The position numbers and the translations under genes were made by a program. Under the pieces are notes generated by a model. That model ran no database searches and was not told where the DNA came from. It saw only the letters and a program-made list of their open reading frames with translations. From positions 96,001 to 160,000 of the IMG/VR virus record IMGVR_UViG_3300027850_000002: a stretch of 64,000 nucleotides of DNA. One strand, 5' to 3'. This document shows positions 1 through 64,000 of the stretch, in pieces (the first letter of the stretch is position 1; each line of letters starts with the position of its first letter). Origin of the DNA: a virus.

Positions 1-330
1 GCGATCGGCGAAACGCTTGCCGAAGGCGTCCTACATCACACTGCGGGCACGTCCATGACACAGCCGATGGTCGATCAACTCGTTCGCCACGGAATCACAA
101 CCGTCGCGACCGCGAATCCCGGTCCGCGCGCACTGCCTTTCATGCGGCCCGCGTCACGTACGCCGCTGCTCAACCCTGATTGGATGGCACGTCTCGCACA
201 CCGTTACTTGAAAGAGTCACTGTTGACGGGCATCCACCGTGGTGATGTTTCGAACTTGCATGGAGCGTCACCCGTACCTGCGTACGTTGCAGGCACTGAG
301 TTTGGCTTAGGCGAAGAGGGCCATTACTGA
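1..330 (+). CDS. C-terminal fragment of a phage multisubunit RNA polymerase beta'-like subunit (5'-truncated by window)
   Basis: Frame is open from base 1 (AIGETLAEGVLHHTAGTSMTQPMVDQL...). The C-terminus DWMARLAHRYLKESLLTGIHRGDVSNLHGASPVPAYVAGTEFG parallels the bacterial beta' C-terminal block (SFxxAASFQETxxVLxEAAxxGxxDxLxG...IPAGTG). Confidence 0.6.
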   Translation, partial: AIGETLAEGVLHHTAGTSMTQPMVDQLVRHGITTVATANPGPRALPFMRPASRTPLLNPDWMARLAHRYLKESLLTGIHRGDVSNLHGASPVPAYVAGTEFGLGEEGHY

Positions 331-776
331 TGCTTGAGCGTGCACATACGAAGGGCATCGACGATGCCCTCACGTGTTTCCAGATCAAAGAGTCACGCTT
401 TATTGATTCGGTCAAACGTATGGCGATCGGTCAACCTGGACGTGTCTTCGTCGAAGGGCCCAAGGCGTTCGCTCCCGGCGGTCTACTCGGACACAAGAAC
501 GTCTGGTGGCCCGATGTCAAAGGCGCGCCTCTGAACTGGCTCGGTCGTGCGGGTACAGTCGCCGCACCCCTCATGGCATTGTCTGCTATGCGCTCAAATC
601 CACACGAAGGCACTTTGTCAAACGCGCTTGGTGCGCTTGGTGGTATCGCAGGAAGCGCGTACGGTTTCCCTGCGCTCGGTATGATCGGTGGTCCTATGCT
701 CGGAGCTGCGGGTGCGCATCTCGGGCGTGGTGTTGGCCACTTGCTCAGCAGTGAACCAAAGAATCCAAACCAATGA
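330..776 (+). CDS. putative virion cargo protein with N-terminal tag and Gly-zipper membrane segments
   Basis: Starts MLERAHTKGIDDALTCFQIKES. C-terminal GALGGIAGSAYGFPALGMIGGPMLGAAGAHLG. TGA/ATG coupled to the upstream gene. Confidence 0.7.
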   Translation: MLERAHTKGIDDALTCFQIKESRFIDSVKRMAIGQPGRVFVEGPKAFAPGGLLGHKNVWWPDVKGAPLNWLGRAGTVAAPLMALSAMRSNPHEGTLSNALGALGGIAGSAYGFPALGMIGGPMLGAAGAHLGRGVGHLLSSEPKNPNQ

Positions 777-985
777 TCAACAACGCGTACAACAAAGGCC
801 GAGCTGACGCACTCACACGCTTCAAGCTCAGCAATATACAAACGGGTGCAGCTGGCGCAAATCCGATGCTCGGCGGTCAAGCCGCGACAGGTTCGCGACC
901 ACAGCCAGGCACTTCTTTGGCGCCGCCAACTTCTTCTGCTCCTCCAATGGCGGCAGCCGCTCCGAAGGCTCACGCCCTCGGTTAG
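773..985 (+). CDS. small tagged virion protein
   Basis: MINNAYNKGRADALTRFKL tag, then a Pro/Ala-rich tail. ATGA overlap. Confidence 0.7.
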   Translation: MINNAYNKGRADALTRFKLSNIQTGAAGANPMLGGQAATGSRPQPGTSLAPPTSSAPPMAAAAPKAHALG

Positions 986-1014
986 TGCAACTGTTGGATA
1001 TTTGAGAGTCCCGC

Positions 1015-1023
1015 CCTATCATT
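1015..1023 (+). promoter_or_regulatory. putative late promoter motif CCTATCATT
   Basis: Intergenic, about 35 nt upstream of ATG 1058. Recurs at 8 other intergenic sites. Confidence 0.7.
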
Positions 1024-1057
1024 TCGTCAATCTCTGTACGACTTCCCCGAGGCAAAA

Positions 1058-2362
1058 ATGTTCAAGCATGCGTACGTCCGAGGCATCCAGACCGCGTTGG
1101 TCAACAACGGCGCAGCCGTGTTCCCCGACGAGACCACCGCGGCCAAGGTCGCGGACTACATCGCAGAGCGTGTCGAGATCGACCCGCTGACGGCGGTGCC
1201 ACGTGAGCTGACCCACAAGGTCGCCACTGACATCGTCGCTGCTTCGGATTGGATCAAGAAGCAGCCGAACTTCAAGGCGGCATCGTTCAACAAGCTCGCG
1301 ACGTGGGAAGACGTTGCGCAGGTCGCGGACCGCAACGCGACCCAGTTGATGACGAAGGCCGCCGAGGGTTCCACCATCGAAGGTGGCGACAAGGGAAACA
1401 CCGAGGGCCAGTCGCCTGTTGGTGAGACCAAGATGGACGCGACCCAGCGTCCTCCGGGCTACGCCGAGAACAGCCTCGGCAAGACCGACGTCGACACCCG
1501 TCCGGGCGCAGTTGGCAAGGAAGAGCCGCAGCCGGTTCAGCCCAAGGAGACTGACCACAAGGACAACTCGGTCGTGGAGCACTCGCGCACCGCGTCGCTC
1601 GCGGACATGTTCCGCAAGTCGGCTGAGGGTTCGACGATCCTCGGCGGAGACAAGGGCAACAAGGAGCCGACGACTGGCGAAGGCAAGATGGACGCGACGC
1701 AGCGTCCTCCGGGCTATGCCGTCCTTCCCCACCAGGGCGCCCTCGGTGCCATGATGGAGCAGGTCACGGGCCCCGCAGTGATCGGTCGCGAGACCCCGCA
1801 GCCGCACATGCCGAAGGAGTCGCCGAGCGGTTCGAACTCGCTCACCGAGCACTCGGCCAAGGCCGCTGCTGAAGACCCGTACATCACGCTCTTCAAGAAG
1901 GTCGCGTCCGAGATCCACGAGTACCTTCCGGGCGGTCTTCACGAGGACAGCAAGATCGCCGCGGTTCGCGCCTGCATGGGCATGACGACCGAAGAGAAGG
2001 CGTACTACCTCCGTGGCTTGCAGAAGGAAGCGGCCGACGCGTCGGTTGGTTCGGAAACGCGCACGGGTATGGGTCGCTCGCGTCCCGGTGCCTACGACGG
2101 TCGCTCTGCCAACCAGAGCACCAAGCAGACCGATGACCTTCCGCCGTTCATGAAGAAGGACGACGACGAGAAGAAGGACGAGAAGAAGGACGACGACAAG
2201 GGTGAGAGCAAGGGCGGAATGCCGGCATTCATCCAAGACAAGATCGACGCCCGCAACGCCGACAAGAAGGACGGCAACAAGGACGAGAAGAAGGATGACG
2301 ACAAGAAGGAAGCTTCGTTGCGCGACTTCTTCCGTCGCATCGACGCGGCCCAGCGCGCGTGA
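1058..2362 (+). CDS. putative internal head/core polyprotein with tag, many K-x-A sites and an internal duplication
   Basis: MFKHAYVRGIQTAL tag. About 10 K-x-A motifs, two ~80-aa repeats and an acidic/Lys-rich tail. Strong GC3 codon bias. Confidence 0.8.
   Translation: MFKHAYVRGIQTALVNNGAAVFPDETTAAKVADYIAERVEIDPLTAVPRELTHKVATDIVAASDWIKKQPNFKAASFNKLATWEDVAQVADRNATQLMTKAAEGSTIEGGDKGNTEGQSPVGETKMDATQRPPGYAENSLGKTDVDTRPGAVGKEEPQPVQPKETDHKDNSVVEHSRTASLADMFRKSAEGSTILGGDKGNKEPTTGEGKMDATQRPPGYAVLPHQGALGAMMEQVTGPAVIGRETPQPHMPKESPSGSNSLTEHSAKAAAEDPYITLFKKVASEIHEYLPGGLHEDSKIAAVRACMGMTTEEKAYYLRGLQKEAADASVGSETRTGMGRSRPGAYDGRSANQSTKQTDDLPPFMKKDDDEKKDEKKDDDKGESKGGMPAFIQDKIDARNADKKDGNKDEKKDDDKKEASLRDFFRRIDAAQRA
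1355..1855 (+). repeat. two ~80-aa direct repeats inside the 434-aa protein
   Basis: KAAEGSTIEGGDKGN..GETKMDATQRPPGYA..PQP..PKET..NSVVEHS (~1355-1585) versus KSAEGSTILGGDKGN..GEGKMDATQRPPGYA..PQP..PKES..NSLTEHS (~1616-1855). Confidence 0.9.
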
Positions 2363-2526
2363 GCCTTCTGCGTCACATCCGAGAAGCAGGTCGTCTCGCC
2401 GTCGAGAGCAAGCTCGCCGAGATCCTGAACCCTAGCCTCGGCACGCTCAAAGCGAAGAAGACGAAGGAGCTAGGCGGCCTCCCTGACGCAAATCTTCCCA
2501 AGGTCGTCTCTTTTCCCGCAGCGTAG
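2359..2526 (+). CDS. 55-aa protein not in the ORF track (MSLLRHIREAGRLAVESKLAE...)
   Basis: GTGA overlap with the upstream stop, fills the gap. N-terminus resembles that of 15372 (MSLLR..G..A) and contains KLA. Confidence 0.6.
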   Translation: MSLLRHIREAGRLAVESKLAEILNPSLGTLKAKKTKELGGLPDANLPKVVSFPAA

Positions 2527-2538
2527 ACGAGGTCCCAT

Positions 2539-5526
2539 ATGCCGGCGATGAGCCCACGCACACAGCAATTTCAAGCGGGCATGAATACCGGTCCGGACCA
2601 AGAGTCCGCTCTGTTCGAGCAGGGCATGTCCGAGATGGCATACAACCTGTTGTCATCGCGCATGCCCGACTTGATGCAGGACGTGGTCACCTTCAAGGTG
2701 CTCAACGTCGACATCGACAAGGGATCTGGTGTTGGTGCGTTCGTGGTCTTGCGCCAAGACTCGCCGATCTACGTCCCGGTCGTGATGGTCGACAATGCCA
2801 TCAAGCCGCTGGAAATTTTCTACCACAAGGCGCTGAGCGTCTTTCTGCCCCTCTCCAAGGGGTGGCTGGATGAGATCGAAAAGACGGCGCTCGCGTCACT
2901 CGGCTCTGGTGTCAAAACGCCCGAGACGCTCTACACGGACGTCGACATCCGCAACGTGGTCGTTCCCCCGATCACGGGTCGGTTCTCGTACGCCGCGTGG
3001 GTTCCCGCGGCTCTCGTTGACGTCGCACGTGTGATGTCCTCTGAGACCCTCGAGAAGGTCGCAAGCGAAGGAAGCCTCATGCTTCCGTCGCTCCTCACAG
3101 CTGCGCCGAACCGTCTGAAAACGGCGTACACCAAGCTGCTCGAACGCAACCCTCAGCTGTTCAAGCAGGCAGCTGCAACGTACGGCGTGTCCGTACTTGC
3201 TGCAGCGTTGCAGCACCGGCTCGAGAAGGTCGCTGCCAAGCAGCAGCACGGTGGCGCGCTTTGGATCGCGGACTCCGACAACACACCGACTGATTTCAGA
3301 CGCATCTTCGGCGACAAGGCCGGAGAAGCGTACGCAGGCGTGCGCGTGAAGGGCTACGCGTCGAAGGACGAGCGGCTGAACCGCAACCTGGCAGTGCAAG
3401 AGCAACCCTACGCGCAGTGGGTCGAGCCCAAGCAGCCGGGCGTCTACACGCTCTTCGCTTCTGATGCGAAGGAGCGCACTGCGTTTGTGATGCCTTTCCC
3501 GATTGACCTGTTCGACAAGGGCACGCGCTACGGCCGACGTCCGGCAGTGCCGGGACACAACCCGCTCATCAACAACTCGTACACAGACCCTGGTACCGAG
3601 AACCAGATCAAGACGTACCCCCACAGTCGGCCAAACGAGGGGGACTTTGCAACCCGTCGGCGTTTTGGCGCTGAACCGTTCCTCGCGGTGTTCGACAACG
3701 GAGACTACATCGAGCCGTCGATGCTCGTGGGACGTCCTTCCGTTGCAGATGATCTCAGCGGGTCACTGCACAAGCGGATGTTCACAGATGTGAGCGGAGC
3801 GCCGAAGGTCGGCAAGGGCTTCTTCGTTCGTCAGATGGGTACGACGTACCAAGCCACGGTGCCCATCGAGATCAAGTCGATGTCGACGGGCTCGGACGGT
3901 GTTCGTCGCATCAAGGCGACCAGCATGGGTGGCTACGAAGAGAAGACGATCGCAACAGACCCCGAGCATCCGTACAACACGATCTGGATGCCCAAGGGCG
4001 CGGACATCGCGTACCTCCCTGCGGACTTCATCTGGGTGCCGCTCAAGGAGCGCCTCAACGAGAAGTCCTGGTTCAGGTCTGCACTTGACCTACAGGCACA
4101 CGTTTCGTCGATGTTGGCTTCAGCAGGCGCGAAGAAGGTCGCGATCAAAGACGCGGGTGCCAAGCAGTTCTCCATCAACGGGATGGCACCACTCAGCTAC
4201 GTCCCTGCGCTCAAGAAACTTGCGCACGGTTGCAACATCTCGGTCGATGACGCTGAAGCACTGCTCGAAAAGACTGCGGCCGATCGATCAACGACCGCAT
4301 GGATCGCCACGAAGATGCAGCTCGCACAGGTGCAGATGCACCTCGACAAGCTTGCCGAGGACGGAGACAAGAAGAAGTCCGACGACAAGCCGAAGAAGAA
4401 GGCGCCTCCGAGCGATTCCGGAGCGCCTCCGGATGGCGGTGATCCAGGCATGGACCCGGGCATGGATCCAAACCTCGGCCAGGACGCGGCGATGGCTGCA
4501 ATGGGCCCTCCGCCGGCACCGCCGCAGCCAGCGCCGCTCGACCTCGCCGCAATGGAAATGGACCAGCACATCCAGCAGGAGATGCAGAAGCTGGTCGACA
4601 AACAGCAGACCATCCAGATGCTGCTGCAGCGTTCGAGTGAGATTGCAGGCGGCGCACCGCCCGCACCTACCGTTCAGACTCAAGCGATGGGCGCACCTCC
4701 GTCGTCGATGAACCTCGCGACGGGCGCTCCAGGCATGCAGCCCGGCATGACCGCCAGCATGGGTCAGCCGCAGCAGCCCGGCATGGATCCGTCGATGCAG
4801 GGTGGAGCGTTTCCACCTGCAGCGAACGACCCGTCGATGATGGGTGGACAGCCGCCCGGCGGTGGTCAGCCCGGCATGGACCCATCGATGGGCATGGACC
4901 CGACGATGGGTGGTCAGCCCGGCATGGACCCATCGATGGGCATGGACCCATCGATGGGCATGGACCCGACGATGGGTGGTCAGCCCGGCATGGATCCGTC
5001 GATGGGCATGGACCCGACGATGGGTGGTCAGCCCGGCATGGATCCGTCGATGGGTGCAGGCGGACCGCCTGCTATGGGTCAGGATCCGTCAATGATGGGC
5101 GGCATGGGCGGACAGCCCAGCATGGAACAGCCGCCACAACAGCCCAGCGCAATGATGCCGCCGGATGGTCCGAACGCGCAGACGCTTCCTCAGGAAGTCA
5201 ATCCGCACTTCCTCGACCAGGCGGCGCAGTTGCATTCGGCCGACATGTTCGACGCCGCAGCCGTTGCGACGCTCGCCCAGTCGCCGGCGCTTCACGGGAT
5301 CGTCGGGCAGTACCTGCCGAACCTCGAGAAGGCTGTCGACAACCTTGCACGTGTTCTCTTGACCTTGTGGATGCAGGAGTCGGACCTCAAGCCGCAGATC
5401 GGCGAACAGACCTTCTCGGGCCTCGAGGACAACCTGCAGACGACGTTCAAGGGTCTCGGAGACCTCGTGCTCCGTTTGAGCCGTGGTGTTCAGGCGGTCA
5501 AGGAGCCGGACAACCATGCGTCATGA
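2539..5526 (+). CDS. large putative internal head protein with K-x-A sites and Met/Gly/Pro repeat region
   Basis: 995 aa. Globular N-terminal part, EKVA/EKTA/DKLA motifs, GMDPSMGMDPTMGGQP repeats, helical C-terminus. Confidence 0.8.
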   Translation: MPAMSPRTQQFQAGMNTGPDQESALFEQGMSEMAYNLLSSRMPDLMQDVVTFKVLNVDIDKGSGVGAFVVLRQDSPIYVPVVMVDNAIKPLEIFYHKALSVFLPLSKGWLDEIEKTALASLGSGVKTPETLYTDVDIRNVVVPPITGRFSYAAWVPAALVDVARVMSSETLEKVASEGSLMLPSLLTAAPNRLKTAYTKLLERNPQLFKQAAATYGVSVLAAALQHRLEKVAAKQQHGGALWIADSDNTPTDFRRIFGDKAGEAYAGVRVKGYASKDERLNRNLAVQEQPYAQWVEPKQPGVYTLFASDAKERTAFVMPFPIDLFDKGTRYGRRPAVPGHNPLINNSYTDPGTENQIKTYPHSRPNEGDFATRRRFGAEPFLAVFDNGDYIEPSMLVGRPSVADDLSGSLHKRMFTDVSGAPKVGKGFFVRQMGTTYQATVPIEIKSMSTGSDGVRRIKATSMGGYEEKTIATDPEHPYNTIWMPKGADIAYLPADFIWVPLKERLNEKSWFRSALDLQAHVSSMLASAGAKKVAIKDAGAKQFSINGMAPLSYVPALKKLAHGCNISVDDAEALLEKTAADRSTTAWIATKMQLAQVQMHLDKLAEDGDKKKSDDKPKKKAPPSDSGAPPDGGDPGMDPGMDPNLGQDAAMAAMGPPPAPPQPAPLDLAAMEMDQHIQQEMQKLVDKQQTIQMLLQRSSEIAGGAPPAPTVQTQAMGAPPSSMNLATGAPGMQPGMTASMGQPQQPGMDPSMQGGAFPPAANDPSMMGGQPPGGGQPGMDPSMGMDPTMGGQPGMDPSMGMDPSMGMDPTMGGQPGMDPSMGMDPTMGGQPGMDPSMGAGGPPAMGQDPSMMGGMGGQPSMEQPPQQPSAMMPPDGPNAQTLPQEVNPHFLDQAAQLHSADMFDAAAVATLAQSPALHGIVGQYLPNLEKAVDNLARVLLTLWMQESDLKPQIGEQTFSGLEDNLQTTFKGLGDLVLRLSRGVQAVKEPDNHAS
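4771..5100 (+). repeat. coding tandem repeat (QPGMDPSMGMDPTMGG)n
   Basis: Repeated cagcccggcatgga(c/t)cc(a/g)tcgatgggcatggacccgacgatgggtggt units, in frame. Confidence 0.9.
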
Positions 5527-6187
5527 ACGCAGTCCCGACGACCGATTTCACGCCACTCTCCGGTCTCCGCATGCACCGGCGCATCCGTACGAAAACGCAC
5601 TCTGGCAGCACAAGACCGCGGGTGTGGCTGATGCCGTCGTTGAGCGTGTAGTCGACGCATACGAAGACCACTTCGAGCGCGAACTGCTTCAGGCATGGAT
5701 CATTGCGGGTGCAACCGACGAAGACATCAACAGGCGCATCGGCATGTCGCTTGATATGTTGATTCAGTACCGCCATCTCTGCTGCAACGTTTTCGCGTTT
5801 CGCGACAAACTAGAGATGATGCGATGGGTCAATAACTACAAGGGTTCTCGCTCGGGCAAGATTCTGCTCGAGAAGGCGCTCCACTTCGACGGCATCGAAG
5901 CAATCGCACACTTGAGCGGTCTTCCGACCAATCTCAGCGCAGACCATGTCAACGAGCAAGTACTGCGTGAATCATACTTCCGAGGCATCAGCACACTACG
6001 CGCCTCGAGCATCTCGGGACCTGACGCATTGGCCGCACATCAACTGATGAAGACTGCGACTGCTACGGCTGCGGCTGTGGCAAATCGAGGTGGACCGAAC
6101 ATGTCGGAGACGTTGCTCAAACTCAAGCACCGCGAGGTGACGTGGCATGTCGAGGACATCGCGCCTCACGGGGAGATTCTTCACTGA
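5516..6187 (+). CDS. hypothetical phage protein, possible HTH
   Basis: ATG 5516 overlaps the upstream end. GATDEDINRRIGMSLDMLIQY is HTH-like. Confidence 0.65.
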   Translation: MRHERSPDDRFHATLRSPHAPAHPYENALWQHKTAGVADAVVERVVDAYEDHFERELLQAWIIAGATDEDINRRIGMSLDMLIQYRHLCCNVFAFRDKLEMMRWVNNYKGSRSGKILLEKALHFDGIEAIAHLSGLPTNLSADHVNEQVLRESYFRGISTLRASSISGPDALAAHQLMKTATATAAAVANRGGPNMSETLLKLKHREVTWHVEDIAPHGEILH

Positions 6188-7203
6188 TGCGTGCATTCCG
6201 AGAACAAGACTTCGATCAGATGGCTGAGCGTGTCGTCGATCGTTTCATGAATGGCGCAAAGCTTGCGGATGCAGCGACTGCTGAAGCCGCGGGCGGTGCG
6301 TTGAACCCCGACCAGATCGCGCGCATGGTCCAGGCGGCGAACACACAGGCGTTCTTGCGTCTCATGGACCAACAGAAGGCCCAGGGCGTTCCGGACATGA
6401 CGAACGAGTTCGACCCCATCGACGCTCGCCAGATCGTCCAGCAGCTGATCAACCAGGTCCACGTTCCACACATGGACGGTCCCGGCGGCGAAATGCCTTC
6501 GATGCCAGGCGCAGGCGGAATGCCTCCACACGGTCCCGAAGACGACGCGATGTTGCCGCCGCACGCAGAACCTGACGGTGACGAAGGCGGGATGCCTCCG
6601 ATGCCACCCGGCGGCGACGACGGTCCGTTGCCGAACGAGATGGGTCTGCACGACCTCAGCGGCGATGAACCGGACGAGCCTGCGCACGGCGCCGGTGATG
6701 ACGACGACGGTCCGTTCCCCAAGGGCAAGAAGCAGAAGGCCAAGGACGACGGCGACAAGAAAGACAAGAAGAAGTCGCCGTTCCCGCCCAAGAAGGACGA
6801 AGCGAAGGAAGCGGCGTTCCGCGGTCGTCGCATCGACAAACTCGCGAGCGTACTCGAGGACCAGTACAAGCAGGCAGAGTGGGCGTTCGAAGACGTGTTC
6901 GCCAATCTCGGTCAGCAACTACGCCGTGCACACGGTGCACCTTCGGCAGCGGCATTCGAAAAGGACGCTCTCGCACTTCACAATCATGAGATCGGCCTCG
7001 TCGTGCTGAACATGGTCAAGGAGAGCCAAGGGCTGCCCCCAATCTCTGCGGATGACGCGGCCACGAAGACCGCGGCACTCGCAGACCGACATCTCGTCGA
7101 CGACACCGAGACCAATCGGACGTTCGCAACCCTGGTCAAGATCGCGGTCGACGCGAATCGTCTATGCCTCGGCGCCGCCCATGCGAGGTCCCAGTGCAGC
7201 TGA
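6187..7203 (+). CDS. putative head-core protein with K-x-A sites
   Basis: TGATG coupling. LNPDQIARMVQAANTQAFL...FDPID N-terminal domain, Pro/Asp-rich linker, KEAA/DKLA/TKTA/VKIA motifs. Confidence 0.75.
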   Translation: MRAFREQDFDQMAERVVDRFMNGAKLADAATAEAAGGALNPDQIARMVQAANTQAFLRLMDQQKAQGVPDMTNEFDPIDARQIVQQLINQVHVPHMDGPGGEMPSMPGAGGMPPHGPEDDAMLPPHAEPDGDEGGMPPMPPGGDDGPLPNEMGLHDLSGDEPDEPAHGAGDDDDGPFPKGKKQKAKDDGDKKDKKKSPFPPKKDEAKEAAFRGRRIDKLASVLEDQYKQAEWAFEDVFANLGQQLRRAHGAPSAAAFEKDALALHNHEIGLVVLNMVKESQGLPPISADDAATKTAALADRHLVDDTETNRTFATLVKIAVDANRLCLGAAHARSQCS

Positions 7204-7988
7204 CCGATGTGCTTCTACTGGCCGTGCGTGAAGGCGTACGTCGTCATGTCGAGAAACGTGCGGGTATCATGTTGCCACTCGCGGTCGGAGCGATGCTTCC
7301 CGGCATCGTGAACAAGGTGGTCAACCGCGCACACTCGACCGAGAAGCAGATCGAAAAGACGCACTACGACCCGATGAAGGTGGCAGCCATGTCGTCGTTG
7401 GCCGGGCTTTTTGGAGGCCTGGGTCGAGGTGCGTCGTCCGCAGGACACGGGATGTTTGGACAAGAAAACAAAAGCAACAAACCCAGCGGCTTTCGTGGTG
7501 GCCTCAGTGACCTGGGCGCGTCTCCAGTCGCGGGTGTTGCGAAGGGCATCTCTGGCGGCATCGGTCGTCGCATTGACCAAATGTTCGGCGGCCACGAGTT
7601 CGGTGAAAAAAAGGACCCGTACCACATGGGTGCGGGCGCCGCTGTACAGTCGTTCGGCAAAGAGATGGGTACGTCAGGGGCAAACCTGCTACGCGATATC
7701 GCGAACAAGGCGATGGAGGCAGCGGGTCACACAGGCGACGCTTCGGCACGCGAAGCCATCATCGGCGACCTCAAGCGTTCCGATTCCGTCCTCGCGAACG
7801 CGGACGACAAGACGCTCATGGAGGCCTACCACACGATGGCGCGCTTCGCGCCCGTGCTCTCGACGGACAAGAACGCCGTACGATCGTTCCTCCGCCAGGC
7901 CGTGATGGCTGGCTCAGGTCCTGACTTCATGTCCATCAAGCTGCTCGCAGACTCCGAACGCGCCGTCACGGGCGACAAGGATCGATAA
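7194..7988 (+). CDS. putative virion protein with hydrophobic/Gly-rich segments after K-x-A sites
   Basis: EKRA|GIMLPLAVGAML and MKVA|AMSSLAGLFGG. C-terminal helical domain. Confidence 0.7.
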   Translation: MQLTDVLLLAVREGVRRHVEKRAGIMLPLAVGAMLPGIVNKVVNRAHSTEKQIEKTHYDPMKVAAMSSLAGLFGGLGRGASSAGHGMFGQENKSNKPSGFRGGLSDLGASPVAGVAKGISGGIGRRIDQMFGGHEFGEKKDPYHMGAGAAVQSFGKEMGTSGANLLRDIANKAMEAAGHTGDASAREAIIGDLKRSDSVLANADDKTLMEAYHTMARFAPVLSTDKNAVRSFLRQAVMAGSGPDFMSIKLLADSERAVTGDKDR

Positions 7989-8446
7989 TGACCCTCGACG
8001 ACCTCATCCCGCCGAACGTCACTGCTGCTGTTCGCGATCTTGGACTTCACAAGATCGCAGGCGCGATGCTCGGCGTCCCTGAGCTGACCATCAAAGAGGC
8101 TGTGGCCACGGTTGGCGCGAAGGCCTACCTCCGTCGCAAGGAAGCGCGCAGCATCGTCGATGGCATCGTAGCCTTCGCCGCACTGACGAACGAGAAGGTC
8201 GCGGACAACGCTGCGCTCATGGCGATGCTTCGCCGTGCTGCAATGCCGGCGCTCGCGGGCGCGGGTATCGCGGCGATTCCCCAGCTCATGTCGAACGACC
8301 CGAACCAATATGGTCACGAAAGTCTCTTGCCCGCGATGGGTATGGGCGCCCTACTCGGCGGCGGCATGGGTGCGATGAACTCCATGCGGCAGCTCCCACC
8401 TGATGTCAGCCAAGGCGCGGCACACGCTTTCCGCCAGATGCCATGA
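7988..8446 (+). CDS. Gly-zipper membrane-type virion protein
   Basis: HKIA and EKVA, then AAMPALAGAGIAAI and AMGMGALLGGGMGA. Confidence 0.7.
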   Translation: MTLDDLIPPNVTAAVRDLGLHKIAGAMLGVPELTIKEAVATVGAKAYLRRKEARSIVDGIVAFAALTNEKVADNAALMAMLRRAAMPALAGAGIAAIPQLMSNDPNQYGHESLLPAMGMGALLGGGMGAMNSMRQLPPDVSQGAAHAFRQMP

Positions 8447-9012
8447 CGTCCTTTGCTCGCGCTCTCGAAACGTCGGTCCTTCTCGCGGAGAAGATCGCGT
8501 CGTCGCGCTCGGAAAACCCGACGTTACGAGAGAAGCTCGCGCTCGCTGACTTCGCTGCGTTCGGCCTCTTCAAGCGGGCAGCGCTCGACCCAGCGGCCTT
8601 GTCTTCGCTGCAGCGTGGACTCGGTTGGGGTGTTGGGCTCGGAATCCCCGCGCTCGCTGCGGGACACATGTTCTTGAACGATGCGCGCGACCACAGCGGC
8701 GAAGTCCTGCGTGATGCACGCAACCAAGCGCTCATCACGGCAGCGGGCGTTGGCGGCATGCAAGCGCTCGGGGAGGCTTTCAAACGGAAGCCACAACCGT
8801 CGCAACACAACGTCAACGTTTCAATGCCGCAACAGCCAGAGCAGCCACAGCTCGACGATCAGCAAAGGCTCGCCGCCGCCATCATGGTCGATGATGTGCT
8901 CGAGGCAGCGTGCAGTCAGCTTAGCGATCCTGTCGCAAAGCACGCAGCGCTCGTGGAACTCATCAAACACCGCAGTGAAGCGACGAACCTTCTACGGAGT
9001 CTTTTGTCGTGA
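8443..9012 (+). CDS. Gly-zipper membrane-type virion protein
   Basis: EKIA/EKLA/FKRA, then GLGWGVGLGIPALAAG and ITAAGVGGM. Confidence 0.7.
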   Translation: MTSFARALETSVLLAEKIASSRSENPTLREKLALADFAAFGLFKRAALDPAALSSLQRGLGWGVGLGIPALAAGHMFLNDARDHSGEVLRDARNQALITAAGVGGMQALGEAFKRKPQPSQHNVNVSMPQQPEQPQLDDQQRLAAAIMVDDVLEAACSQLSDPVAKHAALVELIKHRSEATNLLRSLLS

Positions 9013-10751
9013 AGAAGATCATCGAGCTGGATGACTACTTTCCGACGGGTGAACCGACCGTTCAAATCATCCTGCCGTGGAACAACGGACGTAGCGTCGA
9101 CACGAGTCGTGTTACCAAGTACGCGTCCGAAGCGCTCGATTACATCAAGCACGTCGCACCTGAGCCTGGCAAAACCGCGCTCCTGCTCAACGCGATGGGC
9201 GCCGAGGAGACCTACGGACCGAACCGCAACGGCGATGGGTTCCCTGAGTTTCCCGTCCCAGCTCGCGGCAAGATTGCATCGGCAGATCGTCGTTGGTTCG
9301 TACCACCGGGCGAAGAGCTGACGCACCATTACGCGTCGTTCGAAAAGAATCCTGCCCACGCGTTCATGCACCACGCAAACCGAGATCCGTCGAAGGCCTC
9401 TGGCGTGGTGAAGAAGGCGTTCTGGAATCCGCGCATGCATCGCGTGGAGCTGCTTACCCTTGTCGACAACGACAAGGACCCCGAGTGGATCAAGCGTGCG
9501 AGCGACGGTGAGTTCGTGCCCGTCAGCATGGGCTGTCGAATCAAGCGTGATGTCTGCGCACGATGCGGCAACGAAGCGCCCACGCGCGCGGACTACTGCG
9601 ACCACGTGAAGTTCGCGATGAATCAGGTCGACTCGAACGGGTTCAAGGACTATGTCCACAACCCATCGCCCGACTTTTTCGACATCTCGCGCGTGTTCCG
9701 CCCTGCGGATCGTACGGGCTACACACTCAAGAAAGTCGCAGAGACCTACGAGGTCCGACTCTCGGCAGACCTCGGCGAGATCGCCGATCGTCTCGCGCTC
9801 AAGAGCGGTGCTTCGCAAAAGCTATCCGACATCGACAAAGTGATTCGCGCTGAACCGCTCGCGTCCAGTACGCTCACACCAGACGAGAAATCGTTCATCG
9901 TAAAATTCCGGGACCACGCGGGTCCCAAGCTCGCGGCTGCACCGCGCATCAACACGGCAGGTCTGCATGTGTGGTCTCTCGGAGAGACGCTCACCGCTGC
10001 CGCAAAACACGGTGTCGTATTCAACGACCGTGAATTCATCGGACTCGCAACAAGCAAGCTCGCAGGACATCCAGTCACATTGCTTGAAGCACAGACGGAC
10101 AAGATCGCAGCCGCCGGTCGTTGGTCGCTCGCGCTGTTTGCTGAACGCCCTGAGCTACTCGCCGAAGTGATTGATAGCGGCGTGCTCGAGTCTTCAAAGA
10201 CCGCGAAGGAGTTAGATGTATTCTTCGCGAGTGTGAGCGAGAAGCGTGCGTACGCCGGAGAGATGCTCTATCGACGTCTCGTACCTGAAGATATCGGACT
10301 TGGCCCTGACGCTGCGCCCACCACGGACGTGCTGCACACGCAATACGGTGACACCACACGCGGTGCAGCGATCGATGCACAAGACGCAGTCACGCGAGCA
10401 CACATGGGCAAGGTGGTTGGCGGTGCAGGTCTGCTCCTCGGCGGATACAAAGCGCTCACTGCATTTCCATGGATGCGTAAATTCAAGGTGCCGCTTGCGA
10501 TCGGAGCAGGGGCTCTCGGCGCATCCACGTTGGGCAAACGTCCTGGTGGAACAATGCGTACCGATGAAGGCTACGACATTCCAGACATCACAGAACTGAC
10601 GTCGAAGACTGCATCGCAGGCGGCGTTTGTTCACCTTATCGAATGCGCACAAACAATGACGCGCAGATTCGATTTCTCGAGTATCAAGGTTGCGAACCTG
10701 GCGTCGTTAGATCAGGTGGCCATGGCGCTCGGTTCCATCGTCTTGACTTGA
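9009..10751 (+). CDS. prohead (capsid maturation) serine protease with Zn ribbon and C-terminal extension
   Basis: NRNGDGFP, FMHHAN (candidate His), VSMGC (candidate Ser), CARCGN..CDH. This is the layout of HK97/assemblin-fold phage proteases. Lies upstream of scaffold-like genes and the MCP. Confidence 0.75.
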   Translation: MKKIIELDDYFPTGEPTVQIILPWNNGRSVDTSRVTKYASEALDYIKHVAPEPGKTALLLNAMGAEETYGPNRNGDGFPEFPVPARGKIASADRRWFVPPGEELTHHYASFEKNPAHAFMHHANRDPSKASGVVKKAFWNPRMHRVELLTLVDNDKDPEWIKRASDGEFVPVSMGCRIKRDVCARCGNEAPTRADYCDHVKFAMNQVDSNGFKDYVHNPSPDFFDISRVFRPADRTGYTLKKVAETYEVRLSADLGEIADRLALKSGASQKLSDIDKVIRAEPLASSTLTPDEKSFIVKFRDHAGPKLAAAPRINTAGLHVWSLGETLTAAAKHGVVFNDREFIGLATSKLAGHPVTLLEAQTDKIAAAGRWSLALFAERPELLAEVIDSGVLESSKTAKELDVFFASVSEKRAYAGEMLYRRLVPEDIGLGPDAAPTTDVLHTQYGDTTRGAAIDAQDAVTRAHMGKVVGGAGLLLGGYKALTAFPWMRKFKVPLAIGAGALGASTLGKRPGGTMRTDEGYDIPDITELTSKTASQAAFVHLIECAQTMTRRFDFSSIKVANLASLDQVAMALGSIVLT

Positions 10752-10774
10752 ATTTGTTTTTCACCGCACGGCCC

Positions 10775-10783
10775 CCTATCATT
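10775..10783 (+). promoter_or_regulatory. putative late promoter motif CCTATCATT
   Basis: Intergenic, preceded by a T-rich tract, upstream of the scaffold-capsid operon (GGAG RBS, ATG 10810). Confidence 0.7.
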
Positions 10784-10809
10784 TTCACCGTAACGGAGAC
10801 GGCAATTCC

Positions 10810-11388
10810 ATGAAGCTCTCAAACGCACTCGGGATGATCAAAGGCGGCGAAAAGACCGCGAGCGCACCTGCGCCCACGGGAACTGCCTCTTCGTCGAGCG
10901 ACGCCGGCGAGCGCCTCAAGCAGGCACTCAAAGAAGCGACCGCTCCGGCACTACAGGCCAAGACGGCGGGTCAAGCCTCGCCCATCGAGGACCTGACCAA
11001 GATCGCCAATGACCTGAGCAAGGCCGAACATGACGCGCTGACCAAGGAGGCGCAGATGTATGGCGCCGCGGTCTGCGATGGTTTCATGGCGCGCGCAGCT
11101 CAGTACCAGGAAGCGGCCACGAAGGTCGCGGCCACGATGCCCACGAAGACCGCCGCGGTTGCAGGGGGCACATCGGACTTCGAGAAGTTCGCGTTCGAGA
11201 ACCCCGACCTGGTGAAGGAAGCCGCGGAACTCGGCTACGCCACCACGAAGAACCAGCTCGAGAAGCTCGGCGAAGCAGCCTACGCCAAGGGCTGGAACGA
11301 CACGGTCGAGACAATCCACAAGACGGCGAGCGATGCATTCATCGCCGGCTTCAAGGACACCCTCGCTCTGTTCGAGGGCGCACGCTGA
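10810..11388 (+). CDS. scaffold-like helical protein, very K-x-A rich
   Basis: EKTA, AKTA, TKIA, TKEA, TKVA, TKTA, EKFA, VKEA, HKTA in 192 aa. Internal AYAKGW motif. Sits between protease and MCP. Confidence 0.7.
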   Translation: MKLSNALGMIKGGEKTASAPAPTGTASSSSDAGERLKQALKEATAPALQAKTAGQASPIEDLTKIANDLSKAEHDALTKEAQMYGAAVCDGFMARAAQYQEAATKVAATMPTKTAAVAGGTSDFEKFAFENPDLVKEAAELGYATTKNQLEKLGEAAYAKGWNDTVETIHKTASDAFIAGFKDTLALFEGAR

Positions 11389-11391
11389 TCC

Positions 11392-11667
11392 ATGTCCGAT
11401 GTGAGCTACATCGACGCGGTCTCTCGCCTCAAGCATGCAGCTGAGGTGAAGGCCGCCGCAGATCCGGCGCTCGTCAAGGCGCTGCTCGGCGGAGGTGCAC
11501 TACTCGGTGGTGGTGCACTGCTCGGAAGCCATGTCGCGCACAAGCGCGATGAGGCAGCGCGCGAGCGCGCGAAGAACACTGGCTTCGGAGCTGGTGTTGC
11601 AACAGGTATGGTGGGTCCCCAGATCATTGATGCATTGCACGCCGTGATGCACCGAGGTGGTCAGTGA
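11392..11667 (+). CDS. small Gly-zipper protein
   Basis: LKHA/VKAA then LLGGGALLGGGALLG and GFGAGVATG. Confidence 0.7.
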   Translation: MSDVSYIDAVSRLKHAAEVKAAADPALVKALLGGGALLGGGALLGSHVAHKRDEAARERAKNTGFGAGVATGMVGPQIIDALHAVMHRGGQ

Positions 11668-11873
11668 GCCGCGTCCATCTTTCTCTTGTCGTTGACGAGG
11701 TGCTCGCCGAGGCGAACACCGTGTCCATGCGCAAGAACGCCGAAACGACTGCGATCAAGGTCGCAGCAGCGCAACCCAAGACCGAGACAGCGCGCAGCCT
11801 GCGTGCCCTCGCTGACGAAGTTCGTACTGCATCTGACGATGTGACGTACGATGACTTCACGGGTGCACTGTGA
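11664..11873 (+). CDS. small helical head-assembly protein
   Basis: GTGA overlap. RKNA and IKVA motifs. Confidence 0.65.
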   Translation: MSRVHLSLVVDEVLAEANTVSMRKNAETTAIKVAAAQPKTETARSLRALADEVRTASDDVTYDDFTGAL

Positions 11874-12025
11874 AGGAATCTGAAATGCTTCGTTCGATTG
11901 CGAATGACCTGCGCGAGCAGGGCACAAAGCAAGCCGAGACCCGCAAGGTCAAGGCAGCAAGCATCCTCGTTGCAGCGACCGGATTCGGTATGCTGCGCGC
12001 CAAGCTCGGAGGCACTCGTGGTTAA
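11870..12025 (+). CDS. 51-aa protein not in the ORF track (MKESEMLRSIANDLREQG...)
   Basis: GTGA overlap with the upstream stop, fills the gap. Resembles LRALADEVR of the upstream ORF. Confidence 0.6.
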   Translation: MKESEMLRSIANDLREQGTKQAETRKVKAASILVAATGFGMLRAKLGGTRG

Positions 12026-12371
12026 TCACGCCAAGCTCGCGGCGGTCTTCGACGCGATGGCCGACTACATCGACGAAGTCGAGACCGAGAAGACCTCATC
12101 TGTCGAAAGCGCGCGTCAAGCTCGCATCGACAAGGTTGCAACCCTACACGCCGCCGCGCACGGTGAAGAGTTGTCCGAGACCACACGCAAGAAGCTCGCT
12201 TCTAGCGATGCGGCCCTCGATTATGTCGAGGACTTGCTGTCCAAGCAGGCCGGCGTCGTTACTCCCCTCGGTGCAGGAGCGTCATCGGACGATGACACTC
12301 AGCCCAAGACAATCAAACAAGCAGCTGATGCGGCGGACGAACGATTCGTCAGCTGGATCGTTTCCTCGTAG
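12018..12371 (+). CDS. scaffold-like protein
   Basis: GGAGG RBS before GTG 12018. AKLA/DKVA/KKLA/SKQA/IKQA motifs. Ends ADERFVSWIVS. Confidence 0.7.
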   Translation: MVNHAKLAAVFDAMADYIDEVETEKTSSVESARQARIDKVATLHAAAHGEELSETTRKKLASSDAALDYVEDLLSKQAGVVTPLGAGASSDDDTQPKTIKQAADAADERFVSWIVSS

Positions 12372-12397
12372 CGCATTCTTTCCGGAGGCAGACTAAG

Positions 12398-12862
12398 ATG
12401 ATCCTGAACAGCAAGTTCGACGTTCTGCGCGGTTGGCCCCGTGAAGGCGCAATCGACGAGTCCTTCACCATCAAACAGACCGTGCCCGGAACGGATGACC
12501 TGCTGCCACTCGGCACGGTCATCTCCGTTACCGCGACCGGCGTCGTTGCAGTGACTTCCACGCCAAATCGTGCAACGACCAACCCCGTTGCAACATGGGT
12601 CGTGGTCGCCGGCAACGACGACTTCTCGAGCCAGTTCGTCCACAAGGTTGTGGCGCTCCGCAGCAATGCAGAGTTCAAGCTGGACCCAGCGAACTTCAAC
12701 GCAGGTGTCTACACCCCGGGCACCAAGCTGACGTTCAGCGCCGGCAAGTGGCAGCCCGCCGTCGCGGGCAACCAGATCATCGGTGAGGTCCTCCAGGACA
12801 ACACCGCGACCGACGGCACGATCGTCGTGTTCTACACCGGCGGCGACGCCGCGGCCCTCTGA
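12398..12862 (+). CDS. capsid decoration/cement protein
   Basis: Beta-rich 154-aa protein directly upstream of the MCP, ending in GTKLTFSAGKW...IIGEV. Confidence 0.6.
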   Translation: MILNSKFDVLRGWPREGAIDESFTIKQTVPGTDDLLPLGTVISVTATGVVAVTSTPNRATTNPVATWVVVAGNDDFSSQFVHKVVALRSNAEFKLDPANFNAGVYTPGTKLTFSAGKWQPAVAGNQIIGEVLQDNTATDGTIVVFYTGGDAAAL

Positions 12863-12889
12863 GCCCTGGACTAAGGAGAACCACACAAC

Positions 12890-13828
12890 ATGTCGGCAGC
12901 GTACAAAACTCAGACCCAGCAGGTCTCGGCTCAGTTCATCAACTCCAACTTCGTCCGTAAGGTCGAGGACGGTCGCACCAAGGAGGCGGAGGCCGAGGGC
13001 ACCGCCTTCATCCGCCAGAAGCTCCGTCAGGAATCCTTCGCGCGCGAGATCATCGAGCCAGTCATGCTGGCGGACGATGAGATCGACCGCGACGAGAACA
13101 CGGATCAGCCCAAGAAGATCGTCGAGAAGGAGCCCGACTCCGTCGCCACGTTCGTGCCGTTCAACGGTACGGCGCAGCGCACGTGGTTCCGTGGCAAGCG
13201 CTTCTCGGTCTTCTTCGGCAAGACCGAGTCGCAGCGGTTCACCAAGAACAAGTTCGAGCTGATGACGTATCAGAACGACATCCGCAAGATCCTCTCCGAC
13301 AACTCGGTGAAGGACATGTCGGACCAGGAAGACCAGAAGTTCCTGGACACCATCAACGCGATCATCGCGTTGAACCTCGCGACGCAGCGCACCCTCGCGG
13401 GCGCGTTCAACTCGAGCGCGTTCAAGCAAGGCTTCCAGGCGCTCGTCAATCGGAAGCAGCCAATCGGCAAGCTCCTGATGTCGAAGTCGACGTACTACGA
13501 GGCCCTCGACCTGCCGGCGACCGCCGTCGGTAACGACGTGGCGTCGCGGCACTACGACGTGGGCATCGAGGCCGAGGAGAAGCTGTGGGGCATCCCCGTG
13601 GTTTCGACCATCAAGCGTGAGATCGTCGACGACGTCGCCGGTGCCACCCGCCGCTCGGTCTACGTGTTCGCGCCGCAGAACTACCTCGGCGTGTTCTTCC
13701 TGCTGCAGGACGCAACCCTGTACATCAAGCAGGAAGCCGACATCATCGAGTTCTGGAGCTACGCAGCCCCGGGCATCGGGATCGGCAACACGCTCGCGTC
13801 GCAGCGTATCGACCTGCCGTTCGCCTGA
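12890..13828 (+). CDS. major capsid protein (HK97 fold)
   Basis: Strong RBS TAAGGAG, strong codon bias, 312 aa. FIRQKLRQESFAREII N-arm, backbone helix DIRKILSDNSVKDMSDQEDQKFL, LWGIPVVSTIK, VYVFAP..LG. Followed by a hairpin. Confidence 0.8.
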   Translation: MSAAYKTQTQQVSAQFINSNFVRKVEDGRTKEAEAEGTAFIRQKLRQESFAREIIEPVMLADDEIDRDENTDQPKKIVEKEPDSVATFVPFNGTAQRTWFRGKRFSVFFGKTESQRFTKNKFELMTYQNDIRKILSDNSVKDMSDQEDQKFLDTINAIIALNLATQRTLAGAFNSSAFKQGFQALVNRKQPIGKLLMSKSTYYEALDLPATAVGNDVASRHYDVGIEAEEKLWGIPVVSTIKREIVDDVAGATRRSVYVFAPQNYLGVFFLLQDATLYIKQEADIIEFWSYAAPGIGIGNTLASQRIDLPFA

Positions 13829-13855
13829 ACAGCGTCCCTAACCCAGGGTAGGCTG

Positions 13856-13899
13856 AGGCCTTCTTCCTCCCTTGTTTGGGGATTCAGGAAGAGGGCCTT
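13856..13899 (+). terminator. stem-loop downstream of MCP (terminator or mRNA stabiliser)
   Basis: AGGCCTTCTTCCT...AGGAAGAGGGCCT inverted repeat with a weak U tract. Confidence 0.55.
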
Positions 13900-13923
13900 C
13901 GTCGTTTCACCATTGGAGACTTC

Positions 13924-14361
13924 ATGTCGAACAAGATCATCAAGAACACACAAGAGAGCACCCTTGACCTTACGCCGATGCGAGACGTCTTCGATGTCGT
14001 CCTCGTCCTGCGTCCGAAAGGAACGCCCGGCGACTCGCGCGAGATCTCCGAGGAGACTGCGAACGATGAAGTGGTCGCACGTGTTCTGGGAGCCCGCTGG
14101 GTGACCCTCAGCGACGCGACCTCGACCGCTGTCGCTGAGATCACCGTCGCCCCGCCCGTTGCGGAAGTCGTGACACCCGTCGACACCGCACCGATGTTCG
14201 AGGAGCCCAAGGCCGAAGAGTCCAAGGCGGAGCCGGAGCCGGTCGCCGAGGAGCCCAAGACCGAAGTGCCGACGGAAGCTGCGACGGTGTCTGAGACGCC
14301 GGTCGAGCCCAGCAGCCGTACGTTTCCCGCCGAGCCGCCACACAAGTCCAAGCGCCGCTAA
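13924..14361 (+). CDS. hypothetical protein with Glu/Pro-rich tail
   Basis: GGAG RBS before ATG 13924. Confidence 0.7.
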   Translation: MSNKIIKNTQESTLDLTPMRDVFDVVLVLRPKGTPGDSREISEETANDEVVARVLGARWVTLSDATSTAVAEITVAPPVAEVVTPVDTAPMFEEPKAEESKAEPEPVAEEPKTEVPTEAATVSETPVEPSSRTFPAEPPHKSKRR

Positions 14362-14419
14362 GTCTTCGGCTACAATAGAGGCACGTCATGTTTAGCCTCG
14401 AGAGGACGTTCACACGCTA

Positions 14420-14899
14420 ATGCCGGTCATTGGAACACCGACGACGCCGACGGTGGTCTCAAAGGACCAAGTCCGCATGTTCATGCGTGACTATGCGAAC
14501 AACAACATCCTCCTCGACGATGTACAGTTCACCGATAAAGAACTGAACCTGGCGCTAGCCATGGCGACGAGTGCGTTCAATACCGTCACTCCCCAGACGA
14601 ACTTCACACCGTCGACATTTCCTCCGCAGCTGATGTACCTCCTGCTCATTGGTACGGTTCGATTCCTGCTCATGAGCGAGTCGTTCATGCAGGCAAGAAA
14701 CCAGGCGACCGTGCAGGACGGTGACATCTCACCAATCGGCATTTCAGATAAGGCCCAGCTGTATTCGTCGCTGGCGCAACAACTCAAGGCCGAGTGGGAT
14801 GAACTAACACGCGGTGTGAAGACGCAGAACAACATGGAAGCGGCCTACGCTTCATTGGGTTCTGGGTACCGAAACACGTCGCGGTTCAATCACTCGTGA
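14420..14899 (+). CDS. head-tail adaptor (neck) protein
   Basis: Helical 159 aa after MCP (VRMFMRD...FTDKELNLAL...). Position and pattern fit neck adaptors. Confidence 0.55.
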   Translation: MPVIGTPTTPTVVSKDQVRMFMRDYANNNILLDDVQFTDKELNLALAMATSAFNTVTPQTNFTPSTFPPQLMYLLLIGTVRFLLMSESFMQARNQATVQDGDISPIGISDKAQLYSSLAQQLKAEWDELTRGVKTQNNMEAAYASLGSGYRNTSRFNHS

Positions 14900-15165
14900 C
14901 CGTTCGCGCGTCATACGTGTGCGGACGGAATGCAGCGCTCGCACGGTTCAAGCTCGCAGGTACGATGGGTGCGAGCATCGGCGTCCAGCCAAAAGGTCCC
15001 GAGGTCAGCCACGGCACGGATCGCACGCAGTACCCGCCACAATCCGGCGGCACCAGTGCAGCACGTTCGAACATGCCTGATTGGTTGTGGGACCACTTCA
15101 CATCCTACGACAAGGTCGCGCCAGGGCGCGCGGATGGTACGTACGGACAAGAAGTCATCGGGTAA
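14896..15165 (+). CDS. small tagged virion protein
   Basis: MTVRASYVCGRNAALARFKLAG: tag followed by KLA. Confidence 0.7.
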   Translation: MTVRASYVCGRNAALARFKLAGTMGASIGVQPKGPEVSHGTDRTQYPPQSGGTSAARSNMPDWLWDHFTSYDKVAPGRADGTYGQEVIG

Positions 15166-15172
15166 AATTCGC

Positions 15173-15181
15173 CCTATAATT
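15173..15181 (+). promoter_or_regulatory. putative late promoter motif CCTATAATT (leaderless start)
   Basis: 5 nt before ATG 15187, no SD. Confidence 0.7.
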
Positions 15182-15186
15182 CAACC

Positions 15187-15363
15187 ATGTCGAACCACCT
15201 GAAGACCGCACACGAGTACGGCGTCCAGAAGGCGCTCGAGAACGTCGGATACAAGAGCGCGGAGGAAGTCCGCCGCGATGCCGAGGCGCTCGGCATTCTC
15301 GAGCAGCCGACGAAGACGGCATCGACCTCGCTCGACGACCTGTTCCGCGCGCTCCAGAAGTAA
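15187..15363 (+). CDS. 58-aa tagged protein not in the ORF track
   Basis: MSNHLKTAHEYGVQKALENVGYKSAEE...TKTAS...; good codon usage. Confidence 0.75.
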   Translation: MSNHLKTAHEYGVQKALENVGYKSAEEVRRDAEALGILEQPTKTASTSLDDLFRALQK

Positions 15364-15371
15364 ACACACCC

Positions 15372-15767
15372 ATGTCGCTGTTGCGCCAAAGGTCGGCTGA
15401 GGGCGGGCGCGCAGCGCTCGCGGCCTTTGGCGTGGTTAAGACTGCGACGGGGTTCAAGCAACCGGGGTTCAAGTCCGTCGGAATCCTACTTCCGAAGGCT
15501 GCGGATCTTCCGCCGATCCCACCGCCAAGCGTGCCTTCGCCGCTCGGTATTGGTAGGATCGAGAGCAACTACGACTTCGTACCCAAGGTCGCCTTCAACG
15601 TCGGAATGGGGGCTTCGACTTCCACTGACGGAGCGGGCGCTCAGCGGGGAGTTCCAGCGGATACGGGACGTCGTCAACGCAGCGTCATCGACCGGGCGTT
15701 CCAACGCAACGAAGACGATTACGCAACAAGCAGCATGCCGTTGCCAGGGGACGTTGTCGCGCCATGA
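15372..15767 (+). CDS. tagged virion protein
   Basis: MSLLRQRSAEGGRAALAAFGVVKTA; PKAA and PKVA motifs. Confidence 0.7.
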   Translation: MSLLRQRSAEGGRAALAAFGVVKTATGFKQPGFKSVGILLPKAADLPPIPPPSVPSPLGIGRIESNYDFVPKVAFNVGMGASTSTDGAGAQRGVPADTGRRQRSVIDRAFQRNEDDYATSSMPLPGDVVAP

Positions 15768-16561
15768 CGCTCGAACTCATCTACGCAAATGGGCAGCTCG
15801 CGGCACTCGAACGCTACAAGCTCGGATTCCCCGCGCACCCAACGGTCGCGAACAGCGCCGTGCTGACGACGAAGAAAACTTCACCGACACTGCCCGCTGC
15901 AGCACAGCAGGGGATGGCGCCACCATCAACGCCCATGGGCCTCTCTCAGATCTTCGATGCGCACGAACAAGGTGAAACGCGCTCGGAACCTCGGCGCAAG
16001 CTGTCGGCCGATAATCTATGCACGTCGTGCCGAAGGATGAAGCACTACGGCAAATGCAGTCGTCCGCGTGCGATTCCCGAGAAGGCCGCTGATTTAAACA
16101 TCGGGATGCAGGGCTACAGCCCTGAACAGGGCAACAACCCATCCACGAGCCCTAACTACCGCTCAGCGGTCAGCTCGATCAGCTCGCTCACGCGCGCGTT
16201 AGAGGGTCGCCCCGCCGATGAGCAGGCAGCATCTGGGTTCGCGGACCTGTACCGCGGGGGCGGGATTTCGAACATGGCGGATGAGCCGGGCCAGATGTCG
16301 GGCAGCCTCGCCAAAGTCGCGAACAAGCTCAGCGCCTTCATGTTGCCCGACGCAGGGCTCCATTCGATGCACGAGCAGCGGGGACCGACCGTGAACCCGT
16401 ACGAAGAGCAGCGAACACGGATGGGAGCGCCTGTCGGCTTCGGCGACGAGGGGCTGCAACGCATCAATCGGGCCTTCAATCAGATCGACCACGCGGCCGA
16501 CACCACGAACATCGGGGGCGGCGCCGGCGATCCAGAGCCAGGGCCGGCGGTCCTTGGCTGA
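15764..16561 (+). CDS. tagged virion protein with short C-x2-C..H..C motif
   Basis: MTLELIYANGQLAALERYKLG; CTSCRRMKHYGKC; EKAA and AKVA motifs. Confidence 0.7.
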   Translation: MTLELIYANGQLAALERYKLGFPAHPTVANSAVLTTKKTSPTLPAAAQQGMAPPSTPMGLSQIFDAHEQGETRSEPRRKLSADNLCTSCRRMKHYGKCSRPRAIPEKAADLNIGMQGYSPEQGNNPSTSPNYRSAVSSISSLTRALEGRPADEQAASGFADLYRGGGISNMADEPGQMSGSLAKVANKLSAFMLPDAGLHSMHEQRGPTVNPYEEQRTRMGAPVGFGDEGLQRINRAFNQIDHAADTTNIGGGAGDPEPGPAVLG

Positions 16562-17396
16562 AGTTCACATCACGCGAACTACCGCACTGTTTCCGAGCGC
16601 CGTGTTCGTGCAATGGAACGTGGAATCGGAGGAGAGTGGAGCGTTCTTCGTCGATGTTGCGCGATCCGAGAGTCCCGACGGCCCATGGGAATACATCGCG
16701 ACAGGTCTTCGTGAAGCGTACAACTTCGTCGACGATCAGTTCAACCTGCCTCCAGCAGACCCGCGGAACGCAGGTCGCGAGGGCTTGAACCTGTTCTCGC
16801 TCGCGCGTGCGGTCTACTACCAAATTACAGTGACGCCGCCGTCGGGCTCCGCGAACGCGTTTCACAGCCACGCGGAACCTGTCGAACCTGGACTTGACCG
16901 ACGCACACGTTTGTTCAAACGCAAAATCCTCCACGATCAAGCGGTCGGATACCGACGTCTAAACGGGATCCCACTCATCGTGTTGAAACGTCGTCGCTGG
17001 GGTGACCGTTGTCCGAAATGCTACGACCCCGTGACACGGGAATCGACACTCGAGCACTGCTTGACGTGCTTTGGAACGACGTTCGTCGGAGGCTACTGGA
17101 CTCCGACGCCGATCCGCGGACGTCGTGAAGCAGCGACGGTCGAAACGAACATCACGGCACATGGCGATAGCGACGTGAAGTTCAACGACTTCAATATCCT
17201 TGACTACCCTCTTGTCGAATACAAAGACATCATTGTTGATGTCGTACGGAATGAACGCTACCAAGTTCAACGCGTTCACCCTACAGAACTGAAAAGCGTC
17301 ACGGTACACCAGAAACTAACGACGTCTCTACTCGGTCACAACTCGATTGAATACAAGCTGCTCGTGGACCTGACGGCAACGCCGTCTCTGTACTAA
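16554..17396 (+). CDS. neck/head-closure protein with Zn finger
   Basis: FN3-like N-terminus, then RCPKCYD..CLTCFGTTFVGGY. Sits between capsid and tail genes. Confidence 0.55.
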   Translation: MAEVHITRTTALFPSAVFVQWNVESEESGAFFVDVARSESPDGPWEYIATGLREAYNFVDDQFNLPPADPRNAGREGLNLFSLARAVYYQITVTPPSGSANAFHSHAEPVEPGLDRRTRLFKRKILHDQAVGYRRLNGIPLIVLKRRRWGDRCPKCYDPVTRESTLEHCLTCFGTTFVGGYWTPTPIRGRREAATVETNITAHGDSDVKFNDFNILDYPLVEYKDIIVDVVRNERYQVQRVHPTELKSVTVHQKLTTSLLGHNSIEYKLLVDLTATPSLY

Positions 17397-17399
17397 CCC

Positions 17400-18107
17400 A
17401 TGGCCGACAACTATCCCAAGTACGTACCGGACCCGAAGGTAGTACCTTCACCGGAAGAAACGCAGCAAGTCAGCATCCGTCCTGGGTCAAAACTTGCGGT
17501 GTTGGGAGTATTTGTCGAAATCATCCGAAGGCGTTTCGGGCGAGACATCGTGGGGGATGAATTCCAGTGGCGCTGGGACTCAGATATCAAGGTCACAAAG
17601 CTAGCCGTCGAGAGCGCGTTCAACGAAGACAAAACGCACCGGAACTTCCGTCCTGCCGTCTACGTGGATTGTGACGACCAGACGATGGGCCGTGTCGTAC
17701 TCGGAGACCGGGCGGGTCTCAACCTCAAGACCGGGCTTGAAGGCTTCTGGAATCTGCAAACGGTTCCAATCCTGATCGAGTGCGTCACGGGAAAGCGCGC
17801 AGAGAGTGCTGCACTCGGCGACATCATCGGAATTTTCTTGCAGGCCTCGAGTGACCTCATCCAAGGCAAGTTCGGTTTCCACGACATGACGCCTGTTACG
17901 GTTGGACGAACACAGCCAGCGCAGCGCGACAAAGACCAATGGGTGACGTCCGTGACTTTCGTGGTGCAGTACCCGCAGCGTTGGACGAATGCTCCAACGG
18001 CACCGCTGCTGCGAGAGCTGGAGATGGATATCTCCCGTTCCGGTGCAGAATCAGCGACCGAGTTCTTCGAGTCTATCGCCCTGTCTTGGCAGGACGTGCC
18101 CGAGTAG
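17400..18107 (+). CDS. tail terminator/completion protein
   Basis: RPAVYVD motif, directly before the sheath. Confidence 0.55.
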   Translation: MADNYPKYVPDPKVVPSPEETQQVSIRPGSKLAVLGVFVEIIRRRFGRDIVGDEFQWRWDSDIKVTKLAVESAFNEDKTHRNFRPAVYVDCDDQTMGRVVLGDRAGLNLKTGLEGFWNLQTVPILIECVTGKRAESAALGDIIGIFLQASSDLIQGKFGFHDMTPVTVGRTQPAQRDKDQWVTSVTFVVQYPQRWTNAPTAPLLRELEMDISRSGAESATEFFESIALSWQDVPE

Positions 18108-18137
18108 GGCCCTTCGTCGTGTTTCGTTGCCCAACAC

Positions 18138-18146
18138 CCTATAATT
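18138..18146 (+). promoter_or_regulatory. putative late promoter motif CCTATAATT
   Basis: Intergenic, upstream of the sheath gene. Confidence 0.7.
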
Positions 18147-18177
18147 TCCGCAACCCTATGGACTCGGAGAACTGATC

Positions 18178-20571
18178 ATGGCCATCCGACCTGTCGTACT
18201 TGTTTACCAGGACCTGGCCACGCCGACGATTACGCCGACGTCGCCAGACCTGAACTGTTTGGTCGTTGGTCCGGCGTTTTGGATCCAGGACTACTTCCAA
18301 CCCGGCACCACCGACTACGCAGACAAGGCCGATATTCAGGTCACGTCTGCGTACGGTGCGCTGGAAACCAGCCCCGCTGCAGCGTTGCCGACGGGGGCCG
18401 CCGTGATCACGGTGGCATCGCCGCCAAACAACGCGGTGGGAGCGCTACTCGACGGAGACAGCGTCCAGATCTACTTCGACCAGGCCCGTGTTCGCATCGC
18501 GGGCAAAGGCGTCGACGTTGGTGGCGGCGTTCAAGGAACGACCACGGTCCTGACGCCGAACGTGTTCGACACGGCCGAGGGAACTCCGACCACGTTCGCG
18601 ACGCCTGGTCCCGGTCGTGCTCTTCCCGGTGACCGTTTGGTCATCGTGGATGCAGGCGCAGTCGTCATCGCGCGCACCGTGCTCACGGTTGTTACGGACA
18701 CGCAGCTGCTGCTCACGTCGGATGTGACCGGCGGTACGTTCGTGCCCGCGGCGAACCAGAGCTGGTACATCGAGCGCCAGGTCAACGACATCCAGATCAA
18801 CTCGTCGTTCGTTTCCAGCACCGGAAACATCGTGAAGATCGCTGGTGGCGTCACGCTCCCCGTCACCGGCCAGGGCAGCAAGCCCGTGTCGTACGCGGTC
18901 GTGTACGAGGCGTATCGCAGCCTCCAGCAGTCGCTGGTCGATCTCGACACCGTCGAGTCGCTGGTGGACATCGAGTCGAAGATCGGTCGTGTCGACGCGC
19001 GCAACCCACTCGCGACGGGTGCCTTCGTGGCGCTTCAAAACACGACGTCCGTCGTTCAGTTCATCGGTGTCGTGTCGGACGATCTCCAGGGACATGTGTC
19101 CGTGCGAGACCATCTCTCGGCGCGACCCGACGTCTACGCCATCGTTCCGATGACGACGGACATTTCCATCTTCGTGATGTGGAATGTCGACTGTGTCGGT
19201 CTCGCACTGCCCGACAACGTTCGCGGCCGTCCGCAGCGTTTCCGTGTCGTGATCGGTAGCGGCACGCTGCCCGTCACTAAGACGATCATCGAGCCTTCGG
19301 CCACCGGCCAGTCCGTGCAGCTCGCGGCCAGCGCGCCCACGGCAATCACCCGCCTCACGCTGACCGGCACGCTGAGCTTGGTCACGAACGGCGTGATTCC
19401 GGGCGACGTCCTGAGCGTCACCGTCACCAGCGCTGCGGGTGTTGTTGCGCTCGGTCTGTACCCGATCGGTGCCGTCGAAAATGCGACGATCGTCGAGGTC
19501 GACACAACGTCGCCCTTCGCGAGCGCCGGTGTCGCCAACATCAGCGTCACGATCTTCGAAGCGGACGGTGTGACGGTTCGTCTCGCGTCACAGGCACTGG
19601 TCGGCACAGTCACCGCGACGAGCGACGACCTCTATCTGATCCTCAAGGATCCGAGCGGGACGTTCGTCGTGAGCGGTGTTGTAGCCGGTGATCTCATCAA
19701 GATCCCCGTCGACCCGAACGCGGCCATCGACGACAACAGCGTGTTCGTCACCCTTGTGGTGAACAACATCATCAGCGACCAACGCTTGCAGCTCGTAAAT
19801 AACGGGCAGGACTTGTCGACGGCTCAAAATGAGCTGCCGCACGGCGTGAAGCGAACCGGCAGCGCTCTTGTCGGCCTGACGACGATCAACTACCAAGTCG
19901 TGCGTACGCTGTCGAAAAGCCAGCAGGTGACCGAGCTGGTTGCGGTTGCGCAGTCGTTCAACTCCAAGCGCACGATTCTCGTGTGGCCGGATCGTTGTGA
20001 TGTCGCAGGCGTGACCGGCGGCAACAACCAGCCGGGCTACTACCTCGCAGCGGCAGTTGGCGGCATGACTGCAGGTCTGCCGTCGCAGCAGGGGTTCACG
20101 AACCTCGGCATCGCCGGCGTCAGTCAGATCTTCAACTCAAACACGTACTTCACGGACACCCAGCTCACTGACATCTCGAACGGCGGTTGGTACGTGTTCG
20201 CGCAGCAGACGACGACGTCGTTGCCGTACACCATCCACCAGCTCACGACGGATCCTTCGACGCTCGAGTCGGGCGAATTCTCGGTCGTCAAGAACTTCGA
20301 CTTCGTGTCGCTGTTCTTCGTCGACATCGTCGAGGACTTCCTCGGTCAGTACAACGTCACGGTCGACACGCTGACGTTGCTCGGCGCCGCGCTCAACACG
20401 GGAGCGCAGCTTCTCTTGCTGCGTACCGTTGCGAAGATCGGCGCACCGCTGACCTCGTTCACGCTCACCGGCATCAACGTCTCGCCGGCGTCGGCAGACC
20501 GTGTGCTCGTGTACTGCGCAATCGGTCTACCGAAGCCGCTCAACGTCATCGAACTCCACCTGGTGGCATAA
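18178..20571 (+). CDS. contractile tail sheath protein
   Basis: 797 aa. RPVVLVYQ start. C-terminal sheath domain YLAAAVGG..QGFTN..NGGWYVF..HQLTT..EFSVVKNFDFV..PKPLNVIELHL. Confidence 0.85.
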   Translation: MAIRPVVLVYQDLATPTITPTSPDLNCLVVGPAFWIQDYFQPGTTDYADKADIQVTSAYGALETSPAAALPTGAAVITVASPPNNAVGALLDGDSVQIYFDQARVRIAGKGVDVGGGVQGTTTVLTPNVFDTAEGTPTTFATPGPGRALPGDRLVIVDAGAVVIARTVLTVVTDTQLLLTSDVTGGTFVPAANQSWYIERQVNDIQINSSFVSSTGNIVKIAGGVTLPVTGQGSKPVSYAVVYEAYRSLQQSLVDLDTVESLVDIESKIGRVDARNPLATGAFVALQNTTSVVQFIGVVSDDLQGHVSVRDHLSARPDVYAIVPMTTDISIFVMWNVDCVGLALPDNVRGRPQRFRVVIGSGTLPVTKTIIEPSATGQSVQLAASAPTAITRLTLTGTLSLVTNGVIPGDVLSVTVTSAAGVVALGLYPIGAVENATIVEVDTTSPFASAGVANISVTIFEADGVTVRLASQALVGTVTATSDDLYLILKDPSGTFVVSGVVAGDLIKIPVDPNAAIDDNSVFVTLVVNNIISDQRLQLVNNGQDLSTAQNELPHGVKRTGSALVGLTTINYQVVRTLSKSQQVTELVAVAQSFNSKRTILVWPDRCDVAGVTGGNNQPGYYLAAAVGGMTAGLPSQQGFTNLGIAGVSQIFNSNTYFTDTQLTDISNGGWYVFAQQTTTSLPYTIHQLTTDPSTLESGEFSVVKNFDFVSLFFVDIVEDFLGQYNVTVDTLTLLGAALNTGAQLLLLRTVAKIGAPLTSFTLTGINVSPASADRVLVYCAIGLPKPLNVIELHLVA

Positions 20572-20573
20572 CC

Positions 20574-21026
20574 GTGTCGGACTCCTTTTTCGACAAGTTC
20601 ATCGCTGACCTCGTGAAAGGTGCCAACACCAACTCGAGGGAGAATGGCGGGCCCGGCGTGAACATCATCGTGGCGCGCGAAAACCACGGATGTGAAGAGA
20701 AACTCGCGAGCGAGAAGCTTGGAACGATCGCAGACGCCTATGCCAACGGTGCAACGGCAGCTGCTGCGGCGTTCGGAGTCAAGGAAGCGTTTCTCCCGGC
20801 GCTCCTTCCGCTCGCTGGTTCTCTGCTTGGAGGCACTGCGCTCCGTGCCGGTGCGGGCGCCGTCGCCAAAGGGGCGATGGGTCGCGGTGCAGCCGGTCTT
20901 GCTTCCAAGGTGGTGCCGAAGATGACGGGCGGCATCGGTGGCGCAGCCACGGACATGGCAGGTTCGATGGTAGGCGGTGCCATCGGCAACAAGCTCGCGC
21001 CGCAGCCGCAGCAGCAGCCGCAATAG
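20574..21026 (+). CDS. tagged Gly-zipper protein
   Basis: DAYANGATAAAAAFGVKEA|FLPALLPLAGSLLGG... Confidence 0.7.
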   Translation: MSDSFFDKFIADLVKGANTNSRENGGPGVNIIVARENHGCEEKLASEKLGTIADAYANGATAAAAAFGVKEAFLPALLPLAGSLLGGTALRAGAGAVAKGAMGRGAAGLASKVVPKMTGGIGGAATDMAGSMVGGAIGNKLAPQPQQQPQ

Positions 21027-21034
21027 ATGAACTG

Positions 21035-21634
21035 ATGAGCGTCGAACGTTTCAAGATCAAGACCGCAAGCTTCGCTTCCGTGTTCCCGTCAGTGGCGGGA
21101 CCTGCGGTAGGCGGCTTTGTGGGCTATGGCCTGGGACGTCGATACGGCAACCCAGAACTGGGTGCGTTGCTCGGCACGCTCACCATGGGCACTGCAGGCA
21201 AGCTTCTCGGCGAGAAGGTCCAGCAGGCAGAGGCGCAGGCACAGGCGGTTCCGCCAGGTGCGCCCTTCGATCTCGACGCTACGTCCCAAGACATTCCGGC
21301 GTGGGCGCTGCAGGGTGCGCACCTACTACAGCCACAGATAAAGCAGTCTGGGCACTTCGACGACATCGTAGGCAGCGACATGATGGGCGCCGCATGGCCG
21401 GTCGTCGAAGGTGTTCGCGAACACCAGCCGGCAGGGCAAATCGCGAAAAATGTTGCTGGTCAGGGTCTCGGAACTTTGGGCGGCGGACTGGTCGGACACG
21501 GACTCGGTGCACTCATCAACAATGCCGCGGGACACCAGGTCCCCGGTATTCTCGGCGTTCCTCTTTCAACCCTGTTAACTGGTCTTGGCGCTACAATCGG
21601 TAACGTCAAGGGCCTCGATTTCGCACGCAAGTAA
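21035..21634 (+). CDS. multi-Gly-zipper membrane-type protein
   Basis: IKTA|SF..GPAVGGFVGYGLG..; a second module after IKQS with GLGTLGGGLVGHGLG. Confidence 0.7.
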   Translation: MSVERFKIKTASFASVFPSVAGPAVGGFVGYGLGRRYGNPELGALLGTLTMGTAGKLLGEKVQQAEAQAQAVPPGAPFDLDATSQDIPAWALQGAHLLQPQIKQSGHFDDIVGSDMMGAAWPVVEGVREHQPAGQIAKNVAGQGLGTLGGGLVGHGLGALINNAAGHQVPGILGVPLSTLLTGLGATIGNVKGLDFARK

Positions 21635-21643
21635 GGAGCAACC

Positions 21644-22414
21644 ATGGCGCTCGGTGTAGTCAAAGGTTTCGATACCTGGTCCTTCCAGGAAAGCTACGTC
21701 GAGCGCGTGATGGACAACGCTGCGTACACCGCAGCGCATCCTGACGACACGCTCGTTCTCGCAGGGCCTGCGCGAAAGCAGAACCTGTCGCAGGGTTTTG
21801 CCAACCTCCTCGCAATCGGCATGCTGCAGGCGGTCAACTTCACCCAGACCAAGCCGACACAGCCGATGATGGCGATCGGTTCAGGCCGCTCGTTCTACGT
21901 CAGCGGTAAGGCGCAGACACAGTGGACGATGGGTCGCCTGTTCGTGAACGGACGCAACCTACTTCGCGTGCTCTCGCACAACGCGGTCGCCAGCGGCATC
22001 GACGTGTCACAGTTTGACGACATTGCGGCCGAGTCAGATCCGCAGAGCAAGAAGTACTTCATCAACCTCGACTCCGAGCTGTTCCTCATTCCGTTCGGGA
22101 TGGGAGCGGTGTTCCGGGACAAGACGCACGGCTTCTGCGGCGGGTTCTACGCTGAGCTGTCGATGATCACGTCGTACGCGATCGGCTGGAACGCGGGTCA
22201 GAACCTGGTGCTCGAGAACGTCTCGGGTATGTCGGATCGGTTGCTTCCGTTCGGACACAACGCGACGCCGCCGGGTCTTCGACCGCACGCACAGGGCGGT
22301 ATCGGTGTTCGTGCATCCAGCATCGATGCGGTGCTTGGATTCATTGATGACAACAACACCGGTGACAATCAGTCGAATGCGCCAGGGGACACGATCCCCA
22401 ACGAAAACGTCTAA
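21644..22414 (+). CDS. tail tube protein
   Basis: TAAGGAG RBS. IGMLQAVNFTQ..AIGSGRSFYVSGK..TMGRL pattern typical of myovirus tubes. Confidence 0.7.
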   Translation: MALGVVKGFDTWSFQESYVERVMDNAAYTAAHPDDTLVLAGPARKQNLSQGFANLLAIGMLQAVNFTQTKPTQPMMAIGSGRSFYVSGKAQTQWTMGRLFVNGRNLLRVLSHNAVASGIDVSQFDDIAAESDPQSKKYFINLDSELFLIPFGMGAVFRDKTHGFCGGFYAELSMITSYAIGWNAGQNLVLENVSGMSDRLLPFGHNATPPGLRPHAQGGIGVRASSIDAVLGFIDDNNTGDNQSNAPGDTIPNENV

Positions 22415-22680
22415 TGCGCTACTCCCGTGAATGGTTTTTCCTCGTCATCGCTGTGCTCTGTATGGGTGCGGACAGTGCGAGCACAAACACGGACATCGCG
22501 GGGTTGCTCAGGGAGTTCGGATTTCCAATCTTCGTTAGCCTCTGGTTCATGTGGCGTGTCGAGAAACGTATGGACCGTTTCACCGATACGATCCAAAACC
22601 TGCTCACGGCAGTCACCGTCATGGCGAAAACCATTGACGGCCTGCCGCCCCGAGCATCAACACACCAGCCGCATCCGTAA
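22414..22680 (+). CDS. YvrJ/BhlA-like small membrane protein (holin candidate)
   Basis: FGFPIFVSLWFMWRVEKRMDRFTDTIQNL. Confidence 0.55.
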   Translation: MRYSREWFFLVIAVLCMGADSASTNTDIAGLLREFGFPIFVSLWFMWRVEKRMDRFTDTIQNLLTAVTVMAKTIDGLPPRASTHQPHP

Positions 22681-22689
22681 GGGAACTCC

Positions 22690-22923
22690 ATGTCTTGGAT
22701 CATGACAGGCGTTCTGGCGTTCGTGGTGGGGGTGATTGTGTGGGCGGAGATTCGTTGCGGTCGTCGCAACAAGATCTTCCAAGCAATGATCGACCCCGAG
22801 ATCGACACGCTCAAGACCAACGCCATTTCCAAGTATCGTGAACGGTTTGGCAAGGACCCCACGGGCCCGTACCTGATCGTCAGCGAACCTCGCGCACGCG
22901 ACGGGCTCGAAAAACGGTCATGA
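22690..22923 (+). CDS. small membrane protein
   Basis: N-terminal TM segment. Confidence 0.6.
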   Translation: MSWIMTGVLAFVVGVIVWAEIRCGRRNKIFQAMIDPEIDTLKTNAISKYRERFGKDPTGPYLIVSEPRARDGLEKRS

Positions 22924-23270
22924 CCATCGCGCTCGTCGTCGCTTCAATCGTGCTCGCGATTGCGTGGCTCCCGCTCGCCGTTCGCTTCCTGCGCGGTTGG
23001 CGAAACCGTAAGAACCCCGTCAGCCTCGCCATCTGCGCAGCGCTCTGTTTGTTCGCGTACTCGAACATCATGTTCGCGCTTGTGCTCATCGACGGTGCGT
23101 CACTGCGATTTCTCGCTGTTGCGACCCACACGTTTGAACTCGTCGTCTTGGCCAACTTCTACGTCGCGTTCAAATGGTCTGCGAAAAAGTTTCCAGACGC
23201 GCGCACTAGCAAGCCGCCCGAGTACACCGTGCCGCCAATGAACACGTCGAACACCTCGCGCGAGGCGTGA
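22920..23270 (+). CDS. three-TM membrane protein
   Basis: Three hydrophobic segments; ATGA overlap. Confidence 0.65.
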   Translation: MTIALVVASIVLAIAWLPLAVRFLRGWRNRKNPVSLAICAALCLFAYSNIMFALVLIDGASLRFLAVATHTFELVVLANFYVAFKWSAKKFPDARTSKPPEYTVPPMNTSNTSREA

Positions 23271-23282
23271 TACGGTCGGGTC

Positions 23283-24689
23283 GTGAAGGACCCTCTAAGC
23301 GCACAACGTGGCGCCGCCAACCGCGGCGCTGCAGGTCTAGGACGTGTCGGTAAGGGGAACTGGGAGTTGGGGGTAGTTGTCGCCTACAACTCAGCGACTC
23401 ATACGTCCATCGTGCGTACGCACAGTGGACGCCCTCTCCATGACGTGCCGCAGATCAAAGCGAGCGCGAGTGGCTTCGACCACATTCCCACAGGAACAAC
23501 CGTTGTGATCTCGTGGGACCTCGGCATTCCAGCAATCGTTGGATGTATGGACATGCCGCGCTCTCCCCAGCCGGCGACGCAATCTCCCACGCTCACGGGC
23601 GTCGAGGGAGTTGGAAACGCAGACCCAACCCAGCTGACGCAGGGTTCGAACAACTACAAACCGACGAACGCACCCACCGACATGGGACAGGGTGACTGGG
23701 CCCAAGTAGGCACGATGGGCAACCACGTTGCCGTGCTCGAGGGCGGCGTCTCGCTCTTGGGCAGCCCCTCCGCACACCTGCAGTCGCTGGGGACGTCTGG
23801 AACGATGCGAACCATCGCGCGACGCATCCAACAGTTCTCGGACTTCGGTCAAATGCGAATCGAGAACGACCAAGGCAAGACGTCGTTCATCCTTCGCGCG
23901 GGGTCCAACCAGACAACACAAACGGGGCAAGACGAACAGCACTGGACCATTCGATTGGACCTAGGCGCCACCGGCGACATGTTCGACTTCCGAATCCTTG
24001 AGCCCGAAGGTGCTGTGCTGTTCCGCCTCCACGCGGGCGCGGATGGACGTGTTCAGATCTTCGGCGAAGGCGGTGTCGATCTATCGTCGGGAGCGAGTGG
24101 GACCGGTCAAATGCGTCACGACATCGCAGGAGCCCGCGCGACTACCGTAGCCGGCGATGACACCCACGTCGTGGATGGGGCTTCTGACACCGTCGTTGCT
24201 GCGTCCGCAACCTACGCCATCGGACGGGACATAACACGTTCGGTAGGACGCAACGCAACGGAGTTCATCGGAGGGGGCCGAGATGTTGGCGTGAGCGGCG
24301 ATGAAACGCTCGCAACCGCCGGTGATCGATCTACCAAAGTAGGTGGTAACGATAAGACCGATGTCACAGGAAACTCGACCATCAAGGCGATACGGGTAAA
24401 CACGATCGACGGTGTTCAGGTCAAGCTCGGTTCGAACGCGGTGCAACCCGTCACCCGGAGCCTGGATTTTGGATCGAAGGTGCTAGCGCCTATCAGCGCA
24501 GCAGCGACCACGCTACTCGCGGGGGCAGCCGCCGCCACGGTCATCGGTTCGGCGCTCCCCGGCCCGCCCGTGACCACTCCGTTGGCGCTCGCCGCACTGA
24601 ATGCAGCAGTATCGAGCTTTGCATCCGCGGTGATCTCAGCCATCGCTGCATTCCCAGGAACCCTCTCCACGAAAGTGAAGACGGAGTAA
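23283..24689 (+). CDS. baseplate central spike (gp5/gpV/VgrG-like)
   Basis: OB-fold N-terminus (GVVVAYN..PTGTTVVI) followed by beta-helix repeats (VAGDDTHVVDG, VGRNATEFIGG, VGGNDKTDVTG). Confidence 0.7.
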   Translation: MKDPLSAQRGAANRGAAGLGRVGKGNWELGVVVAYNSATHTSIVRTHSGRPLHDVPQIKASASGFDHIPTGTTVVISWDLGIPAIVGCMDMPRSPQPATQSPTLTGVEGVGNADPTQLTQGSNNYKPTNAPTDMGQGDWAQVGTMGNHVAVLEGGVSLLGSPSAHLQSLGTSGTMRTIARRIQQFSDFGQMRIENDQGKTSFILRAGSNQTTQTGQDEQHWTIRLDLGATGDMFDFRILEPEGAVLFRLHAGADGRVQIFGEGGVDLSSGASGTGQMRHDIAGARATTVAGDDTHVVDGASDTVVAASATYAIGRDITRSVGRNATEFIGGGRDVGVSGDETLATAGDRSTKVGGNDKTDVTGNSTIKAIRVNTIDGVQVKLGSNAVQPVTRSLDFGSKVLAPISAAATTLLAGAAAATVIGSALPGPPVTTPLALAALNAAVSSFASAVISAIAAFPGTLSTKVKTE

Positions 24690-24691
24690 GC

Positions 24692-24850
24692 ATGGCTGAA
24701 GACCCCAAATGGGACGGTACACCTGCGTTAGGCGTCATCCTTGCGCGGATGGCTGAACTCTACGCACGCGTGGTTCAAGTAGAACTCGCGCAGCAAAAAA
24801 AGAACGCGGACCGCGTCGCTGCAATGTTCACAGAGAGCCCGTCCAAATGA
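24692..24850 (+). CDS. 52-aa protein not in the ORF track
   Basis: GGAG RBS; ATGA overlap with the next gene. Confidence 0.5.
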   Translation: MAEDPKWDGTPALGVILARMAELYARVVQVELAQQKKNADRVAAMFTESPSK

Positions 24851-26592
24851 GTACGTGGAACTCCATCAACCCGAATCAGTTGATCCCCAGTAGTGTCGTT
24901 GCAGCCGTAACCGCGATAGGCGACACCCTCACAAGTGCAATCAGTGCAGCGTCAAATCCGCTCAGTAAATTTCCTTCCTTATCGGCACCGAACGTTCCCG
25001 ACCCCATCACAGCAGTCGTTAATGCGATTTTGGATACATTGTCAGGTCTCCTCAAGGCCGGTCGTATTCACACACTTGCCGTACCCATTGTAAAAACGGT
25101 TCCTAACAAACCGTCGCCTCGGTTGCCGTCCACTCTAAACGACCTACAAGCCATGCTTGCAGTGCGATTAGGTCCCGCGTCTACCGCGGAACATGACGCA
25201 TATACGAACATGGTCATGCGTACAGGTGGTAATGCGGGCTTCTACCAAACATTCGCCGCGTCGATCATGGATCCGCAAGACTCCAACAGACCGAAATATG
25301 ACAACGGTAAAGATGCCGTTGCGATGACGGTCTTAATGATCGGTGCGCCAAGGTTCTCAAGCATCGCATCAGCAGCATCGACGCTAGACCTTCTAACGCG
25401 TCCGACGAGTGACAACAGCTTCGTCTCTCGCATCATCCCTGTCCCACAAAATCTAGGTACGAAAGTTGTAGGGTCTACGAAACCTCCGGGAATTGGTGTA
25501 CGTCTCGATTGGGATCCTCCAAAACCAGAGAACACACGTCAATTCTTCCCAGGTCTATCTGTCGAAGTAAAACGTTATGCCGTCATTCGAACAACGGACC
25601 CACGCGGAGCACGTGCACGCATGGTCATGGACTTGTTCAAGACGCAAAAGCTGACTGAAGGTCTAACAACAGGAAAGGCCAAGGTCGTCAAAATCGGGTC
25701 GGGCAGAAATACAGCGTATCTAGATACCGACGCGAGCCTCAAGCCCGCGACCCCCGTCTACTACTTCATCGCGTGGGAATGCACCGTGAAAGAGAACGGG
25801 GAGACTGTCACACTACCGTTCGATAAACTTTCGAACGTGTCCAAGGTTGCGGTAACGAGTCCTGCTGCACCGCAAACGGGAAGCGCACCCAACTGGGTTG
25901 CTACGGACTCGGCGATCTCTGCATTTCCAAGTCTCGATAACGCGGCCCGTCGCCTCATCGCAGAGACCCAAGTTCTGCTCAAGCCTTCCGCGAGTCCGCT
26001 GTCGCGCATTGATGCGGCGCTCAAAATATCTAAGGATGCAACTGCACGCTTGTCTGCGCGTTCAACGGAATTGATTGACGACGTCAAGCGGTTGACTGCA
26101 GCGCTGTCGGCGCCCATTCCCGCGGTCTACGTCACCCAGATGTCGAGCGCTACAGGCGGAACAGCGTTTCTTCTAGCTGAGCTAGCTAAACGTCTCGGCG
26201 ATACAAGTGACCCTTCACGCCCCCCGTTTGATAACGGTGAGTATGTGATTGGTGTTTGCTTTGTTGCAGGTGCGCCCCGTCTCGCGGACCTAGCGAAGGT
26301 CATCGCATTCTTCAAGGCGCTATTCGGTCCTGCCAACGCTGCGAATCCGCTACTCGGTCTTCTTGCTTCAATCGACACATTGGTGGCTCAAGCAGAAACG
26401 GTAGTTTTCCAGCCAGACATGACGCCGTTCCCTCCAGGAACGGACCTGACGGCCATCGACCCCGCGACGGGACGGCCTCCAACACTTGGTACGGCGGTGA
26501 TCGCTGCAGATGGAACGCCTGTCGCAGCTGACAGCCCGGACAATCCGAACGCAGGTAACACGAACGTCCCGCCGTCTGCCGAGCGCTGCTAG
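24847..26592 (+). CDS. putative baseplate-associated protein with FN3-like segment
   Basis: 581 aa after the spike; VRLDWDPP...YYFIA. Confidence 0.5.
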   Translation: MSTWNSINPNQLIPSSVVAAVTAIGDTLTSAISAASNPLSKFPSLSAPNVPDPITAVVNAILDTLSGLLKAGRIHTLAVPIVKTVPNKPSPRLPSTLNDLQAMLAVRLGPASTAEHDAYTNMVMRTGGNAGFYQTFAASIMDPQDSNRPKYDNGKDAVAMTVLMIGAPRFSSIASAASTLDLLTRPTSDNSFVSRIIPVPQNLGTKVVGSTKPPGIGVRLDWDPPKPENTRQFFPGLSVEVKRYAVIRTTDPRGARARMVMDLFKTQKLTEGLTTGKAKVVKIGSGRNTAYLDTDASLKPATPVYYFIAWECTVKENGETVTLPFDKLSNVSKVAVTSPAAPQTGSAPNWVATDSAISAFPSLDNAARRLIAETQVLLKPSASPLSRIDAALKISKDATARLSARSTELIDDVKRLTAALSAPIPAVYVTQMSSATGGTAFLLAELAKRLGDTSDPSRPPFDNGEYVIGVCFVAGAPRLADLAKVIAFFKALFGPANAANPLLGLLASIDTLVAQAETVVFQPDMTPFPPGTDLTAIDPATGRPPTLGTAVIAADGTPVAADSPDNPNAGNTNVPPSAERC

Positions 26593-26622
26593 CTGCCTGA
26601 TTTGTTTATTAGGTAAGCGGCG

Positions 26623-26631
26623 CCTATCATT
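26623..26631 (+). promoter_or_regulatory. putative late promoter motif CCTATCATT (leaderless start)
   Basis: 4 nt before GTG 26636, preceded by a T-rich tract. Heads the lysis cluster. Confidence 0.7.
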
Positions 26632-26635
26632 CCGC

Positions 26636-26899
26636 GTGCCCAAGATTCGTGAATACACGTGCGATTGTGGTGCCCGTTTCGAACACATGCACATGACCGA
26701 AGATGAGGTCGCGCTGTGTCCGACGTGCGCGCAATCAGTCGGTCCAAAGGACGAAATGTTGGGCGGGCATTCGTGTACAACAATCGTTCCGATGTCCCGG
26801 ACCTCGTTGAAAAACAAGGCGGGCTACGTCCACTCGCACGGCGACAAGCCGGCTGAAAAGGGCTCGGTTAGCGTGCCGAGCAACAAGGGGAGCTTCTGA
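26636..26899 (+). CDS. FmdB-like zinc-ribbon protein
   Basis: MPKIREYTCDCGARFE...CPTC. Confidence 0.7.
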   Translation: MPKIREYTCDCGARFEHMHMTEDEVALCPTCAQSVGPKDEMLGGHSCTTIVPMSRTSLKNKAGYVHSHGDKPAEKGSVSVPSNKGSF

Positions 26900-27405
26900 T
26901 GCAGGACCAGATCGAAACCGTCAGCATGTTGATCGTCAAGGGTGTTGTACTGCCGCTCGTAGGACTCTTTGTCGCGTGGGCATCCATGATGCTGCCGGCG
27001 TGGATCAAGGCAAAGGTGAAGAACGAGAGTGTCGCGGGCGTCCTCGAGCGCCTCTCGACGCTTGCGTTCTCCGTCGTAACGGAGATCCAGCAGACGATCG
27101 TCTCAGGTCTCGGCGACCAAGCGACCACAGAAGAGCTGCAAAAGGCGCGCGACCAAGCGATCGCAACCCTAAAATCACACCTCGGTGCGAAGGGTATGAA
27201 GGAACTGATGACAGTGTTGGGTCTTGCGGACGCCGCCGTCAACAAGCTGCTCGTCACATTCATCGAATCGGCGGTGCACAACCTTCCAAAGACGTTGATG
27301 GCAGGAACGTTGATCGAGACAAAGTCGACCACGACACCAGAAACGGCGAGCGAACCAGCTACCACCACTGTCACTACCACCGCAGCAACTTCGACCCCGA
27401 CCTGA
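26899..27405 (+). CDS. holin-like membrane protein
   Basis: One N-terminal TM then amphipathic helices (LL-H-type layout), upstream of the endolysin. Confidence 0.5.
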   Translation: MQDQIETVSMLIVKGVVLPLVGLFVAWASMMLPAWIKAKVKNESVAGVLERLSTLAFSVVTEIQQTIVSGLGDQATTEELQKARDQAIATLKSHLGAKGMKELMTVLGLADAAVNKLLVTFIESAVHNLPKTLMAGTLIETKSTTTPETASEPATTTVTTTAATSTPT

Positions 27406-27416
27406 AAGGCCTTCCT

Positions 27417-27824
27417 ATGCGCTTCATTCTCGTCCTCGTTCTCGTCATCGGTCTGGCCAGCACGACCGCGTGTCCTCCAGGTCCAGGTCCTGTCGGTCCG
27501 GTGATCAACGCCGTTGTCGATTGTCTCGGTGCGAACCGCCCGCAAATCGACACCCTTATCAACGAGTTCAAGGGACCGATTCTCGGTGGTGGTTCGGTCT
27601 CGTGGCCGGACGTCAAGCTTCGGGCAACACAGGCCGGCAAGGACATCGGCGGCTGTTTCATCATGGAACTGACGCAGTGGTTCCTCAGTGGAACGCGCGC
27701 AGCGCCGGATGCAAAGGCGGCGCACGACGCTGCAGAGGAATTCCGTAGGACCGTCGGAGGAAACGCGACGTACTCCACGATCTGCGTGCGGGAAGACGGT
27801 ACCAAGTCGGCGTGTAAGCTGTGA
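27417..27824 (+). CDS. lipoprotein
   Basis: MRFILVLVLVIGLASTTAC lipobox-like signal. Confidence 0.65.
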   Translation: MRFILVLVLVIGLASTTACPPGPGPVGPVINAVVDCLGANRPQIDTLINEFKGPILGGGSVSWPDVKLRATQAGKDIGGCFIMELTQWFLSGTRAAPDAKAAHDAAEEFRRTVGGNATYSTICVREDGTKSACKL

Positions 27825-28567
27825 CGCTGAAGATCGGCAAAACGGGCGCAGTACCGTCGCGACATGATCCAAAGACGGTCACGTACAAGGCGATCCACAA
27901 AGCGCTCGCAATTGCCGATCCGAGACGTACACCGCCATTTCACGTCGACACTCGGCCACGCAACGCACGCTGGGACATCAACGGCAACGACCGCTACGGC
28001 TGCTGCACGTTCGCTGGCATCGTCCGTATCATGCAGAACAACGCGGCCCGCAAGGGCCGTACGCTTGACATCACGGACGAGGACGTCATCAAGGCGTACC
28101 TGGACAGCACAGGTGGCGTCGACGCAGGGCAGATGCCGATCAACGCGCTGAACTACATGCGCAGCATCGGCATCAAGGGCCACAAGGTGTTGGCGTATGC
28201 ACGGGTCGGTGACCGAGACGTGTACGAACGACAAAGCGCGCTCGCGACGTTCGGTTCGCTGTACGTCGCCGCAGGGCTGCCTGCCAAACTCAATGATGAT
28301 CGGGACCTACGGTGGGAGTTGACGCCGCGTGAGAAACGCACGGCTAGCGACGAGCCGCGCTCGATGGGCGGACACGCCTACCCGATTTTTGGTTTTCAAC
28401 GCGGTGAAGAGTTCTCCGTACCGTGGGACCAGGAGGTCATCGAAGAGGCCAACTGGACGGACTATTACCGCGAGGAGACCTGGGTGTTCGCTGACAACCA
28501 GGAAACGGACCAACTTCTGCTCGGTGTCATGTTCGCGCAACTCGCAGCGATCAAGGAGACCGCATGA
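27821..28567 (+). CDS. papain-like (C1-type) cysteine peptidase
   Basis: GNDRYGCCTFAG (Cys), GGHAY (His), VPW. Confidence 0.6.
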   Translation: MTLKIGKTGAVPSRHDPKTVTYKAIHKALAIADPRRTPPFHVDTRPRNARWDINGNDRYGCCTFAGIVRIMQNNAARKGRTLDITDEDVIKAYLDSTGGVDAGQMPINALNYMRSIGIKGHKVLAYARVGDRDVYERQSALATFGSLYVAAGLPAKLNDDRDLRWELTPREKRTASDEPRSMGGHAYPIFGFQRGEEFSVPWDQEVIEEANWTDYYREETWVFADNQETDQLLLGVMFAQLAAIKETA

Positions 28568-29562
28568 CCCTCAAGCTAGGCAGTCAAGGACCCGAGGTCG
28601 AACAGCTGCAGCTCAAGTTGAAGGCCGCCGGGTACGACCCTGGCAACGTCGATGGAGACTACGGCAAGCGTACTGTGGACGCCGTGCTCGCGTTCCAAAC
28701 AGACCGTCCAGATCTCGACGATGACGGTGCTGCAGGTCCAATGACCCTCGGCGCTCTGGATGCTGCGATTGCAAAGACGAAGCCCGCGTCTGCAACGCCC
28801 GTGGCGCCGACATCCACCGTGCCTTGCGACGCGACAACGTGGGCCGCTTTCATGTCACTTGTCGACAAGGTCACAAAGCTTCCCGTCAAGTACGGACCTG
28901 GGCGAGGTCTTTGGTCCAAAGACAAATTCGTCATCACGTACAATCCCGGATCGCTCGTGAAAGACGTCAGGTGGACCGGCTGGCCGAACGTTCTCGGAAA
29001 GCCGTACCCAAGCTTTCACTGTACGTCGTGGTGCAACTTCTTCATGAGCTGGTTGTGTCGCCGCAACCAGGACTACACGCACGCGGGCAACATCCCCTCG
29101 CTGTTCGACCTTCTTTCGAAAGGTCCAGAGGTCCATCAGAACCCGGGCGCTGGTCCGTACCGAGGCTTTGGGGACGTGTGCTATCCGATTGTCCCCGATG
29201 GGTCAGCTGTGAAGCGCAGCGGCGTGCCCAAGGTCATGGATGTACGTGAGCTGTACGCACGTCGGGCGGACTTGCCGACCTTCGTCGTGTTCGGCCAATC
29301 GACGAAGAAAACCGGCGGCTGGAATTGGTGGCATCACACAGGGCTGTACGTCGCGCGCGACGGCAAGCTGTTCCGGATCGCCGCCGATGGCTTCAAGGGG
29401 TCGAACGGCTACTCTGCGAGCCCGATGAAGTACGTGGAAATCACGCCCCAGAACCTCAGTGCGTTCGACGGCTGTGTGTACCGCTGCTACGGCGTCCGCA
29501 CGACGGACGGTACCTACGGCGACAAGAGCAGGCCGTACGCGACCGTGGACTTCGAAGCGTAA
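28564..29562 (+). CDS. endolysin candidate: peptidoglycan-binding domain plus Cys/His (NlpC/CHAP-like) domain
   Basis: LKLGSQGPEVEQLQ..GYDPG.VDGDYG.RT..AV.AFQ..DDDG.AGPMT (PG_binding_1); FHCTSWC..WHHTG. Confidence 0.7.
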   Translation: MTLKLGSQGPEVEQLQLKLKAAGYDPGNVDGDYGKRTVDAVLAFQTDRPDLDDDGAAGPMTLGALDAAIAKTKPASATPVAPTSTVPCDATTWAAFMSLVDKVTKLPVKYGPGRGLWSKDKFVITYNPGSLVKDVRWTGWPNVLGKPYPSFHCTSWCNFFMSWLCRRNQDYTHAGNIPSLFDLLSKGPEVHQNPGAGPYRGFGDVCYPIVPDGSAVKRSGVPKVMDVRELYARRADLPTFVVFGQSTKKTGGWNWWHHTGLYVARDGKLFRIAADGFKGSNGYSASPMKYVEITPQNLSAFDGCVYRCYGVRTTDGTYGDKSRPYATVDFEA

Positions 29563-29576
29563 TCCCGCGTCGGTCC

Positions 29577-29585
29577 ACTATAATT
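29577..29585 (+). promoter_or_regulatory. putative late promoter variant ACTATAATT (leaderless start)
   Basis: 5 nt before ATG 29591. Confidence 0.65.
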
Positions 29586-29590
29586 AGGGC

Positions 29591-29956
29591 ATGGCGCAGA
29601 CCCTGACCGTCGCTGGCGCGGCCTCCTGTCCTTTCGTGGACGGTGGCGCCGTTGCTCCCATTCCCCTTGCGACTGCTCTCGGCTTCACGTCACGAGCAGA
29701 CTTCCAGCGGAGCTATCTCGGCGCCATTGTCGATGATCCTGTCAACTTCGGGACGCTCGCAGTGCCGGGTGCCAAGGGCGTCATCGTCATGTGCACGGCA
29801 GGCAGTTGCACGATCAAGTTCAACGGCGGTCTCGATGCGTGGCCCCTCTCGCCCGGCGGCTACTTCATTTGGATCAACACCGCGCAGCCATTCCCGACGT
29901 CGGCTCTGATCTCGACGACAGGTGCTGCAGGCGTGTTCTTCCTCGCGGTAGGATGA
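29591..29956 (+). CDS. small beta-rich virion protein
   Basis: 121 aa under the late motif. Confidence 0.65.
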   Translation: MAQTLTVAGAASCPFVDGGAVAPIPLATALGFTSRADFQRSYLGAIVDDPVNFGTLAVPGAKGVIVMCTAGSCTIKFNGGLDAWPLSPGGYFIWINTAQPFPTSALISTTGAAGVFFLAVG

Positions 29957-29959
29957 CCA

Positions 29960-30409
29960 ATGCTACAAAGGGCTTTCGAACAGGGCTGTAGCAACGCGTG
30001 CGCACGCTTCGGCGTGAAGATCGCAGCTGTCCCTCTCGCGCGCCCGATACCGCGAATGACGACGCCACACGTGCCAAAGCCCGGCTTCAAGCTCACACCT
30101 CAAGAAGAAGCGCAGGCGTTACGCATGAAGAGTCAGTCGCCTGCACAACGGCAACAAGAACTCGGCTTGGACCGTGACACGCAGAACACGCAGTTCGCAC
30201 AGCGGCACGACCTGCCCTCTGCATCCCCTGTGGCGGCTGCCGGGCGGGGTGCGCGTGGTGCGGGTGGTTTCATGCGTCCCATCAAGCGGGGCCTCGGTCT
30301 CGCTGCGCTCGGGGCCGCGGGTACGGCAGCCTACGGTCTCCACAAGCAGCACCATATTGACGAAGAGAAAATTCCGCTCGTCTACGCCCCTCTGCAAGGT
30401 GGTTTCTGA
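29960..30409 (+). CDS. tagged virion protein with C-terminal Gly-rich TM
   Basis: MLQRAFEQGCSNACARFGVKIA|AV; GLGLAALGAAGTAAYGL. Confidence 0.7.
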   Translation: MLQRAFEQGCSNACARFGVKIAAVPLARPIPRMTTPHVPKPGFKLTPQEEAQALRMKSQSPAQRQQELGLDRDTQNTQFAQRHDLPSASPVAAAGRGARGAGGFMRPIKRGLGLAALGAAGTAAYGLHKQHHIDEEKIPLVYAPLQGGF

Positions 30410-30684
30410 TGACGCTCAAGCACGCGTACGCGAGAGGTTGTCGAGCGGCGCTCGAGAAGTTCGCGCTCGATCCTCCAACCGCTGTTGACGCGTTCATGGG
30501 CGCGGTGGAATCAGGCAAGGATGTTGCGCCTGAACCGGCATTGCCGCCGATGTCTCATGCACCCGGCGAGATGCTTCCTGCACTCGACGGCACGACGCCA
30601 CTCTCGACGTCGCCGCCCATGTCGCCGGACCTCGGTTCCACCATCGGTGCACCGCCACCACCCATGATGGGCGCGCTGGGCTGA
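30409..30684 (+). CDS. small tagged virion protein
   Basis: MTLKHAYARGCRAALEKFA|L; Pro-rich tail. Confidence 0.7.
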   Translation: MTLKHAYARGCRAALEKFALDPPTAVDAFMGAVESGKDVAPEPALPPMSHAPGEMLPALDGTTPLSTSPPMSPDLGSTIGAPPPPMMGALG

Positions 30685-30685
30685 T

Positions 30686-32290
30686 GTGATGATCGGCAAG
30701 GGCTGGCTCAAGTTTGCGATCCTTGGAAGCACGTATGCACGGGCGCTCGAGAATGCGAACACGCGCGCAGGACGCCCTGGCGGAATGTTCTCGTCGATTG
30801 CAGAACAGCCACTGGCCAAACTCAAGCCAGGCGCATCAGCGTATGTGCGTGCGCCCGGTGCGCTGACGCCGACCGCAGACCAACGCGGCATGCAACAGAT
30901 GCTCGCGAAAACGCCGTGGGCGGGTGATGACCATGGTGGGTCGCCGCACGCCGAAGCGACGTACAACGCGCTGTTGAAACGTCGGGGTATGGACGTGAAG
31001 ACGCCGGGCGGCGATACGAACGCGCAAATCGCGAAGAGCTTCGGGGTCGGAGCCCGTGAACCGTCCGAATCCCATACCGCAGTGACGCGTAAAACGGACC
31101 TGCAGGGCCGGGCAGCGCAGACGCCGGACGGACGGAACCCACTCGAACATCAAGACCGTCGACTGCGAACGCCCAATCCAATGGGTGCGGGGGCTGTTGA
31201 GGACGTGCATCAGGCGCGTCCTATCCAACGGGAACGTCCGCGCGAGCCGCTACCCATGGAACGACACCGCCCGCTTCCTCCGATGCAGCAGGCGGCTCCA
31301 ATGGCTGCGCCCATGCCTGCTGCACACAGCAGCGCAGCCACCAACGTGCTCACGGCGCCGCGCCCACCACAGCGGAACATTGCGACGAGTGTCATGAAGG
31401 CGGGGGCTGCTCAATTCAAGATCGCCGGTCCGCTCGCGACGGCCGTGGGCATCGGTATCCCGCTGGCTGTCGGCGGAAGCATGCTCGCGGGTAAGCCGGG
31501 CATTCAGTCGAACATCAAGAACCTGTTCGCGGGCAAAGGCACGACGGAGGAACAGGACAAAACGAACGAGCTGCCCGCAGGCGCGTTGCGACAAGCAGAC
31601 GCAGTCCATCAAACACTGTTGGCTCGCGGGTTCGACCCGACGTCGATGCGCATCGGGATTGACGCGCCACCCGGTTCCGGCAAGACGACGCTAGCGCGCG
31701 CGCTCGCTCACCGCACCGGCATGAAGCACTACGGCCTCGACTGGGAGCCCGGCAATGCCTGGAAGTCGACGATTGGTCTGGGTCGTAACGTCGAGAAGAT
31801 GCCGCACGCGCCTCGAGCGGGCGAGATCATGGAGCACTACCTGCTCAACCGTACACACGATCCGGAACTGTTCGACGCTCAGATCCACTTGCGTAGAGAC
31901 CCGAACATCATCCGTCAGCAGCTCAACCATCGCGGCAACGCCGCATACATCGGGGACATGATGGACCTCGACAAGTCGCTCGCCGTTGCCGACCTTGGCT
32001 TTGACACGCTGGGCGGCGAGACGATCGATCTCGGCGACGGCACGGTCATGAAGCTTCGGCCGCATGGAGGCTGGGGAGACAACCTCGACCAAGCGCTCAT
32101 GGCGAAGGGCATCAACCCAGCAGGCATGAGTCGTCATTCGAAGCTGCTCTCGCTCCACCGCGGGACACCTACGGAAGGTGCTGGCTGGACGCCGTACGTG
32201 AAAAATCCACTGTCAGGCGGTCAGACGCTTGCGCTGGGTGCGTCGATCCCGTTGGGCGTCATGGCTGCGCGCGCGCTCGCTCGTCACTGA
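30686..32290 (+). CDS. polyprotein with membrane-anchored P-loop (NMP-kinase-like) domain
   Basis: LKFA and FKIA sites; GPLATAVGIGIPLAVGG TM; IGIDAPPGSGKTTLARALA Walker A; C-terminal hydrophobic helix. Confidence 0.7.
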   Translation: MMIGKGWLKFAILGSTYARALENANTRAGRPGGMFSSIAEQPLAKLKPGASAYVRAPGALTPTADQRGMQQMLAKTPWAGDDHGGSPHAEATYNALLKRRGMDVKTPGGDTNAQIAKSFGVGAREPSESHTAVTRKTDLQGRAAQTPDGRNPLEHQDRRLRTPNPMGAGAVEDVHQARPIQRERPREPLPMERHRPLPPMQQAAPMAAPMPAAHSSAATNVLTAPRPPQRNIATSVMKAGAAQFKIAGPLATAVGIGIPLAVGGSMLAGKPGIQSNIKNLFAGKGTTEEQDKTNELPAGALRQADAVHQTLLARGFDPTSMRIGIDAPPGSGKTTLARALAHRTGMKHYGLDWEPGNAWKSTIGLGRNVEKMPHAPRAGEIMEHYLLNRTHDPELFDAQIHLRRDPNIIRQQLNHRGNAAYIGDMMDLDKSLAVADLGFDTLGGETIDLGDGTVMKLRPHGGWGDNLDQALMAKGINPAGMSRHSKLLSLHRGTPTEGAGWTPYVKNPLSGGQTLALGASIPLGVMAARALARH

Positions 32291-32292
32291 TC

Positions 32293-32326
32293 AAAAAAAA
32301 AGGCGGGCCCGCTAAACCCGAGCCCC
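32293..32326 (-). terminator. intrinsic terminator of the minus-strand cluster
   Basis: GGGCTCG-loop-CGGGCCC stem then GCC and T9 on the minus strand, where the two gene blocks converge. Confidence 0.65.
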
Positions 32327-32339
32327 GGAGAAACCCTTG

Positions 32340-32633
32340 CTAGGGCGTCTCCTGATCTGTTTTGTCACGGTCAGGGTTCGCTCGACGCAGGCCCGCGAGG
32401 ATGTAGATGGCGGCCGGCTTGCCCGCGCGCGTCTTACGTCGAGCGGCACGCGCTTCAACGAGCGGCTTCGGCTTCCAGTTCGCCAGTTCATTCACGCGCG
32501 CCGAGATGCTCTGGTGCGAGCGCTTCAATTCAATTTCGATTTCGTCGGTCGTCTTTCCGTCCCAGCCAGCGGTACGGATGATGTTGTAGACCTGCAGCTG
32601 CAGATCGCTCAAAAGGCTTTCGACGTCAGCCAT
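32340..32633 (-). CDS. winged-HTH DNA-binding protein
   Basis: GKTTDEIEIELKRSHQSISARVNEL...RKTRAGKPA. Confidence 0.7.
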   Translation of the reverse strand: MADVESLLSDLQLQVYNIIRTAGWDGKTTDEIEIELKRSHQSISARVNELANWKPKPLVEARAARRKTRAGKPAAIYILAGLRRANPDRDKTDQETP

Positions 32634-32832
32634 CTCCCATATGCTCCCTGCATGCCTTACATTCCTTGAACGATTTCTCCTGGATGTTTGATTGGCACGC
32701 TTTACATGTTTTGTATCCAGAGAAGTCTGACCGTCCCTGTGTCTCGGCTGCGTATGCCAGCCGTGAGACTTGTTGTGTCAGCATCCCGATTGCTTCAATC
32801 GCACGTTCGAACAACCGTTCGATGTCACGCAT
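32626..32832 (-). CDS. small Zn-finger protein
   Basis: CKAC..CKAC. Confidence 0.5.
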   Translation of the reverse strand: MRDIERLFERAIEAIGMLTQQVSRLAYAAETQGRSDFSGYKTCKACQSNIQEKSFKECKACREHMGDG

Positions 32833-33048
32833 TGTCGAGAATATTCTTCTCGGCCCACCACATCTTCACAACCAACTGTCCGACGTCGTCTTGCTTCCAC
32901 ACCTCTGAGTCGTCGTGAACAACGGATTTGGGAATCCAACGCTGTCCTTCCGCGCTGGTGAAGGCGACAAGAATCGCCTTTTCAGATTCGCGGATACACT
33001 TTCCTTCGCCCATCTTGTGCGGTTCGTCGCCGCTGTTATCGCGTGGCA
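32825..33048 (-). CDS. small conserved phage protein
   Basis: AAGGAG RBS; ESEKAILV...WIPKS pattern. Confidence 0.6.
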
Positions 33049-33080
33049 TGTTTCTCCTTCGAGGTCTTGTACCAAGAAAT

Positions 33081-34826
33081 TCAATCAAACAAGGTAGGGC
33101 TCGCCATCACGAGCCCGCGCCCTGCTTTCGAAACCAGTTTCTTGGCCGCAAGCTGTCGCATGTACTCGTAGCGACTTGTGGCTTTGTACTTCGTGGCTTC
33201 CTCGAGCGCTTCGTTCGTAACGGCTTCCGGGTACGCTTCAATCAAAACGTCGAGCAGTGCGCGTTCACCCTTCGACAGGCGGTGTCGCCACCAATCCTGC
33301 AACTCAGACCCCACCGGCAACGGAGCAGCGTCAGGAAGCGCCCGTACACCAACATCTGTCGCGCGAACGATGTCGCCTTGCTCAACAGTGAGATCCTCTT
33401 GTTTTAGGATGCGCAGGAACTCATATAGGCTGGTGGCTTTGTACCCCGTGAGCACGGTCAGCTGTTCACGACGAAGACCCGCGGGATATTGAATCAACGC
33501 AGTCAGAATGTTCCGCGGCCCTTTCGCAAGCGGACTGGCATCGACGATTCCTTTGGGGACCGCCATACGTCCGGTTCCCATCGGTGGATGGCGCTGTGCA
33601 CCAATCGCAGGAGGTGCGTCAATCCTCGCTGAGGTCCGCTGTTTCATCGCAAGGTCGATAACAGTCTGACGGAGCATGTTATCGGCGTGCTTGTTGTTGA
33701 CCTCCGCCTGCGCGACCTTGCCGAGCTGGATTGCGACCATCGAACGGAAGTTGTGCAGCTCGCTGACGACGACCTGCTGCGCCTGCGCGAGCGTGTCCGT
33801 GACTTTGGCAAGCTTGTCGACAGCACGTTCAACGACGGCGACTTGCTTCGGATCGAAGATGCGAACTTTCTCAACTTTGGTCTTTGACAGCGCCGTCTCG
33901 GGCAGCTTTGTGATTTTGATCTGGCGCTCGAGGTCGCGGACGCGTGTACGCAGCTCGGACACGGTTTGTTGCTCGACCTCGACTTCCTTGGGCAGGTCAG
34001 CGAGCTGTGCCAGGATGCGCTTCACACTGGCACGCGGAGGTGTTGGCGGGGCTGCGCGTTCGCCTGCACGCGGGTGTGTTGTCTGAACCTCGCCGATCTT
34101 GATAGTGCGAACGTCGTCGCAGATCGCAGGACCAAACGCATAGAACTGGCCTGCCTTGAGCGCACGAAGTCCGAGCATGTCCGTCGAGTTCGACATGCCC
34201 AACTCCGCAGACGCGCGACGCATGTCGATATCGAGACCGCAGCGTCCGATGAGCTTGTTGTTGCACTCAGCTGCTGCGTCCTTGCTGAGCTTGCTGATCC
34301 GCTGGGTAGCAAGCACGCCACAGAAGCCGCGCTTGCGTCCGCGCGTCATCAGATCAATGACGGCATGTGCGCTCTCGGCCTTGTCCTTCTCAGGACAGAA
34401 CATGTGGGCCTCATCAATAATGACGAGAACCGGATGCCACAGCTCACGCGGCGCCGACATCATAGACTCGAGGAACAGCTTCACGAATCGTTGGCGTTGT
34501 GCGCCCAGTTCGTAAATGTCGATGATCGCAGAGACGTTCAACTCGAGCAGTCGCCGCGCCAGCAACGCAGCGCTCTTACAGTCGGCCGGACAGTCGCCGC
34601 CTTTTTGACCTGCGAGCACGTAGTCGTACTTCTCGCGCAAGGAGTGAAACTCGCCTTCGACGTCAATCAGGATCTGTTGGGGTCCGCCGTATGTGGTCTC
34701 ACACAGCTTGCGGAGCGCGTAGCTCTTACCTCCGCCAGAGTTGGCCTGGAGCAACAGCCGCGTTTCGACGAGGCGCTGAACGTCGATGGAGACGTTCGGC
34801 GCCAGTTGTGCGAGGAGCTTGGTCAC
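33081..34826 (-). CDS. HerA/DUF87-type ATPase with C-terminal tandem wHTH
   Basis: ANSGGGKS Walker A, IDVEGEF, VIIDEAH, TRGRKRG, ATQR. Confidence 0.85.
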   Translation of the reverse strand: MTKLLAQLAPNVSIDVQRLVETRLLLQANSGGGKSYALRKLCETTYGGPQQILIDVEGEFHSLREKYDYVLAGQKGGDCPADCKSAALLARRLLELNVSAIIDIYELGAQRQRFVKLFLESMMSAPRELWHPVLVIIDEAHMFCPEKDKAESAHAVIDLMTRGRKRGFCGVLATQRISKLSKDAAAECNNKLIGRCGLDIDMRRASAELGMSNSTDMLGLRALKAGQFYAFGPAICDDVRTIKIGEVQTTHPRAGERAAPPTPPRASVKRILAQLADLPKEVEVEQQTVSELRTRVRDLERQIKITKLPETALSKTKVEKVRIFDPKQVAVVERAVDKLAKVTDTLAQAQQVVVSELHNFRSMVAIQLGKVAQAEVNNKHADNMLRQTVIDLAMKQRTSARIDAPPAIGAQRHPPMGTGRMAVPKGIVDASPLAKGPRNILTALIQYPAGLRREQLTVLTGYKATSLYEFLRILKQEDLTVEQGDIVRATDVGVRALPDAAPLPVGSELQDWWRHRLSKGERALLDVLIEAYPEAVTNEALEEATKYKATSRYEYMRQLAAKKLVSKAGRGLVMASPTLFD

Positions 34827-35389
34827 GGTCGGAGCGCCGTAATTGCTGCAACGACCCCGCCCCAGTCGTTCGCGGACGTGCCTTCCCACCCATCACGCGT
34901 GTTGTAGCTACGACGGAACAAAACACCGTGACCTTTGGGGTGGTGCGAACACCACTCCACAAGCGTGGACGTCTTGTCTTCGATGAGAAAGTCACCAGAC
35001 ACGACGTGCTTCCGGCTACTGCGGACATGTAGTACGTCATCTTTGTGAAAGCCGAGGTTCTGAATGCACCACTGATCCCGTTCGTGCATCCAGTGGTTGC
35101 CGCCGAACGGCGACGTCACAGCTAAGACCTCGGCAATCTTACGTAGCTCTTCGACGCCCTCCTTGGCGCCTGGGTAGACCGGAATGCCCAAACACAGACC
35201 CGGCGCCTGCATCGATTCATAGATGGTCTTGGCGTCGGGCCCTTCGATGCCGAGAGACTTCATGATGTCCCAGTCACCGATGTCTTCAGGCGTGAAACGT
35301 TTCCCGGTATGTTGAAACACAGCTTCCAGACACGGCGTGAGAAAGTCTCCGCAGACTCCGTCGATATCAAGTAGAACACGTGGCTTCAC
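34823..35389 (-). CDS. HAD 5'(3')-deoxyribonucleotidase (NT5C-like)
   Basis: LLDIDGVCGDF; DFLIEDK. Confidence 0.85.
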   Translation of the reverse strand: MKPRVLLDIDGVCGDFLTPCLEAVFQHTGKRFTPEDIGDWDIMKSLGIEGPDAKTIYESMQAPGLCLGIPVYPGAKEGVEELRKIAEVLAVTSPFGGNHWMHERDQWCIQNLGFHKDDVLHVRSSRKHVVSGDFLIEDKTSTLVEWCSHHPKGHGVLFRRSYNTRDGWEGTSANDWGGVVAAITALRP

Positions 35390-36216
35390 GAAGTTGCTCC
35401 ATAACTGGTGATGATCACTTCGGCGACCTTGCCTCGTTTGTCACCTTTGCTGTTGATTGACCGCCCACACTGGACGGTGTCCATACAGAAATCTTGGTAG
35501 AGGTCACGGATGTAAGGTGTGTCGTTGTTTGACAACATGACGTTCGTGCCACGTTTGCGTAGCTCGCGTGAGTACTCTGCCAACTGTTCTTGTTGTTTCT
35601 GACCAAAGACATCCTTGGTGTACGATGTAAAATTAGATGTCTTTGAATGCGGGTCGTAGGGCGGATCGAAATACACGAAATCGCCCGCGGTCGCGGAAGC
35701 AGTCGTCAATTCGTACGACGTCTTACGTAGACTGACCCTACCCAATACTTGACTCGCGGTGCGTAACGTTGCGGGTTCAAATATTTTGGGGTTCTCGTAG
35801 TCACCGCGTGGGACATTGAAACCGCCTGCACGGTTCACGCGCCACAGTCCGTTAAAACAAGTCTTGTTCAGGTAGAGAAACGCGGACGCTCGCGCACTGG
35901 GATCCTCTATCCATCCGCCTTCGTTCCAAATGTCACGAATCTCATAGTAATACTTGGGACGAACATGGGCTCGACGGTGCACTTCAAGCATCCCGATGAT
36001 TTGTTCAACGTCGTCAGCGACTGCTTGATATGTGTTGATCAAGGCGTCGTTCATGTCGCCAAGCACCGCGTCCTTGGGCTCAAGAGCGAAGAACAAGGCG
36101 GCGCCGCCCGCGAACGGTTCGAAATAGCATTTGAACGTCTTAGGTAGACGCGCACGCAATTCAGGGAGGAGTTTGGACTTCCCTCCAACCCACTTCACGA
36201 TAGGCGAGGCCGGCAC
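35386..36216 (-). CDS. dam: DNA adenine methyltransferase (D12/Dam family)
   Basis: KWVGGK, EPFAGG, YLNKTCFNGL.RVN, YFDPPY. Confidence 0.9.
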   Translation of the reverse strand: MPASPIVKWVGGKSKLLPELRARLPKTFKCYFEPFAGGAALFFALEPKDAVLGDMNDALINTYQAVADDVEQIIGMLEVHRRAHVRPKYYYEIRDIWNEGGWIEDPSARASAFLYLNKTCFNGLWRVNRAGGFNVPRGDYENPKIFEPATLRTASQVLGRVSLRKTSYELTTASATAGDFVYFDPPYDPHSKTSNFTSYTKDVFGQKQQEQLAEYSRELRKRGTNVMLSNNDTPYIRDLYQDFCMDTVQCGRSINSKGDKRGKVAEVIITSYGATS

Positions 36217-36378
36217 CGAGGAACCCTATATGTTTATGCCGCAAACGTCAACTAACGGCCAAAAAACAACCAGGTGCGATCTCTCGCCAATCCCACCGTC
36301 CAAGACGGCACCGCCACCACGCGAATGCTCGCCCATGCAGATACGCATGTTCAGCAAGCACTCGCGCGATGTTGGAGG

Positions 36379-36639
36379 TCATCGATTCTTACGTTCGTCC
36401 GATGTTAGTTCGCTGGTGAAGCCGAATAGTTGGTCCAACTCGTCCGCGAACCCTTCAAACGATTCACGCATAGCCGCATTCCTGACGCCATCCAGGTCCG
36501 ACGTGTAGTGGTCGTCGTGCATCCAATACGCACGTGAACGAAACCGTTTGGCCAACGTGAACATCTGCCCAACAGTTACCGTTTGGACCGCGTCGGGCGG
36601 CTGCCACATCTGGTTGTCGTCGTTGTCGCCTGTCATCAC
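36379..36639 (-). CDS. hypothetical protein
   Basis: Overlap-coupled in the minus-strand run. Confidence 0.5.
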   Translation of the reverse strand: MMTGDNDDNQMWQPPDAVQTVTVGQMFTLAKRFRSRAYWMHDDHYTSDLDGVRNAAMRESFEGFADELDQLFGFTSELTSDERKNR

Positions 36640-36929
36640 GACACGACAGGTTCGAAATCCAACACGTCAACAAGCGTCTTGGGACGATCGCCACCAAGGA
36701 GCAGAACGGTTTGACCGCGGTCCTTGAGCTGGTTTGCAGCCCACGCCGCAGCGTCATACGGGGTCGTAAAGCCGTTCTTCCCCAAGTGAACGACGGCACG
36801 TTCCATCTGACGGTACTCCGGGCAGAGCGACAACGTCGCAGCCCACCTCCCGTCTTGGCCGTCGAGAAGGACTTCCCACGCGGCCCAGCGTGCGGCCCAG
36901 AGACCTGTATCGAGCTGTACCGCCTTCAC
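36636..36929 (-). CDS. hypothetical protein
   Basis: GTGA coupling. Confidence 0.55.
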   Translation of the reverse strand: MKAVQLDTGLWAARWAAWEVLLDGQDGRWAATLSLCPEYRQMERAVVHLGKNGFTTPYDAAAWAANQLKDRGQTVLLLGGDRPKTLVDVLDFEPVVS

Positions 36930-37198
36930 GAAGCGACCTCGAAGGCGAGAGACGCGTTGTGTAGTTTGCGAGCGAGCACGATACGACGTTCGACCTGCGC
37001 GAGTTTGTCATCGTACGCAAAGTAGTGTTTGTCGTCGGGGTAGCGGGTCTCAACGTACGACGCTGCAGGTGTACGACGTGCAGCGAACTCGCCAAGCGCG
37101 TCCACGAGCAGGTAGCGGAGGTCGGTCTGTTCTTGTTCGGTGAGTCCGTCTTCGACTGTCAGAACGATTTTGGTAATCATATTCGTTGGTCCTTTCAT
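36926..37198 (-). CDS. hypothetical protein
   Basis: Coupled ORF. Confidence 0.55.
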   Translation of the reverse strand: MKGPTNMITKIVLTVEDGLTEQEQTDLRYLLVDALGEFAARRTPAASYVETRYPDDKHYFAYDDKLAQVERRIVLARKLHNASLAFEVAS

Positions 37199-37203
37199 GC
37201 GCG

Positions 37204-37425
37204 TCAGCGCGAACCAGTGTCTTTGGAAATTCGAATAACAAGAGGTAATTCGTTCGGCCTGCCGTCAACAGGCGTCAGGTCGTCATTTTCATCAAGTTCA
37301 TCGGAAAGACGCAGGCGAACTTGAAACTCGGCGATCAATGCCGCTTTGACTGTCCGAGCAAGCATCAGTACATCCTCTGATGGTTGTTCGGGCAGGCAAA
37401 GCAAGACGCGTCGTCGACGCATCAA
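37204..37425 (-). CDS. hypothetical protein
   Basis: Coupled ORF. Confidence 0.45.
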   Translation of the reverse strand: MMRRRRVLLCLPEQPSEDVLMLARTVKAALIAEFQVRLRLSDELDENDDLTPVDGRPNELPLVIRISKDTGSR

Positions 37426-37748
37426 TGCACCAAGTGCATGTGTTTCATCAGACCGTCACGATTGCGGTCATAGAGCACATACGTATCGTGGTCGTCAGAA
37501 GACCCGGAAACTTGGAACTCGCCTTTCTTGCGTGTGCCATCACGTAAGATCACTTCGATCTCGTAATCCACAACGGACTCGTCGTGGTCGGGGCATTGGT
37601 GCACCGTCACCGCGCGAACGTCGCGAACATCGACATCTTGCATCAGCTCCCGAACGCGGACCGGCAGTGCGAACGCCACGGGGAGTTCACACCGCAGGCC
37701 CGCTTGCAGGAGCGCGTTGCTCAGGCAGTTGAACTCGTTGTTGCTCAC
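37422..37748 (-). CDS. hypothetical protein
   Basis: Coupled ORF. Confidence 0.55.
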   Translation of the reverse strand: MSNNEFNCLSNALLQAGLRCELPVAFALPVRVRELMQDVDVRDVRAVTVHQCPDHDESVVDYEIEVILRDGTRKKGEFQVSGSSDDHDTYVLYDRNRDGLMKHMHLVH

Positions 37749-37763
37749 AGACAGAAGTGTAGG

Positions 37764-38051
37764 TCACGCATCGTCTGGAGCCACACTACGAAAATCATCT
37801 TCAGTAACAGCCGTGTCGATCTCCTCAGTGGTCAAGAAGCCGATCTCGAGAATCAAATCTTCGGTCTGTCGCATGAGGCGGTTGACGTGTTTCATGAGCC
37901 AGAACGCGGCTTCCTTTTCTGTCTTGCCGGCTGCGTGAACGATCTTGCGTTCGTTCTCGTAGACAGTGAGATGAACCGAGCCATCCCGTACTTCTTGGGA
38001 GAGCTTCAGCTTCCGTTCGTATTGAAGAATCGTCCGCGGTTTGAGCGGCAT
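37764..38051 (-). CDS. hypothetical protein
   Basis: ORF in the minus-strand run. Confidence 0.55.
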   Translation of the reverse strand: MPLKPRTILQYERKLKLSQEVRDGSVHLTVYENERKIVHAAGKTEKEAAFWLMKHVNRLMRQTEDLILEIGFLTTEEIDTAVTEDDFRSVAPDDA

Positions 38052-38054
38052 GAC

Positions 38055-39770
38055 TCAAACCTTCTTACCAGAGAACGCTCCCTGAAAGACCTTGGCCAAC
38101 GCCACCGGCTTGCTCTCGACCTCGACAGCGCTTCCGTTCAAGGCGCGGTCGACACTGTTACGCGCGTCCATGACGATATCCTTCACGAGCCGCTTGGCTG
38201 CAGCTTTGTGACGGTCCGACTTGAGTGCGACGCCCAGCGCTTCAGCGTCATACATCCGCGTGTGGCGGTCGTAAGTCACTGTTCCAACAACGTCGCCGTT
38301 GTCGAGCAAGCCCCACTGACGAGCGTGCTCGACGTTGTCACGCGTCCGCCACGACGACATCGCCAACCACTGCATCTCTGCAGAGTTGGCTTTTGACGCG
38401 ATGTACTCCGGAGAAGCTTCGATACCCGCCGGAAGCAGCGGCACATGTACGTGCCGCGCCTTGAGCGACACGCCTGTGAACCGCAACGCGTCTTCTTCGC
38501 ACTGCGCATCGAAGCACGGCGAGCAGAGGCCGTTCGTTTCGACCGAGCCTTCCGTCGCCGACCGCATTCCCGGTTCCGTCGTGCCGCACGCGAAGCACGG
38601 TGTGTTCACCGCGATCGCATGACCTTCGTCGGCGTCGTCGTGAACGACGACCATCGTCGGCGGAACGTCGTGCGCCGTGCCCCACAACTCCTCCGTGCCC
38701 TTTGCGCGCAGGGTGTTCCCGCGCGTCCAGGTCTCGGGATTGTTCGGGGCGTCCGCCGGCGTGATGTCGATTCCATGATCGTGCGCAACCCGAAGAACTC
38801 GGGCCTGCGCGACACCTTCCGTGGTTCCCACACGGGATTCGCTCGTGACGATTTTTGGGACGGCCGCCTCGAACTTACCTTGTAGAGCAAGTCCGAGCGG
38901 CGAATCCGCGGGAACCTCCCGAACGGCGGGTGCGACCACTTCGATCGACTTCGACTTGGTCGTCAACATCGTGCGCACGCGGACAGACGGCTTACGAGGA
39001 GCCACTGCACCTTCCGTCACGAGCTGCGACGACGCACCGTTCATCGCAGAACGAATCATGTCGGGAATGGTCGCGGAGGTCCAGTTCCCGATCGAACGCA
39101 TCACCAACTCGGTGATGAACACGAGCGCCAGCGGCAACGAGATTGAAGCGGCGAGCAGCGTCATCGCGCCTGCGCCCACGTAGAGCGCGACGCGAACGGC
39201 CTGAGCCACTGCTTCGAGGAAGTCCCGTGTGAACTTCGCCAGCTTCGACTTCGACTTCTCGAGCCAGCCGACGCCCTGCGCGGCTGCGAGTGCCACGAGA
39301 CCTGCTGCCGCGGTCACTGCCGATGTCGCCAACGGCGCAATCGAGAGCGAGACCAACCACGCGGCGGCGCCGAACAGAAAGCCCCAGTCCTGGAGGAAGG
39401 GGCGGAGGACCGTGCGCCACGCGTGCGCCACGCGCGCCCACGCCGCCTGACCCAACTCACGGAGCGCGACGACCGGCCGGCTGTTCGCTGCCTTGCTGTA
39501 GACCCGGACGATCCGCTTCGTGACCGGCTCGACGAGCTTGGCGACCTTGAGTGCTGCCGCCTTGGTCGAGCGCGCCACACGGAGCGCTGCCGCCTTCGTC
39601 ATGCGCGCAAGCCGCTTCGCCGCTGCCTTGGCGCGGTGACCGGCTGCCGAACCCATCCGTGCGACCTTGCGGAGGGCGCGCTTGATTGAACCTTCCGAAC
39701 GAACGGTGCGTGCCTTGCGAACGGTCTTACGGCTCGTGCGGGGAACTGAAACTGTTGCTGTCGTTGCCAT
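38055..39770 (-). CDS. membrane protein with basic N-terminus, about 4 TMs and a C-terminal Cys4 Zn site
   Basis: AGGAGAG RBS before ATG 39770. Lys/Arg/Ala-rich N-terminus, hydrophobic core, CFAC..CSPC. Confidence 0.7.
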   Translation of the reverse strand: MATTATVSVPRTSRKTVRKARTVRSEGSIKRALRKVARMGSAAGHRAKAAAKRLARMTKAAALRVARSTKAAALKVAKLVEPVTKRIVRVYSKAANSRPVVALRELGQAAWARVAHAWRTVLRPFLQDWGFLFGAAAWLVSLSIAPLATSAVTAAAGLVALAAAQGVGWLEKSKSKLAKFTRDFLEAVAQAVRVALYVGAGAMTLLAASISLPLALVFITELVMRSIGNWTSATIPDMIRSAMNGASSQLVTEGAVAPRKPSVRVRTMLTTKSKSIEVVAPAVREVPADSPLGLALQGKFEAAVPKIVTSESRVGTTEGVAQARVLRVAHDHGIDITPADAPNNPETWTRGNTLRAKGTEELWGTAHDVPPTMVVVHDDADEGHAIAVNTPCFACGTTEPGMRSATEGSVETNGLCSPCFDAQCEEDALRFTGVSLKARHVHVPLLPAGIEASPEYIASKANSAEMQWLAMSSWRTRDNVEHARQWGLLDNGDVVGTVTYDRHTRMYDAEALGVALKSDRHKAAAKRLVKDIVMDARNSVDRALNGSAVEVESKPVALAKVFQGAFSGKKV

Positions 39771-39778
39771 AGTGATTC

Positions 39779-39805
39779 TCTCCTGCCCGTCTGGGCGTTG
39801 TTGAA
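39779..39805 (-). promoter_or_regulatory. conserved RBS-adjacent hairpin, copy 1 (GCCC-AGAC-GGGC-AGGAGA)
   Basis: One of four related elements directly 5' of an SD. Confidence 0.65.
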
Positions 39806-39882
39806 CAGATACCGACGGGAAGGGGTTGAAGCGGAATTGCTTCAATCCTTTCCCGTAGGCGCGACCGCGAGGTCGCGTGGGA

Positions 39883-40215
39883 CTAGTTCGAAATGAACGG
39901 GACCACGAAGGCTTCGTCCGTCTTGTCGACGAACTCCATCTTCGACGCGTGTGCTTCTGGAGTCGGATCGTGCATCCGCGCCAAGAAGTTGCGCGCCTGG
40001 GTCTTCAGCTCGTCGGCCGTCGACGTCTCGCGAACAACCACGACGGTTGCCTTGTCGATGTCATCAGACACGACGATAACGGGCATGATCGTGAACAACA
40101 CGCCACGCAACGAACTGACGCGATACTCACTGCCCGTGAGACGTGCCAACTTCAGCGCGGCCACGATGACGTGGTCGAGCGCTGCCTTGATCTCTGCATC
40201 ACACTTAGTACACAT
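39883..40215 (-). CDS. hypothetical protein
   Basis: GAGGAG RBS. Confidence 0.65.
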   Translation of the reverse strand: MCTKCDAEIKAALDHVIVAALKLARLTGSEYRVSSLRGVLFTIMPVIVVSDDIDKATVVVVRETSTADELKTQARNFLARMHDPTPEAHASKMEFVDKTDEAFVVPFISN

Positions 40216-40220
40216 GGAAA

Positions 40221-40246
40221 TCTCCTCACCCGTCAGGGTGGTTGTT
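40221..40246 (-). promoter_or_regulatory. conserved RBS-adjacent hairpin, copy 2 (CACCC-TGAC-GGGTG-AGGAGA)
   Basis: Compensatory stem change relative to the other copies. Confidence 0.65.
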
Positions 40247-40603
40247 CGTTAGTACGTTCTGAATGGTTGAGCGAAGCACTGGGACGTCCGAGCCTTTGGC
40301 GACGCAGGGCACGCCGCGGTCTTGAGCAGATTCGTCCGACGTCAGGAACAAGAACCGCTTCACGAGATGTGAAACGTGAGTCTCGACCCATTCGAGAACG
40401 TCCCCACCCGTACGCGGTCCGATCAGATTCCAGTCGCAGATGATCAAGTCGAACTCGCGTTCGAGCACGCTCTCCTTGAGGTACTCGATTGCGAGGTCGG
40501 CGTTGTCTGAGACCCAGACGTCTACGTCGCCGTACTGACGACGTAGAAGCCTGGCGAGAACCCGTTGAATGTCCGCGCAATCTTCAACGAGGAGGACCTT
40601 CAC
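40226..40603 (-). CDS. stand-alone response-regulator receiver domain
   Basis: VLLVED, FDLIICDWNL (phospho-Asp), FLFLTS, VAKG. Confidence 0.85.
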   Translation of the reverse strand: MKVLLVEDCADIQRVLARLLRRQYGDVDVWVSDNADLAIEYLKESVLEREFDLIICDWNLIGPRTGGDVLEWVETHVSHLVKRFLFLTSDESAQDRGVPCVAKGSDVPVLRSTIQNVLTNNHPDG

Positions 40604-41262
40604 GGCGTCACGCTCCTACCGCGACGGTAGATGTACATGTCGTCATGAATGCCGTCCCAGTTGGGAAGGTGCACTGCCTTCACCTCAGTCCAATCCCTCT
40701 CGAGCGCGTCATGGAACGCGTAGTCGCCGGTACATCCTCCGCGACCTTCACCGATGTACGCCACCGTGTCGCCGGTGTAGTACCAAAGACACGACGACGC
40801 GAAGTCGGTGTTGTAGTTCGGCCAGCACAAGAAGAGGGCGCGGTCAGCGCGCTTCTTGAGCTTGCCTGGCAGACCGTGCACCACACCCGTCCACCGCTTG
40901 GTGAACTGGTAGTGGTTGGTTTTGCCCGGGTGCTTGTCGTACGCCTGAACGTCCACGCCACGCTTGCGCAGCAAGTACGCCCAGTATCCCGACCCGGCGC
41001 CCATCTCGATGATGGGCCCCAGAGCCGCGAGTGCGTCGATAGCCTCGTCGTTGGGAATCGCGAACGAGAACTGCTTGATCAGCTCGCCGCGGACCGTGAA
41101 CGATGAGCACACTGAGCCGTAGCGCCAGGAATCACGCGTAGTGTTCTTGGTGGCCTCGAAGCGCGCGCGGTAGTCGTCCTCGGGCAGCTTCGCGAGCCGC
41201 TCGAGAAACGTTTCGTGCGCAATCTTGTACTGGGTCAAGTACTGCCCGTAGCCCAGGTTCAC
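40600..41262 (-). CDS. class I SAM-dependent methyltransferase-like protein
   Basis: IIEMGAGSGYWAYLL..VQAYD..LFLCWP..YIGE. Confidence 0.75.
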   Translation of the reverse strand: MNLGYGQYLTQYKIAHETFLERLAKLPEDDYRARFEATKNTTRDSWRYGSVCSSFTVRGELIKQFSFAIPNDEAIDALAALGPIIEMGAGSGYWAYLLRKRGVDVQAYDKHPGKTNHYQFTKRWTGVVHGLPGKLKKRADRALFLCWPNYNTDFASSCLWYYTGDTVAYIGEGRGGCTGDYAFHDALERDWTEVKAVHLPNWDGIHDDMYIYRRGRSVTP

Positions 41263-41882
41263 AGCGCGGCTCCGTTCGGCGCAACGAGCGCGTGCGTGGC
41301 CCAGAAGATCTGAGCCTCGCTGAGCTGCGCCTCGAGCCGTGCCCGCCTCTCCAAGCCCTCCTGCGTGCTGTCCTCGGGGAGCGCAGCGAGCTTGTTCTCG
41401 AGGTCGCCAGCCTCCATCGACGCAGTCGGCATATCGAGCGAAGCGACGCCGTACGCCGTGTAGAGGACGCAGGCGACCGCGGTCACCTTGGTGCCCTTGC
41501 ACTCCACACACTCGACCTGGAACTTCACGCTCGGTCCACTGAGACCTGCGGTCCAAGTCCAACCCTCACCCATGCAGTAGTCGCACTTCTCCTCGTGGGG
41601 ACCTGCGATGACGCGCACGAATCGCGTCGGCCGCTTGGGCTTGGCGACCAGGCGCGAGTCGCACGTACGCATGCCGCGCTTGGCATAGAACACCTCGCCC
41701 TCGTCGACCGGCGCGTCGCCTGCCGTCGGTCCGTACAGTTCGTTCGTGACCGTCCCGAGGTCTTCGGGCAGCTCGAGTGTTTCGATGAAGAACGCCGTCT
41801 TGTCAGCGTACTTCGCGAAGATGTGATCCCACTGCGCCTGAGTGAAACCGTGGTCCATATGTGATTCAGCGTGCTTCTTCAT
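41259..41882 (-). CDS. hypothetical phage protein with DnaJ-like Zn insert
   Basis: CDYCMGEG..CVECKGT; LYTAYG. Confidence 0.7.
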   Translation of the reverse strand: MKKHAESHMDHGFTQAQWDHIFAKYADKTAFFIETLELPEDLGTVTNELYGPTAGDAPVDEGEVFYAKRGMRTCDSRLVAKPKRPTRFVRVIAGPHEEKCDYCMGEGWTWTAGLSGPSVKFQVECVECKGTKVTAVACVLYTAYGVASLDMPTASMEAGDLENKLAALPEDSTQEGLERRARLEAQLSEAQIFWATHALVAPNGAAL

Positions 41883-41887
41883 GTTGA

Positions 41888-41910
41888 TCTCCTTGCCCGT
41901 CAGGGCGGTT
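41888..41910 (-). promoter_or_regulatory. conserved RBS-adjacent hairpin, copy 3 (AACCGCCCTGACGGGCAAGGAGA)
   Basis: Identical over 23 nt to 42119-42141. Confidence 0.7.
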
Positions 41911-41918
41911 GAATGTGT

Positions 41919-42110
41919 TTAGTAACGATACCTGGTGGTTGCTCCGATGCCGAGTCGTGCGTACCGCTCGGCCGTGGCGTAGTCACCGCGCTCGGCAGCC
42001 TTGCTCGCTTCGGCGTACCAGTACTTCGGAGAGGTCGTCTTCTCGACCGCCACAGCCATAACCGCGAGCCCGCCGCCGATTGCTTTCATCGCTTTCTTGA
42101 ACTTACCCAT
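41919..42110 (-). CDS. small protein with hydrophobic N-terminal segment and a TPR-like helix
   Basis: AAGGAG RBS; AAERGDYATAERY. Confidence 0.6.
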   Translation of the reverse strand: MGKFKKAMKAIGGGLAVMAVAVEKTTSPKYWYAEASKAAERGDYATAERYARLGIGATTRYRY

Positions 42111-42118
42111 AACATCTG

Positions 42119-42141
42119 TCTCCTTGCCCGTCAGGGCGGTT
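42119..42141 (-). promoter_or_regulatory. conserved RBS-adjacent hairpin, copy 4
   Basis: Identical over 23 nt to 41888-41910. Confidence 0.7.
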
Positions 42142-42181
42142 TATTGAATGCCTAGTGAAAGGCATGGTTTATCGACATAGT

Positions 42182-42212
42182 CTTATACCTATTTTCGAGG
42201 TCATTTTTTAGA
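42182..42212 (-). promoter_or_regulatory. candidate early promoter TCTAAA-N17-GGTATAAG
   Basis: AT-rich intergenic; matches 44829-44858. Confidence 0.45.
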
Positions 42213-42328
42213 CTCATTGGGTCAAGGATAGACGGCCATCTAGACCGCCCATCGTTCAACCAATGCGTATTAACGGAGGTCTCGGATATCCATAGGCACC
42301 TCCTTTCTTTGAATGAAAGAGGGGCCTG

Positions 42329-42529
42329 CTAGGGCTTGAACACGATCTTCGATTCGCCGTTCACGCGAGCATCGGGGTCACGGACGATAGCGCCGTCCAC
42401 CGTGACCTTGCCTCGCAGGATGGCTTTTCGAGCCTTGCCCTTCGACAGTTTGACGTCCTCGGAAACGACGTCGAGTAGCGCGAATGTGAACACCGTCGGG
42501 ATGTTCTGGAGGGGTGGTAGGCCTTTCAC
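42329..42529 (-). CDS. S4 RNA-binding domain protein
   Basis: LSKGKARKAILRGKVTVDGAIVRDPDARV. Confidence 0.75.
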   Translation of the reverse strand: MKGLPPLQNIPTVFTFALLDVVSEDVKLSKGKARKAILRGKVTVDGAIVRDPDARVNGESKIVFKP

Positions 42530-42535
42530 GGAACT

Positions 42536-42544
42536 CCTATAATT
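42536..42544 (+). promoter_or_regulatory. putative late promoter motif CCTATAATT
   Basis: 8 nt before GTG 42553, heading an isolated + strand tagged gene. Confidence 0.7.
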
Positions 42545-42552
42545 ACAGCGAC

Positions 42553-43947
42553 GTGGAAAATTACCTGAAGATAGCTTTCCTCGACGGAGCGCAGGATGCC
42601 CTGTCACGACATGGCCTCGCTCCCAAGCGGGAGAAATCCATGCTTCGGAAGGTGCTTCCTTGGGCAGCGGCGCTTGGCGCGGGGGCAGGGGCGTACAAAT
42701 TCTTACGGACGCCATCGTTCTCCGCGAACCCGCTCCTTCGGAAGGTGCAACAGCAAGCCGCGAGCAAGGGCTTCCACCGCATCGTCGACGTCACGCCGGA
42801 CGGAACCGGCGGACTGTTTCGTCCGGTGGCCAACGCCGAAGGCAAGCTGTCTCCGTGGAACAAGCTGAAGATGTTCCTCAACGAGGGTACGACCGAAGCG
42901 ATTCCGATCTCGCACGCAGGTGACGTTCCGAAAGTCGTCGGGCACAAGGGGCCGCGTCGCGTGCAGGGCGTCACCCACGGGCGGCATGACGTCTTCGGAA
43001 CCTCCGACGCCGTACGTGGCGGCATCGACATCGAGGGGCCGCAAGAGACGATGACAGCGATGAACCGCGTATCCAAGGGCGGCAAGAAGTTCGAAGCAAA
43101 CCTGTTGAACAAACACGCTCCGGGGTCGATGCCCGAGACACATACCGACCTCGGTCAACTGTTCGAAGGTCTACCTGCCGATCGCCAGCAAGCCGTTGCG
43201 GAGCTGCAGAGCCGGGTTCTTTCAAACCACGGCGAGAACGTATTGCTGAAACCGAACCAGGGCTTGGCATCCGGAGGAAAGTTCCCTCGTGCAAACCAGG
43301 ACTGGAGTTCACAGCTTCAAGCATACGATGCACACATGGCAGACCCTGCCAAACGCCAAACGTGGCGAGCAGCGAAGCAAGTCGGCGGAAACGAACTGTC
43401 GAAATACATGATCGACAACGGATTGTATGAAGGTGGCGTTCTCCATCAGGCGCTGCGCAACCCGAAGTCGGTGCTTGCACAGAAACTGATCGAGAATCCA
43501 TTGGGTGAATGGCGGGCACACACGATGGCGGGCAGCGTGCCTGCGAACATGATGTTCCCGCGTTTCTCCAAAGGACCGAAGGCCATCGCGGGCGTCATCC
43601 ATCGTGACAAGGCGATGCAGAGTTTTCTCGAGGATACGGTCGCGAAGCTGCCGCCGAAGTATCAGTCGGGGAACTACGCGTTCGATGTGATGCCACACCG
43701 CCAACCGGATGGTTCCATCGGATACAAGATTCTCGAGATGAACCCAACCGAACAAGCCACGGCGACGGCGGCGGGTGGTGGATCTGGTTTCTTGGATCCG
43801 TCCACCGTACCGTTCACCGGACACTCGCATTACCGCGCTGCGACGGGCCGCCACACGCCGTTGGTGGCGGGCTTGGGCGGCGTCGGCGCCGCGAGTCTCG
43901 CAGGTCTCGGCACGCGCGCGCTCACTCGTGACGAGGACGAACAATAA
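42553..43947 (+). CDS. tagged, membrane-anchored ATP-grasp enzyme
   Basis: MENYLKIAFLDGAQDALSRHGL tag; TM WAAALGAGAGAYKF; MPET, LLKPNQG..SGG, LAQKLI..EWR, AFDV..ILEMNP; C-terminal Gly-rich TM. Confidence 0.75.
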   Translation: MENYLKIAFLDGAQDALSRHGLAPKREKSMLRKVLPWAAALGAGAGAYKFLRTPSFSANPLLRKVQQQAASKGFHRIVDVTPDGTGGLFRPVANAEGKLSPWNKLKMFLNEGTTEAIPISHAGDVPKVVGHKGPRRVQGVTHGRHDVFGTSDAVRGGIDIEGPQETMTAMNRVSKGGKKFEANLLNKHAPGSMPETHTDLGQLFEGLPADRQQAVAELQSRVLSNHGENVLLKPNQGLASGGKFPRANQDWSSQLQAYDAHMADPAKRQTWRAAKQVGGNELSKYMIDNGLYEGGVLHQALRNPKSVLAQKLIENPLGEWRAHTMAGSVPANMMFPRFSKGPKAIAGVIHRDKAMQSFLEDTVAKLPPKYQSGNYAFDVMPHRQPDGSIGYKILEMNPTEQATATAAGGGSGFLDPSTVPFTGHSHYRAATGRHTPLVAGLGGVGAASLAGLGTRALTRDEDEQ

Positions 43948-44407
43948 CCCCGTCGTTCATCCACCGCTGCTTGAAGCGTTGGATGGGCGTCCACCGGCGC
44001 AGTTGTCGGCGAACGCTCGGATCAGCGAGGTAGACAATGTCTTCATCCTCGTCGATCGCATGTACGACGCCGTAATGGTCGTCGTCCAAGCCAACCAGGA
44101 CCACGTTGCCACGCTTCAATGCGCGCACGAGGCCTAACCAACTTAGGCGTTCGCGCGGAGCGACCCGCAGGTCACACGAACGCAAGAACCGAACGATCGG
44201 TCCCTCCGCGGTGCCTTCACTCGTGGTGCCGACTGCGTCGAGAACCTCTGTGTAACTAACGTCAGCACCGAAGAACGACGCAATCGCGTAGGTGCAGCAA
44301 GGGCCGCACGTGTAGCGCGTGAACTGAAGCTCGCGTGGAAAGTCGATGTAGCCGACAAGCACTGGGCGCCTCCGAGGCAGGTCTTCGTGAGTGTTCACGG
44401 TGATCAT
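43922..44407 (-). CDS. C39-like cysteine peptidase
   Basis: QFTRYTCGPCC, GT..GT, HYGVV, YLADPS. Confidence 0.8.
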   Translation of the reverse strand: MITVNTHEDLPRRRPVLVGYIDFPRELQFTRYTCGPCCTYAIASFFGADVSYTEVLDAVGTTSEGTAEGPIVRFLRSCDLRVAPRERLSWLGLVRALKRGNVVLVGLDDDHYGVVHAIDEDEDIVYLADPSVRRQLRRWTPIQRFKQRWMNDGVIVRPRHE

Positions 44408-44781
44408 GACGGCAGCACGAAGACGGCGGACGTAAAGGTTTCGCAAACTACGACTGCGTGACCATCGCCCACGAACAGCGCGGAGCCTGCTAAAGACCGT
44501 GTGACTGTACGACCGCCCAGTTGACTCGCAGCTCCAACACGCCACGCCGTTAGCTGGAGCAAGTCCGAAGCTGTTTTGCCTGGGTACAGGTGAATGGCGT
44601 ACCCGTTGGAACACGTCACGGTCGCCGTCGACACCATCGACACAGCACCACTGTCGGTAACGGCCGTGCCACCGCCGTCTATCGCTACACTGCCGGCATC
44701 AGGAAGTATTTCCTCTCGACCATCGTTCCGACCTTCGACACCGCAACCGAACATTAAAGCGAGAACCAGGACGATCTTCAT
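44404..44781 (-). CDS. lipoprotein
   Basis: MKIVLVLALMFGC lipobox, then a PDAG/IDGG linker. Confidence 0.7.
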   Translation of the reverse strand: MKIVLVLALMFGCGVEGRNDGREEILPDAGSVAIDGGGTAVTDSGAVSMVSTATVTCSNGYAIHLYPGKTASDLLQLTAWRVGAASQLGGRTVTRSLAGSALFVGDGHAVVVCETFTSAVFVLPS

Positions 44782-44828
44782 AGAGAGCCTTTGGTTGAAT
44801 GTGTATTCCGCATACCTGTAGACACATC

Positions 44829-44858
44829 CTTATGCCCAAATCGTAGGGCCGATTTAGA
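44829..44858 (-). promoter_or_regulatory. candidate early promoter TCTAAA-N16-GGCATAAG
   Basis: Matches the element at 42182-42212. Confidence 0.45.
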
Positions 44859-45013
44859 CCGCCCCTTGACAGGGTCCAACCGACGAGGCTGCCAGCGTGC
44901 GGGTGTGGGTGTTGTGACGTCCAACCGCGGCCCGGCAGGACCGGACCCCGCTGCCCGCCCTCAAACCATCGCCAACGAGTTGCGTGCGTGTCCTCCCAAC
45001 TAAGGAGGATCGA

Positions 45014-45274
45014 ATGGCAGCAGCTACCCCCCGACCGTTGTCCGGCGACGACCCGCCACGCAACGCGTTCACAACCCAGCCTGAATGGATCTCCGCTGCT
45101 CGTCTAGCGAACCTCCTGGATGTTCGCGTAGACCATCTCCGTTCTCTGGTCGCCCGGCGCGAAATCCCGTTCGGCCGGGTCGGCAGACTCGTCAGGTTTC
45201 ACTGGCCGACGATCCAGCGCTGGATCGGTGAAGCAGCGGCAGCAGGCCGGGCCCCCGCCAGGGTGTCCCCGTGA
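45014..45274 (+). CDS. excisionase-like HTH (HTH_17) protein
   Basis: TAAGGAGG RBS; WISAARLANLLDV..LVARREIPFGRVGRLVRF. Confidence 0.8.
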   Translation: MAAATPRPLSGDDPPRNAFTTQPEWISAARLANLLDVRVDHLRSLVARREIPFGRVGRLVRFHWPTIQRWIGEAAAAGRAPARVSP

Positions 45275-45539
45275 CGTCGCGCCAGCTGAGCATGTTGAAC
45301 GAGCGCGATCGCCGCTACGTCGGCGCGGACGCCTCGTTCATGATCAACATCGCGAAGCGCTGCACGAGCGTGCCATCAACGATCAGCGCGTTCGTGGCGG
45401 ACGTCGTGTCCGGATCGCCGAAGGCCGTCATGTTCTCCGAACAGAGCCGATCCCAGCGTGGGAGCAACTGACCATAGAGGAGCGATCGAACTGGTGCGCC
45501 ACTGCAATGGCGGTGTTCCCACAGCTGAACGACGCGTAG

Positions 45540-45803
45540 CTACGCGTCTGCGGGCGGGTTCGCCTTCGCGAACGCCTTGAACACGCGCTTGTACTCAGCC
45601 TTGTTCTTGAGCTTGAGCTGAGCACTGCCCGCGAGATTCTGCAGCTGTTCAGCAGCAAGCTCACTGAGCACATCCATCGACGCGTCCGGATCACGGCCTT
45701 CGCTGAGGGCGGACGCGAGATCGACAGGGAGGTTGATGATGATCGGCGTCTTGCCGATCTTGGTGGTGAACTGCGCAGTGATGGTGGACTTGGTCTTAGG
45801 CAT
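45540..45803 (-). CDS. hypothetical protein
   Basis: Good codon usage. Confidence 0.6.
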   Translation of the reverse strand: MPKTKSTITAQFTTKIGKTPIIINLPVDLASALSEGRDPDASMDVLSELAAEQLQNLAGSAQLKLKNKAEYKRVFKAFAKANPPADA

Positions 45804-45815
45804 GGCGATGTTTAT

Positions 45816-46310
45816 CTAGCAACCCGATGCAGTCGTCAACTCTTGATCCTGCCATTGCAGCTGCTTCACTTGACGTTTCACATGCGCCGCGTACTCAAGG
45901 CAGTTGAACGTTCCGCCTGCTGAGCCGTCGTGCACAGACAAGAGCAGGCTGCAGTGGTCGACCATCCACTCGTTACGTCGTTGCATCTTCCAAGGCTTGT
46001 ACGGTCCCGCGGAGACGACGTGGATCTCTTTTGCTTTGTTCAGGAGTGCTCGGTACCGCTCTTGAGAAGGCAGTGGCCAGTTCTCGCCCCACCCATCGCA
46101 AGGCAGCGCCGCGATGAACGGTATGCCCAGCTCGACGCATGTCTCGGCTGCCCAGGTATCGACACCGAGTGCCATGCCCGAGATTGCGTAGACTGGCCAG
46201 TTCGCGCAAAGGGCATTACGTAACGCAATACGGATGCACAATACGACGGGGTGAAGAGGGTCCCAGCCGCCCAACTTGTCTGGACGATGTCCCGTGAATG
46301 CAACAATCAC
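45816..46310 (-). CDS. YspA/SLOG-family protein (DUF1273-like)
   Basis: AFTGHRP, ISGMALGVD, RRNEWMVD, GGT. Confidence 0.85.
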   Translation of the reverse strand: MIVAFTGHRPDKLGGWDPLHPVVLCIRIALRNALCANWPVYAISGMALGVDTWAAETCVELGIPFIAALPCDGWGENWPLPSQERYRALLNKAKEIHVVSAGPYKPWKMQRRNEWMVDHCSLLLSVHDGSAGGTFNCLEYAAHVKRQVKQLQWQDQELTTASGC

Positions 46311-46328
46311 GCGTGGTACCGTCCGAGG

Positions 46329-46508
46329 ACGTTCACTCTCATTGCAGTTATTGTTGCCGTTGGTGTCATTGTGTGGGCGATCAACTACGCCATCCCGATG
46401 GAGCCGATGTTCAAGCGGGCGGTTACCGCGGTGGCTGTTGTATGTGTCGTACTTTACGCGCTGAAGGTCTTTGGCCTGTTCACAGGCCACATGCGTTTCC
46501 CGGGCTAA
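46329..46508 (+). CDS. two-TM Thivi_2564-like membrane protein (start uncertain)
   Basis: LIAVIVAVGVIVWAINYAIPMEPMFKRAVTAVAVVCVVLYALKVFGL; no nearby ATG/GTG. Confidence 0.55.
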   Translation, partial: TFTLIAVIVAVGVIVWAINYAIPMEPMFKRAVTAVAVVCVVLYALKVFGLFTGHMRFPG

Positions 46509-46852
46509 GGCTCATTCCGCCAGCCCGGCGGCAACCTGCAGTTCGTAGGAGCGGACTCGAACATCGGAGCGATTTCAGCTTCGGTGAAGCCTGCGAGTCC
46601 GCAACCAATCTTGACGACCTGGAACTCCAGTTCGGGGTGTTCGTGCGCGTACGCGACGAACGTTTTGACGGACGACGCGACGTCGTCGAGAGGGCGTACA
46701 CGAAGGTTCGCGTCCTTGGTCGGAATTGCGTAGGCCCTGCTGGTGCGGCCTTCGCCGACGCCGTAGACCGCGCCGTAGGTCTCGCGTGCCTCGAGCGCGG
46801 AGCCCTTGCCGTGGCGACCGGCGAGGTTGGAACCGAAGACGAAGATCTTCAA
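46505..46852 (-). CDS. conserved phage protein (A1S_2505-like, macro-like fold)
   Basis: IFVFGSNLAGRHGKG, YAIPT, IGCGLAG. Confidence 0.8.
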   Translation of the reverse strand: MKIFVFGSNLAGRHGKGSALEARETYGAVYGVGEGRTSRAYAIPTKDANLRVRPLDDVASSVKTFVAYAHEHPELEFQVVKIGCGLAGFTEAEIAPMFESAPTNCRLPPGWRNEP

Positions 46853-47196
46853 GGTCCCGTCATCCTCACACCGTGCAGCCGCCCGACATCCCGCACCTGC
46901 TTGACCACGTTCTCCCAGTGCTTGGAGCCGCTTCGCGTCAGCTCGCCTTCGACGATCCCGGGGTGTGTCTTTTTTTCTTCGTCCAGGACGCGGTCCCAGC
47001 GCCAGCCCTGCAACGTCATCGCGAGGAACCAGGCGCTGCGTGTGAAGTCAGGGCTGCCTGTGTTCAATGCAGCGTCTGCAACTGCGTAGGCGGCGACCCG
47101 ACGCCAATCCGGCGCCTCAGTCCACGGGACTGGATCGAAGTCGTGCTCGAGAGCGGCCTTCGCACACGTCGTGAAGTACTCGTCGTACGGCCTCAT
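46849..47196 (-). CDS. RyR-domain protein (diverged)
   Basis: WTEAPDW...GWRWDRVLDEEKKTHP. Confidence 0.65.
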   Translation of the reverse strand: MRPYDEYFTTCAKAALEHDFDPVPWTEAPDWRRVAAYAVADAALNTGSPDFTRSAWFLAMTLQGWRWDRVLDEEKKTHPGIVEGELTRSGSKHWENVVKQVRDVGRLHGVRMTGP

Positions 47197-47621
47197 GCCG
47201 GGCGCGGGGTGACCTGAAGGCTCTCACGCACATTCAGCGCCGTGCTCCCCATCACTGGGTGGTTGAGCGCCATCGCAACCGAGAGCACCGTGCTCACGAA
47301 CAGGAAGTCCTTTGCCTTCTGTTCTTCGGTCAGCTCGTCGTAGGGAACGAAGCACGGATGCTCCTTCTTCGTTGGGTCTTTCACCGCGCCGAACTTCCAA
47401 CCGTCCGCGGCCTTCTCTGCCAACCACGACTCGTGGGCCGCGCGAGGATTGTTCCCTGCGAACACGCCGTCAACGCCGTTGATCGCGCTCTTACGCTGCC
47501 AGTCCTCGGCTGCGCTCCAGGAGGGTTGGGTGAAGTCGCCCAGGGCCCTGCAGTAAGTCGCATTAACCTCGTGCGCAGCTTCCGCGCAAATCAATCGAAC
47601 CTCTTTACACGTTCGCGGCAT
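47193..47621 (-). CDS. RyR-domain protein
   Basis: HESWLAEKAADGWKFGAVKDPTKKEHPCFVPYDELTEEQKAKD. Confidence 0.85.
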   Translation of the reverse strand: MPRTCKEVRLICAEAAHEVNATYCRALGDFTQPSWSAAEDWQRKSAINGVDGVFAGNNPRAAHESWLAEKAADGWKFGAVKDPTKKEHPCFVPYDELTEEQKAKDFLFVSTVLSVAMALNHPVMGSTALNVRESLQVTPRPA

Positions 47622-48222
47622 TTCGCATTCTCTCGTGGTAGGCCTTCGTCGCCGCGCTCAATTTGGCGCGTTTCTCCGGTGTACATTTTTGGGCAGCCAT
47701 ACTCAATTTGGCACGATGTTCGTCGGACTGCGGTCCGAGTTTTTGTCCGCGCTTCATTAGACTGACCTTGGCGCGCACATCAGGACGCAGCATGGGGTTG
47801 CGTCCAATCAACGCAGTACGTTGTTTCGCGCGAAACGCCTCGGATCGAGGCGGACGTGTTCGTCCCGCGTTCGCCGCGCTGATCTTGGCACGTGTTTCGG
47901 CTGAAACGACTTTTCCGGGTGTGCCTTGACCGCCGTCAGTCGTGTTCGTTAACCGACAACCGATGGTACGAAAGAATTTAATCCAATACCGCTCAGCGGT
48001 CGCCCATTCCGTCAACGGGACTTCCTGCAAAAGTAGAATGATCGGAACCATCGTCAGTCGACGGAGTACCTCTAGCCATTGAGCGCGATGGAATGTCTTG
48101 TGTTTCTCGCGCAGGTGGCAAGCGAGACGTCTCTGAAGTGTCTTGTTCGTCCAACCCACGTAACGGATCTCCCCGTCGTGGGAGTCCACTAGCACGTAGA
48201 TTCGAGCAATCATCGACTCCAT
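47605..48222 (-). mobile_element. free-standing GIY-YIG homing endonuclease with NUMOD3 repeats
   Basis: IYVL..YVGWT..RLACH..E.YWI..LTN.TDGG; SAETRAKIS and SDEHRAKLS. Confidence 0.8.
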
Positions 48223-48300
48223 GTTTACCTCGCAAGCAAGGCCAGGTGCAAGGGGTCTCCATGCCGGAGAGCCATCCGTCGTCGTACGGAGACACGGACA

Positions 48301-48903
48301 TCAATCAGCGTCAGAAACGCCGCAAACCACGCACACATCGTTGGAGAAACGATGAATCGCACAGGACTCAGGAGAAACGAGCGTGGAGTGTTGAGCACCG
48401 CCGAAGTCCTGTGATGCGATGTCCGTAGGGGCGTCGAGCATGCCCATCAGCGACTTGAACCGTGTCATCTGATCGGGTCCCATACGGTCAACGACGATGC
48501 CGGCCTCCCGCAGGAAATCGGGAACATCGGCGCTCTTGCCGTAGCGGCTCTCGTAGTGCTCGTCGTAGCAGACCCTCGAGATGCCCGCATTGACGACGCG
48601 CTTGGCACAATCCCAACACGGAGTGACCGTTACGTAGAGCGTGCAGCCCTCCGCGAAGCGGCCCGCGAAATCGATCGCGTTCGACTCGGCGTGAAGGGTT
48701 CGTACACAGTGCCCTTCGACCATCTGGCAACCAACCTCATCGCACGATGGCTGGTGTCGGGGAGCGCCGTTGTAGCCTGTGGCCACGATACGGTGCGCCG
48801 AATCGGTGATGATCGCGCCAACGTGTTTGCGAGGGCAACTTGCCCGCATCGCAGCAACGTAAGCGAAGCGCATCATGTAGGTATCCCAATCAGGGCGAGA
48901 CAT
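48301..48903 (-). CDS. dCMP deaminase
   Basis: VGAII..ATGYNG, HAESNA, PCWDC. Confidence 0.9.
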   Translation of the reverse strand: MSRPDWDTYMMRFAYVAAMRASCPRKHVGAIITDSAHRIVATGYNGAPRHQPSCDEVGCQMVEGHCVRTLHAESNAIDFAGRFAEGCTLYVTVTPCWDCAKRVVNAGISRVCYDEHYESRYGKSADVPDFLREAGIVVDRMGPDQMTRFKSLMGMLDAPTDIASQDFGGAQHSTLVSPESCAIHRFSNDVCVVCGVSDAD

Positions 48904-49124
48904 CAGATGTCCTTCCGTTTGTAGGTCAAGACCAGCGTGAATTCGCCGGTGGGCTTGTATTCAACGCGGCCCGCCGCGTTGGACGTCGGCATCGCGTTCT
49001 GCGACGTTTCAATGTTGCCGAGGTCGTAGGAACTGTCCCGCAATCCTGCGGCGATGTGTTCAAGTGTCTTCACGGCATGGGCCGTCACTGCGGGTGCTCC
49101 TCGAAGCCGTCGGTAGGCCGCCAA
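48903..49124 (-). CDS. hypothetical protein
   Basis: Coupled ORF; start uncertain. Confidence 0.4.
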   Translation of the reverse strand: MAAYRRLRGAPAVTAHAVKTLEHIAAGLRDSSYDLGNIETSQNAMPTSNAAGRVEYKPTGEFTLVLTYKRKDI

Positions 49125-49396
49125 CCGGCTCGTTGAAACGGTGCAGTATGCGCTTCGTCGTCTTGGGAGACGTGCATGAAACGCGGCTGTCCGTCCTTCT
49201 CACCCAGAAAGACCGAGAGCGCACGTACCCATACAATGCCGTCGGGACCTGCGTAGATGACGACAGGTGCAAGCGTTGCTTCGTCGATGCCCGTAGCGAT
49301 TACGGTATAGCGGCGTCCCGTCTTCCCATGCAGCCAGCTCTGTCCAGGACAGACCTCGGATGCGTCAATCGTCTGCAACGCGTCTTCCTTCGTCAT
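49085..49396 (-). CDS. DUF1653-like protein
   Basis: WLHGKTGRRYTV..E.T..VVIY..WVR..F..RF. Confidence 0.7.
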   Translation of the reverse strand: MTKEDALQTIDASEVCPGQSWLHGKTGRRYTVIATGIDEATLAPVVIYAGPDGIVWVRALSVFLGEKDGQPRFMHVSQDDEAHTAPFQRAGWRPTDGFEEHPQ

Positions 49397-49630
49397 CCAC
49401 CGTCCGTATCACGCACGTCAGTCCACTGCCAACACCTTGCGTACGCACTCGCTAAATTCTTCGAAGGGATGCTCCGCGAATTTTCGACCGCACCCACCAC
49501 ATTGCTCTTGTTGTTGCCGTGTCTGTTCAAGACGTGCAATTGCCTTTAGAAACCGTTCATCCCATTCACGACGGAGCCGAGCGATTGGTTGCCATACACT
49601 CACGTGCGGTCTCCTAGATGGGATGTCCGG

Positions 49631-49975
49631 TCATCGGCCAGCCTTGGCCTCGTACAAAAAGAGCGGCATGCCGGTGGCCTCGTCGACGTAGGAGTAGAGG
49701 AATTTCAGATCGCCTGGATACTCGAGCGCTTTGCCGGCAGGCAACCACACGTACGAACGCTTGCGCGGTGTGGTGTCGGGATCCACTTCAAACACGAGGG
49801 CAGGCCGCGCGATCATCTCCGCTGCGGGCGGCTGTCCCATCGACGCGGGAATGATCGAGCTGGGAGGCTCGTATCCGGTAAGGATCGTACGGAGTACTCC
49901 CGGATCTTTCACTTCAAGCGTGAACGGCGAATAACTGTCGTTGGGTGAACTCAGGACTTCGATGGCGCGCTTCAT
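49631..49975 (-). CDS. hypothetical protein
   Basis: ATGA coupling. Confidence 0.6.
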   Translation of the reverse strand: MKRAIEVLSSPNDSYSPFTLEVKDPGVLRTILTGYEPPSSIIPASMGQPPAAEMIARPALVFEVDPDTTPRKRSYVWLPAGKALEYPGDLKFLYSYVDEATGMPLFLYEAKAGR

Positions 49976-50235
49976 GGCTGCCTCATATCACGGACGACCT
50001 CGAGCAGTTCAATCCGTTTCTCAAGAGACCGTGTGCGTTCGTGGCCCCAAAATTTGATCAGTGAGGACGCAACCAAGGCGATCGCAATAACAACAGTGGA
50101 CCAACGAATAGTGCGCCGTGCTTGAGCAATCGTCTCGGGTATAGACACACTCTTAGCAACGATTTCAAGAGCGCTAACCTGAAGTTTCAGATCGGCGAGA
50201 CTGCGGGATACTTGTTCGACGTCTTGCGGTGCCAC
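49972..50235 (-). CDS. small membrane protein
   Basis: Single TM. Confidence 0.5.
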   Translation of the reverse strand: MAPQDVEQVSRSLADLKLQVSALEIVAKSVSIPETIAQARRTIRWSTVVIAIALVASSLIKFWGHERTRSLEKRIELLEVVRDMRQP

Positions 50236-50239
50236 AAGT

Positions 50240-50566
50240 TCACGGAGTCACAACGGCAATCTCATCGGTCTCATACGCGACGAGAAAGGCCCGTTTATAC
50301 ATGCTGGGTAGGCTCAGGCTGGCGGGCTGTTGTACGCGCATGTTGTCGATAATGTTTTCCATCGCCATGAGCACAACGTTGATCGCTGTTGGAACAACGA
50401 TACGAACCGGATCTTGTGAAAGGGAGAGGTTGAGCGGGTCGGCGTCGGGGCGCGGTGCAGGCAGCGCGGGCACAGGCACGGACTGTGTGATCATGCCCTT
50501 CGTGGTGACCGTGACGCCGCGCCCCGACGGGGAGCCTTTTGAACCGTGTGCTCCGCCGTTGCTCAC
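50240..50566 (-). CDS. hypothetical protein
   Basis: Coupled to the upstream virion gene. Confidence 0.55.
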   Translation of the reverse strand: MSNGGAHGSKGSPSGRGVTVTTKGMITQSVPVPALPAPRPDADPLNLSLSQDPVRIVVPTAINVVLMAMENIIDNMRVQQPASLSLPSMYKRAFLVAYETDEIAVVTP

Positions 50567-51189
50567 TGGCGGACCGCCCGATGTGTTGCGATCTTGTTAG
50601 GACCTGTGTACGTGGTCGTGATGTTGAATGTCGCGAACTCGCCTTGGCCCGAGCCGCCGTCGGTGGCGAGAGCTGTAGCTGCGCCCGTTCGGAACACGCG
50701 TAGCCGCGCGAATATTTGTCCGTTCGGGTCAGTGTTGTTTGTCTGGTCCATGTAGAAGTTGCCTTGGAGAAGACCGGCGGCGACTGCGATCGCATCTCCG
50801 ACACTGCCGACGACGGCGTGTGCCGTGAGCAAGTCGTCGAGGACGGCAGCGGCGATCGCGGGTGCAAGAGGAAGATCGTCGGTGTTGCGCGTCAGGATGT
50901 TGAACGACGCGACGCCGCTGACCGGGCATCGTGCAGTCACGCCGCCGACAGTGACCTCGGCGTAGCTGCTGTACTCGTGACCCACGAGAAAGCCGTTGCC
51001 TGTCGTCAAGACCGCCTGAATCTCGTAAAGCCCGACAGCCTTCAACGCGACGACAGGCGCGTAGCCCATCGGCGTGCCTTGATCGAGGATCACACAGACC
51101 GGAAGGGAATCTGCGTTCTGTGCAGCGCCCGTTCCAAAATTCGCAGTCCCAAAGGTTCCGCGGAGGGTTTCACCAAGTTTGACGTACAT
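50563..51189 (-). CDS. putative virion/fibre-associated protein
   Basis: Ig-like N-terminus (GLYE..), IAAAVLDD linker. Confidence 0.55.
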   Translation of the reverse strand: MYVKLGETLRGTFGTANFGTGAAQNADSLPVCVILDQGTPMGYAPVVALKAVGLYEIQAVLTTGNGFLVGHEYSSYAEVTVGGVTARCPVSGVASFNILTRNTDDLPLAPAIAAAVLDDLLTAHAVVGSVGDAIAVAAGLLQGNFYMDQTNNTDPNGQIFARLRVFRTGAATALATDGGSGQGEFATFNITTTYTGPNKIATHRAVRQ

Positions 51190-54100
51190 CAGCCACCTCC
51201 ACGCAGAATGTTCGAACCCACCAAGACGCCGCCGCCGCCACTGCCGCCAGCAATGATCTCGAGCGGATCTTGCGCCAGGAGAAGCGGATCGACTTCAACC
51301 TCGACTTGACTCGGCAACACGATGATCGAGCCGGTCACCGCTTGAATGGGCACGCCAATCGAACTACGCGAACCGTCAGCCACTGTACGGAACTCGGTGT
51401 TGCCGCTGTACGGTCCTTGCGGGTCGACGCTGTTGAGCGGGACGCTGCCGTTCCAAGGTACAGCGAATGCGTGACGCGACTGATCGGTTTGATACAAGTT
51501 GTTCGTCTTGAACACGACCTTGTGCATCATGTAGTCGCGGGCAGTGCTCACCGTGATCGAAGTGCCGCCGTAGCCGTACGCTCGATCCGGCAAGTGCAAG
51601 AAGGACGATTCGCCCTTGATGCCACGACCCGCAGGCGCACCGCCGGTCTGTAACCACACCCACGGCCACAACCGCAGGTGGTTGCCTCCGACAGCAGGGT
51701 CACACCCAAAGAGTCCTCCGCCACCGCTACCACCACCCGCGATGGTGCCGTAGAGCGTCTCGTAGGTCGGAGAGCCGACGTTCGTCCAAAGCGCGTTCTC
51801 AGCAGTGAACGCCTCGCCGTAAAAAAACGCTGCGAAGGGTTGTGCGAACGGCGGGTAGTTGCTGTTTCCGCTGGAGTTGAATGCGCCCTGCATCCCGGAG
51901 AAGCCTTGTCCAGGCGAACTCCGCTGAGACACGTAGACAACGTACGGATCAGGGTCGGACGGGTCTGCGTTCTTGATCGGGTCATAGAACATGAACCCGG
52001 ACGCTGAGCCGTTGAACTTGCCGGTGTACCAGTGGTGTCCTGCGTGAACGAAGTGCGCACGACTTCGTGAGACGTCGTACGCGGTCGCGGCATATCCGTC
52101 GGAGCCTCCGGTGTATGGCAACGCCTGGCCTTGGTTGTTGCCAGTCGGCGCCTCGAAGAAGTCCGTCTCCTGTTGCCAACCAAACACGGTGTCGACACGG
52201 TCCCAGAAGTATCCAGGTCCAGGGATGAAGCCTGAGTAGTTGCGCCCGCCTGCCATCGCGAGAACACCGCGCGCGTTGTCAAACCACATCGACCCGCCGA
52301 CGCGCGGCAGGCTTGCCGGCAGAAACGTTTGCAGGACCCAATTTCCGCCGACCCATTTCCACGTATCGGTAGGAAAGATGCTGCCGTTGTACCCGCCGTA
52401 CAGCCACACATTCGTTCCATCGCCACACATCGCCACCGACTCGCGCGTCCCTGGATTGTTCGCGGGTGCGAGCAAAGTCCAGTTTGATCCGTTCCACGAG
52501 TACGTCGAGGACTGGAGTGTCGGAGAACCGTCGTAGCCTCCGTACAAGATGACGCGGTCGCCGGCGCCATCCCATGCCATCGCGTGAAGAAACCGTGTCG
52601 CGGGTGTCGTCACGGGAACGGCGTTCGTCCACGTCACGCCGTTGTACATCCACGTGTCCGAGAGTGCGCTGTTGTTGCGATCACGACCGCCGAAGAGCAC
52701 GACACGGCTGTTGGCCACGTCGTATGCCATCGAATGGTGGTACCGCGCTGACGGAGACGTTGTAGGAAAGATGCGTGTCCACTTCGTGCCGTCGAATTCC
52801 CATGTTCGATCGGTCGCGCCGTTTGGTGGCGTAACCGTGTCGTTGTATCCACCGAACCAGACGAGCACCTGTCGAACAGGGTCATAAACCATCTGTGAGC
52901 CGTGCCCAGCAGACGGAATGGCGCGGACAACACTCCACTGCGTACCGTTCCACAACCAGGTTTGGTTGCTGGTCTGGTTGCTGAACCCCCACGGAGCGTA
53001 GTCGTTTCCCGATGGAAACCCGGAATGCACAACCATACGTGCTCGATCAGAATCGAAACACGTAGCTGCACTGGCACGCCGACTCGGGGCACGTTCGTCC
53101 GGAAGCGAAAACGGTGTCGACGGTGATGCGACGGCCAGTGTCCAGTTCGTGCCGTTCCATGTGTATGTAGCACCGTCGTAGATGCCGCCAGCGAGCAACC
53201 CGCCCAACATCACAATCTTACCGTTGGTCGTGTCTGTCACCATCGCTTGCGTCGAGCGTGCTGGTGGTATGGTGCCCGGAGCAAGCAACGTCCACGTATT
53301 GGTCGCTGTATTGAACTCGTACGTCTGGCTGTTCGGGACTCCGCCGTTCTCGCCGCCGAACATGATGATGCGTCCGTTGGACGGGCTGATGCCCATGCCA
53401 GCGCCCGCGCATGCGGTCGGTGTTCCAACGGTTACGAGCAACGACCAATCCGTGCCGTCCCACTTCCAGGTGTCGTTCAGATACGTGCCACCCTGATCCT
53501 TGCCGCCGAACATGATGATCGCATCCGCCGCGGGCGACCACACCATGGATTGTTGCTGGCGTGCGGGCGGTGTCGTAGTGACTGTAGTCGATGGGTGCCA
53601 ACGCACGCCGTTCCAGATCATGGTCGTGGGCGTGGTTTCGATGTTGAAGTTGTCGATGAGGCCACCGAACAACACAACCTCTTGACGAGTCTCGTCGTAC
53701 GCCATCGCGCCATTGCGACGAGGCCGCGGAGATCCGTTCCACGAGACCGTCGCAGCTTTCCAATCCGTGCCGTCCCACAGCCATGTTTGGATGTCGACGA
53801 AGTTGCCGCCAAACAAAACGCCTCGCTGACGAGCCTTGTCGTAGGCCATCATCGCGCCATCAGCAGCCGGCGGTGAATGTGCCAGTGAGTCAGGGTTACT
53901 GTCCCCACTGGTATCGAGCACGACCCAATCGTCGACGGCCAGCCCGCCTGCAACGAACCACCCGTCAAGATTGTAGCCGTACCCGCCTGCCCACCATCCA
54001 TAGGGCGCAGCGTTGTCAGCGCTGATCGTGAACGTCTGATCCCCGTCTGGGTAGAGCGGGACGACGGCGAACGTCGGTGCTGCATCTGTTCCGCCACCGA

Positions 54101-54524
54101 CAATGATGTGCTCATCAACAGACGTCGGTGTTTCGATTGCGGACGGTGTTCCGCTCGTGAAAGGCGCAAACAGCGTGTACTTGATACGCCAACACAGGTT
54201 TGCAGAAAATCCAAGGAGGGGCGCGTACCCGAGTGTGTTGAGCGCTGCCGGATACACCGTGGCGTCGTCGACACGCTGAAAACAGAACATCGCACCGCTG
54301 TCCGGCTTCTTGATTACAAACCACGCGAGTGTGTTCGCCATGCCGCCTGCGCCTGCGCCTGCGGTCGTGATGACGTCGTTGACGTTGCCTGGCGTTGTAG
54401 AGAACGTCGTACCATCACTCGACGCTTGTACGACCCAACCGCAGCTCTTGAGCAACTGCTTGATTCGGAAGATCGCCTCCGCGAACGTGGCGGGAATGAA
54501 ATTGGCGTCGAATTGCATGGTCAT
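51189..54524 (-). CDS. fibre/receptor-binding protein with inserted Kelch beta-propellers
   Basis: Many MAYD..VLFGG..TWxWDG repeats flanked by a domain shared with the two upstream paralogs. Confidence 0.75.
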   Translation of the reverse strand: MTMQFDANFIPATFAEAIFRIKQLLKSCGWVVQASSDGTTFSTTPGNVNDVITTAGAGAGGMANTLAWFVIKKPDSGAMFCFQRVDDATVYPAALNTLGYAPLLGFSANLCWRIKYTLFAPFTSGTPSAIETPTSVDEHIIVGGGTDAAPTFAVVPLYPDGDQTFTISADNAAPYGWWAGGYGYNLDGWFVAGGLAVDDWVVLDTSGDSNPDSLAHSPPAADGAMMAYDKARQRGVLFGGNFVDIQTWLWDGTDWKAATVSWNGSPRPRRNGAMAYDETRQEVVLFGGLIDNFNIETTPTTMIWNGVRWHPSTTVTTTPPARQQQSMVWSPAADAIIMFGGKDQGGTYLNDTWKWDGTDWSLLVTVGTPTACAGAGMGISPSNGRIIMFGGENGGVPNSQTYEFNTATNTWTLLAPGTIPPARSTQAMVTDTTNGKIVMLGGLLAGGIYDGATYTWNGTNWTLAVASPSTPFSLPDERAPSRRASAATCFDSDRARMVVHSGFPSGNDYAPWGFSNQTSNQTWLWNGTQWSVVRAIPSAGHGSQMVYDPVRQVLVWFGGYNDTVTPPNGATDRTWEFDGTKWTRIFPTTSPSARYHHSMAYDVANSRVVLFGGRDRNNSALSDTWMYNGVTWTNAVPVTTPATRFLHAMAWDGAGDRVILYGGYDGSPTLQSSTYSWNGSNWTLLAPANNPGTRESVAMCGDGTNVWLYGGYNGSIFPTDTWKWVGGNWVLQTFLPASLPRVGGSMWFDNARGVLAMAGGRNYSGFIPGPGYFWDRVDTVFGWQQETDFFEAPTGNNQGQALPYTGGSDGYAATAYDVSRSRAHFVHAGHHWYTGKFNGSASGFMFYDPIKNADPSDPDPYVVYVSQRSSPGQGFSGMQGAFNSSGNSNYPPFAQPFAAFFYGEAFTAENALWTNVGSPTYETLYGTIAGGGSGGGGLFGCDPAVGGNHLRLWPWVWLQTGGAPAGRGIKGESSFLHLPDRAYGYGGTSITVSTARDYMMHKVVFKTNNLYQTDQSRHAFAVPWNGSVPLNSVDPQGPYSGNTEFRTVADGSRSSIGVPIQAVTGSIIVLPSQVEVEVDPLLLAQDPLEIIAGGSGGGGVLVGSNILRGGG

Positions 54525-54528
54525 GGGT

Positions 54529-55662
54529 TCACGTCAACGGCAGCGAGCCGTTCCAATCGAGGATGACCTTGCCCACGACGATCTTATCGCGTGAGGTGAC
54601 GGCCTTGAGTGCTTGTCCGTTGGAAAGATGTGCGTTGCAGAACTGCATCAACGACGACACCCCTTTGTAGCCGCGGATCATGCCGGGTGCAGACAATCCA
54701 AACCCGTCGGTGCCCACTTGAAATTGGGGGGCTGTGATTTTGTTGTTGTAGCTGTTGTACGACCAACCCATGGGGAGGCCGTACACGACAGGCCACCGAT
54801 CAACTTTGTTGTTGATCGGATTTTGCATTCGTCGTTCAGACGCTACGTAGTCCGGGAAGTGTGTTTGCATCGGAAGCCACGTCTCGACAGGGCCGCCGTA
54901 GTCGATGTACCCCCAGATCGAACTCTGTCCGGGTTGAAACGCGTATTGAAGCTCGTCGTCGAGAGCGTTTCCGTAACCCGCCCACGTGAAGTAGAACGCG
55001 TACGGATCGAGGTCTCCTGGAACAGCATGCATGATCGGGTCGAACACGGCGGCCCAGCCTGTGCGTCCGCTGAGGTGTCCGTCACCTTGCATGCCGTAGC
55101 CAACTATCCACCAGCCATACGGGGCAGCGTTGTCAGCCGCAATGTGGAAGATGGTGCCGGTGATGCGCTGCGACCCGAGCCACTCGGACCATTGAGGCGA
55201 CGCATCTGTTCCAAACCGTGCGGGGTCTGATCCGTATTTGCCGAGTACGAACTGTTCATCCAGCGCGTACGGAGTCTGGATGGCACTCGGTGTACCGCTG
55301 GTGAAGCCAACGTTGACGGAGTATTTGATTCGAAACCCCGTGGACTGCGGATTCGCGGTATCGCCCAATCGACGCTGAATCTGAAAACACAACTGTCGGT
55401 TGTCGTCGGGCTTCTTGATCACGAACCACGCGAAGTCTTGGTTCATCTTGTCAACGGTCGTGATGACATCATTGGCGTTGCCCGGCGTCGTGTTGAACGA
55501 CGTGCCGTCACTCGATGCTTGGATGACCCAGCCCACCGACTTCAAGTGCTCCTTCAGCGTGAAAAGCATTGTTGCATGTAGACCTGCGGTCCCCAGACCC
55601 CCACTGGTGCTCCAGTCAGGATCAAAGCCGCGCAGAATATTGTTTGCGCTGAATTGCATCAT
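54529..55662 (-). CDS. fibre-like paralog without Kelch
   Basis: LKSVGWVIQASSDGTSFNTTPGN.NDVITT, WFVIKKPD, ADNAAPYGWW, DPY, YKG.S. Confidence 0.7.
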   Translation of the reverse strand: MMQFSANNILRGFDPDWSTSGGLGTAGLHATMLFTLKEHLKSVGWVIQASSDGTSFNTTPGNANDVITTVDKMNQDFAWFVIKKPDDNRQLCFQIQRRLGDTANPQSTGFRIKYSVNVGFTSGTPSAIQTPYALDEQFVLGKYGSDPARFGTDASPQWSEWLGSQRITGTIFHIAADNAAPYGWWIVGYGMQGDGHLSGRTGWAAVFDPIMHAVPGDLDPYAFYFTWAGYGNALDDELQYAFQPGQSSIWGYIDYGGPVETWLPMQTHFPDYVASERRMQNPINNKVDRWPVVYGLPMGWSYNSYNNKITAPQFQVGTDGFGLSAPGMIRGYKGVSSLMQFCNAHLSNGQALKAVTSRDKIVVGKVILDWNGSLPLT

Positions 55663-56633
55663 GCGATGTCTCGCTTCGGCAGGGTGCCGTTCCAGGGTGC
55701 CGCGACGAGATAGCCGAACCCAGGGCCAAGGATGATGCGATCGCCTAGGGTGTCGACGGTCAAGACTGTGCCGATCGATCGCGGATTCAACACGTTCTTG
55801 AACAACGACGACAACCCTTTGACGCCTTGTCCCATGCTCTTCGTGAAGCCGTAGATGATAGGACCGAGGTCGTCTTTGCCGTTGTATGGATTCGCACCTT
55901 GTCCATCGTATTCTGAACCAGGCATCACGATCCCCGAGGAGTAGTCATCGTAGAGCCACTGACCGTCGTACATCGCGAAGCGTTGCTGTGTGCCCGTACC
56001 GACGTACCCCCAACCAAACAAGTAATGGTCGGCCGTGCAGATGTACACGTATGGATCCGGGTCGATGGACACAGCAAGTGTGTTTGGATGGAGTGCGTCC
56101 ATCGCGATCATCTGCGCGTATTCGTAGTCGCCGTTGCTGCCGTCCAACACGGCGGCATAGAATCGCCAGGGCGCCGTGTCTTCGACACAAATGTTCCACC
56201 GGATATCGCGATTGAAGCCGCCGAGATTGAACCCGTAAAAGTTGTCGTCGGAGACGAAACCACTGTCTGGTGCGGTTGGCTTGTCCGTCGCGGGGATCGC
56301 GCCTGCGACGAACCCCGCAGTCTTCGACACTCCGATGTACCAGTACTGAGAGCTAATGTTGTTGTCTGGGCCTTGTGGAAACAAGCCGCGCTGGAACATC
56401 CACTCATGTAGATTGTCCGGCGCCCGGACAACGAACCACGCGTTGTTGTTGTCCATGCCGTTGGCGCCGCTGTTGCGGTGTGCGATCTGATCGCCTGAGG
56501 CGTTGTACGTGATGCCGTCGGACGAGATCGGCACCGTCCACCCCACCGCCTTCAACGCTTCCTTGAGTGCGAAGACGGCCCACGGTGTGAACCCGTAGCG
56601 CAGGAAGATGTTGTTGTTGAAAACGAAGGCCAC
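55659..56633 (-). CDS. fibre-like paralog without Kelch
   Basis: GGAG RBS before GTG 56633; LKAVGWTV..SSDG, AWFVV, FQR, DPDPYVY, VKGLS. Confidence 0.7.
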   Translation of the reverse strand: MAFVFNNNIFLRYGFTPWAVFALKEALKAVGWTVPISSDGITYNASGDQIAHRNSGANGMDNNNAWFVVRAPDNLHEWMFQRGLFPQGPDNNISSQYWYIGVSKTAGFVAGAIPATDKPTAPDSGFVSDDNFYGFNLGGFNRDIRWNICVEDTAPWRFYAAVLDGSNGDYEYAQMIAMDALHPNTLAVSIDPDPYVYICTADHYLFGWGYVGTGTQQRFAMYDGQWLYDDYSSGIVMPGSEYDGQGANPYNGKDDLGPIIYGFTKSMGQGVKGLSSLFKNVLNPRSIGTVLTVDTLGDRIILGPGFGYLVAAPWNGTLPKRDIA

Positions 56634-56634
56634 G

Positions 56635-57051
56635 TTAGGGCTCCTTGGGCTTGTCGGGCTTGTCGGGTTTATCGTGTTTGGCGGGCTCGCCTGCTTCACC
56701 GTTCACGAGCAATCGATCGGGAATCGGCGGCATCAGAACAGGTGTTGGTGTCGGCTCGACGGGCAAGACAGTCGGACCGACGATCCAACCGCCCGCCTTC
56801 AAGATCGACAGGGCCTCGAGAGGTGCGTCGAACTCGGTCTCCGGTTCTCCGAGAAAATCAACAAGGCCCCATGTGATGGGAAACCGCCCTCGCTTCACAC
56901 GAGCACGCACCCGCACGCGCACAGTGTTGTTGGGGACGGGCGCGTCCTTGGACTCGGGCTCAGCTTTACCCAGTGCAGCAGGTGCGCCTTGAAGTTCAGT
57001 TTTTTCCTGTGCAACAGGTGCACGCAGCGGTCGTTTCACCTGACGCTTCAT
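56635..57051 (-). CDS. hypothetical protein with DKP repeats
   Basis: ATGA coupling; ends HDKPDKPDKPKEP. Confidence 0.55.
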   Translation of the reverse strand: MKRQVKRPLRAPVAQEKTELQGAPAALGKAEPESKDAPVPNNTVRVRVRARVKRGRFPITWGLVDFLGEPETEFDAPLEALSILKAGGWIVGPTVLPVEPTPTPVLMPPIPDRLLVNGEAGEPAKHDKPDKPDKPKEP

Positions 57052-57560
57052 GGTTGCGGCTCCCATACTCCATTGGTGACGTGACCGTGAGCGCCGCACG
57101 TACGGCACTTCAAGCTCGGCGTCAGCGTGAGCGGTTCAACGCAGATGATCTGGTGGACCGGAGCCCCGTCGAGAGGTCGCACGGCGCAGAACGACTGGCA
57201 CACGGCGTTCGAGTTGCGTGCGTCGATGTGCGTGTGCAGCCAGCCGATGAGGATCTCGTCTTTATCGAGCACGGCCTCGAACGTGTGGCCATGTCCCAGC
57301 TCAAGTGCTCCGACGTGGACAAGCGGCTCCTTGGATGTAGGCTGCGCCTTCGTGGGATCATCACGCCACGCGGGCCTGCCATTGATCTCGTCGAGGTCAT
57401 CGGCGGTGCGCGCGATCGGCTCCTCGAACCTTTGCTTACGCAAGCAGTCACTGCACAACGGGCGGTGTGCGAGCGGCGTGTTCGGGACATGATAGAGACG
57501 CTCGTCGATGCGCTTGCAGTCGCACTCGCCGACGCCGACGTAGACCGGACGCTCCATCAT
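57048..57560 (-). CDS. Cys/His-rich protein (DUF6527-like C-terminus)
   Basis: EPLTLTPSLKCRTCGAHGHVTNGVW. Confidence 0.65.
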   Translation of the reverse strand: MMERPVYVGVGECDCKRIDERLYHVPNTPLAHRPLCSDCLRKQRFEEPIARTADDLDEINGRPAWRDDPTKAQPTSKEPLVHVGALELGHGHTFEAVLDKDEILIGWLHTHIDARNSNAVCQSFCAVRPLDGAPVHQIICVEPLTLTPSLKCRTCGAHGHVTNGVWEPQP

Positions 57561-58948
57561 CAGCGCCGTCCCGGCAACGCGAACGCGGCAGCGGCGGCTT
57601 CCTCACCCAGCGAGGCCCACTTCGGATTCTGTGGTGGGCTGTGTTCTTGGATGAGGGGCTTCGCGTTGCCGAACGCCTGGCCCATCAGGTTGCCGGGACG
57701 GGCCGGGTCCTTGATGTAGTTCGTGAACGCGTGGTTCATGCCGTGCTGGTGCGCAGCTGCAGCAGCTTCGCCGCGCTCTATCACATCAGTACGAAGGCCC
57801 GTGGGCTGACCCGGCTTGATCGGAAGGTAGTCCACGGCTTTGCCACCGACGATGTTGCCTTCGTGCACGTCGTGCAGACGCATGCCGTTGGGACGCTCGC
57901 CGCGCACGCGCGTGGCCGCTTCGAAGCTGGACGTCGCGCCCGGGTGATCGGTGGCGTGCTCGTAGAAGTGCGCGGGTCCGATCTTTGTCGGGGTCTCACC
58001 CTTGTACTGCGCGACGTACGGGTTGCCGCGCAGTGCGGTTCCGGCCTCCGCCTTGTTCGCGACCATCAGGGGACCGGAGATGCCTTGCGGGTCGTAGACC
58101 TTGCGGACCGCGATGCCGTGCTCGGGGTGCGCGACGAGCGTCGACGTTCCCTCCATGCCGCTGCCGATGTGTTTGATCTGGCTGCCGGCCGCAGACGGCT
58201 TGAGCACGCCGGGCGTGGTAGCGAGCCGGTTCGCTGCACCCATGTTGCCGGTGTTGATGTGCTGCTGGATTGCACGCATGCCTGCGCGCGCAGCCGTCTT
58301 CTCCGTTGAGAACGATGCGGCCTTCTCGCCGAGCGACTTCTCGCGTCCGGTCAGCGGGATCTCGTGGTGATCGCGTGCCGCTACGTGCGCGTGGTCGATC
58401 GTGAACTTTGCATCGAACGCGGGAAGGTGACCTTCAACGCGCCCCTTGTCGCCGAGGTAGCCAAGCGTAATGTGCGGGGTGAAGGTGTGGAGATCGGACG
58501 GGTCGATACCGTGCGTAGAAAGAGCACGCGACATGTCGACGTGGAGGTGTTCGAGGCCTGGCGCGTCGAGTAGCGCGACCAGAGCAGTCGAAGGCTTGCC
58601 GCCGCTCGAGGCGCCATCGAAGTAGCCCCAGCCTTGGATCTTGGCGTCGATGGGTTCGGTCTTTTCGCCGACCTGGCGAAGCGCGGAGAGTGCGGCATGT
58701 ACCTTCTCGGGTGGATGGTCCTCGGCGGGCTTGCGCGTGTAGACCAACGTGACGTGGTCAATGTCCTTGTGCTTCGACGCATCCGGGATGACCTTCCTCT
58801 GGATTTCCCGAAGGTTGTCAGCGACATGCTCGGGCACGCGAACGTGCACGAAGAACGTCTTTGGATCAGTCGAAATCCTCGCAGTCTTCACCTGGCTGGA
58901 GGCCAGAAGAAGCTCATCGAGCACCGCGGCAAACGAGACGGTTCGCAC
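57560..58948 (-). CDS. polyprotein: Acb1-like 2H phosphoesterase plus protein-kinase-like domain, separated by K-x-A sites
   Basis: VKTA| then HVTLVY..LVALLD..TPHITLGY; EKAA/EKTA| then IGSGMEG..VRKVY..HDVHEGNI..VDY. Confidence 0.75.
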   Translation of the reverse strand: MRTVSFAAVLDELLLASSQVKTARISTDPKTFFVHVRVPEHVADNLREIQRKVIPDASKHKDIDHVTLVYTRKPAEDHPPEKVHAALSALRQVGEKTEPIDAKIQGWGYFDGASSGGKPSTALVALLDAPGLEHLHVDMSRALSTHGIDPSDLHTFTPHITLGYLGDKGRVEGHLPAFDAKFTIDHAHVAARDHHEIPLTGREKSLGEKAASFSTEKTAARAGMRAIQQHINTGNMGAANRLATTPGVLKPSAAGSQIKHIGSGMEGTSTLVAHPEHGIAVRKVYDPQGISGPLMVANKAEAGTALRGNPYVAQYKGETPTKIGPAHFYEHATDHPGATSSFEAATRVRGERPNGMRLHDVHEGNIVGGKAVDYLPIKPGQPTGLRTDVIERGEAAAAAHQHGMNHAFTNYIKDPARPGNLMGQAFGNAKPLIQEHSPPQNPKWASLGEEAAAAAFALPGRR

Positions 58949-58953
58949 GGGGA

Positions 58954-58962
58954 AATTATAGG
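58954..58962 (-). promoter_or_regulatory. putative late promoter motif CCTATAATT (minus strand, leaderless)
   Basis: 5 nt before GTG 58948. Confidence 0.7.
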
Positions 58963-59000
58963 TGTTCCGGCCGTTTGCACCGGAACCAAAAAAAAATCCA

Positions 59001-59009
59001 CCTATCATT
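59001..59009 (+). promoter_or_regulatory. putative late promoter motif CCTATCATT (divergent partner)
   Basis: Preceded by an A tract; 2-5 nt before ATG 59012/59015. Confidence 0.7.
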
Positions 59010-59011
59010 AC

Positions 59012-59443
59012 ATGATGGTCCCACCACCACCGAAGACGATCGCGGCGATCATTGCTGGTGTCGTCATCGCAATCACGCCTGCACTGTTTGGTTACTTGCA
59101 GAGCCGTGATGAGATCAGCGCGAAGTATCGACTGACCCAGGATGAAGCCGCGAACGGCTACACCGCGCTTGCCACGTCAGTCAAAGAACTTCAGGCCGCG
59201 ATGACGGCACAGCACGACTACATCGTGAAGCTCGAGGGACATCTCGAGGCGATGGACAAATTCGTGCTGTCGAACATCGACAAGCCCATGCTGATGCCTA
59301 CGGTCGACGGCCATCAGCCGCCTGGAAAGCCTGTCACACCGGAGCAACCACCCAAGCCGATCGAACCGCCTGCAAAGCCCTCGTTTGGGGATCTACCGGC
59401 CGATTTCACTGCGGCGACGCAACAGGCTGCACCGTCGTCGTAG
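59012..59443 (+). CDS. membrane-anchored coiled-coil protein (spanin/holin-like)
   Basis: N-terminal TM, coiled coil, Pro-rich tail. Confidence 0.6.
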   Translation: MMVPPPPKTIAAIIAGVVIAITPALFGYLQSRDEISAKYRLTQDEAANGYTALATSVKELQAAMTAQHDYIVKLEGHLEAMDKFVLSNIDKPMLMPTVDGHQPPGKPVTPEQPPKPIEPPAKPSFGDLPADFTAATQQAAPSS

Positions 59444-59461
59444 TGTGTTAAGATCCGCGAC

Positions 59462-59992
59462 ATGTCAATCATTATCGCGTTTCTGACGTTGTTTCTTGTA
59501 TCGGCAGATGATGTAGAGACCTTCCGAGCGACCGCGCCGTCCTACCTCACGACAGAGACCGCACGTGATCACCTGGTCGCAGCACGTATGGCCGCTGTGT
59601 ATCATCGTGTCGATGCGGACTTGCTGCTCTCGATCGCATGGTTCGAGAGTCGTTACACCATCGACGCGGTAGGGCCGATGGTCCGCGGCAAGCGTGCATG
59701 TGGCGTCCTCCAGCCGATCATGGAGCAGAGGTGCAGCGAGACGCCGTCTCTGATGGGCGGATACTTCGAAGGCGCCAAGCACCTGCGCGAATGGATGAAC
59801 GCGGCGCGTGGTGACATGCGCACGGCGATGCTCGGGTACGCCGGCGGCTACGCACTGATCAAGGCCTGCGACGAAGGGCCGTTGATGGTGCAACGCGGCG
59901 GCCGTGAGGTGGACCTGTGCACCGTCGTCAACGCCCGCTTCTCCCGCATGCGTTGGATTCAACGTATGAGAGCAAAAAAGACCGCCGTCTAG
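59462..59992 (+). CDS. SLT-type lytic transglycosylase with N-terminal signal/anchor
   Basis: LLLSIAWFESRY, ACGVLQ, GAKHL, AMLGYAGG. Confidence 0.8.
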   Translation: MSIIIAFLTLFLVSADDVETFRATAPSYLTTETARDHLVAARMAAVYHRVDADLLLSIAWFESRYTIDAVGPMVRGKRACGVLQPIMEQRCSETPSLMGGYFEGAKHLREWMNAARGDMRTAMLGYAGGYALIKACDEGPLMVQRGGREVDLCTVVNARFSRMRWIQRMRAKKTAV

Positions 59993-60080
59993 CGAAGCTT
60001 GATCTACACAAGCGCACCCGCGCTTGTGTTGACCGCCGCTACACAGCGGATCTCGTGAGAGGTCCACGGAGTGGCTGGAG

Positions 60081-60278
60081 CTACTCGAACAGGTCGAGCA
60101 GGTCGCCACCCGTGCTTTCGTCCTCCAACGGGGCCTCGCCTGCTACTTGCCGGCGTAGCCACGTGCGGTGACGTCGTTTGAGCAACGCCAGTCGCTTCGC
60201 TTTGCTGAACGCTTCCGCGAAGCTCGTCGCGCCGAGAAAGGGCACGCCATGGGGCTTGCCGTTGGTCCACGTCATCAC
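60081..60278 (-). CDS. hypothetical protein
   Basis: Coupled ORF. Confidence 0.45.
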   Translation of the reverse strand: MMTWTNGKPHGVPFLGATSFAEAFSKAKRLALLKRRHRTWLRRQVAGEAPLEDESTGGDLLDLFE

Positions 60279-60523
60279 TCACCGCTTGGTATCACATCGT
60301 CAAGAGGCGCAGCAACGATACATTGAAGACACGTCGGGAAGCCGTCGACCTTCGTTCGAGCGTTGACGTCGTCCACCGTTACTTGCAGACGACAGAGAGT
60401 TGTGTATTCGACACGGTCAACACCGTGGGGCGTGCCGTACACGAGCTTGAGGATCGAGTGCTTCAGCTTTCGTAGAGGATCGAACCAGAGCCAGGGTATG
60501 TTCTCGCGGGTTTGAAACGTCAC
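60275..60523 (-). CDS. HC3-type Zn-finger paralog
   Basis: DPLRKLKH..TTLC..PTCLQCI. Confidence 0.7.
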   Translation of the reverse strand: MTFQTRENIPWLWFDPLRKLKHSILKLVYGTPHGVDRVEYTTLCRLQVTVDDVNARTKVDGFPTCLQCIVAAPLDDVIPSGE

Positions 60524-61011
60524 GGCTTGGGCATTGTGGTAAGCATCCCGGCGAGCCACGCTTGGTAGTCGACGATGTTCTTGTAGTCGTCGAAGATGGA
60601 GACGACGCGCCGACCGTTCATCTTCGGCGGAGGTATGTTCTGTAGTGGAATTTGCGGTCCAGGATACGGCGTACGTCCGGAGACGGTCTTTCCATATCGT
60701 GCGGCGAACGTCAGGGTCTTCTGTTCGTAGCGAAAGCTGACGCCGTCCGTTGAGTGTCCAGACAAACAACGAATACATGTGAGCATGTGGTCGTCGTTGA
60801 TGTAGACGCCTTCACGTGCGCGTCCTTTAGACCCGGGGTACAACGTGACAAGGACGCCACACTCCGTGATGCCCTCGACGGGATACATATCGTTGACGTC
60901 CATCTGTTCGTAGCTCGTGACGTAGGTTGCAAGCACTGTATGCGTGAGACTGTCGTGGTCGGGACCACGATCGTAAAAGAACGTCCAACGGTTGCGGCCG
61001 AGGGGCTTCAC
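60520..61011 (-). CDS. HC3-type Zn-finger paralog with C-terminal extension
   Basis: DHDSLTH..ITEC..LTCIRCL. Confidence 0.7.
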   Translation of the reverse strand: MKPLGRNRWTFFYDRGPDHDSLTHTVLATYVTSYEQMDVNDMYPVEGITECGVLVTLYPGSKGRAREGVYINDDHMLTCIRCLSGHSTDGVSFRYEQKTLTFAARYGKTVSGRTPYPGPQIPLQNIPPPKMNGRRVVSIFDDYKNIVDYQAWLAGMLTTMPKP

Positions 61012-61298
61012 TCCACCTGCTCCCGTGTCCCCAAACACTCGAGGCAGTTGATTATGGCTGGTTCGTCGGTTTGCGCGTCGTCCCATGTTTTAGCCAACAC
61101 GTCTGTGCAGAGGATGGTGTAGCCGATGATGACATCGACGTGATCGACGCCGGCACCGAGGATGTTGTCTGCGGATTGCCGTACCAGCACGGCGCCGTGG
61201 TGAACGAGCTGCGTCGCAGGGTCACGCCAGCGAAACGCTGCGGGCAGGAGCAGGATTCGAGGAACGACTCTTCGTGAGTCGAGTTTTCCAAAGCTCAT
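61008..61298 (-). CDS. HC3-type Zn-finger paralog
   Basis: DPATQLVH..TILC..INCLECL. Confidence 0.7.
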   Translation of the reverse strand: MSFGKLDSRRVVPRILLLPAAFRWRDPATQLVHHGAVLVRQSADNILGAGVDHVDVIIGYTILCTDVLAKTWDDAQTDEPAIINCLECLGTREQVE

Positions 61299-61477
61299 CA
61301 CTCCTCCTTGGCCAGGCACTGTAAGCATGTGCGTACCCGGTCGCCTTGTTGAACTTCGTCGCTGCCGAACGTCTGATCGCACAACGTCAGGTAGGCCATC
61401 GCGCTGCGGCCCGGAAACACGATGGCGTGCACGAGGCCTGTGCTATCGACGACCGACCAGATGGTTCGGGCCGTCAT
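61298..61477 (-). CDS. HC3-type Zn-finger paralog
   Basis: DSTGLVH..LTLC..RTCLQCL. Confidence 0.7.
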   Translation of the reverse strand: MTARTIWSVVDSTGLVHAIVFPGRSAMAYLTLCDQTFGSDEVQQGDRVRTCLQCLAKEE

Positions 61478-61644
61478 CGCAGGCATTCAGGCTTCACCAT
61501 CTCCTTGACGGTGTCGTGCACGCGGTCCTCGTAGCCGTGTGAATAGTTCCACGACCGTTCGAGCTGCCACGCGCCGTAGCTGACGAAGCTGAGAACAATG
61601 ACCACGACGACGTAGAACGCCACGGACGGCTTGAAGGTCTTCAC
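61474..61644 (-). CDS. 56-aa membrane protein not in the ORF track
   Basis: MKTFKPSVAFYVVVVIVLSFVSYGAW..; coupled at both ends. Confidence 0.55.
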   Translation of the reverse strand: MKTFKPSVAFYVVVVIVLSFVSYGAWQLERSWNYSHGYEDRVHDTVKEMVKPECLR

Positions 61645-62219
61645 GGCTTTTCTTTCTCCTTCTCGAGTTTCTCCTGTTCCTCGTACGCACGCATCAGTGC
61701 TTCCTGTTTGAGGCGCTCGGGCCAGTAGTACTCAGGCGTGTCGTAGTACGAGACCTTCTCTTCAACGACGGGCCGCACATAGTGCTCACGTTGGACATCC
61801 TTGTTCTTAGGCCAGTCTTCCCAAGCGCTGTCCTCTATCTCGTCTTGATCGAAGTACCACTCCATCCGCGCGTCGATGAGCTTCTGCTTCGCAGCGGGCG
61901 ATAACCCTGTCATGCACTGGCCGCCGGCCTTCATGTCGGGGAAGAAGTTCTCCTCCAGGTCGTTCCAAAGCTGTTCGTAGATCCAACCCTCGCACGCGAA
62001 GTGATCGCGGATCTCGACACACAACAAGCACGTCTTGAACGAATCGGGTCGACCGTCCCAGACGCTGGTAGCGTAGTCGTACTTCGTGCCTGCGGAGATG
62101 ACCTCACGGCATTCACCGCATACATGCTCCTTGCGGGCCTTGCGTACCGTTCGTGACGAACACGTCGGGCCTTCGCCGTCGTTGCCTTGAAGCGGACAGC
62201 AGACGATGTCACCCATCAC
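61641..62219 (-). CDS. Cys4 Zn-finger phage protein
   Basis: ARKEHVCGEC..I..G..Y..WDG..KTCLLC. Confidence 0.75.
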   Translation of the reverse strand: MMGDIVCCPLQGNDGEGPTCSSRTVRKARKEHVCGECREVISAGTKYDYATSVWDGRPDSFKTCLLCVEIRDHFACEGWIYEQLWNDLEENFFPDMKAGGQCMTGLSPAAKQKLIDARMEWYFDQDEIEDSAWEDWPKNKDVQREHYVRPVVEEKVSYYDTPEYYWPERLKQEALMRAYEEQEKLEKEKEKP

Positions 62220-62410
62220 AGCACCCAGTAGATGGGTTCAAGACCAATACACGCGAAGCATGTCAACGGACCGTCCACGGTGTCCCATGTTCGGGTGAGC
62301 TGACTCTCGTTGCACAACGAGAGATGGTGACGAGGCCGTTCAATGTGAACAAGCCCGTCACCACCTGAGTGCACGGAAAGCGTTACGTAGTCGAACCGAG
62401 GTTGCGTGAG
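62216..62410 (-). CDS. HC3-type Zn-finger paralog (start uncertain)
   Basis: GDGLVH..LSLC..LTCFACI. Confidence 0.6.
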   Translation of the reverse strand, partial: LTQPRFDYVTLSVHSGGDGLVHIERPRHHLSLCNESQLTRTWDTVDGPLTCFACIGLEPIYWVL

Positions 62411-62412
62411 AC

Positions 62413-62658
62413 CTACGGTGCTGCGTCCTTCGCAATCTTGTTGAGGGCTGAAACGTCGATCGGACGAGCCACGCGACGCGGCATCATCTTGAGCTTGACG
62501 CCTTCCTTGCGGAGGCGCGTCGACATTGCCGACACTGTGTTGCGGGAGAGGCCCGTCGCGGCCACCACCTCGGCGATGTTCGTCGCCTTCTGCCAGTTCT
62601 TCACAAAGGCCTCGTAAGCGTACGGGGCCGTCTTGGTCTTTCCATTCATCTTGGTCAT
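62413..62658 (-). CDS. HTH protein
   Basis: NIAEVVAATGLSRNTVSAMSTRLRKEGV. Confidence 0.75.
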   Translation of the reverse strand: MTKMNGKTKTAPYAYEAFVKNWQKATNIAEVVAATGLSRNTVSAMSTRLRKEGVKLKMMPRRVARPIDVSALNKIAKDAAP

Positions 62659-62728
62659 ATTGCTTTTCTGGCATGGCTCGGCACCTCCGTCAAGAGTCTA
62701 GTCAGTTCAATAAACACAGCTCGACAGT

Positions 62729-62932
62729 TCAGAACTCGCCCCACGGCCTTTCAACCAGGCAGCGAAAGCATGTGGTAGGTCCGAACTCGTAGTACACGGG
62801 CGACTTTGTACGGCCCATCCCGCATACAGTGGTGCCCCGAGAATTAGCACGGTGCATGAGGTCGTCGTGACCAGCCACATAGCCGTAGCGCCAGAGTCGG
62901 CGTTCAGCATCGAAGTCGACTATATCCCTCAG
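62729..62932 (-). CDS. HC3-type Zn-finger paralog (start uncertain)
   Basis: HDDLMH..TTVC..TTCFRCL. Confidence 0.6.
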   Translation of the reverse strand: MRDIVDFDAERRLWRYGYVAGHDDLMHRANSRGTTVCGMGRTKSPVYYEFGPTTCFRCLVERPWGEF

Positions 62933-63147
62933 GTTGTTGGATCTTTCGTCCAATCGTGCATCGTAACGCCGGCAGCGCAGCCCATGCACGAGACCGGCAA
63001 CGAGGTGACTGACGACATCGCGAAGCCCCAGCCGCATGTGAACCAGGGCCACTCAGATTTGTTGTCCCGTTCGTTGGTCTCGCCGATATGGACAAGGCCG
63101 GTCGTGCGGTCGAGGAAGTGGTTATTGATGAGTGTTGGCGTTGGCAC
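62929..63147 (-). CDS. HC3-type Zn-finger paralog
   Basis: DRTTGLVH..WFTC..VSCMGCA. Confidence 0.7.
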   Translation of the reverse strand: MPTPTLINNHFLDRTTGLVHIGETNERDNKSEWPWFTCGWGFAMSSVTSLPVSCMGCAAGVTMHDWTKDPTT

Positions 63148-63541
63148 GTACCTCTCCTTCCCGTGCGATGCACTGCAGGCAGTTGACGGTCACTTCGTGG
63201 CTGAGAATACATTCGGCGTCGACACTCTCGTAGTCGCAGAACCGCATCCAGTGATCAATGCCGTCCCGAGTGTTGATGCCGGCGGAGTGCGTGAGCTGCT
63301 CGCGGCCAAGCGCACGCCACTGGCGATAGGGTTCGTGAACGATGGGTGCGACCAAGAAGACCTGCGAGATGAACAAGAGGCGGCTCATCATCGATGAAGT
63401 GGTCGGCGACCAAGGCCCGACCTTGTTCTTGGTCATCTCGTCGACAGGCTGTCCGATCATCGGCTTGAGCGCGTCCCTCAAGTAGTCCGACATCCGTTGA
63501 TGGATCTTCTTGATCCGCTTGTTGCGCTGTCGTTTGTTCAT
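63122..63541 (-). CDS. protein with C-terminal HC3-type Zn finger
   Basis: RDGIDH..FC..C..VNCLQCI. Confidence 0.65.
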   Translation of the reverse strand: MNKRQRNKRIKKIHQRMSDYLRDALKPMIGQPVDEMTKNKVGPWSPTTSSMMSRLLFISQVFLVAPIVHEPYRQWRALGREQLTHSAGINTRDGIDHWMRFCDYESVDAECILSHEVTVNCLQCIAREGEVRANANTHQ

Positions 63542-64000
63542 TCGTGTTCCGCCGCGATGCACTGAAGGCACGACAGGATGGGCGGGTCCTTGGGCAAGTA
63601 CATGAAGCATGTGACTGTGGTCGTTTGCGGGCACTGCCACAGGAACAGCATCCCACACAAGAGAACGCCGGCCTGTTCAGCGAACGGCCACACCTGGACA
63701 CGGTGAGCGAGGTCCGTGTTGGCGTCGGCGACAATGAACGGACGCTTGGTTTCGTTGCCTCGTAGCGGACTCTCTTGAATCTCGAGCGACTCGTCCTCGA
63801 CCTCGGTGGTGTAGAGGCGGTGGCACAACATGAAGTCGTCGTTCTCGTAGGCGTCAGCGATAGCGCGTCGAACATCGGCGTCGGACACTTCGTCCTCGAT
63901 GTTATTCATGATGATTTCGGCACGCGCCTCCCGGGCGTCTTCAAGGGAGGCCCACGTGGTCACGTTTTCTCCGTGCCGATGCTTGTAGTGCAGCACGTAC
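63538..64000 (-). CDS. protein with C-terminal HC3-type Zn finger (5' end may lie outside the window)
   Basis: DANTDLAH..VLLC..LSCLQCI. Confidence 0.65.
   Translation of the reverse strand, partial: YVLHYKHRHGENVTTWASLEDAREARAEIIMNNIEDEVSDADVRRAIADAYENDDFMLCHRLYTTEVEDESLEIQESPLRGNETKRPFIVADANTDLAHRVQVWPFAEQAGVLLCGMLFLWQCPQTTTVTCFMYLPKDPPILSCLQCIAAEHE

Follow-up and report, generated by a model that had tools for sequence, protein, structure and literature searches.

Promoter motif, N-terminal tag and Lys-x-Ala enrichment in an uncultured 175-kb phage

The DNA studied here belongs to the 175-kb genome of an uncultured phage. The window, that is the whole stretch analysed, comprises 64,000 nt of IMGVR_UViG_3300027850_000002 (96,001-160,000), and it was compared with uncultured IMG/VR relatives, including G5 and the complete phage G2, and with the distant Salmonella phage Arash, the nearest isolated relative. 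The head module contains the following genes, with counts of the motif Lys-x-Ala (K-x-A) given as observed against expected:

2539..5526, plus strand: head-module protein of 995 aa, related to Arash gp218; K-x-A 12 vs 5.4
6142..9012, plus strand: four head-module ORFs, several with Gly-zipper segments; clear K-x-A enrichment in 6142, 7988 and 8443, marginal enrichment in 7164
9009..10751, plus strand: prohead protease of 580 aa, with a gp21-fold domain at about residues 40-231 and a helical C-terminal half
10810..11388, plus strand: scaffold-like all-helical protein; K-x-A 11 vs 3.8
11898..12371, plus strand: head-module ORF; K-x-A 5 vs 1.5
12890..13828, plus strand: major capsid protein, 41% identical to Arash gp226

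The gene order protease (9009), scaffold-like protein (10810) and capsid protein (12890) is the same in Arash gp222-gp226.

The window contains 8 copies of the nucleotide motif CCTAT(A/C)ATT where 0.13 would be expected, a count reached in 0 of 100 shuffles. The 175-kb genome contains 13 exact copies and 3 close variants, every one upstream of some ORF, and a start codon lies no more than 10 nt downstream in 11 of these 16. The copies in the window are as follows:

1015..1023, plus strand: promoter motif CCTATCATT, 34 nt upstream of tagged gene 1058
10775..10783, plus strand: promoter motif CCTATCATT, upstream of the scaffold-like gene, with the T-rich block TTTGTTTTT about 15 nt further upstream
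15173..15181, plus strand: promoter motif CCTATAATT, leaderless-type, 5 nt ahead of the ATG of tagged gene 15187
18138..18146, plus strand: promoter motif upstream of the untagged tail sheath gene
26623..26631, plus strand: promoter motif 4 nt ahead of the GTG of a small untagged Cys-rich ORF
29577..29585, plus strand: variant promoter ACTATAATT, 5 nt ahead of gene 29591
42536..42544, plus strand: promoter motif 8 nt ahead of the GTG of the isolated tagged gene 42553
58954..58962, minus strand: promoter motif 5 nt ahead of the GTG (58948) of an untagged 2H phosphoesterase gene
59001..59009, plus strand: divergent promoter motif 2 nt ahead of the ATG of a small untagged hydrophobic ORF

The core of the motif, TATAAT or TATCAT, is close to the -10 hexamer of a sigma-70-type promoter and lies at a fitting distance from the gene. 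In relatives the motif is kept as CCTAT(N)ATT upstream of the orthologues of gene 15187 and, in about 30 of them, of the scaffold-like gene. No common TTGACA-like hexamer was found at the -35 position among the copies, and a T-rich block precedes some copies only. In addition, the phage encodes a Sigma70_r2 gene (E 2.6e-9). CCTAT(A/C)ATT is most probably a phage promoter, conserved in relatives and -10-like in its core, that serves structural operons generally. As the start codon often follows 2-10 nt past the motif, the mRNA is predicted to have no leader or almost none. The tagged genes described below are not the only ones to have this promoter, since copies also precede the scaffold-like and sheath genes, among others; most tagged genes lie inside operons and lack an individual copy. 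The tagged genes 29960 and 30409, on the same strand downstream of the variant promoter at 29577, probably share the operon of gene 29591.

The tag has 15 residues with the consensus A-[YFH]-x-x-G-x-x-x-A-L-x-x-[FY]-[GK]-[LVI]. Regex and HMM searches located it only at the extreme N-termini of late ORFs on the plus strand, in 11 genes of the window (all those listed here except 21035, which has the tag end only) and in two further genes 2 kb upstream of the window:

330..776, plus strand: 148 aa, N-terminus MLER-AHTKGIDDALTCFQI, Gly-zipper C-terminus
773..985, plus strand: 70 aa, rich in Ala, Pro and Gly
1058..2362, plus strand: 434 aa, charged, with an internal repeat; K-x-A 12 vs 5.0 expected; tagged orthologues in G2 and G5
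14896..15165, plus strand: 89 aa; the tag ends in K-L-A, and K-x-A at this place is kept in most orthologues despite indels
15187..15363, plus strand: 58 aa, GC3 0.88, own leaderless promoter, three K-x-A sites
15372..15767, plus strand: 131 aa, Pro-rich, V-K-T-A after the tag
15764..16561, plus strand: 265 aa
20700..21026, plus strand: small Gly-zipper ORF with a weaker tag, AYANGATAAAAAFGV-KEA; start codon uncertain
21035..21634, plus strand: Gly-zipper protein with the tag end only, MSVERFKI-KTA; the orthologue in relatives has the full tag
29960..30409, plus strand: 149 aa, tag followed by K-I-A, Gly-zipper C-terminus
30409..30684, plus strand: 91 aa, Pro-rich
42553..43947, plus strand: 464 aa, alone among minus-strand genes, own promoter, weak ATP-grasp lead

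The 13 tagged ORFs span 58-464 aa, and their sequences past the tag are unrelated, differing in length and composition. Most of the proteins are small, of low complexity or of the Gly-zipper type, and no Pfam or PHROG family covers them. The tag starts at about residue 4-9 in 12 of the 13 and at about residue 12-20 in ORF 20700. Among the IMG/VR relatives there are 61 tag matches of at least 10 bits, every one on the coding strand and in orthologues, and the tag is retained down to about 35-45% protein identity, with at least 11 copies in G2 and 3 in G5. In Arash the tag HMM gave no match, although K-x-A is enriched there. The conserved tag residues are encoded by all synonymous codons, so conservation acts at the protein level and not at the DNA level, and the tag is under purifying selection while the remainder of each protein diverges.

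The original prediction had combined the promoter, the tag and K-x-A into a three-part code, found across one dispersed gene set, though not complete in every gene, and loading the virion with a large set of ejected effectors, enzymes and Gly-zipper proteins among them. Each of the three signals is real and exceeds chance by far, yet they are three separate layers and not one code. Since the promoter is a general one of structural operons, tagged or untagged, most tagged genes have no copy of it and two of the proposed members are untagged, the signals overlap without marking a single gene set. Among the tagged genes predicted far from the head cluster, 29960, 30409 and 42553 do carry the tag, whereas it is absent by regex and HMM from the following two:

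30686..32290, plus strand: P-loop (AAA_18-like) protein; K-x-A 2 vs 3.2 expected
57560..58948, minus strand: 2H phosphoesterase/Acb1-like protein, with the promoter; K-x-A 5 vs 3.4 expected

The P-loop protein was rejected as a member of the tagged set, and membership of the 2H phosphoesterase is unsupported. Only one tagged protein looks like an enzyme, the product of 42553 with its weak ATP-grasp lead, a gene not found in five relatives; the predicted large set of ejected enzymes is not supported. Of the 13 tags, 7 end in K-x-A (binomial P ~6e-6), which the original prediction had placed between leader and mature domain, and the other 6 do not.

The position of the tagged genes bears on the destination of the tag. 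Some of them (20700, 21035, 29960 and 30409) adjoin tail and lysis genes, and their products may therefore go elsewhere than to the head. In that case the tag might be an interaction helix bound elsewhere than in the capsid interior and perhaps never removed, acting in an ejection conduit or tail-lumen complex of Gly-zipper and low-complexity proteins, or in membrane targeting. Such a role would suit the Gly-zipper or hydrophobic segments of many tagged proteins (330, 20700, 21035, 29960 and 42553), the genes lying between the sheath and tube genes or beside peptidoglycan-binding or lysis-type genes, and the six tags without a terminal K-x-A, but the densest tagged clusters lie to either side of the virion RNA polymerase genes and of the head module, and seven tags end in the motif that saturates the protease and the scaffold-like protein. 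Small-xxx-small helices fit soluble helix packing as well as membranes. We regard a destination outside the capsid interior as rather unlikely, and the tag is treated below as a candidate head-targeting signal.

The product of 9009..10751 had been put forward as the head protease, and its modelled fold supports this. The AF2 model of residues 40-231 (pLDDT 70-90) matches T4 gp21 (5jbl) in VIA with a Z of 10.8 and an rmsd of 3.4 over 141 aligned residues, while the next unrelated match has a Z of 7.1 and the herpes proteases (pseudorabies virus, HSV and HCMV) have Z values of 5-6.4. Foldseek gave a probability of 0.98, and phrog_18299 was matched with E 2e-7. The domain carries an inserted Cys3His Zn-ribbon. 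Residues H121, H122 and S173 are invariant in 23 orthologues (37-83% identity), and the putative His-to-Ser spacing is 51-52 residues, compared with 55 in gp21, whose catalytic residues are H85 and S140 (PMC12991175). Disordered linkers on either side of the domain contain a conserved K37-x-A39 and an invariant K242-V-A244; taken over its full length, however, residues within K-x-A show no higher conservation than the remaining K and A (0.60 vs 0.57).

In the scaffold-like protein, an alignment of 30 orthologues with 35% mean identity shows conservation of 90% or more for seven K-x-A pairs, and across 38 orthologues the conservation of K and A within sites is 0.78 and 0.88, compared with 0.37 and 0.49 for other K and A. 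Its three K-T-A sites map within or at the three linkers whose pLDDT is under 50. The capsid protein has a single K31-E-A33, which is invariant in 17 relatives and present in Arash too.

K-x-A occurs 88 times in the head-module proteins of the 175-kb phage against 34.6 expected (z 9.1), so its frequency exceeds expectation, one of the checks on which the original prediction had been made to depend. With about 300-400 X-x-Y residue pairs scored, K-x-A ranks first in the head modules, and it is also the top pair in those of G2 (88/37.6, observed/expected), G5 (59/23.9) and Arash gp218-225 (44/19.8), a pattern common to four divergent phages. It is not among the top pairs in tail and other late proteins, the tail sets showing no enrichment, and in the rest of the genome the count is as expected (181 vs 183.6). 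The reverse A-x-K (43 vs 49.8 expected in the late plus-strand gene set), R-x-A (36 vs 31.1) and E-x-A are not enriched. The comparison indicates that K-x-A is under selection in the proteins that a prohead protease would cut, namely the protease itself, the scaffold-like protein and head-internal proteins.

Alternatively, K-x-A might serve structure or binding in the helical proteins of the head core, as a surface-and-core pattern of the heptad type, L-x-K-(V/L/I)-A, or as the place where the protease or the portal docks. The protease would then cut another motif. Leu is enriched at -2 and V, L, I or T at the middle position, many sites lie inside predicted helices in this heptad-like context (in the scaffold-like protein, most sites are in long ones), and the profile of the helical region of the protease matched designed coiled coils with LKKIA repeats. 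As motif statistics, [LI]-x-E is mildly enriched (39 vs 26.9) and [ASG]-x-E stands at 73 vs 66.8, the former leaving room for a T4-like Glu specificity; all characterised gp21-type proteases cut after Glu (PMC5694885). However, the requirement for Lys and not Arg, and for Ala and not Ser or Gly, is unusual for a structural motif, the enrichment is absent from other helical late proteins and the remaining proteome, and the best-conserved sites (the scaffold K-T-A sites and K37 and K242 of the protease) are found within or at disordered linkers and have Thr as the middle residue. We judge a structural or binding role of K-x-A unlikely, and the motif is most readily seen as a candidate cleavage site. 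A third notion, that the tag is a leader for a modifying enzyme (RiPP-like) or a functionless remnant of gene duplication, is very improbable: the tagged protein 42553 may itself be an ATP-grasp enzyme, but no radical-SAM gene was found in the genome, and a remnant fits neither the unrelated regions past the tags nor a tag kept by purifying selection with freely varying codons.

The most likely reading of the analysis is a T4-like capsid-targeting tag together with a head protease of different, non-Glu specificity. We propose a three-layer explanation, to which as a whole we give an even chance. CCTAT(N)ATT would be read by the phage's own split beta/beta' RNA polymerase with a sigma-70-family factor, switching on the structural operons. 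The tag would form an amphipathic helix of 15 residues in which small residues recur in small-xxx-small spacing (A1, G5 and A9), next to aromatic or aliphatic ones (Y/F/H2, L10 and F/Y13), and as a portable address it would dock about 13 late proteins into the core or shell of the assembling prohead, as the T4 capsid-targeting sequence (CTS) does. A tag-like helix near the C-terminus of the scaffold-like protein suggests that the tag uses the scaffold's own docking mode. The protease would recognise K-x-A, in the wider context L-x-K-[VLTI]-A-[AS], would free its own catalytic domain at K37-x-A39 and K242-V-A244, cut the scaffold at the linker K-T-A sites, and trim tags and other head-internal proteins; possibly, it would also remove the first ~30 residues of the capsid protein. 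On a wider scale, the gp21-fold protease of uncultured Arash-related myophages of about 160-200 kb may have shifted from x-x-Glu to Lys-x-Ala, and in a subclade the tag may bring at least 13 proteins into the head, to be delivered together with the DNA, one of them an ATP-grasp-like enzyme specific to the strain; this scenario is tentative, with somewhat less than an even chance.

The analogy with T4 internal proteins drawn by the original prediction holds in position, length and spread over unrelated proteins, but not in sequence. As with the T4 CTS of IPI-III and Alt, a short N-terminal peptide (10-20 aa) is common to otherwise unrelated late proteins, the tag ends at or near a motif that also fills the scaffold or core proteins and the protease (7 of 13 tags), and the protease shares its fold with gp21. 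The small 58-aa protein, presumably highly expressed, is reminiscent of gp67 and gp68 of the T4 core. The T4 CTS has the sequence MKTYQEFIAE, to which the small-xxx-small tag helix shows no resemblance, making the relation one of analogy and not homology. Unlike T4, where the site is (L/I)-x-E, the candidate site here is K-x-A; the protease differs from gp21 in its size (580 aa), inserted Zn-ribbon and long helical C-terminal half; and about 13 tagged genes, in a system predicted from sequence, compare with a handful in T4. Herpesvirus assemblin, related in fold to the protease, cuts (V/L/I)-x-A|S, with Ala at P1 and Ser at P1'. At +3 of K-x-A, Ser is enriched 2.4-fold and Ala 1.7-fold, which matches this preference and suggests a cut after Ala. 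Assemblin differs in belonging to a eukaryotic virus, in having no Lys requirement at P3 and in the lack of a cargo tag.

The principle of such a system is already known, although the original prediction was aware of no description: the T4 CTS with gp21, including multi-site cleavage of scaffold and propeptides, and the propeptide systems of phiKZ and SPN3US have been published (PMC5694885, PMC10052503). The elements that appear to be new are the sequence of the tag and a motif other than Glu-based. phiKZ gp175 and SPN3US gp245 are of the same protease fold family, many head proteins have multiple candidate sites, and the protease here likewise seems to set free its own C-terminal part. The phiKZ and SPN3US enzymes, however, cut after Glu (A/S/G-x-E), mostly removing propeptides of more than 100 aa, and no common 15-aa consensus tag across many proteins has been described for them (PMC5694885, PMC10052503). 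Encapsulin cargo-loading peptides are also short and portable and dock diverse cargo inside an HK97-fold shell, as proposed here, but they are usually C-terminal, are not removed and are unrelated in sequence. The mass spectrometry of Arash virions detected 116 proteins, many at 100% coverage, with trypsin and a sucrose gradient only, and for this reason cannot reveal processing. As in RNA-polymerase-packaging giant phages, the Arash virion preparation is rich in RNA polymerase subunits, and homologous subunits are encoded by the phage studied here.

The source is an uncultured myophage, represented by a single viral contig of 175,415 bp with a G+C content of 59%, of which the window comprises bases 96001-160000. 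The following features of the window are central to the analysis.

9009-10751, protease
10810-11388, scaffold-like protein
12890-13828, capsid protein
15187-15363, tagged protein of 58 residues
18178-20571, sheath (phrog_279)
23283-24689, T4 gp5-like spike

A near-identity DNA search (megablast) with 11 kb of the sequence against the phage collection gave no match, and the only isolated relatives in that collection were Salmonella phage Arash, the capsid protein of which is 41% identical, and three Vibrio phages. Closer relatives are numerous in IMG/VR, from which 80 loci with capsid protein identities of 63-97% were retained.

When all residue pairs at gaps of 0-3 were scored without preselection, K-x-A ranked first in the head module, with 88 occurrences observed against 34.6 expected (z 9.1), so that the motif named as a protease site in the original prediction does occur above expectation. 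In the late gene set of the + strand, 90 were observed against 49.5 expected, compared with 181 against 183.6 in the rest of the genome, and none of R-x-A, E-x-A, K-x-G, K-x-S and A-x-K was enriched in this late set. Protein by protein, the excess was found in the protease, the scaffold-like protein and the products of the genes starting at 1058, 2539, 6142, 7988, 8443, 11898, 15187 and 15372; no excess was seen in the capsid protein, sheath, tube or spike. K-x-A was also the top pair in gp218-gp225 of Arash (44 against 19.8 expected) and in the head orthologues of two related uncultured phages, the complete genome G2 (88 against 37.6) and the more distant G5 (59 against 23.9), the tail protein sets of which showed no enrichment. 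The wider context of the motif reads L-x-K-[VLTI]-A-[AS], Ser and Ala being enriched at the position that follows K-x-A.

A match to phrog_18299, a family of head maturation proteases, was obtained for the product of 9009-10751. In the AF2 model of this product, residues ~40-231 form a confidently predicted domain, which yields a Z-score of 10.8 against T4 gp21, well above unrelated matches, and of 5-6.4 against herpesvirus proteases. The residues H121, H122 and S173 are found without exception across 23 orthologues. Pfam detected no protease family in any of these orthologues, and a profile search against the Protein Data Bank returned only designed coiled coils with E above 0.01. By its predicted structure, the protease belongs to the gp21/assemblin fold family. 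Two of its K-x-A sites lie in segments with pLDDT <50, one on each side of the domain: K37-x-A39, with Lys in 100% and Ala in 80% of the orthologues, and the invariant K242-V-A244. Over the whole protease, K-x-A positions are conserved no better than other Lys or Ala residues. The gp21-fold domain also carries an inserted Cys3His zinc-ribbon-like motif at residues 183-199, in which C183, C186 and C197 are invariant and H199 is nearly so, and the C-terminal half of the protein, ~330 residues long, is helical, its helices being hydrophobic.

The gene directly after the protease encodes the scaffold-like protein, which is all-helical with three disordered linkers, each of which contains or directly adjoins a conserved K-T-A. 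Among 30 orthologues with a mean identity of 35%, conservation reaches at least 90% at seven K-x-A pairs, which account for the majority of the protein's conserved positions. The capsid protein has a single site, K31-E-A33, which is invariant in 17 relatives and also present in Arash. An internal tag-like element ending in K-x-A (AAYAKGWNDTVETIHKTA) is found at residues ~156-175 of the scaffold-like protein (11275-11335); its G161 is invariant, and [AS][YF]xxG[YW] is seen in most of the 30 orthologues.

Part of the K-x-A signal could be structural, as many of the sites are located inside helices with a heptad-like context. The best reading of the sequences is that K-x-A is a protease site. The protease would then cut on either side of its own domain, in the linkers of the scaffold-like protein, at the ends of the tags and possibly at K31-E-A33 of the capsid protein. 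Both ends of T4 gp21 are trimmed, and herpesvirus assemblin, which shares the fold predicted for the present protease, cuts after Ala in (V/L/I)-x-A|S, a specificity that makes a K-x-A|S/A cut attractive. In T4 and phiKZ/SPN3US, cleavage occurs at many places in the scaffold and at a single one in the capsid protein, the protease is itself cut, and an N-terminal peptide is removed from the internal proteins (PMC5694885, PMC10052503); the distribution of the sites predicted here from sequence fits this pattern. In addition, gp245 of SPN3US cleaves off its own C-terminus (PMC5694885). However, the proteases of T4 and phiKZ/SPN3US cut after Glu, whereas the candidate specificity here is K-x-A. 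If K-x-A is the cleavage rule, the present enzyme would be the first non-Glu gp21-type phage head protease, judging by the published gp21-type proteases, and mature virion proteins would become predictable across a large, almost uncultured clade including Salmonella phage Arash. A cut directly after Lys, if true, would be invisible to standard tryptic virion proteomics, and therefore such processing may have been overlooked. The coverage in the Arash virion proteome, 86.6% for the capsid protein and 100% for many proteins, is uninformative on processing or N-terminal loss (PMC10585845).

The tag, a 15-residue N-terminal helix of the pattern A-[YFH]-x-x-G-x-x-x-A-L-x-x-[FY]-[GK]-[LVI], was searched for with regular expressions and with an HMM derived from their matches. 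All occurrences are at the very start of the products of + strand ORFs, of which eleven are located in the window and two just upstream between polymerase genes; genes 30686 and 58948, to which the tag had also been assigned, lack it. The IMG/VR loci of relatives gave 61 matches, all on the coding strand, and there are at least 11 tagged N-termini in G2 and three in G5. The HMM gave no match above noise in Arash; the N-termini of its gp220 and gp221 are vaguely tag-like by eye only and were not counted. For four tagged genes, the orthologues retain the tag pattern, the remainder of each protein being down to 35-50% identity. All synonymous codons are used at the conserved Ala and Gly positions, indicating selection on the tag peptide; given this free variation in codon choice, an explanation at the RNA or DNA level was rejected. 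From the spacing A1-G5-A9 together with Y/F/H2, L10 and F/Y13, we infer a small-xxx-small helix face for tight helix packing. The tag ends in K-x-A in seven of the 13 cases (P about 6e-6), and the motif is missing from the end of the other six.

The tag would work like the published arrangement of T4, in which a short N-terminal capsid-targeting peptide and a prohead protease motif are common to the core proteins, the two peptides being analogous and not homologous. The sequences also hint that the tag may mimic a scaffold helix. The destination could instead be an ejection or tail-lumen complex rather than the capsid interior, as some tagged genes are located among tail and lysis-type genes. 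A complex prediction with the capsid protein, the scaffold-like protein and the tagged 58-residue protein, run without controls, scored 0.00, gave no answer and is neutral on binding. The start of the capsid protein (AAYKTQTQQVSAQFI) is tag-like; this likeness is not kept in relatives and was rejected as chance. What is new here is the sequence of the tag, the number of genes that bear it and the candidate Lys-x-Ala specificity conserved across this clade. As a capsid-loading peptide, the tag would be a second, sequence-independent example of a portable one; it could help to tell which accessory genes reach the host, and might also serve as a packaging handle.

The tagged proteins have 58-464 residues and are mostly low-complexity, Pro/Ala/Gly-rich or Gly-zipper proteins, for which no Pfam or PHROG family was found. 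The large enzyme cargo envisaged in the original prediction is reduced to one candidate, as only the product of 42553 looks enzyme-like among them, with a weak ATP-grasp lead (atlas score 0.88). This gene (42553-43947), a lone + strand gene amid - strand genes, is preceded by a promoter of its own, and five related genomes yielded no counterpart. It appears to be an accessory gene acquired recently and equipped with both promoter and tag. The protein atlas entry for its product begins at residue 30, and thus is without the tag. The tagged 434-residue protein encoded by 1058-2362 contains an internal direct repeat of ~90 residues, present twice (AEGSTI.GGDKGN...KMDATQRPPGYA), and a C-terminus very rich in Lys, Asp and Glu.

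The motif CCTATMATT (M is A or C) occurs eight times in the window against 0.13 expected. Genome-wide, there are 13 exact copies, plus three variants that differ by one base; every one of these precedes an ORF, almost always on the coding strand, and the motif is retained as CCTAT(N)ATT at the equivalent site upstream of orthologues in relatives. Its core is a -10 hexamer, TATAAT or TATCAT. It heads the scaffold-like gene and several tagged genes, and its proposed role in a cargo code does not hold, as it also heads untagged genes, namely the sheath, the 2H phosphoesterase and small ORFs. We take it to be a general promoter for the structural (presumably late) gene class. In 11 of the 16 copies the start codon lies within 10 nt downstream, implying leaderless or near-leaderless mRNAs, and the remaining copies, such as that of the scaffold-like gene, have a Shine-Dalgarno sequence downstream. 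Judged from these spacings, the mRNAs of many genes of this class would have little or no leader before the start codon, which in some cases is GTG. Because of such promoters and leaderless starts, automatic gene calls clip the tagged N-termini. Start codons 2-10 nt past a -10-like motif are seen at 15173-15189, 42536-42555, 58948-58962 and 59001-59014 in the window, and at 66073, 93749 and 167263 in genome coordinates. A T-rich block (TTTGTTTTT; 10745-10765 and orthologous loci), conserved in many relatives, precedes the promoter of the scaffold-like gene by ~15 nt and may serve as an UP-like element or as a substitute for a -35 element.

Outside the window, genome positions 81248-81436 encode a factor of the sigma-70 family (Sigma70_r2, E 2.6e-9). 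The most abundant proteins of the Arash virion preparation include RNA polymerase beta and beta', and a sigma factor was detected as well (PMC10585845). On the - strand, 51189-56699 encodes three adjacent proteins of 1111, 377 and 346 residues whose N-terminal regions are paralogous (..SSDG..[FY]N..); in the largest, this region is followed by Kelch beta-propeller repeats. The three are probably tail-fibre or receptor-binding paralogues.

Follow-up and report, generated by a model that had tools for sequence, protein, structure and literature searches.

Thirteen otherwise unrelated late proteins of a large uncultured phage have one short helix in common, at or near their N-terminus. This tag is confined to late genes, is modular, and is associated with a triplet, K-x-A, in which the head proteins of the same phage are rich. 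We think it fairly probable that the tag acts as a prohead-loading helix similar to the CTS of phage T4, which would bring accessory late proteins into the prohead and would be trimmed off at K-x-A; the packaging, the cleavage and the receptor are the parts of this reading that we infer.

The window, meaning the whole stretch of 64,000 nucleotides analysed here, corresponds to bases 96001-160000 in a phage record of 175,415 bases, which represents an uncultured myophage of ~175 kb; gene 18178 in the window encodes the tail sheath. The phage has a multi-subunit RNA polymerase encoded just upstream of the window and laid out as a beta plus beta-prime N-terminal fusion with a separate beta-prime C-terminal part. 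By RNA polymerase gene content it resembles the mReC group (multi-subunit RNAP-encoding Caudovirales), tailed phages with beta and beta-prime genes according to the available part of PMC7481178. Two marks are given there for the group, capsid protein PF07068 and terminase PF03237; here the capsid protein had no Pfam match at E<=0.01 and the terminase matched PF03237 only at E=0.0057. Head assembly signals are not treated in that part of the source. The nearest cultured relative is Salmonella phage Arash, and matching via the capsid protein retrieved, among cultured phages, only Arash and the Vibrio phages D69, D148 and D181. These share with the window's phage the capsid protein (38-41% identical), the protease (37-41%), the gene order and the abundance of K-x-A in head proteins, whereas the scaffold of Arash and D69 has another repeat type.

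The tag and its distribution

With the invariant Gly taken as position 0, the tag follows the consensus M-x(0-4)-L-[KRE]-x-A-[YHF]-x-x-G-x-x-[AD]-A-L-x-[KR]-[FL]-[GK]-[LVI]. Positions -4 and +4 are Ala, -3 is His or an aromatic residue, -7 and +5 are Leu, +8 is Phe or Leu and +9 is Gly or Lys, in a helix of ~16-18 residues. An earlier note on this DNA had claimed such a shared N-terminal tag, and all the segments it quoted were recovered at their coordinates on the + strand (Table 1). The claim held in three profile tests, each above chance. An HMM built from 10 segments of the window picked out a previously unseen tagged gene just upstream of it (genome 93762, 21.5 bits), and an HMM built only from capsid-proximal genes of relatives placed the non-orthologous 773, 29960, 30409 and 42553, together with genome 93762, above all noise. 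A PSSM made from 67 tags of distant genomes gave the top ranks among 251 genes to 12 tagged N-termini, 10 of them in the window and 2 just upstream (genome 93762 and 94130), compared to a mean of 0.07 hits for shuffled N-termini; as the 67 training tags were gathered iteratively from window seeds, this test is not fully independent. The tag of 20574 is internal, as had been noted, and scores 13.5 on the PSSM, while that of 2359, previously called weak, is borderline and falls below the threshold.

Identity among the tags is 0.34 at codon position 3 compared to 0.51 at positions 1 and 2, indicating conservation at the protein level; a DNA-level cassette or an artefact as the origin of the tag was rejected on the same ground. 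For a search across all known proteins the motif is too short: a 21-position profile run against 1.84 billion proteins returned three hits, two repeats and one fusion of two tagged genes. No useful match to the tag, to the scaffold-like protein 10810 or to 15187 came from Pfam, PHROGs, NCBIfam or the ESM Atlas, and a literature search, with subscription papers mostly outside its reach, found no publication on the tag.

The earlier note had stated that its proposal would fall if early genes were hit as frequently as late ones, and this did not happen. By the PSSM, 12 of 83 late genes carry the tag and none of the 168 others does (Fisher P ~1e-6, 251 genes), the late class being assigned by position, strand and a promoter-like motif. 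Capsid, portal, tail, baseplate, lysis and polymerase proteins are all without the tag. The promoter-like motif, CTATAAT, has 11 + strand copies where 0.21 would be expected. They lie 12-67 bases ahead of genes that are structural or tagged, and the motif is probably the late promoter. One copy precedes the isolated 42553, a single + strand gene amid - strand genes, where a sigma-70 scan found nothing. Support was found for the start codons of 42553 and 29960. The homologues of 42553 share its start position and mostly retain the tag, which in the model of this protein forms a separate helix (residues 2-19), with Gly-rich hydrophobic helices at both ends of the protein.

The five close relatives each have 10-13 tags, every one on the structural strand, and more distant relatives have 2-8 in a genome-wide search. 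Using a local profile, tags were found in 29 of 30 RNA-polymerase loci. Four genomes (G010-G013) were blank in the genome search; the local profile found divergent tags in the loci of three of them, and we therefore attribute these blanks to low sensitivity, with one locus (L113) still blank. No tag was detectable in the whole genome of Arash or in 40 kb of D69, though K-x-A is present in both.

Table 1. Tagged genes and associated elements, numbered from the first base of the window
Feature	Coordinates	Strand	Remarks
Tag on 148-aa Gly-zipper protein 330-776	333..386	+	
Tag on 70-aa Pro/Gly/Ala-rich protein 773-985	776..829	+	
Late-promoter-like variant CCTATCAT before 1058	1015..1022	+	putative function
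Tag on 434-aa core-like protein 1058-2362	1061..1114	+	12 K-x-A sites
55-aa protein with borderline tag	2359..2526	+	PSSM 6.8, rank 13/251; tag then K-L-A
Prohead maturation protease	9009..10751	+	assemblin-like domain; His121/His122, Ser173 invariant
Scaffold/core-like protein	10810..11388	+	C-terminal repeats (Gly142, Gly161, Gly180), weak tag likeness
Major capsid protein	12890..13828	+	single K-E-A, residue 31
Tag on 89-aa protein 14896-15165	14902..14955	+	ending K-L-A
Late-promoter-like CCTATAAT before 15187	15173..15180	+	
Tag on 58-aa protein 15187-15363	15199..15252	+	between K-T-A and K-S-A
Tag on 131-aa protein 15372-15767	15381..15434	+	ending K-T-A
Tag on 265-aa protein 15764-16561	15770..15823	+	ending K-L-G
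Internal tag on 150-aa Gly-zipper protein 20574-21026	20727..20780	+	Gly59; ending K-E-A
Late-promoter-like CTATAAT	29578..29584	+	at head of 29591-29960-30409-30689 run
Tag on 149-aa protein 29960-30409	29963..30016	+	ending K-I-A
Tag on 91-aa Pro-rich protein 30409-30684	30415..30468	+	between K-H-A and K-F-A
P-loop kinase-like protein	30689..32290	+	short leader ending K-F-A
Late-promoter-like CCTATAAT before isolated tagged gene 42553	42536..42543	+	
ATP-grasp-fold protein, 464 aa	42553..43947	+	tag at 42565-42618

K-x-A, the prohead protease and the tagged bodies

The head-module proteins contain 69 K-x-A triplets against 26 expected (2.6-fold) and the tagged proteins 36 against 18 expected; the remaining genes and the RNA polymerase show no such enrichment. 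K-E-A at residue 31 of the major capsid protein is present in 67 of 67 orthologues and also in Arash and D69, and K-x-A flanks the domain of protease 9009 at residues 37 (48 of 51) and 242 (56 of 58). Arash and D69 show this pattern too, as do gp19/gp21 of phage G. The protease matches PHROG 18299 (E=1.9e-7), as well as phage G gp19 and E3 gp77; herpesvirus proteases take the first ten places in its Foldseek search (best E=0.008, weak taken alone), and its invariant His and Ser residues, conserved throughout 40 sequences, are presumably catalytic. By profile, fold and these conserved residues, 9009 is a clan SH prohead protease of the assemblin/HK97/T4 gp21 type. Related prohead proteases are self-processing and cleave behind a P3-x-P1 triplet (PMC10052503), which makes K-x-A the likely cleavage site of 9009. 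The phage G paper names gp19 as a protease and gives no sites, the Arash paper (PMC10585845) describes neither K-x-A nor any tag, and our literature search found nothing on a K-x-A rule or on later work on Arash-like virions.

How the triplet stands to the tag is less uniform. K-x-A follows the Gly by 6-16 residues in 45% of tags, compared to 3-11% further downstream, and K-x-[AG] follows 82% of them, the downstream range for both triplets together being 3-13% and the 82% being partly circular since a K-L-G ending belongs to the profile itself. The statement in the earlier note that the tag often ends in K-x-A is true for 7 of the 13 tags here; among the others, one ends in K-L-G and three in K-x-S. 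In four of the 13 a K-x-A stands at the tag start, and five lack a downstream K-x-[AG]; for 42553 and 1058 the nearest K-x-A is the one at the tag start. The idea that the tag is removable thus suits only roughly one half of the tags and is supported in part.

Among the relatives, 110 non-redundant tags are borne by ~50 clusters of protein bodies. It had been proposed that the sequences downstream of the tag share nothing; no BLAST similarity between them is better than E=0.07, but the bodies do fall into recurring classes, namely disordered Pro/Gly/Ser-rich proteins, Gly-zipper hydrophobic proteins and enzymes. Most of the bodies are small and of low complexity; instead of being cargo for delivery they may simply fill the core. 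The tag is modular and exchangeable at a K-x-A junction, as is seen best in the kinase-like 30689. Most of its 120 homologues open with a few residues and K-x-A, mostly K-F-A, and one homologue (P0150) has a full tag ahead of the same K-F-A junction; two further 30689-type fusions (P0148, P0149) are headed by a tagged 30409-like protein, and P0003 consists of two tagged genes joined. Two tagged helicases have tag and K-x-A directly before the helicase domain and are 36-38% identical to the untagged gp217 of Arash. Arash virions package both RNA polymerase and the gp217 helicase, the latter being abundant, with 38 peptides and 1148 spectra in a virion list of 116 proteins for which the authors allow some carry-over (PMC10585845), and for which the coverage figures look unreliable to us. 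Since untagged gp217 is in the Arash virion, the tag is unnecessary for gp217 in that phage.

Possible functions of the tag

If the tag is a loading helix, the tagged genes would be expressed late together with the head genes, as their position and the promoter-like motif suggest. The small A-x-x-x-G-x-x-x-A face of the helix, with the flanking Tyr, Leu and Phe, might then pack on a helix of the core or scaffold. Protease 9009 would cut at K-x-A, probably after the Ala by analogy with the P3-x-P1 triplet, both trimming the tag and destroying the scaffold. The freed bodies would remain in the head, and the helicase, the ATP-grasp enzyme and the Gly-zipper proteins might perhaps be partly delivered to the host, which is the weakest step of this scenario. 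Other loading routes must exist, as the virion RNA polymerase, the portal and the head-module proteins do without the tag. The link with head assembly made in the earlier note is borne out indirectly: the tag is on late genes only, several of them under the late-promoter-like motif, and it lies beside the K-x-A that marks head proteins and is exchangeable at such a junction. The docking on scaffold or procapsid that the note had proposed found no direct support.

What bears on such docking is a likeness between the tag and scaffold-like 10810. The C-terminus of this protein has three repeats of 18-19 residues with aromatic-x-x-Gly, bounded by K-x-A (>50 orthologues). On a profile of these repeats the tags stand at the mean 93rd percentile, and at the 91st among A-x-x-x-G controls, and the tag profile, when iterated, drifts into the repeats. 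An alternative, which we regard as possible but unlikely, is that the tag serves core assembly itself: as a copy of the helical repeat of the scaffold it would let its carriers co-polymerise with that protein, shape or fill the core like T4 gp67/gp68 and be mostly degraded. The number of K-x-A sites in 1058 and the disorder of many bodies would suit it, and neither the tag nor the 10810 repeat type is present in Arash or D69, although this co-absence amounts to one evolutionary event. Only the first half of the tag resembles the repeats, however, its C-terminal half (A-L-x-x-F-G) being missing from them; an unanchored hhalign comparison gave a probability of 2% (P=0.023, 12 columns), a weak likeness, and folded enzymes with few K-x-A sites (the ATP-grasp protein with 2, the helicases) are tagged too. 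The segment of 10810 that had been called related receives a negative score from the tag profile, which makes the relation a loose one. Complex prediction with the tag alignment and the 10810 repeats scored 0.01 against a mark of 0.32, which says nothing either way. A variant of comparable standing, in our view doubtful, is mimicry of the scaffold: the tag would be the K-x-A-bounded scaffold repeat in a detached copy, through which any bearer co-polymerises into the core and is released by the protease. Loading helix and core helix lead the bodies to the same destination and differ in their fate there.

It is also conceivable that packaging is not caused by the tag, and that the helix instead serves as a docking site, either for some other late factor or for the protease, whose exosite it would then occupy. 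K-x-A does stand at fixed offsets from the Gly (-6 and +7, +9, +11, +12), but the K-x-A-rich head-module proteins and the capsid protein are untagged, which implies cleavage independent of the tag, and several tags have no site following; we find this reading improbable. Targeting to the inner membrane by an amphipathic helix, which would gather late proteins where the prohead or the lysis complex forms, is in keeping with the basic residues at +2 and +7, the aromatic ones at -3 and +8, the Gly-zipper hydrophobic helices in several bodies, and the membrane assembly of SPN3US proheads (PMC10052503). Since, on the other hand, the hydrophobic moments are low and variable (0.07-0.51), with a net charge of -1 to +3, and the invariant Gly and Ala suggest helix-helix packing over lipid binding, we consider membrane targeting quite improbable. 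The ATP-grasp fold of 42553, which has its relatives in RimK/LysX/Ddl and matches the graspetide ligase PsnB less well, would allow one to imagine the tag as a RiPP-like leader recognised by a modifying enzyme such as 42553, an idea to which we give hardly any credence: 42553 is itself tagged, and is sporadic (27 homologues overall, no relative in a viral-contig scan) as against the near-constant presence of tags in the polymerase loci; the bodies have no common core peptide, and no maturase co-occurs consistently with the tags.

Significance and comparison with known head-loading systems

As to how large phages choose the cargo of their heads, a reporter-tested case was found in the literature only for T4. 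Scanning genomes for so short a motif would yield a set of predicted head cargo proteins in a lineage that is widespread and almost uncultured, and the tag singles out proteins of uncharacterised function, such as the helicase, the ATP-grasp enzyme and the Gly-zipper proteins. The K-x-A rule, whose pattern Arash and phage G share, would be a head-protease specificity that we did not find in the literature. If the tag proved portable, it would offer a second CTS-type handle for capsid loading. If it mimics the scaffold repeat, it would be the means by which phages of a widespread lineage that carries RNA polymerase deliver enzymes and membrane-inserting proteins, in a set that changes.

Small-xxx-small helices with A-x-x-x-G-x-x-x-A repeats are found in FliH/YscL and peripheral-stalk proteins. 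The likeness of the tag to these is one of motif only, and neither the tags nor scaffold 10810 have a Pfam match to these families.

SPN3US and phiKZ are closer in biology, being large myophages with a multi-subunit RNA polymerase (packaged there), many head proteins, an autoprocessed protease and proposed targeting propeptides. They nevertheless belong to a different lineage with a different cutting motif, their head-protein propeptides being cut at A-x-E or S-x-E (PMC10052503, PMC5694885), and these propeptides are mostly 111-254 residues long, in contrast to the one short motif on a dozen unrelated proteins described here.

The closest parallel is the CTS of T4, which is N-terminal on IPI, IPII, IPIII and Alt and is removed by gp21 (PMC9026906, PMC5694885). 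In both systems a short N-terminal peptide is common to unrelated late proteins, it adjoins the apparent cutting motif of a clan SH prohead protease, and the cargo varies between related phages. The two differ in that the tag is a small-xxx-small helix with no conserved Glu, goes with K-x-A where the CTS follows an x-x-Glu rule, occurs also internally and in fusions, and is without a downstream site in about half of the cases. With no likeness in sequence and no Glu rule, the tag is not a member of the CTS, yet it works like one if the loading reading holds.

Leaders and helices beside the tag

Nearly all proteins of the head module (window 6187-12371) begin with a short helix followed within 32 residues by K-x-A, the presumed protease cutting site, and the tag consensus is absent from these head-module leader helices; there may be several classes of leader. 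The N-terminus of the tagged 20574 protein (window 20574-20620) includes F-x-x-D-L-x-K-x-A, and two leaders may thus stand in tandem there. A second short helix, S-L-x-D-[LMF]-F-[RK], is common to several proteins, mostly directly behind K-x-A, and we consider that it could be a coat-binding helix. Motifs of the A-Y-x-x-G-Y type can also occur outside the tag system; one in an uncalled ORF scores 17.8 with the broad tag profile.

Coordinates of the features discussed (window or whole-record genome numbering; late motif, putative late promoter)
Feature	Position	Strand	Remark
995-aa head-module protein	window 2539-5526		
S-L-x-D-[LMF]-F-[RK] helix	window genes 1058 (residues 180, 420), 15187 (48), 7194 (68); genome 93762 (65)		
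Uncalled ORF	genome 31327-31683	-	outside late region
Split RNA polymerase locus	L001:4341-11331; genome 89340-96330		
2H phosphoesterase gene	window 57560-58948	-	late motif at 58962
1111-aa protein, kelch beta-propeller repeats	window 51189-54524	-	

Genes on the minus strand

The sole minus-strand copy of the late motif belongs to the 2H phosphoesterase gene, whose product matches the Acb1 (anti-CBASS) Pfam family weakly (E=1.6e-5, below the cut-off). Its leader differs from the tag and ends in K-T-A, with more K-x-A C-terminal to the domain; the protein is possibly a second kind of head cargo. The kelch protein sits in a minus-strand cluster of paralogue-like genes, which probably encode tail appendages.

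Relation to phages G and Arash

In phage G (L143), the protease gp19 and the adjoining gp21 hold eight and seven K-x-A (2.5 and 2.8 expected), which makes the K-x-A rule testable in a second cultured phage. The 995-aa protein, with a long repeat region rich in Pro, Gly and Met and 12 K-x-A sites, is a homologue of Arash gp218, which is abundant in virions (PMC10585845). A gene upstream of the window (L003, genome 45979-46722) encodes a protein that carries K-L-A at residue 10 and shares 33% identity with gp10 of Arash, a sigma factor detected in the virions of that phage (PMC10585845). The RNA polymerase is in two pieces, one joining beta to the beta-prime N-terminus and the other consisting of the beta-prime C-terminal part, and two tagged genes sit between them; Arash has two genes whose lengths match those of the two parts.

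Follow-up and report, generated by a model that had tools for sequence, protein, structure and literature searches.

What is the role of a Lys-x-Ala tripeptide (K-x-A) that recurs in many conserved copies in the internal head proteins of an uncultured 175-kb phage, and likewise in those of hundreds of its relatives? We addressed this question in a 64,000-nucleotide stretch of the genome (the window; positions 96,001 to 160,000 of IMG/VR record IMGVR_UViG_3300027850_000002), where an initial annotation had described K-x-A saturation of the head-region proteins and had proposed cleavage after the Ala. We consider it probable that the phage's own prohead serine protease, the product of the gene at 9009-10751, recognizes K-x-A and cleaves at it. 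The saturation is real, but its extent had been underestimated: about 10, 9 and about 8 copies had been reported for the proteins starting at 1058 and 10810 and for the protease, and we count 12, 11 and 14, whereas the five copies reported for the protein at 12018 are exactly those counted. The head-module genes and their K-x-A contents are:

1058-2362, plus strand: 434-aa head-module protein, 12 K-x-A against 5.05 expected
2539-5526, plus strand: 995-aa portal-like protein, 12 against 5.46
5483-6187, plus strand: 234-aa head-module protein, 2 against 0.92, not enriched on its own
6142-7203, plus strand: 353-aa head-module protein, 7 against 2.98
7164-7988, plus strand: 274-aa head-module protein, 3 against 2.09
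7988-8446, plus strand: 152-aa head-module protein, 4 against 0.95, all within residues 1-72
8443-9012, plus strand: 189-aa head-module protein, 4 against 1.14
9009-10751, plus strand: 580-aa predicted prohead protease, 14 against 4.38
10810-11388, plus strand: 192-aa Ala-rich scaffold-like protein, 11 against 3.84
11392-11873, plus strand: two small head-module proteins of 91 and 69 aa, 2 each
11898-12371, plus strand: small head-module protein, 5 against 1.54

Counted genome-wide, the 13 genes upstream of the major capsid protein (MCP) gene hold 79 K-x-A against 30.5 expected, versus 249 against 240.0 in the other 204 genes. This is the composition-controlled count by protein class that had been proposed as a check, and it came out as predicted. 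With composition shuffles, the pooled head module yielded 76 versus 29.3 (z 8.6) and the rest of the window 61 versus 55.3. Tail and early proteins do not share the density of the head proteins, and K-x-A is indeed rare in the MCP (gene 12890-13828; 1 versus 2.04), the sheath (1 versus 1.32) and the hub/spike-like protein at 23283-24689 (0 versus 1.47), as the initial annotation had judged by eye. A short motif is thus abundant in scaffold, core and protease proteins and not in tail or replication proteins. K-x-A ranks first in the head module among all residue pairs at gaps 0-4, with no enrichment there of KA (20), KxxA (38), AxK (20) or RxA (23 versus 24.8), which rules out a general helix bias as the cause. 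When residues were shuffled inside blocks of 8-40, which keeps local composition, 2000 trials averaged about 31 copies and never exceeded 50, against the real 79 (z about 10), so that local composition is ruled out as well; so is a DNA-level motif, as the coding frame contains AAR-NNN-GC 78 times and the two alternative frames contain it 7 and 6 times. On the basis of these controls, the excess depends on spacing, order and frame. As a positive control, we applied the same scan to T4 gp67, gp68, gp21 and gp22, and I-x-E came out on top with L-x-E in third place. L/I-x-E is the established motif of gp21 (PMC5694885), so the scan recovers a genuine prohead-protease motif. The K-x-A feature extends beyond 1058-12371 to an MCP site (12980-12988), to small tagged proteins (14896-15363) and to one gene outside the window:

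genome positions 65880-67076: K-x-A-rich gene, 10 against 2.0 expected

At 78 sites, the motif Ala is followed by A (21), S (13), G (7), E (6), T (5) or L (5), in keeping with the earlier remark that mostly A, S, G, E or D follow (A, S, G and E together make up about 60%). Ser is enriched 2.6-fold at this position while Lys and Pro are depleted, and the middle position is depleted of Pro, Gly and Asp, with beta-branched residues following the motif Lys. Strong preferences span P5 to P2', and the fuller consensus reads [L/F/I]-E-K-[V/I/L/T]-A↓[S/A/E/G], where the arrow marks the predicted cut. We infer that the motif is cleaved, the best reading by analogy being K(P3)-x-A(P1)↓S/A/E/G; the cut is placed after Ala because of the P3-x-P1 pattern of the T4 and phiKZ enzymes, the Ala-Ser bond of herpesvirus assemblin and the small residues that follow the motif Ala.

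The 580-aa protein has a domain with the T4 gp21/assemblin fold at residues ~40-244, followed by a helical C-terminal extension. In the AF2 model, pLDDT exceeds 90 over residues 50-240, and VIA-align scored this model against T4 gp21 (5jbl_A) at Z 10.1 (129 aligned residues, rmsd 2.9 A), against the VZV protease (1vzv) at Z 9.9, and against other herpesvirus proteases at Z 9.1 (PRV), Z 7.7 (HSV-2) and, for many, Z 6.5-9. The assemblin fold assigned earlier is thereby borne out in the model, the call resting on VIA-align re-scoring since Foldseek alone was weak (E about 0.05, above 0.04). The protein matches phrog_18299, 'head maturation protease' (E 1.9e-7). Pfam returned no match to it even at E 10, Peptidase_S77 and Peptidase_S78 included, and no other prohead-protease family (S77, S78, ClpP) was found in the whole genome; with phrog_18299 as the only match, the protein represents a separate sequence family within the fold. 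A PDB sequence search with the protein alone found nothing, and one with its profile found designed coiled coils (L-K-K-I-A repeats) and FliJ only. A conserved His is followed about 50 residues downstream by a conserved Ser, the predicted catalytic pair, and a candidate self-cleavage site lies at the end of the domain:

9372-9374, plus strand: His122, proposed catalytic histidine, invariant in 72 homologues
9525-9527, plus strand: Ser173, proposed catalytic serine, invariant in 72 homologues
9732-9740, plus strand: K242-V-A244, candidate self-cleavage site, with K242 and A244 at least 90% conserved in 72 homologues

By motif, His122 corresponds to T4 gp21 His85, H-x-N-x-D-P resembling T4 H85-(x)4-N-V-D-P. 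Ser173 was paired with T4 gp21 Ser140 by hhalign at a probability of only 1.2%, the alignment being used solely to map the Ser. Relatives carry inteins at about residues 118-121, approximately at His122, and at residue 175, two residues downstream of Ser173. K242-V-A244 comprises the last residues of the domain's final strand, with pLDDT falling at 244-248, and a cut there would free the C-terminal extension. Of the protease's 14 K-x-A sites, six fall within the folded domain and three within secondary-structure elements, which counts against their being cleavage sites. On the other hand, at 5/14 sites in the model the motif Ala is the final or penultimate residue of a helix or strand (11% expected, p 0.014), and such placement at element ends (p 0.014 and 0.08) is weakly supportive of cleavage.

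The gene order, with the portal-like gene at 2539-5526, the protease at 9009-10751, the scaffold-like gene at 10810-11388 and the MCP at 12890-13828, puts the protease in a head module between portal and scaffold/MCP, and it is identical in Salmonella phage Arash and Vibrio phage D69; the Arash counterparts of the protease and the scaffold-like protein are gp222 and gp223. The portal-like protein, weakly similar to phage G gp14 (portal) and Arash gp218, has K-x-A clusters at residues 115-230 and 486-620, with a long Pro/Gly/Met-rich repeat region C-terminal to them. The protein at 1058-2362 has an N-terminal tag and an internal duplication, and for 9 of its 12 sites conservation across orthologues is at least 83%; at 6142-7203 it is at least 86% for 7/7. 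The gene at 11898-12371 probably starts near 12018, given that orthologue matches cover only ~112-118 residues. Pfam and PHROGs searches of the remaining head-module proteins gave no usable matches.

Following the pattern established for T4 gp21 and phiKZ gp175, the protease would co-assemble within the procapsid with the K-x-A-rich proteins, namely the 192-aa scaffold-like protein, several small internal proteins, the portal and proteins with an N-terminal tag. The enzyme would bind its substrates as extended strands, with Lys in S3 and Ala in S1, and cut after the Ala; the Lys might be met by an invariant acidic residue, E147, D181 and D225 being candidates. The scaffold would be chopped to short peptides (cutting at all 11 sites would reduce the 192-aa protein to pieces of 4-35 residues), the tags would be removed from cargo proteins, and the protease would shed its own C-terminal extension and finally destroy itself.

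The MCP carries a single K-x-A, at a position that would suit maturation:

12980-12988, plus strand: K31-E-A33, the only K-x-A of the MCP, candidate maturation site

K31-E-A33 is invariant in 123/123 homologues, including those of Arash and Vibrio D69, and 76/77 loci, with MCP identities as low as 36%, retain a K-x-A at about residue 30 of the MCP, its middle residue being E, Q, L or N. A cut after A33 would remove ~33 residues and leave a 279-residue mature protein beginning at Glu34. Because the first 30 residues of the MCP are highly conserved too, K-E-A may owe its invariance to a structural role. Depletion of K-x-A from the mature MCP (0-1 observed versus 1.3-1.9 expected) may lend the cleavage reading weak support. 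A PDB search with the MCP profile found nothing meaningful, and an AlphaFold model of the MCP (31 close homologues) reached a pLDDT of 43.6, at which K31-A33 is not placeable relative to the HK97 fold.

At least nine proteins of the genome share an N-terminal tag, A-[YFH]-x-x-G-x-x-x-A-[LC]-x-x-[FYH], with a K-x-A at or just past its end in 5/9; orthologues in L005, L007, L011 and L013 have K-x-A at the tag end even where the copy in the window does not. The T4 capsid targeting sequence, an N-terminal tag that ends in a protease site, may offer a parallel. Downstream of the MCP gene lie:

14896-15363, plus strand: two small tagged proteins with K-x-A at the tag end, 2 and 3 sites in total (excess p ~0.02-0.04 each)

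Across orthologues, the motif Lys is 90.3% conserved versus 67.3% for other Lys, and the motif Ala 88.6% versus 66.5% for other Ala, while the middle residue drifts, a pattern of conservation that shows purifying selection on the motif. Arash (44 versus 19.7), Vibrio phage D69 (49 versus 20.2) and 54 of 58 related viral contigs with proteases 30-92% identical (3879 versus 1603) likewise have K-x-A as their top motif. Within the protease itself it is enriched in 148/150 representatives, and it is the top motif (600 versus 255) of the non-homologous C-terminal tails of 139 representative proteases. Every computational outcome that the initial annotation had called for or implied favours the predicted K-x-A specificity. 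The lineage comprises at least 580 viral contigs and 3160 protease clusters at 50% identity, and the motif and the protease family co-occur in it across Salmonella, Vibrio and freshwater hosts. Arash is a cultured member, with more than 80% of its genes lacking an assigned function. Its virion proteome covers 100% of the sequence of the K-x-A-rich gp221, gp223 and gp224, indicating that scaffold-like proteins or their fragments are still in the preparation; with 116 proteins listed and tryptic peptides only, these data neither show nor exclude cleavage. Coverage of the Arash MCP (86.6%) is likewise uninformative on cleavage, the proteome consisting of coverage figures from a tryptic digest.

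Could the motif have a role other than cleavage? Contact with the inner capsid surface, the scaffold or DNA, or lysine modification, would fit the conservation and the head restriction just as a common binding partner would, and the full coverage of K-x-A-rich proteins in Arash virion preparations points the same way. Such an uncleaved motif is nonetheless unlikely: it does not explain why a site should mark the very end of the protease domain or directly follow N-terminal tags, leaves the single copy near the MCP N-terminus and the 11 copies in a 192-aa protein unexplained, and has to account for a pattern that mirrors the T4 motifs cleaved by experiment. We regard as rather unlikely, too, that K-x-A is recognized and the bond cut is another one, after the Lys or one residue further downstream. 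HK97 gp4 cuts after a Lys, and because preferences run from P5 to P2', the sequence statistics are compatible with more than one cut bond and register of the motif; but the known enzymes of this fold use P3-x-P1 with a small residue after the cut, and here Ser, Ala and Gly follow the motif Ala whereas beta-branched residues follow the Lys. The position of the motif Ala near helix or strand ends in the protease model also argues for a cut after Ala.

Two further explanations have a much smaller chance of being correct. The link between the enzyme and the sites is one of sequence and genome context, and host proteases do process the capsid proteins of some phages, as in staphylococcal phage 80alpha. 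It is nevertheless highly improbable that a host protease or another phage enzyme cuts these sites, given that the motif travels with the protease family from Salmonella to Vibrio and freshwater hosts, that it is enriched in the protease itself, and that the genome search disclosed no second prohead-protease family. The least probable explanation, and one largely refuted, attributes the excess to composition, or to the helical or coiled-coil character of scaffold proteins rich in Ala and Lys. Many head-module proteins are indeed Ala-rich and helical, and designed L-K-K-I-A coiled coils are among the PDB matches of the protease profile; against this stand the block shuffles, the lack of enrichment of KA, KxxA, AxK and RxA, the far greater conservation of motif residues than of other Lys and Ala, and the finding that the motif occurs in the MCP and, within the protease domain, in strands and loops too.

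Among comparable systems, T4 gp21 (MEROPS S77) acts on L/I-x-E sites in gp22, gp67, gp68, internal proteins, gp23 and gp24. T4 gp21 and the predicted protease share a fold and a gene position between portal and MCP, adjoining scaffold genes, and in both cases a motif of P3-x-P1 type saturates the scaffold, the core proteins and the enzyme itself. The motif here is Lys-x-Ala rather than Leu/Ile-x-Glu, however, and the enzyme, to which Pfam S77 does not match, has 580 aa, with a ~330-residue helical extension and a CxxC...CxH insertion in the catalytic domain. Herpesvirus assemblin (MEROPS S21) cuts (V/L/I)-x-Ala↓Ser at its M and R sites with a His-Ser-His triad. It is similar in fold, in the proposed P1 Ala, in Ser as the most enriched next residue and in a self-release site after the catalytic domain of a protease-scaffold fusion, for which there is a candidate here, but it differs in its hydrophobic P3 (Lys here), in having two sites instead of dozens in many proteins, and in its triad, only His and Ser being proposed here. 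The phages of phiKZ gp175 and SPN3US gp245 are, like this one, large myoviruses whose heads contain many internal proteins and whose virions carry a multisubunit RNA polymerase. In phiKZ and SPN3US, propeptides contain multiple sites and the protease cleaves itself C-terminally (PMC5694885, PMC10052503), for which K242-x-A244 is the candidate equivalent. These enzymes cut after Glu, at S/A/G-x-E for gp175 (PMC5694885) and A-x-E for gp245, whereas Lys and Ala are fixed here, and no sequence similarity of the protease to either was detected.

To our knowledge, the cleavage specificity of only a few prohead proteases has been established by experiment. A Lys-x-Ala site would give the gp21/assemblin fold a new specificity, the T4/phiKZ-type giant-phage examples that we checked cutting after Glu (PMC5694885); we call it new because a non-exhaustive literature search found no report on K-x-A or on an Ala-P1 phage prohead protease. 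A broader proposal, to which we give somewhat less than even weight, is that a large, almost wholly uncultured lineage uses a capsid-loading code made up of an N-terminal targeting helix and Lys-x-Ala sites, read by a gp21/assemblin-fold protease with Lys at P3 and Ala at P1. If so, this would be a third specificity class for the fold in phages and a case of convergence on the Ala-Ser bond of herpesvirus assemblin, and the sequence alone would suffice to predict which cargo proteins are packaged and ejected. As such a marker, K-x-A would flag procapsid-entering proteins in otherwise unannotatable phages and would predict the places of scaffold degradation as well as mature N-termini, such as Glu34 of the MCP here and Gly30 of the Arash MCP, gp226, after K27-E-A29. 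Further cuts after K-x-A would be expected in Arash gp218 and gp220-225; with Arash in culture, the prediction is directly testable.

The N-terminal domain of the protease has sequence homologues in Rhodococcus phage E3 gp77 ('prohead protease'), Mycobacterium phage Myrna gp97 and Bacillus phage G gp19, the first two being protease-scaffold fusions of actinobacteriophages. The K-x-A signal is much weaker in these phages than here. In Myrna gp97, K-x-A (15 versus 7.35) and R-x-A (16 versus 8.07) are both in excess, though neither ranks first; the actinophage motif resembles [K/R]-x-A. In phage G, gp19 (8 versus 2.45) and gp21 (7 versus 2.83) show an excess of K-x-A, and the MCP contains none. 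The MCPs of E3 and Myrna both contain a K-L-A near residue 45.

The window covers bases 96001-160000 of one viral contig of 175,415 bp (~60% G+C). Among cultured phages, Salmonella phage Arash (~40% identity) and Vibrio phages D69, D148 and D181 stand nearest to it by major capsid protein (MCP) and protease; more remotely, Bacillus phage G and large actinobacteriophages encode homologues of the protease. The head module spans 1058-13828 on the + strand, with tail sheath, hub and related genes downstream, and is ordered as follows:

From 1058, + strand: tagged 434-aa protein
2539-5526, + strand: 995-aa portal-like protein
Next, + strand: five unknown proteins
9009-10751, + strand: 580-aa protease
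10810-11388, + strand: 192-aa Ala-rich scaffold-like protein
Next, + strand: three small proteins
Next, + strand: 154-aa protein occupying the place of a decoration protein
12890-13828, + strand: MCP, 312 aa

The initial annotation had proposed that Lys-any-Ala (K-x-A) crowds the head-region proteins and is scarce in MCP, sheath and spike. Per-gene expectations obtained by shuffling each protein 2000 times bore this out, with an excess in nearly all genes of 1058-12371 (for instance 12 observed vs 5.05 expected, 12 vs 5.46, 14 vs 4.38 and 11 vs 3.84) and none in MCP (1 vs 2.04), sheath (1 vs 1.32), hub (0 vs 1.47) or terminase (5 vs 4.27); nor was the motif over-represented in large replication-type proteins. 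Over the whole genome, K-x-A reached 79 vs 30.5 in the 13 head-module genes upstream of MCP as against 249 vs 240.0 in the other 204. When all 400 residue pairs at gaps 0-4 were scanned without bias in the head proteins, none was as enriched as K-x-A (76 vs 29.3, z 8.6; 61 vs 55.3 in the remainder of the window), and KA (20), KxxA (38), AxK (20) and RxA (23 vs 24.8) were at or below expectation. The signal resides in protein and not in DNA, as AAR-NNN-GC occurs 78 times in frame vs 7 and 6 times in the other frames. The scan also gave secondary PxM and GxxP signals, which stem from a long low-complexity Pro/Gly/Met-rich region of the portal-like protein (residues ~620-860; 4400-5100), which holds many G-M-D-P-S-M-G-type repeats; the Arash counterpart, at 615 aa, is too short for such a region of that size. 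Outside the head module, a single gene had p < 0.01 for K-x-A (genome 65880-67076, 10 vs 2.0). It lies on the + strand ~30 kb upstream of the window (L019:1881-3077 in the compared DNA), its sole family match is a weak PHROG of unknown function, and its product is a candidate for an additional head-internal or ejected protein.

As a control, the same scan of T4 gp67, gp68, gp21 and gp22 ranked I-x-E first and L-x-E third, and revealed nothing comparable in gp17-gp20. Since L/I-x-E is the gp21 site established by experiment (PMC5694885), this recovery validates the crowding of one motif in scaffold and core proteins as a signature of a prohead-protease site.

K-x-A is under selection. In alignments to orthologues at 32-85% identity from metagenomic viral contigs, 90.3% of comparisons kept the motif Lys and 88.6% the motif Ala, vs 67.3% and 66.5% for other Lys and Ala, and the middle residue was free to vary (e.g. 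KVA to KTA to KIA). Density was maintained in every relative (76 vs 27.2 in locus L013, 32-57% identical), and in both Arash (44 vs 19.7) and Vibrio D69 (49 vs 20.2) K-x-A again headed the unbiased scan of the head module. Of 58 further viral contigs with a protease 30-92% identical, 54 likewise had K-x-A as their top motif, and in the remaining four it came second or third (total 3879 vs 1603). An exhaustive HMMER search assigned 3160 clusters at 50% identity to the protease domain family; in the best 150 cluster representatives K-x-A stood at 1319 vs 575, above expectation in 148, and it led the ranking once more in their fast-evolving C-terminal tails (600 vs 255, z 21.6). The excess is thus lineage-wide, with an extended consensus of [L/F/I]-E-K-[V/I/L/T]-A-[S/A/E/G] in which Pro, Gly and Asp are under-represented at the middle position, as are Lys and Pro behind Ala. 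In remoter homologues the signal is weaker or modified: Bacillus phage G gp19 has K-x-A at 8 vs 2.45, Mycobacterium phage Myrna gp97 has K-x-A plus R-x-A at 31 vs 15.4, and both actinophage MCPs carry K-L-A near residue 45. Myrna gp97 (L017:8818-12453) is annotated 'tape measure', yet looks like a protease-scaffold fusion because of its N-terminal homologous protease domain and its place just upstream of MCP; Rhodococcus phage E3 gp77 is annotated as such a fusion.

The 580-aa protein matched PHROG 18299 'head maturation protease' (E 1.9e-7) and annotated prohead/capsid-maturation proteases of Rhodococcus phage E3 and Gordonia phage Stormageddon. It matched no Pfam model and none of the curated S77 and S78 sequence models, the latter a point against the protease-site reading. 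Its AlphaFold model (72 homologues) has pLDDT > 90 over residues ~50-240, and VIA-align matched it best to T4 gp21 (5jbl_A, Z 10.1, rmsd 2.9 Å, 129 residues) and next to the VZV, PRV, HSV and HCMV proteases (Z 7-10), in agreement with the earlier suggestion of a fold shared with herpesvirus assemblin. The proposed catalytic residues, His122 and Ser173, are invariant among homologues; Ser173 aligns with T4 Ser140 in a low-probability hhalign match, and the segment behind His122 resembles that behind T4 His85. Inteins favour active sites, and in several relatives inteins with LAGLIDADG endonucleases split the gene at residues ~118-121 and 175, adjoining both residues (P0001, P0002, P0008 and ~30 other representatives of 900-1400 aa carry one or two inteins, each Hint plus LAGLIDADG homing endonuclease). 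An invariant C183-x-x-C186 ... C197-x-H199 cluster of the catalytic domain (residues 183-199; 9555-9608) looks like a zinc-ribbon-type insert placed after the proposed catalytic Ser and before the last strands, a segment that T4 gp21 lacks at that position. The Arash homologue, gp222 (L001, record 146737-148212; 37% identity over residues 31-293), bears no annotation beyond 'structural protein', and the Arash paper does not mention a protease.

We consider K-x-A best read as the site of the 580-aa protease (P3 Lys, P1 Ala), such that the cut would fall after Ala. This register is suggested by the P3-x-P1 pattern of T4 and phiKZ, by the small residues, Ser above all, that follow Ala, and by the parallel between the proposed Ala P1 and herpesvirus assemblin, whose site is V/L-x-A↓S; on these grounds a cut at another bond within the motif is improbable. 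The T4 gp21 and phiKZ gp175 systems share mode of working and fold with the window protease, but the latter belongs to a separate sequence family and has a different motif. The phage enzymes of this type that were checked, those of T4, phiKZ, 201phi2-1 and SPN3US, cut after Glu (PMC5694885, PMC10052503), and our non-exhaustive literature search turned up no phage prohead protease described with Lys-x-Ala or Ala-P1 specificity.

The K-x-A reading is statistically well supported, and cleavage itself is predicted. There is a small chance that the motif is conserved but uncleaved: full coverage of several K-x-A-rich proteins in the Arash virion proteome speaks against cutting, but does not settle the matter because 116 proteins were listed and only tryptic peptides searched. 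Cutting by a host protease or other enzyme is very unlikely; no S77, S78 or ClpP-type protease was detected elsewhere in the genome (estimated 94% complete). Least plausible is an excess born of composition or helix bias, which is contradicted by the unbiased pair scan, by orthologue conservation and by shuffles inside 8-40-residue blocks; these left the expectation at ~31 (maximum 50 in 2000 trials) and therefore rule out local Lys and Ala co-enrichment as the cause. Cleavage at K-x-A is directly testable in phage Arash.

The only K-x-A of MCP, K31-E-A33, is invariant in 123/123 MCP homologues. By locus, 76 of 77 retain a K-x-A there, even where MCP identity falls to 36%; its middle residue is E, Q, L or N, and the single apparent exception has a K-T-A displaced by an alignment gap. 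MCP residues 1-30 are likewise well conserved, a point against the protease-site reading. In the protease, the nearly invariant K242 and A244 end the catalytic domain's final strand, and model confidence drops right after, at 244-248; this is the position expected of a self-release site, which we predict it to be, and phiKZ gp175 and SPN3US gp245 have theirs at such a position (PMC5694885). The placement of protease motifs at the ends of structural elements in the model is suggestive only (at 5 of 14 sites Ala is the final or penultimate residue of a helix or strand, vs 11% expected, p 0.014; 11 of 14 fall in coil or at the ends of elements, p 0.08). By computation, full cutting at every K-x-A would leave the 192-aa scaffold-like protein as pieces of 4-35 residues.

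At least nine otherwise unrelated proteins share an N-terminal peptide, A-[YFH]-x-x-G-x-x-x-A-[LC]-x-x-[FYH] (window 342, 785, 1070, 14911, 15208, 29972, 30424 and 42574; genome 93780), which is conserved in relatives and frequently bracketed by K-x-A. The motif lies at or just behind its end in 5 of 9 proteins, and orthologues in relatives carry it at this spot, including those whose window copy lacks it. The peptide is a candidate capsid-targeting tag; in T4 a similar capsid targeting sequence terminates in a gp21 site. The tagged 434-aa protein also contains an internal duplication of ~85 residues (residues ~100-250; 1340-1800), either copy of which begins directly behind a K-x-A (K-A-A followed by E-G-S-T-I, and K-S-A followed by E-G-S-T-I), and then a Lys/Asp/Glu-rich tail.
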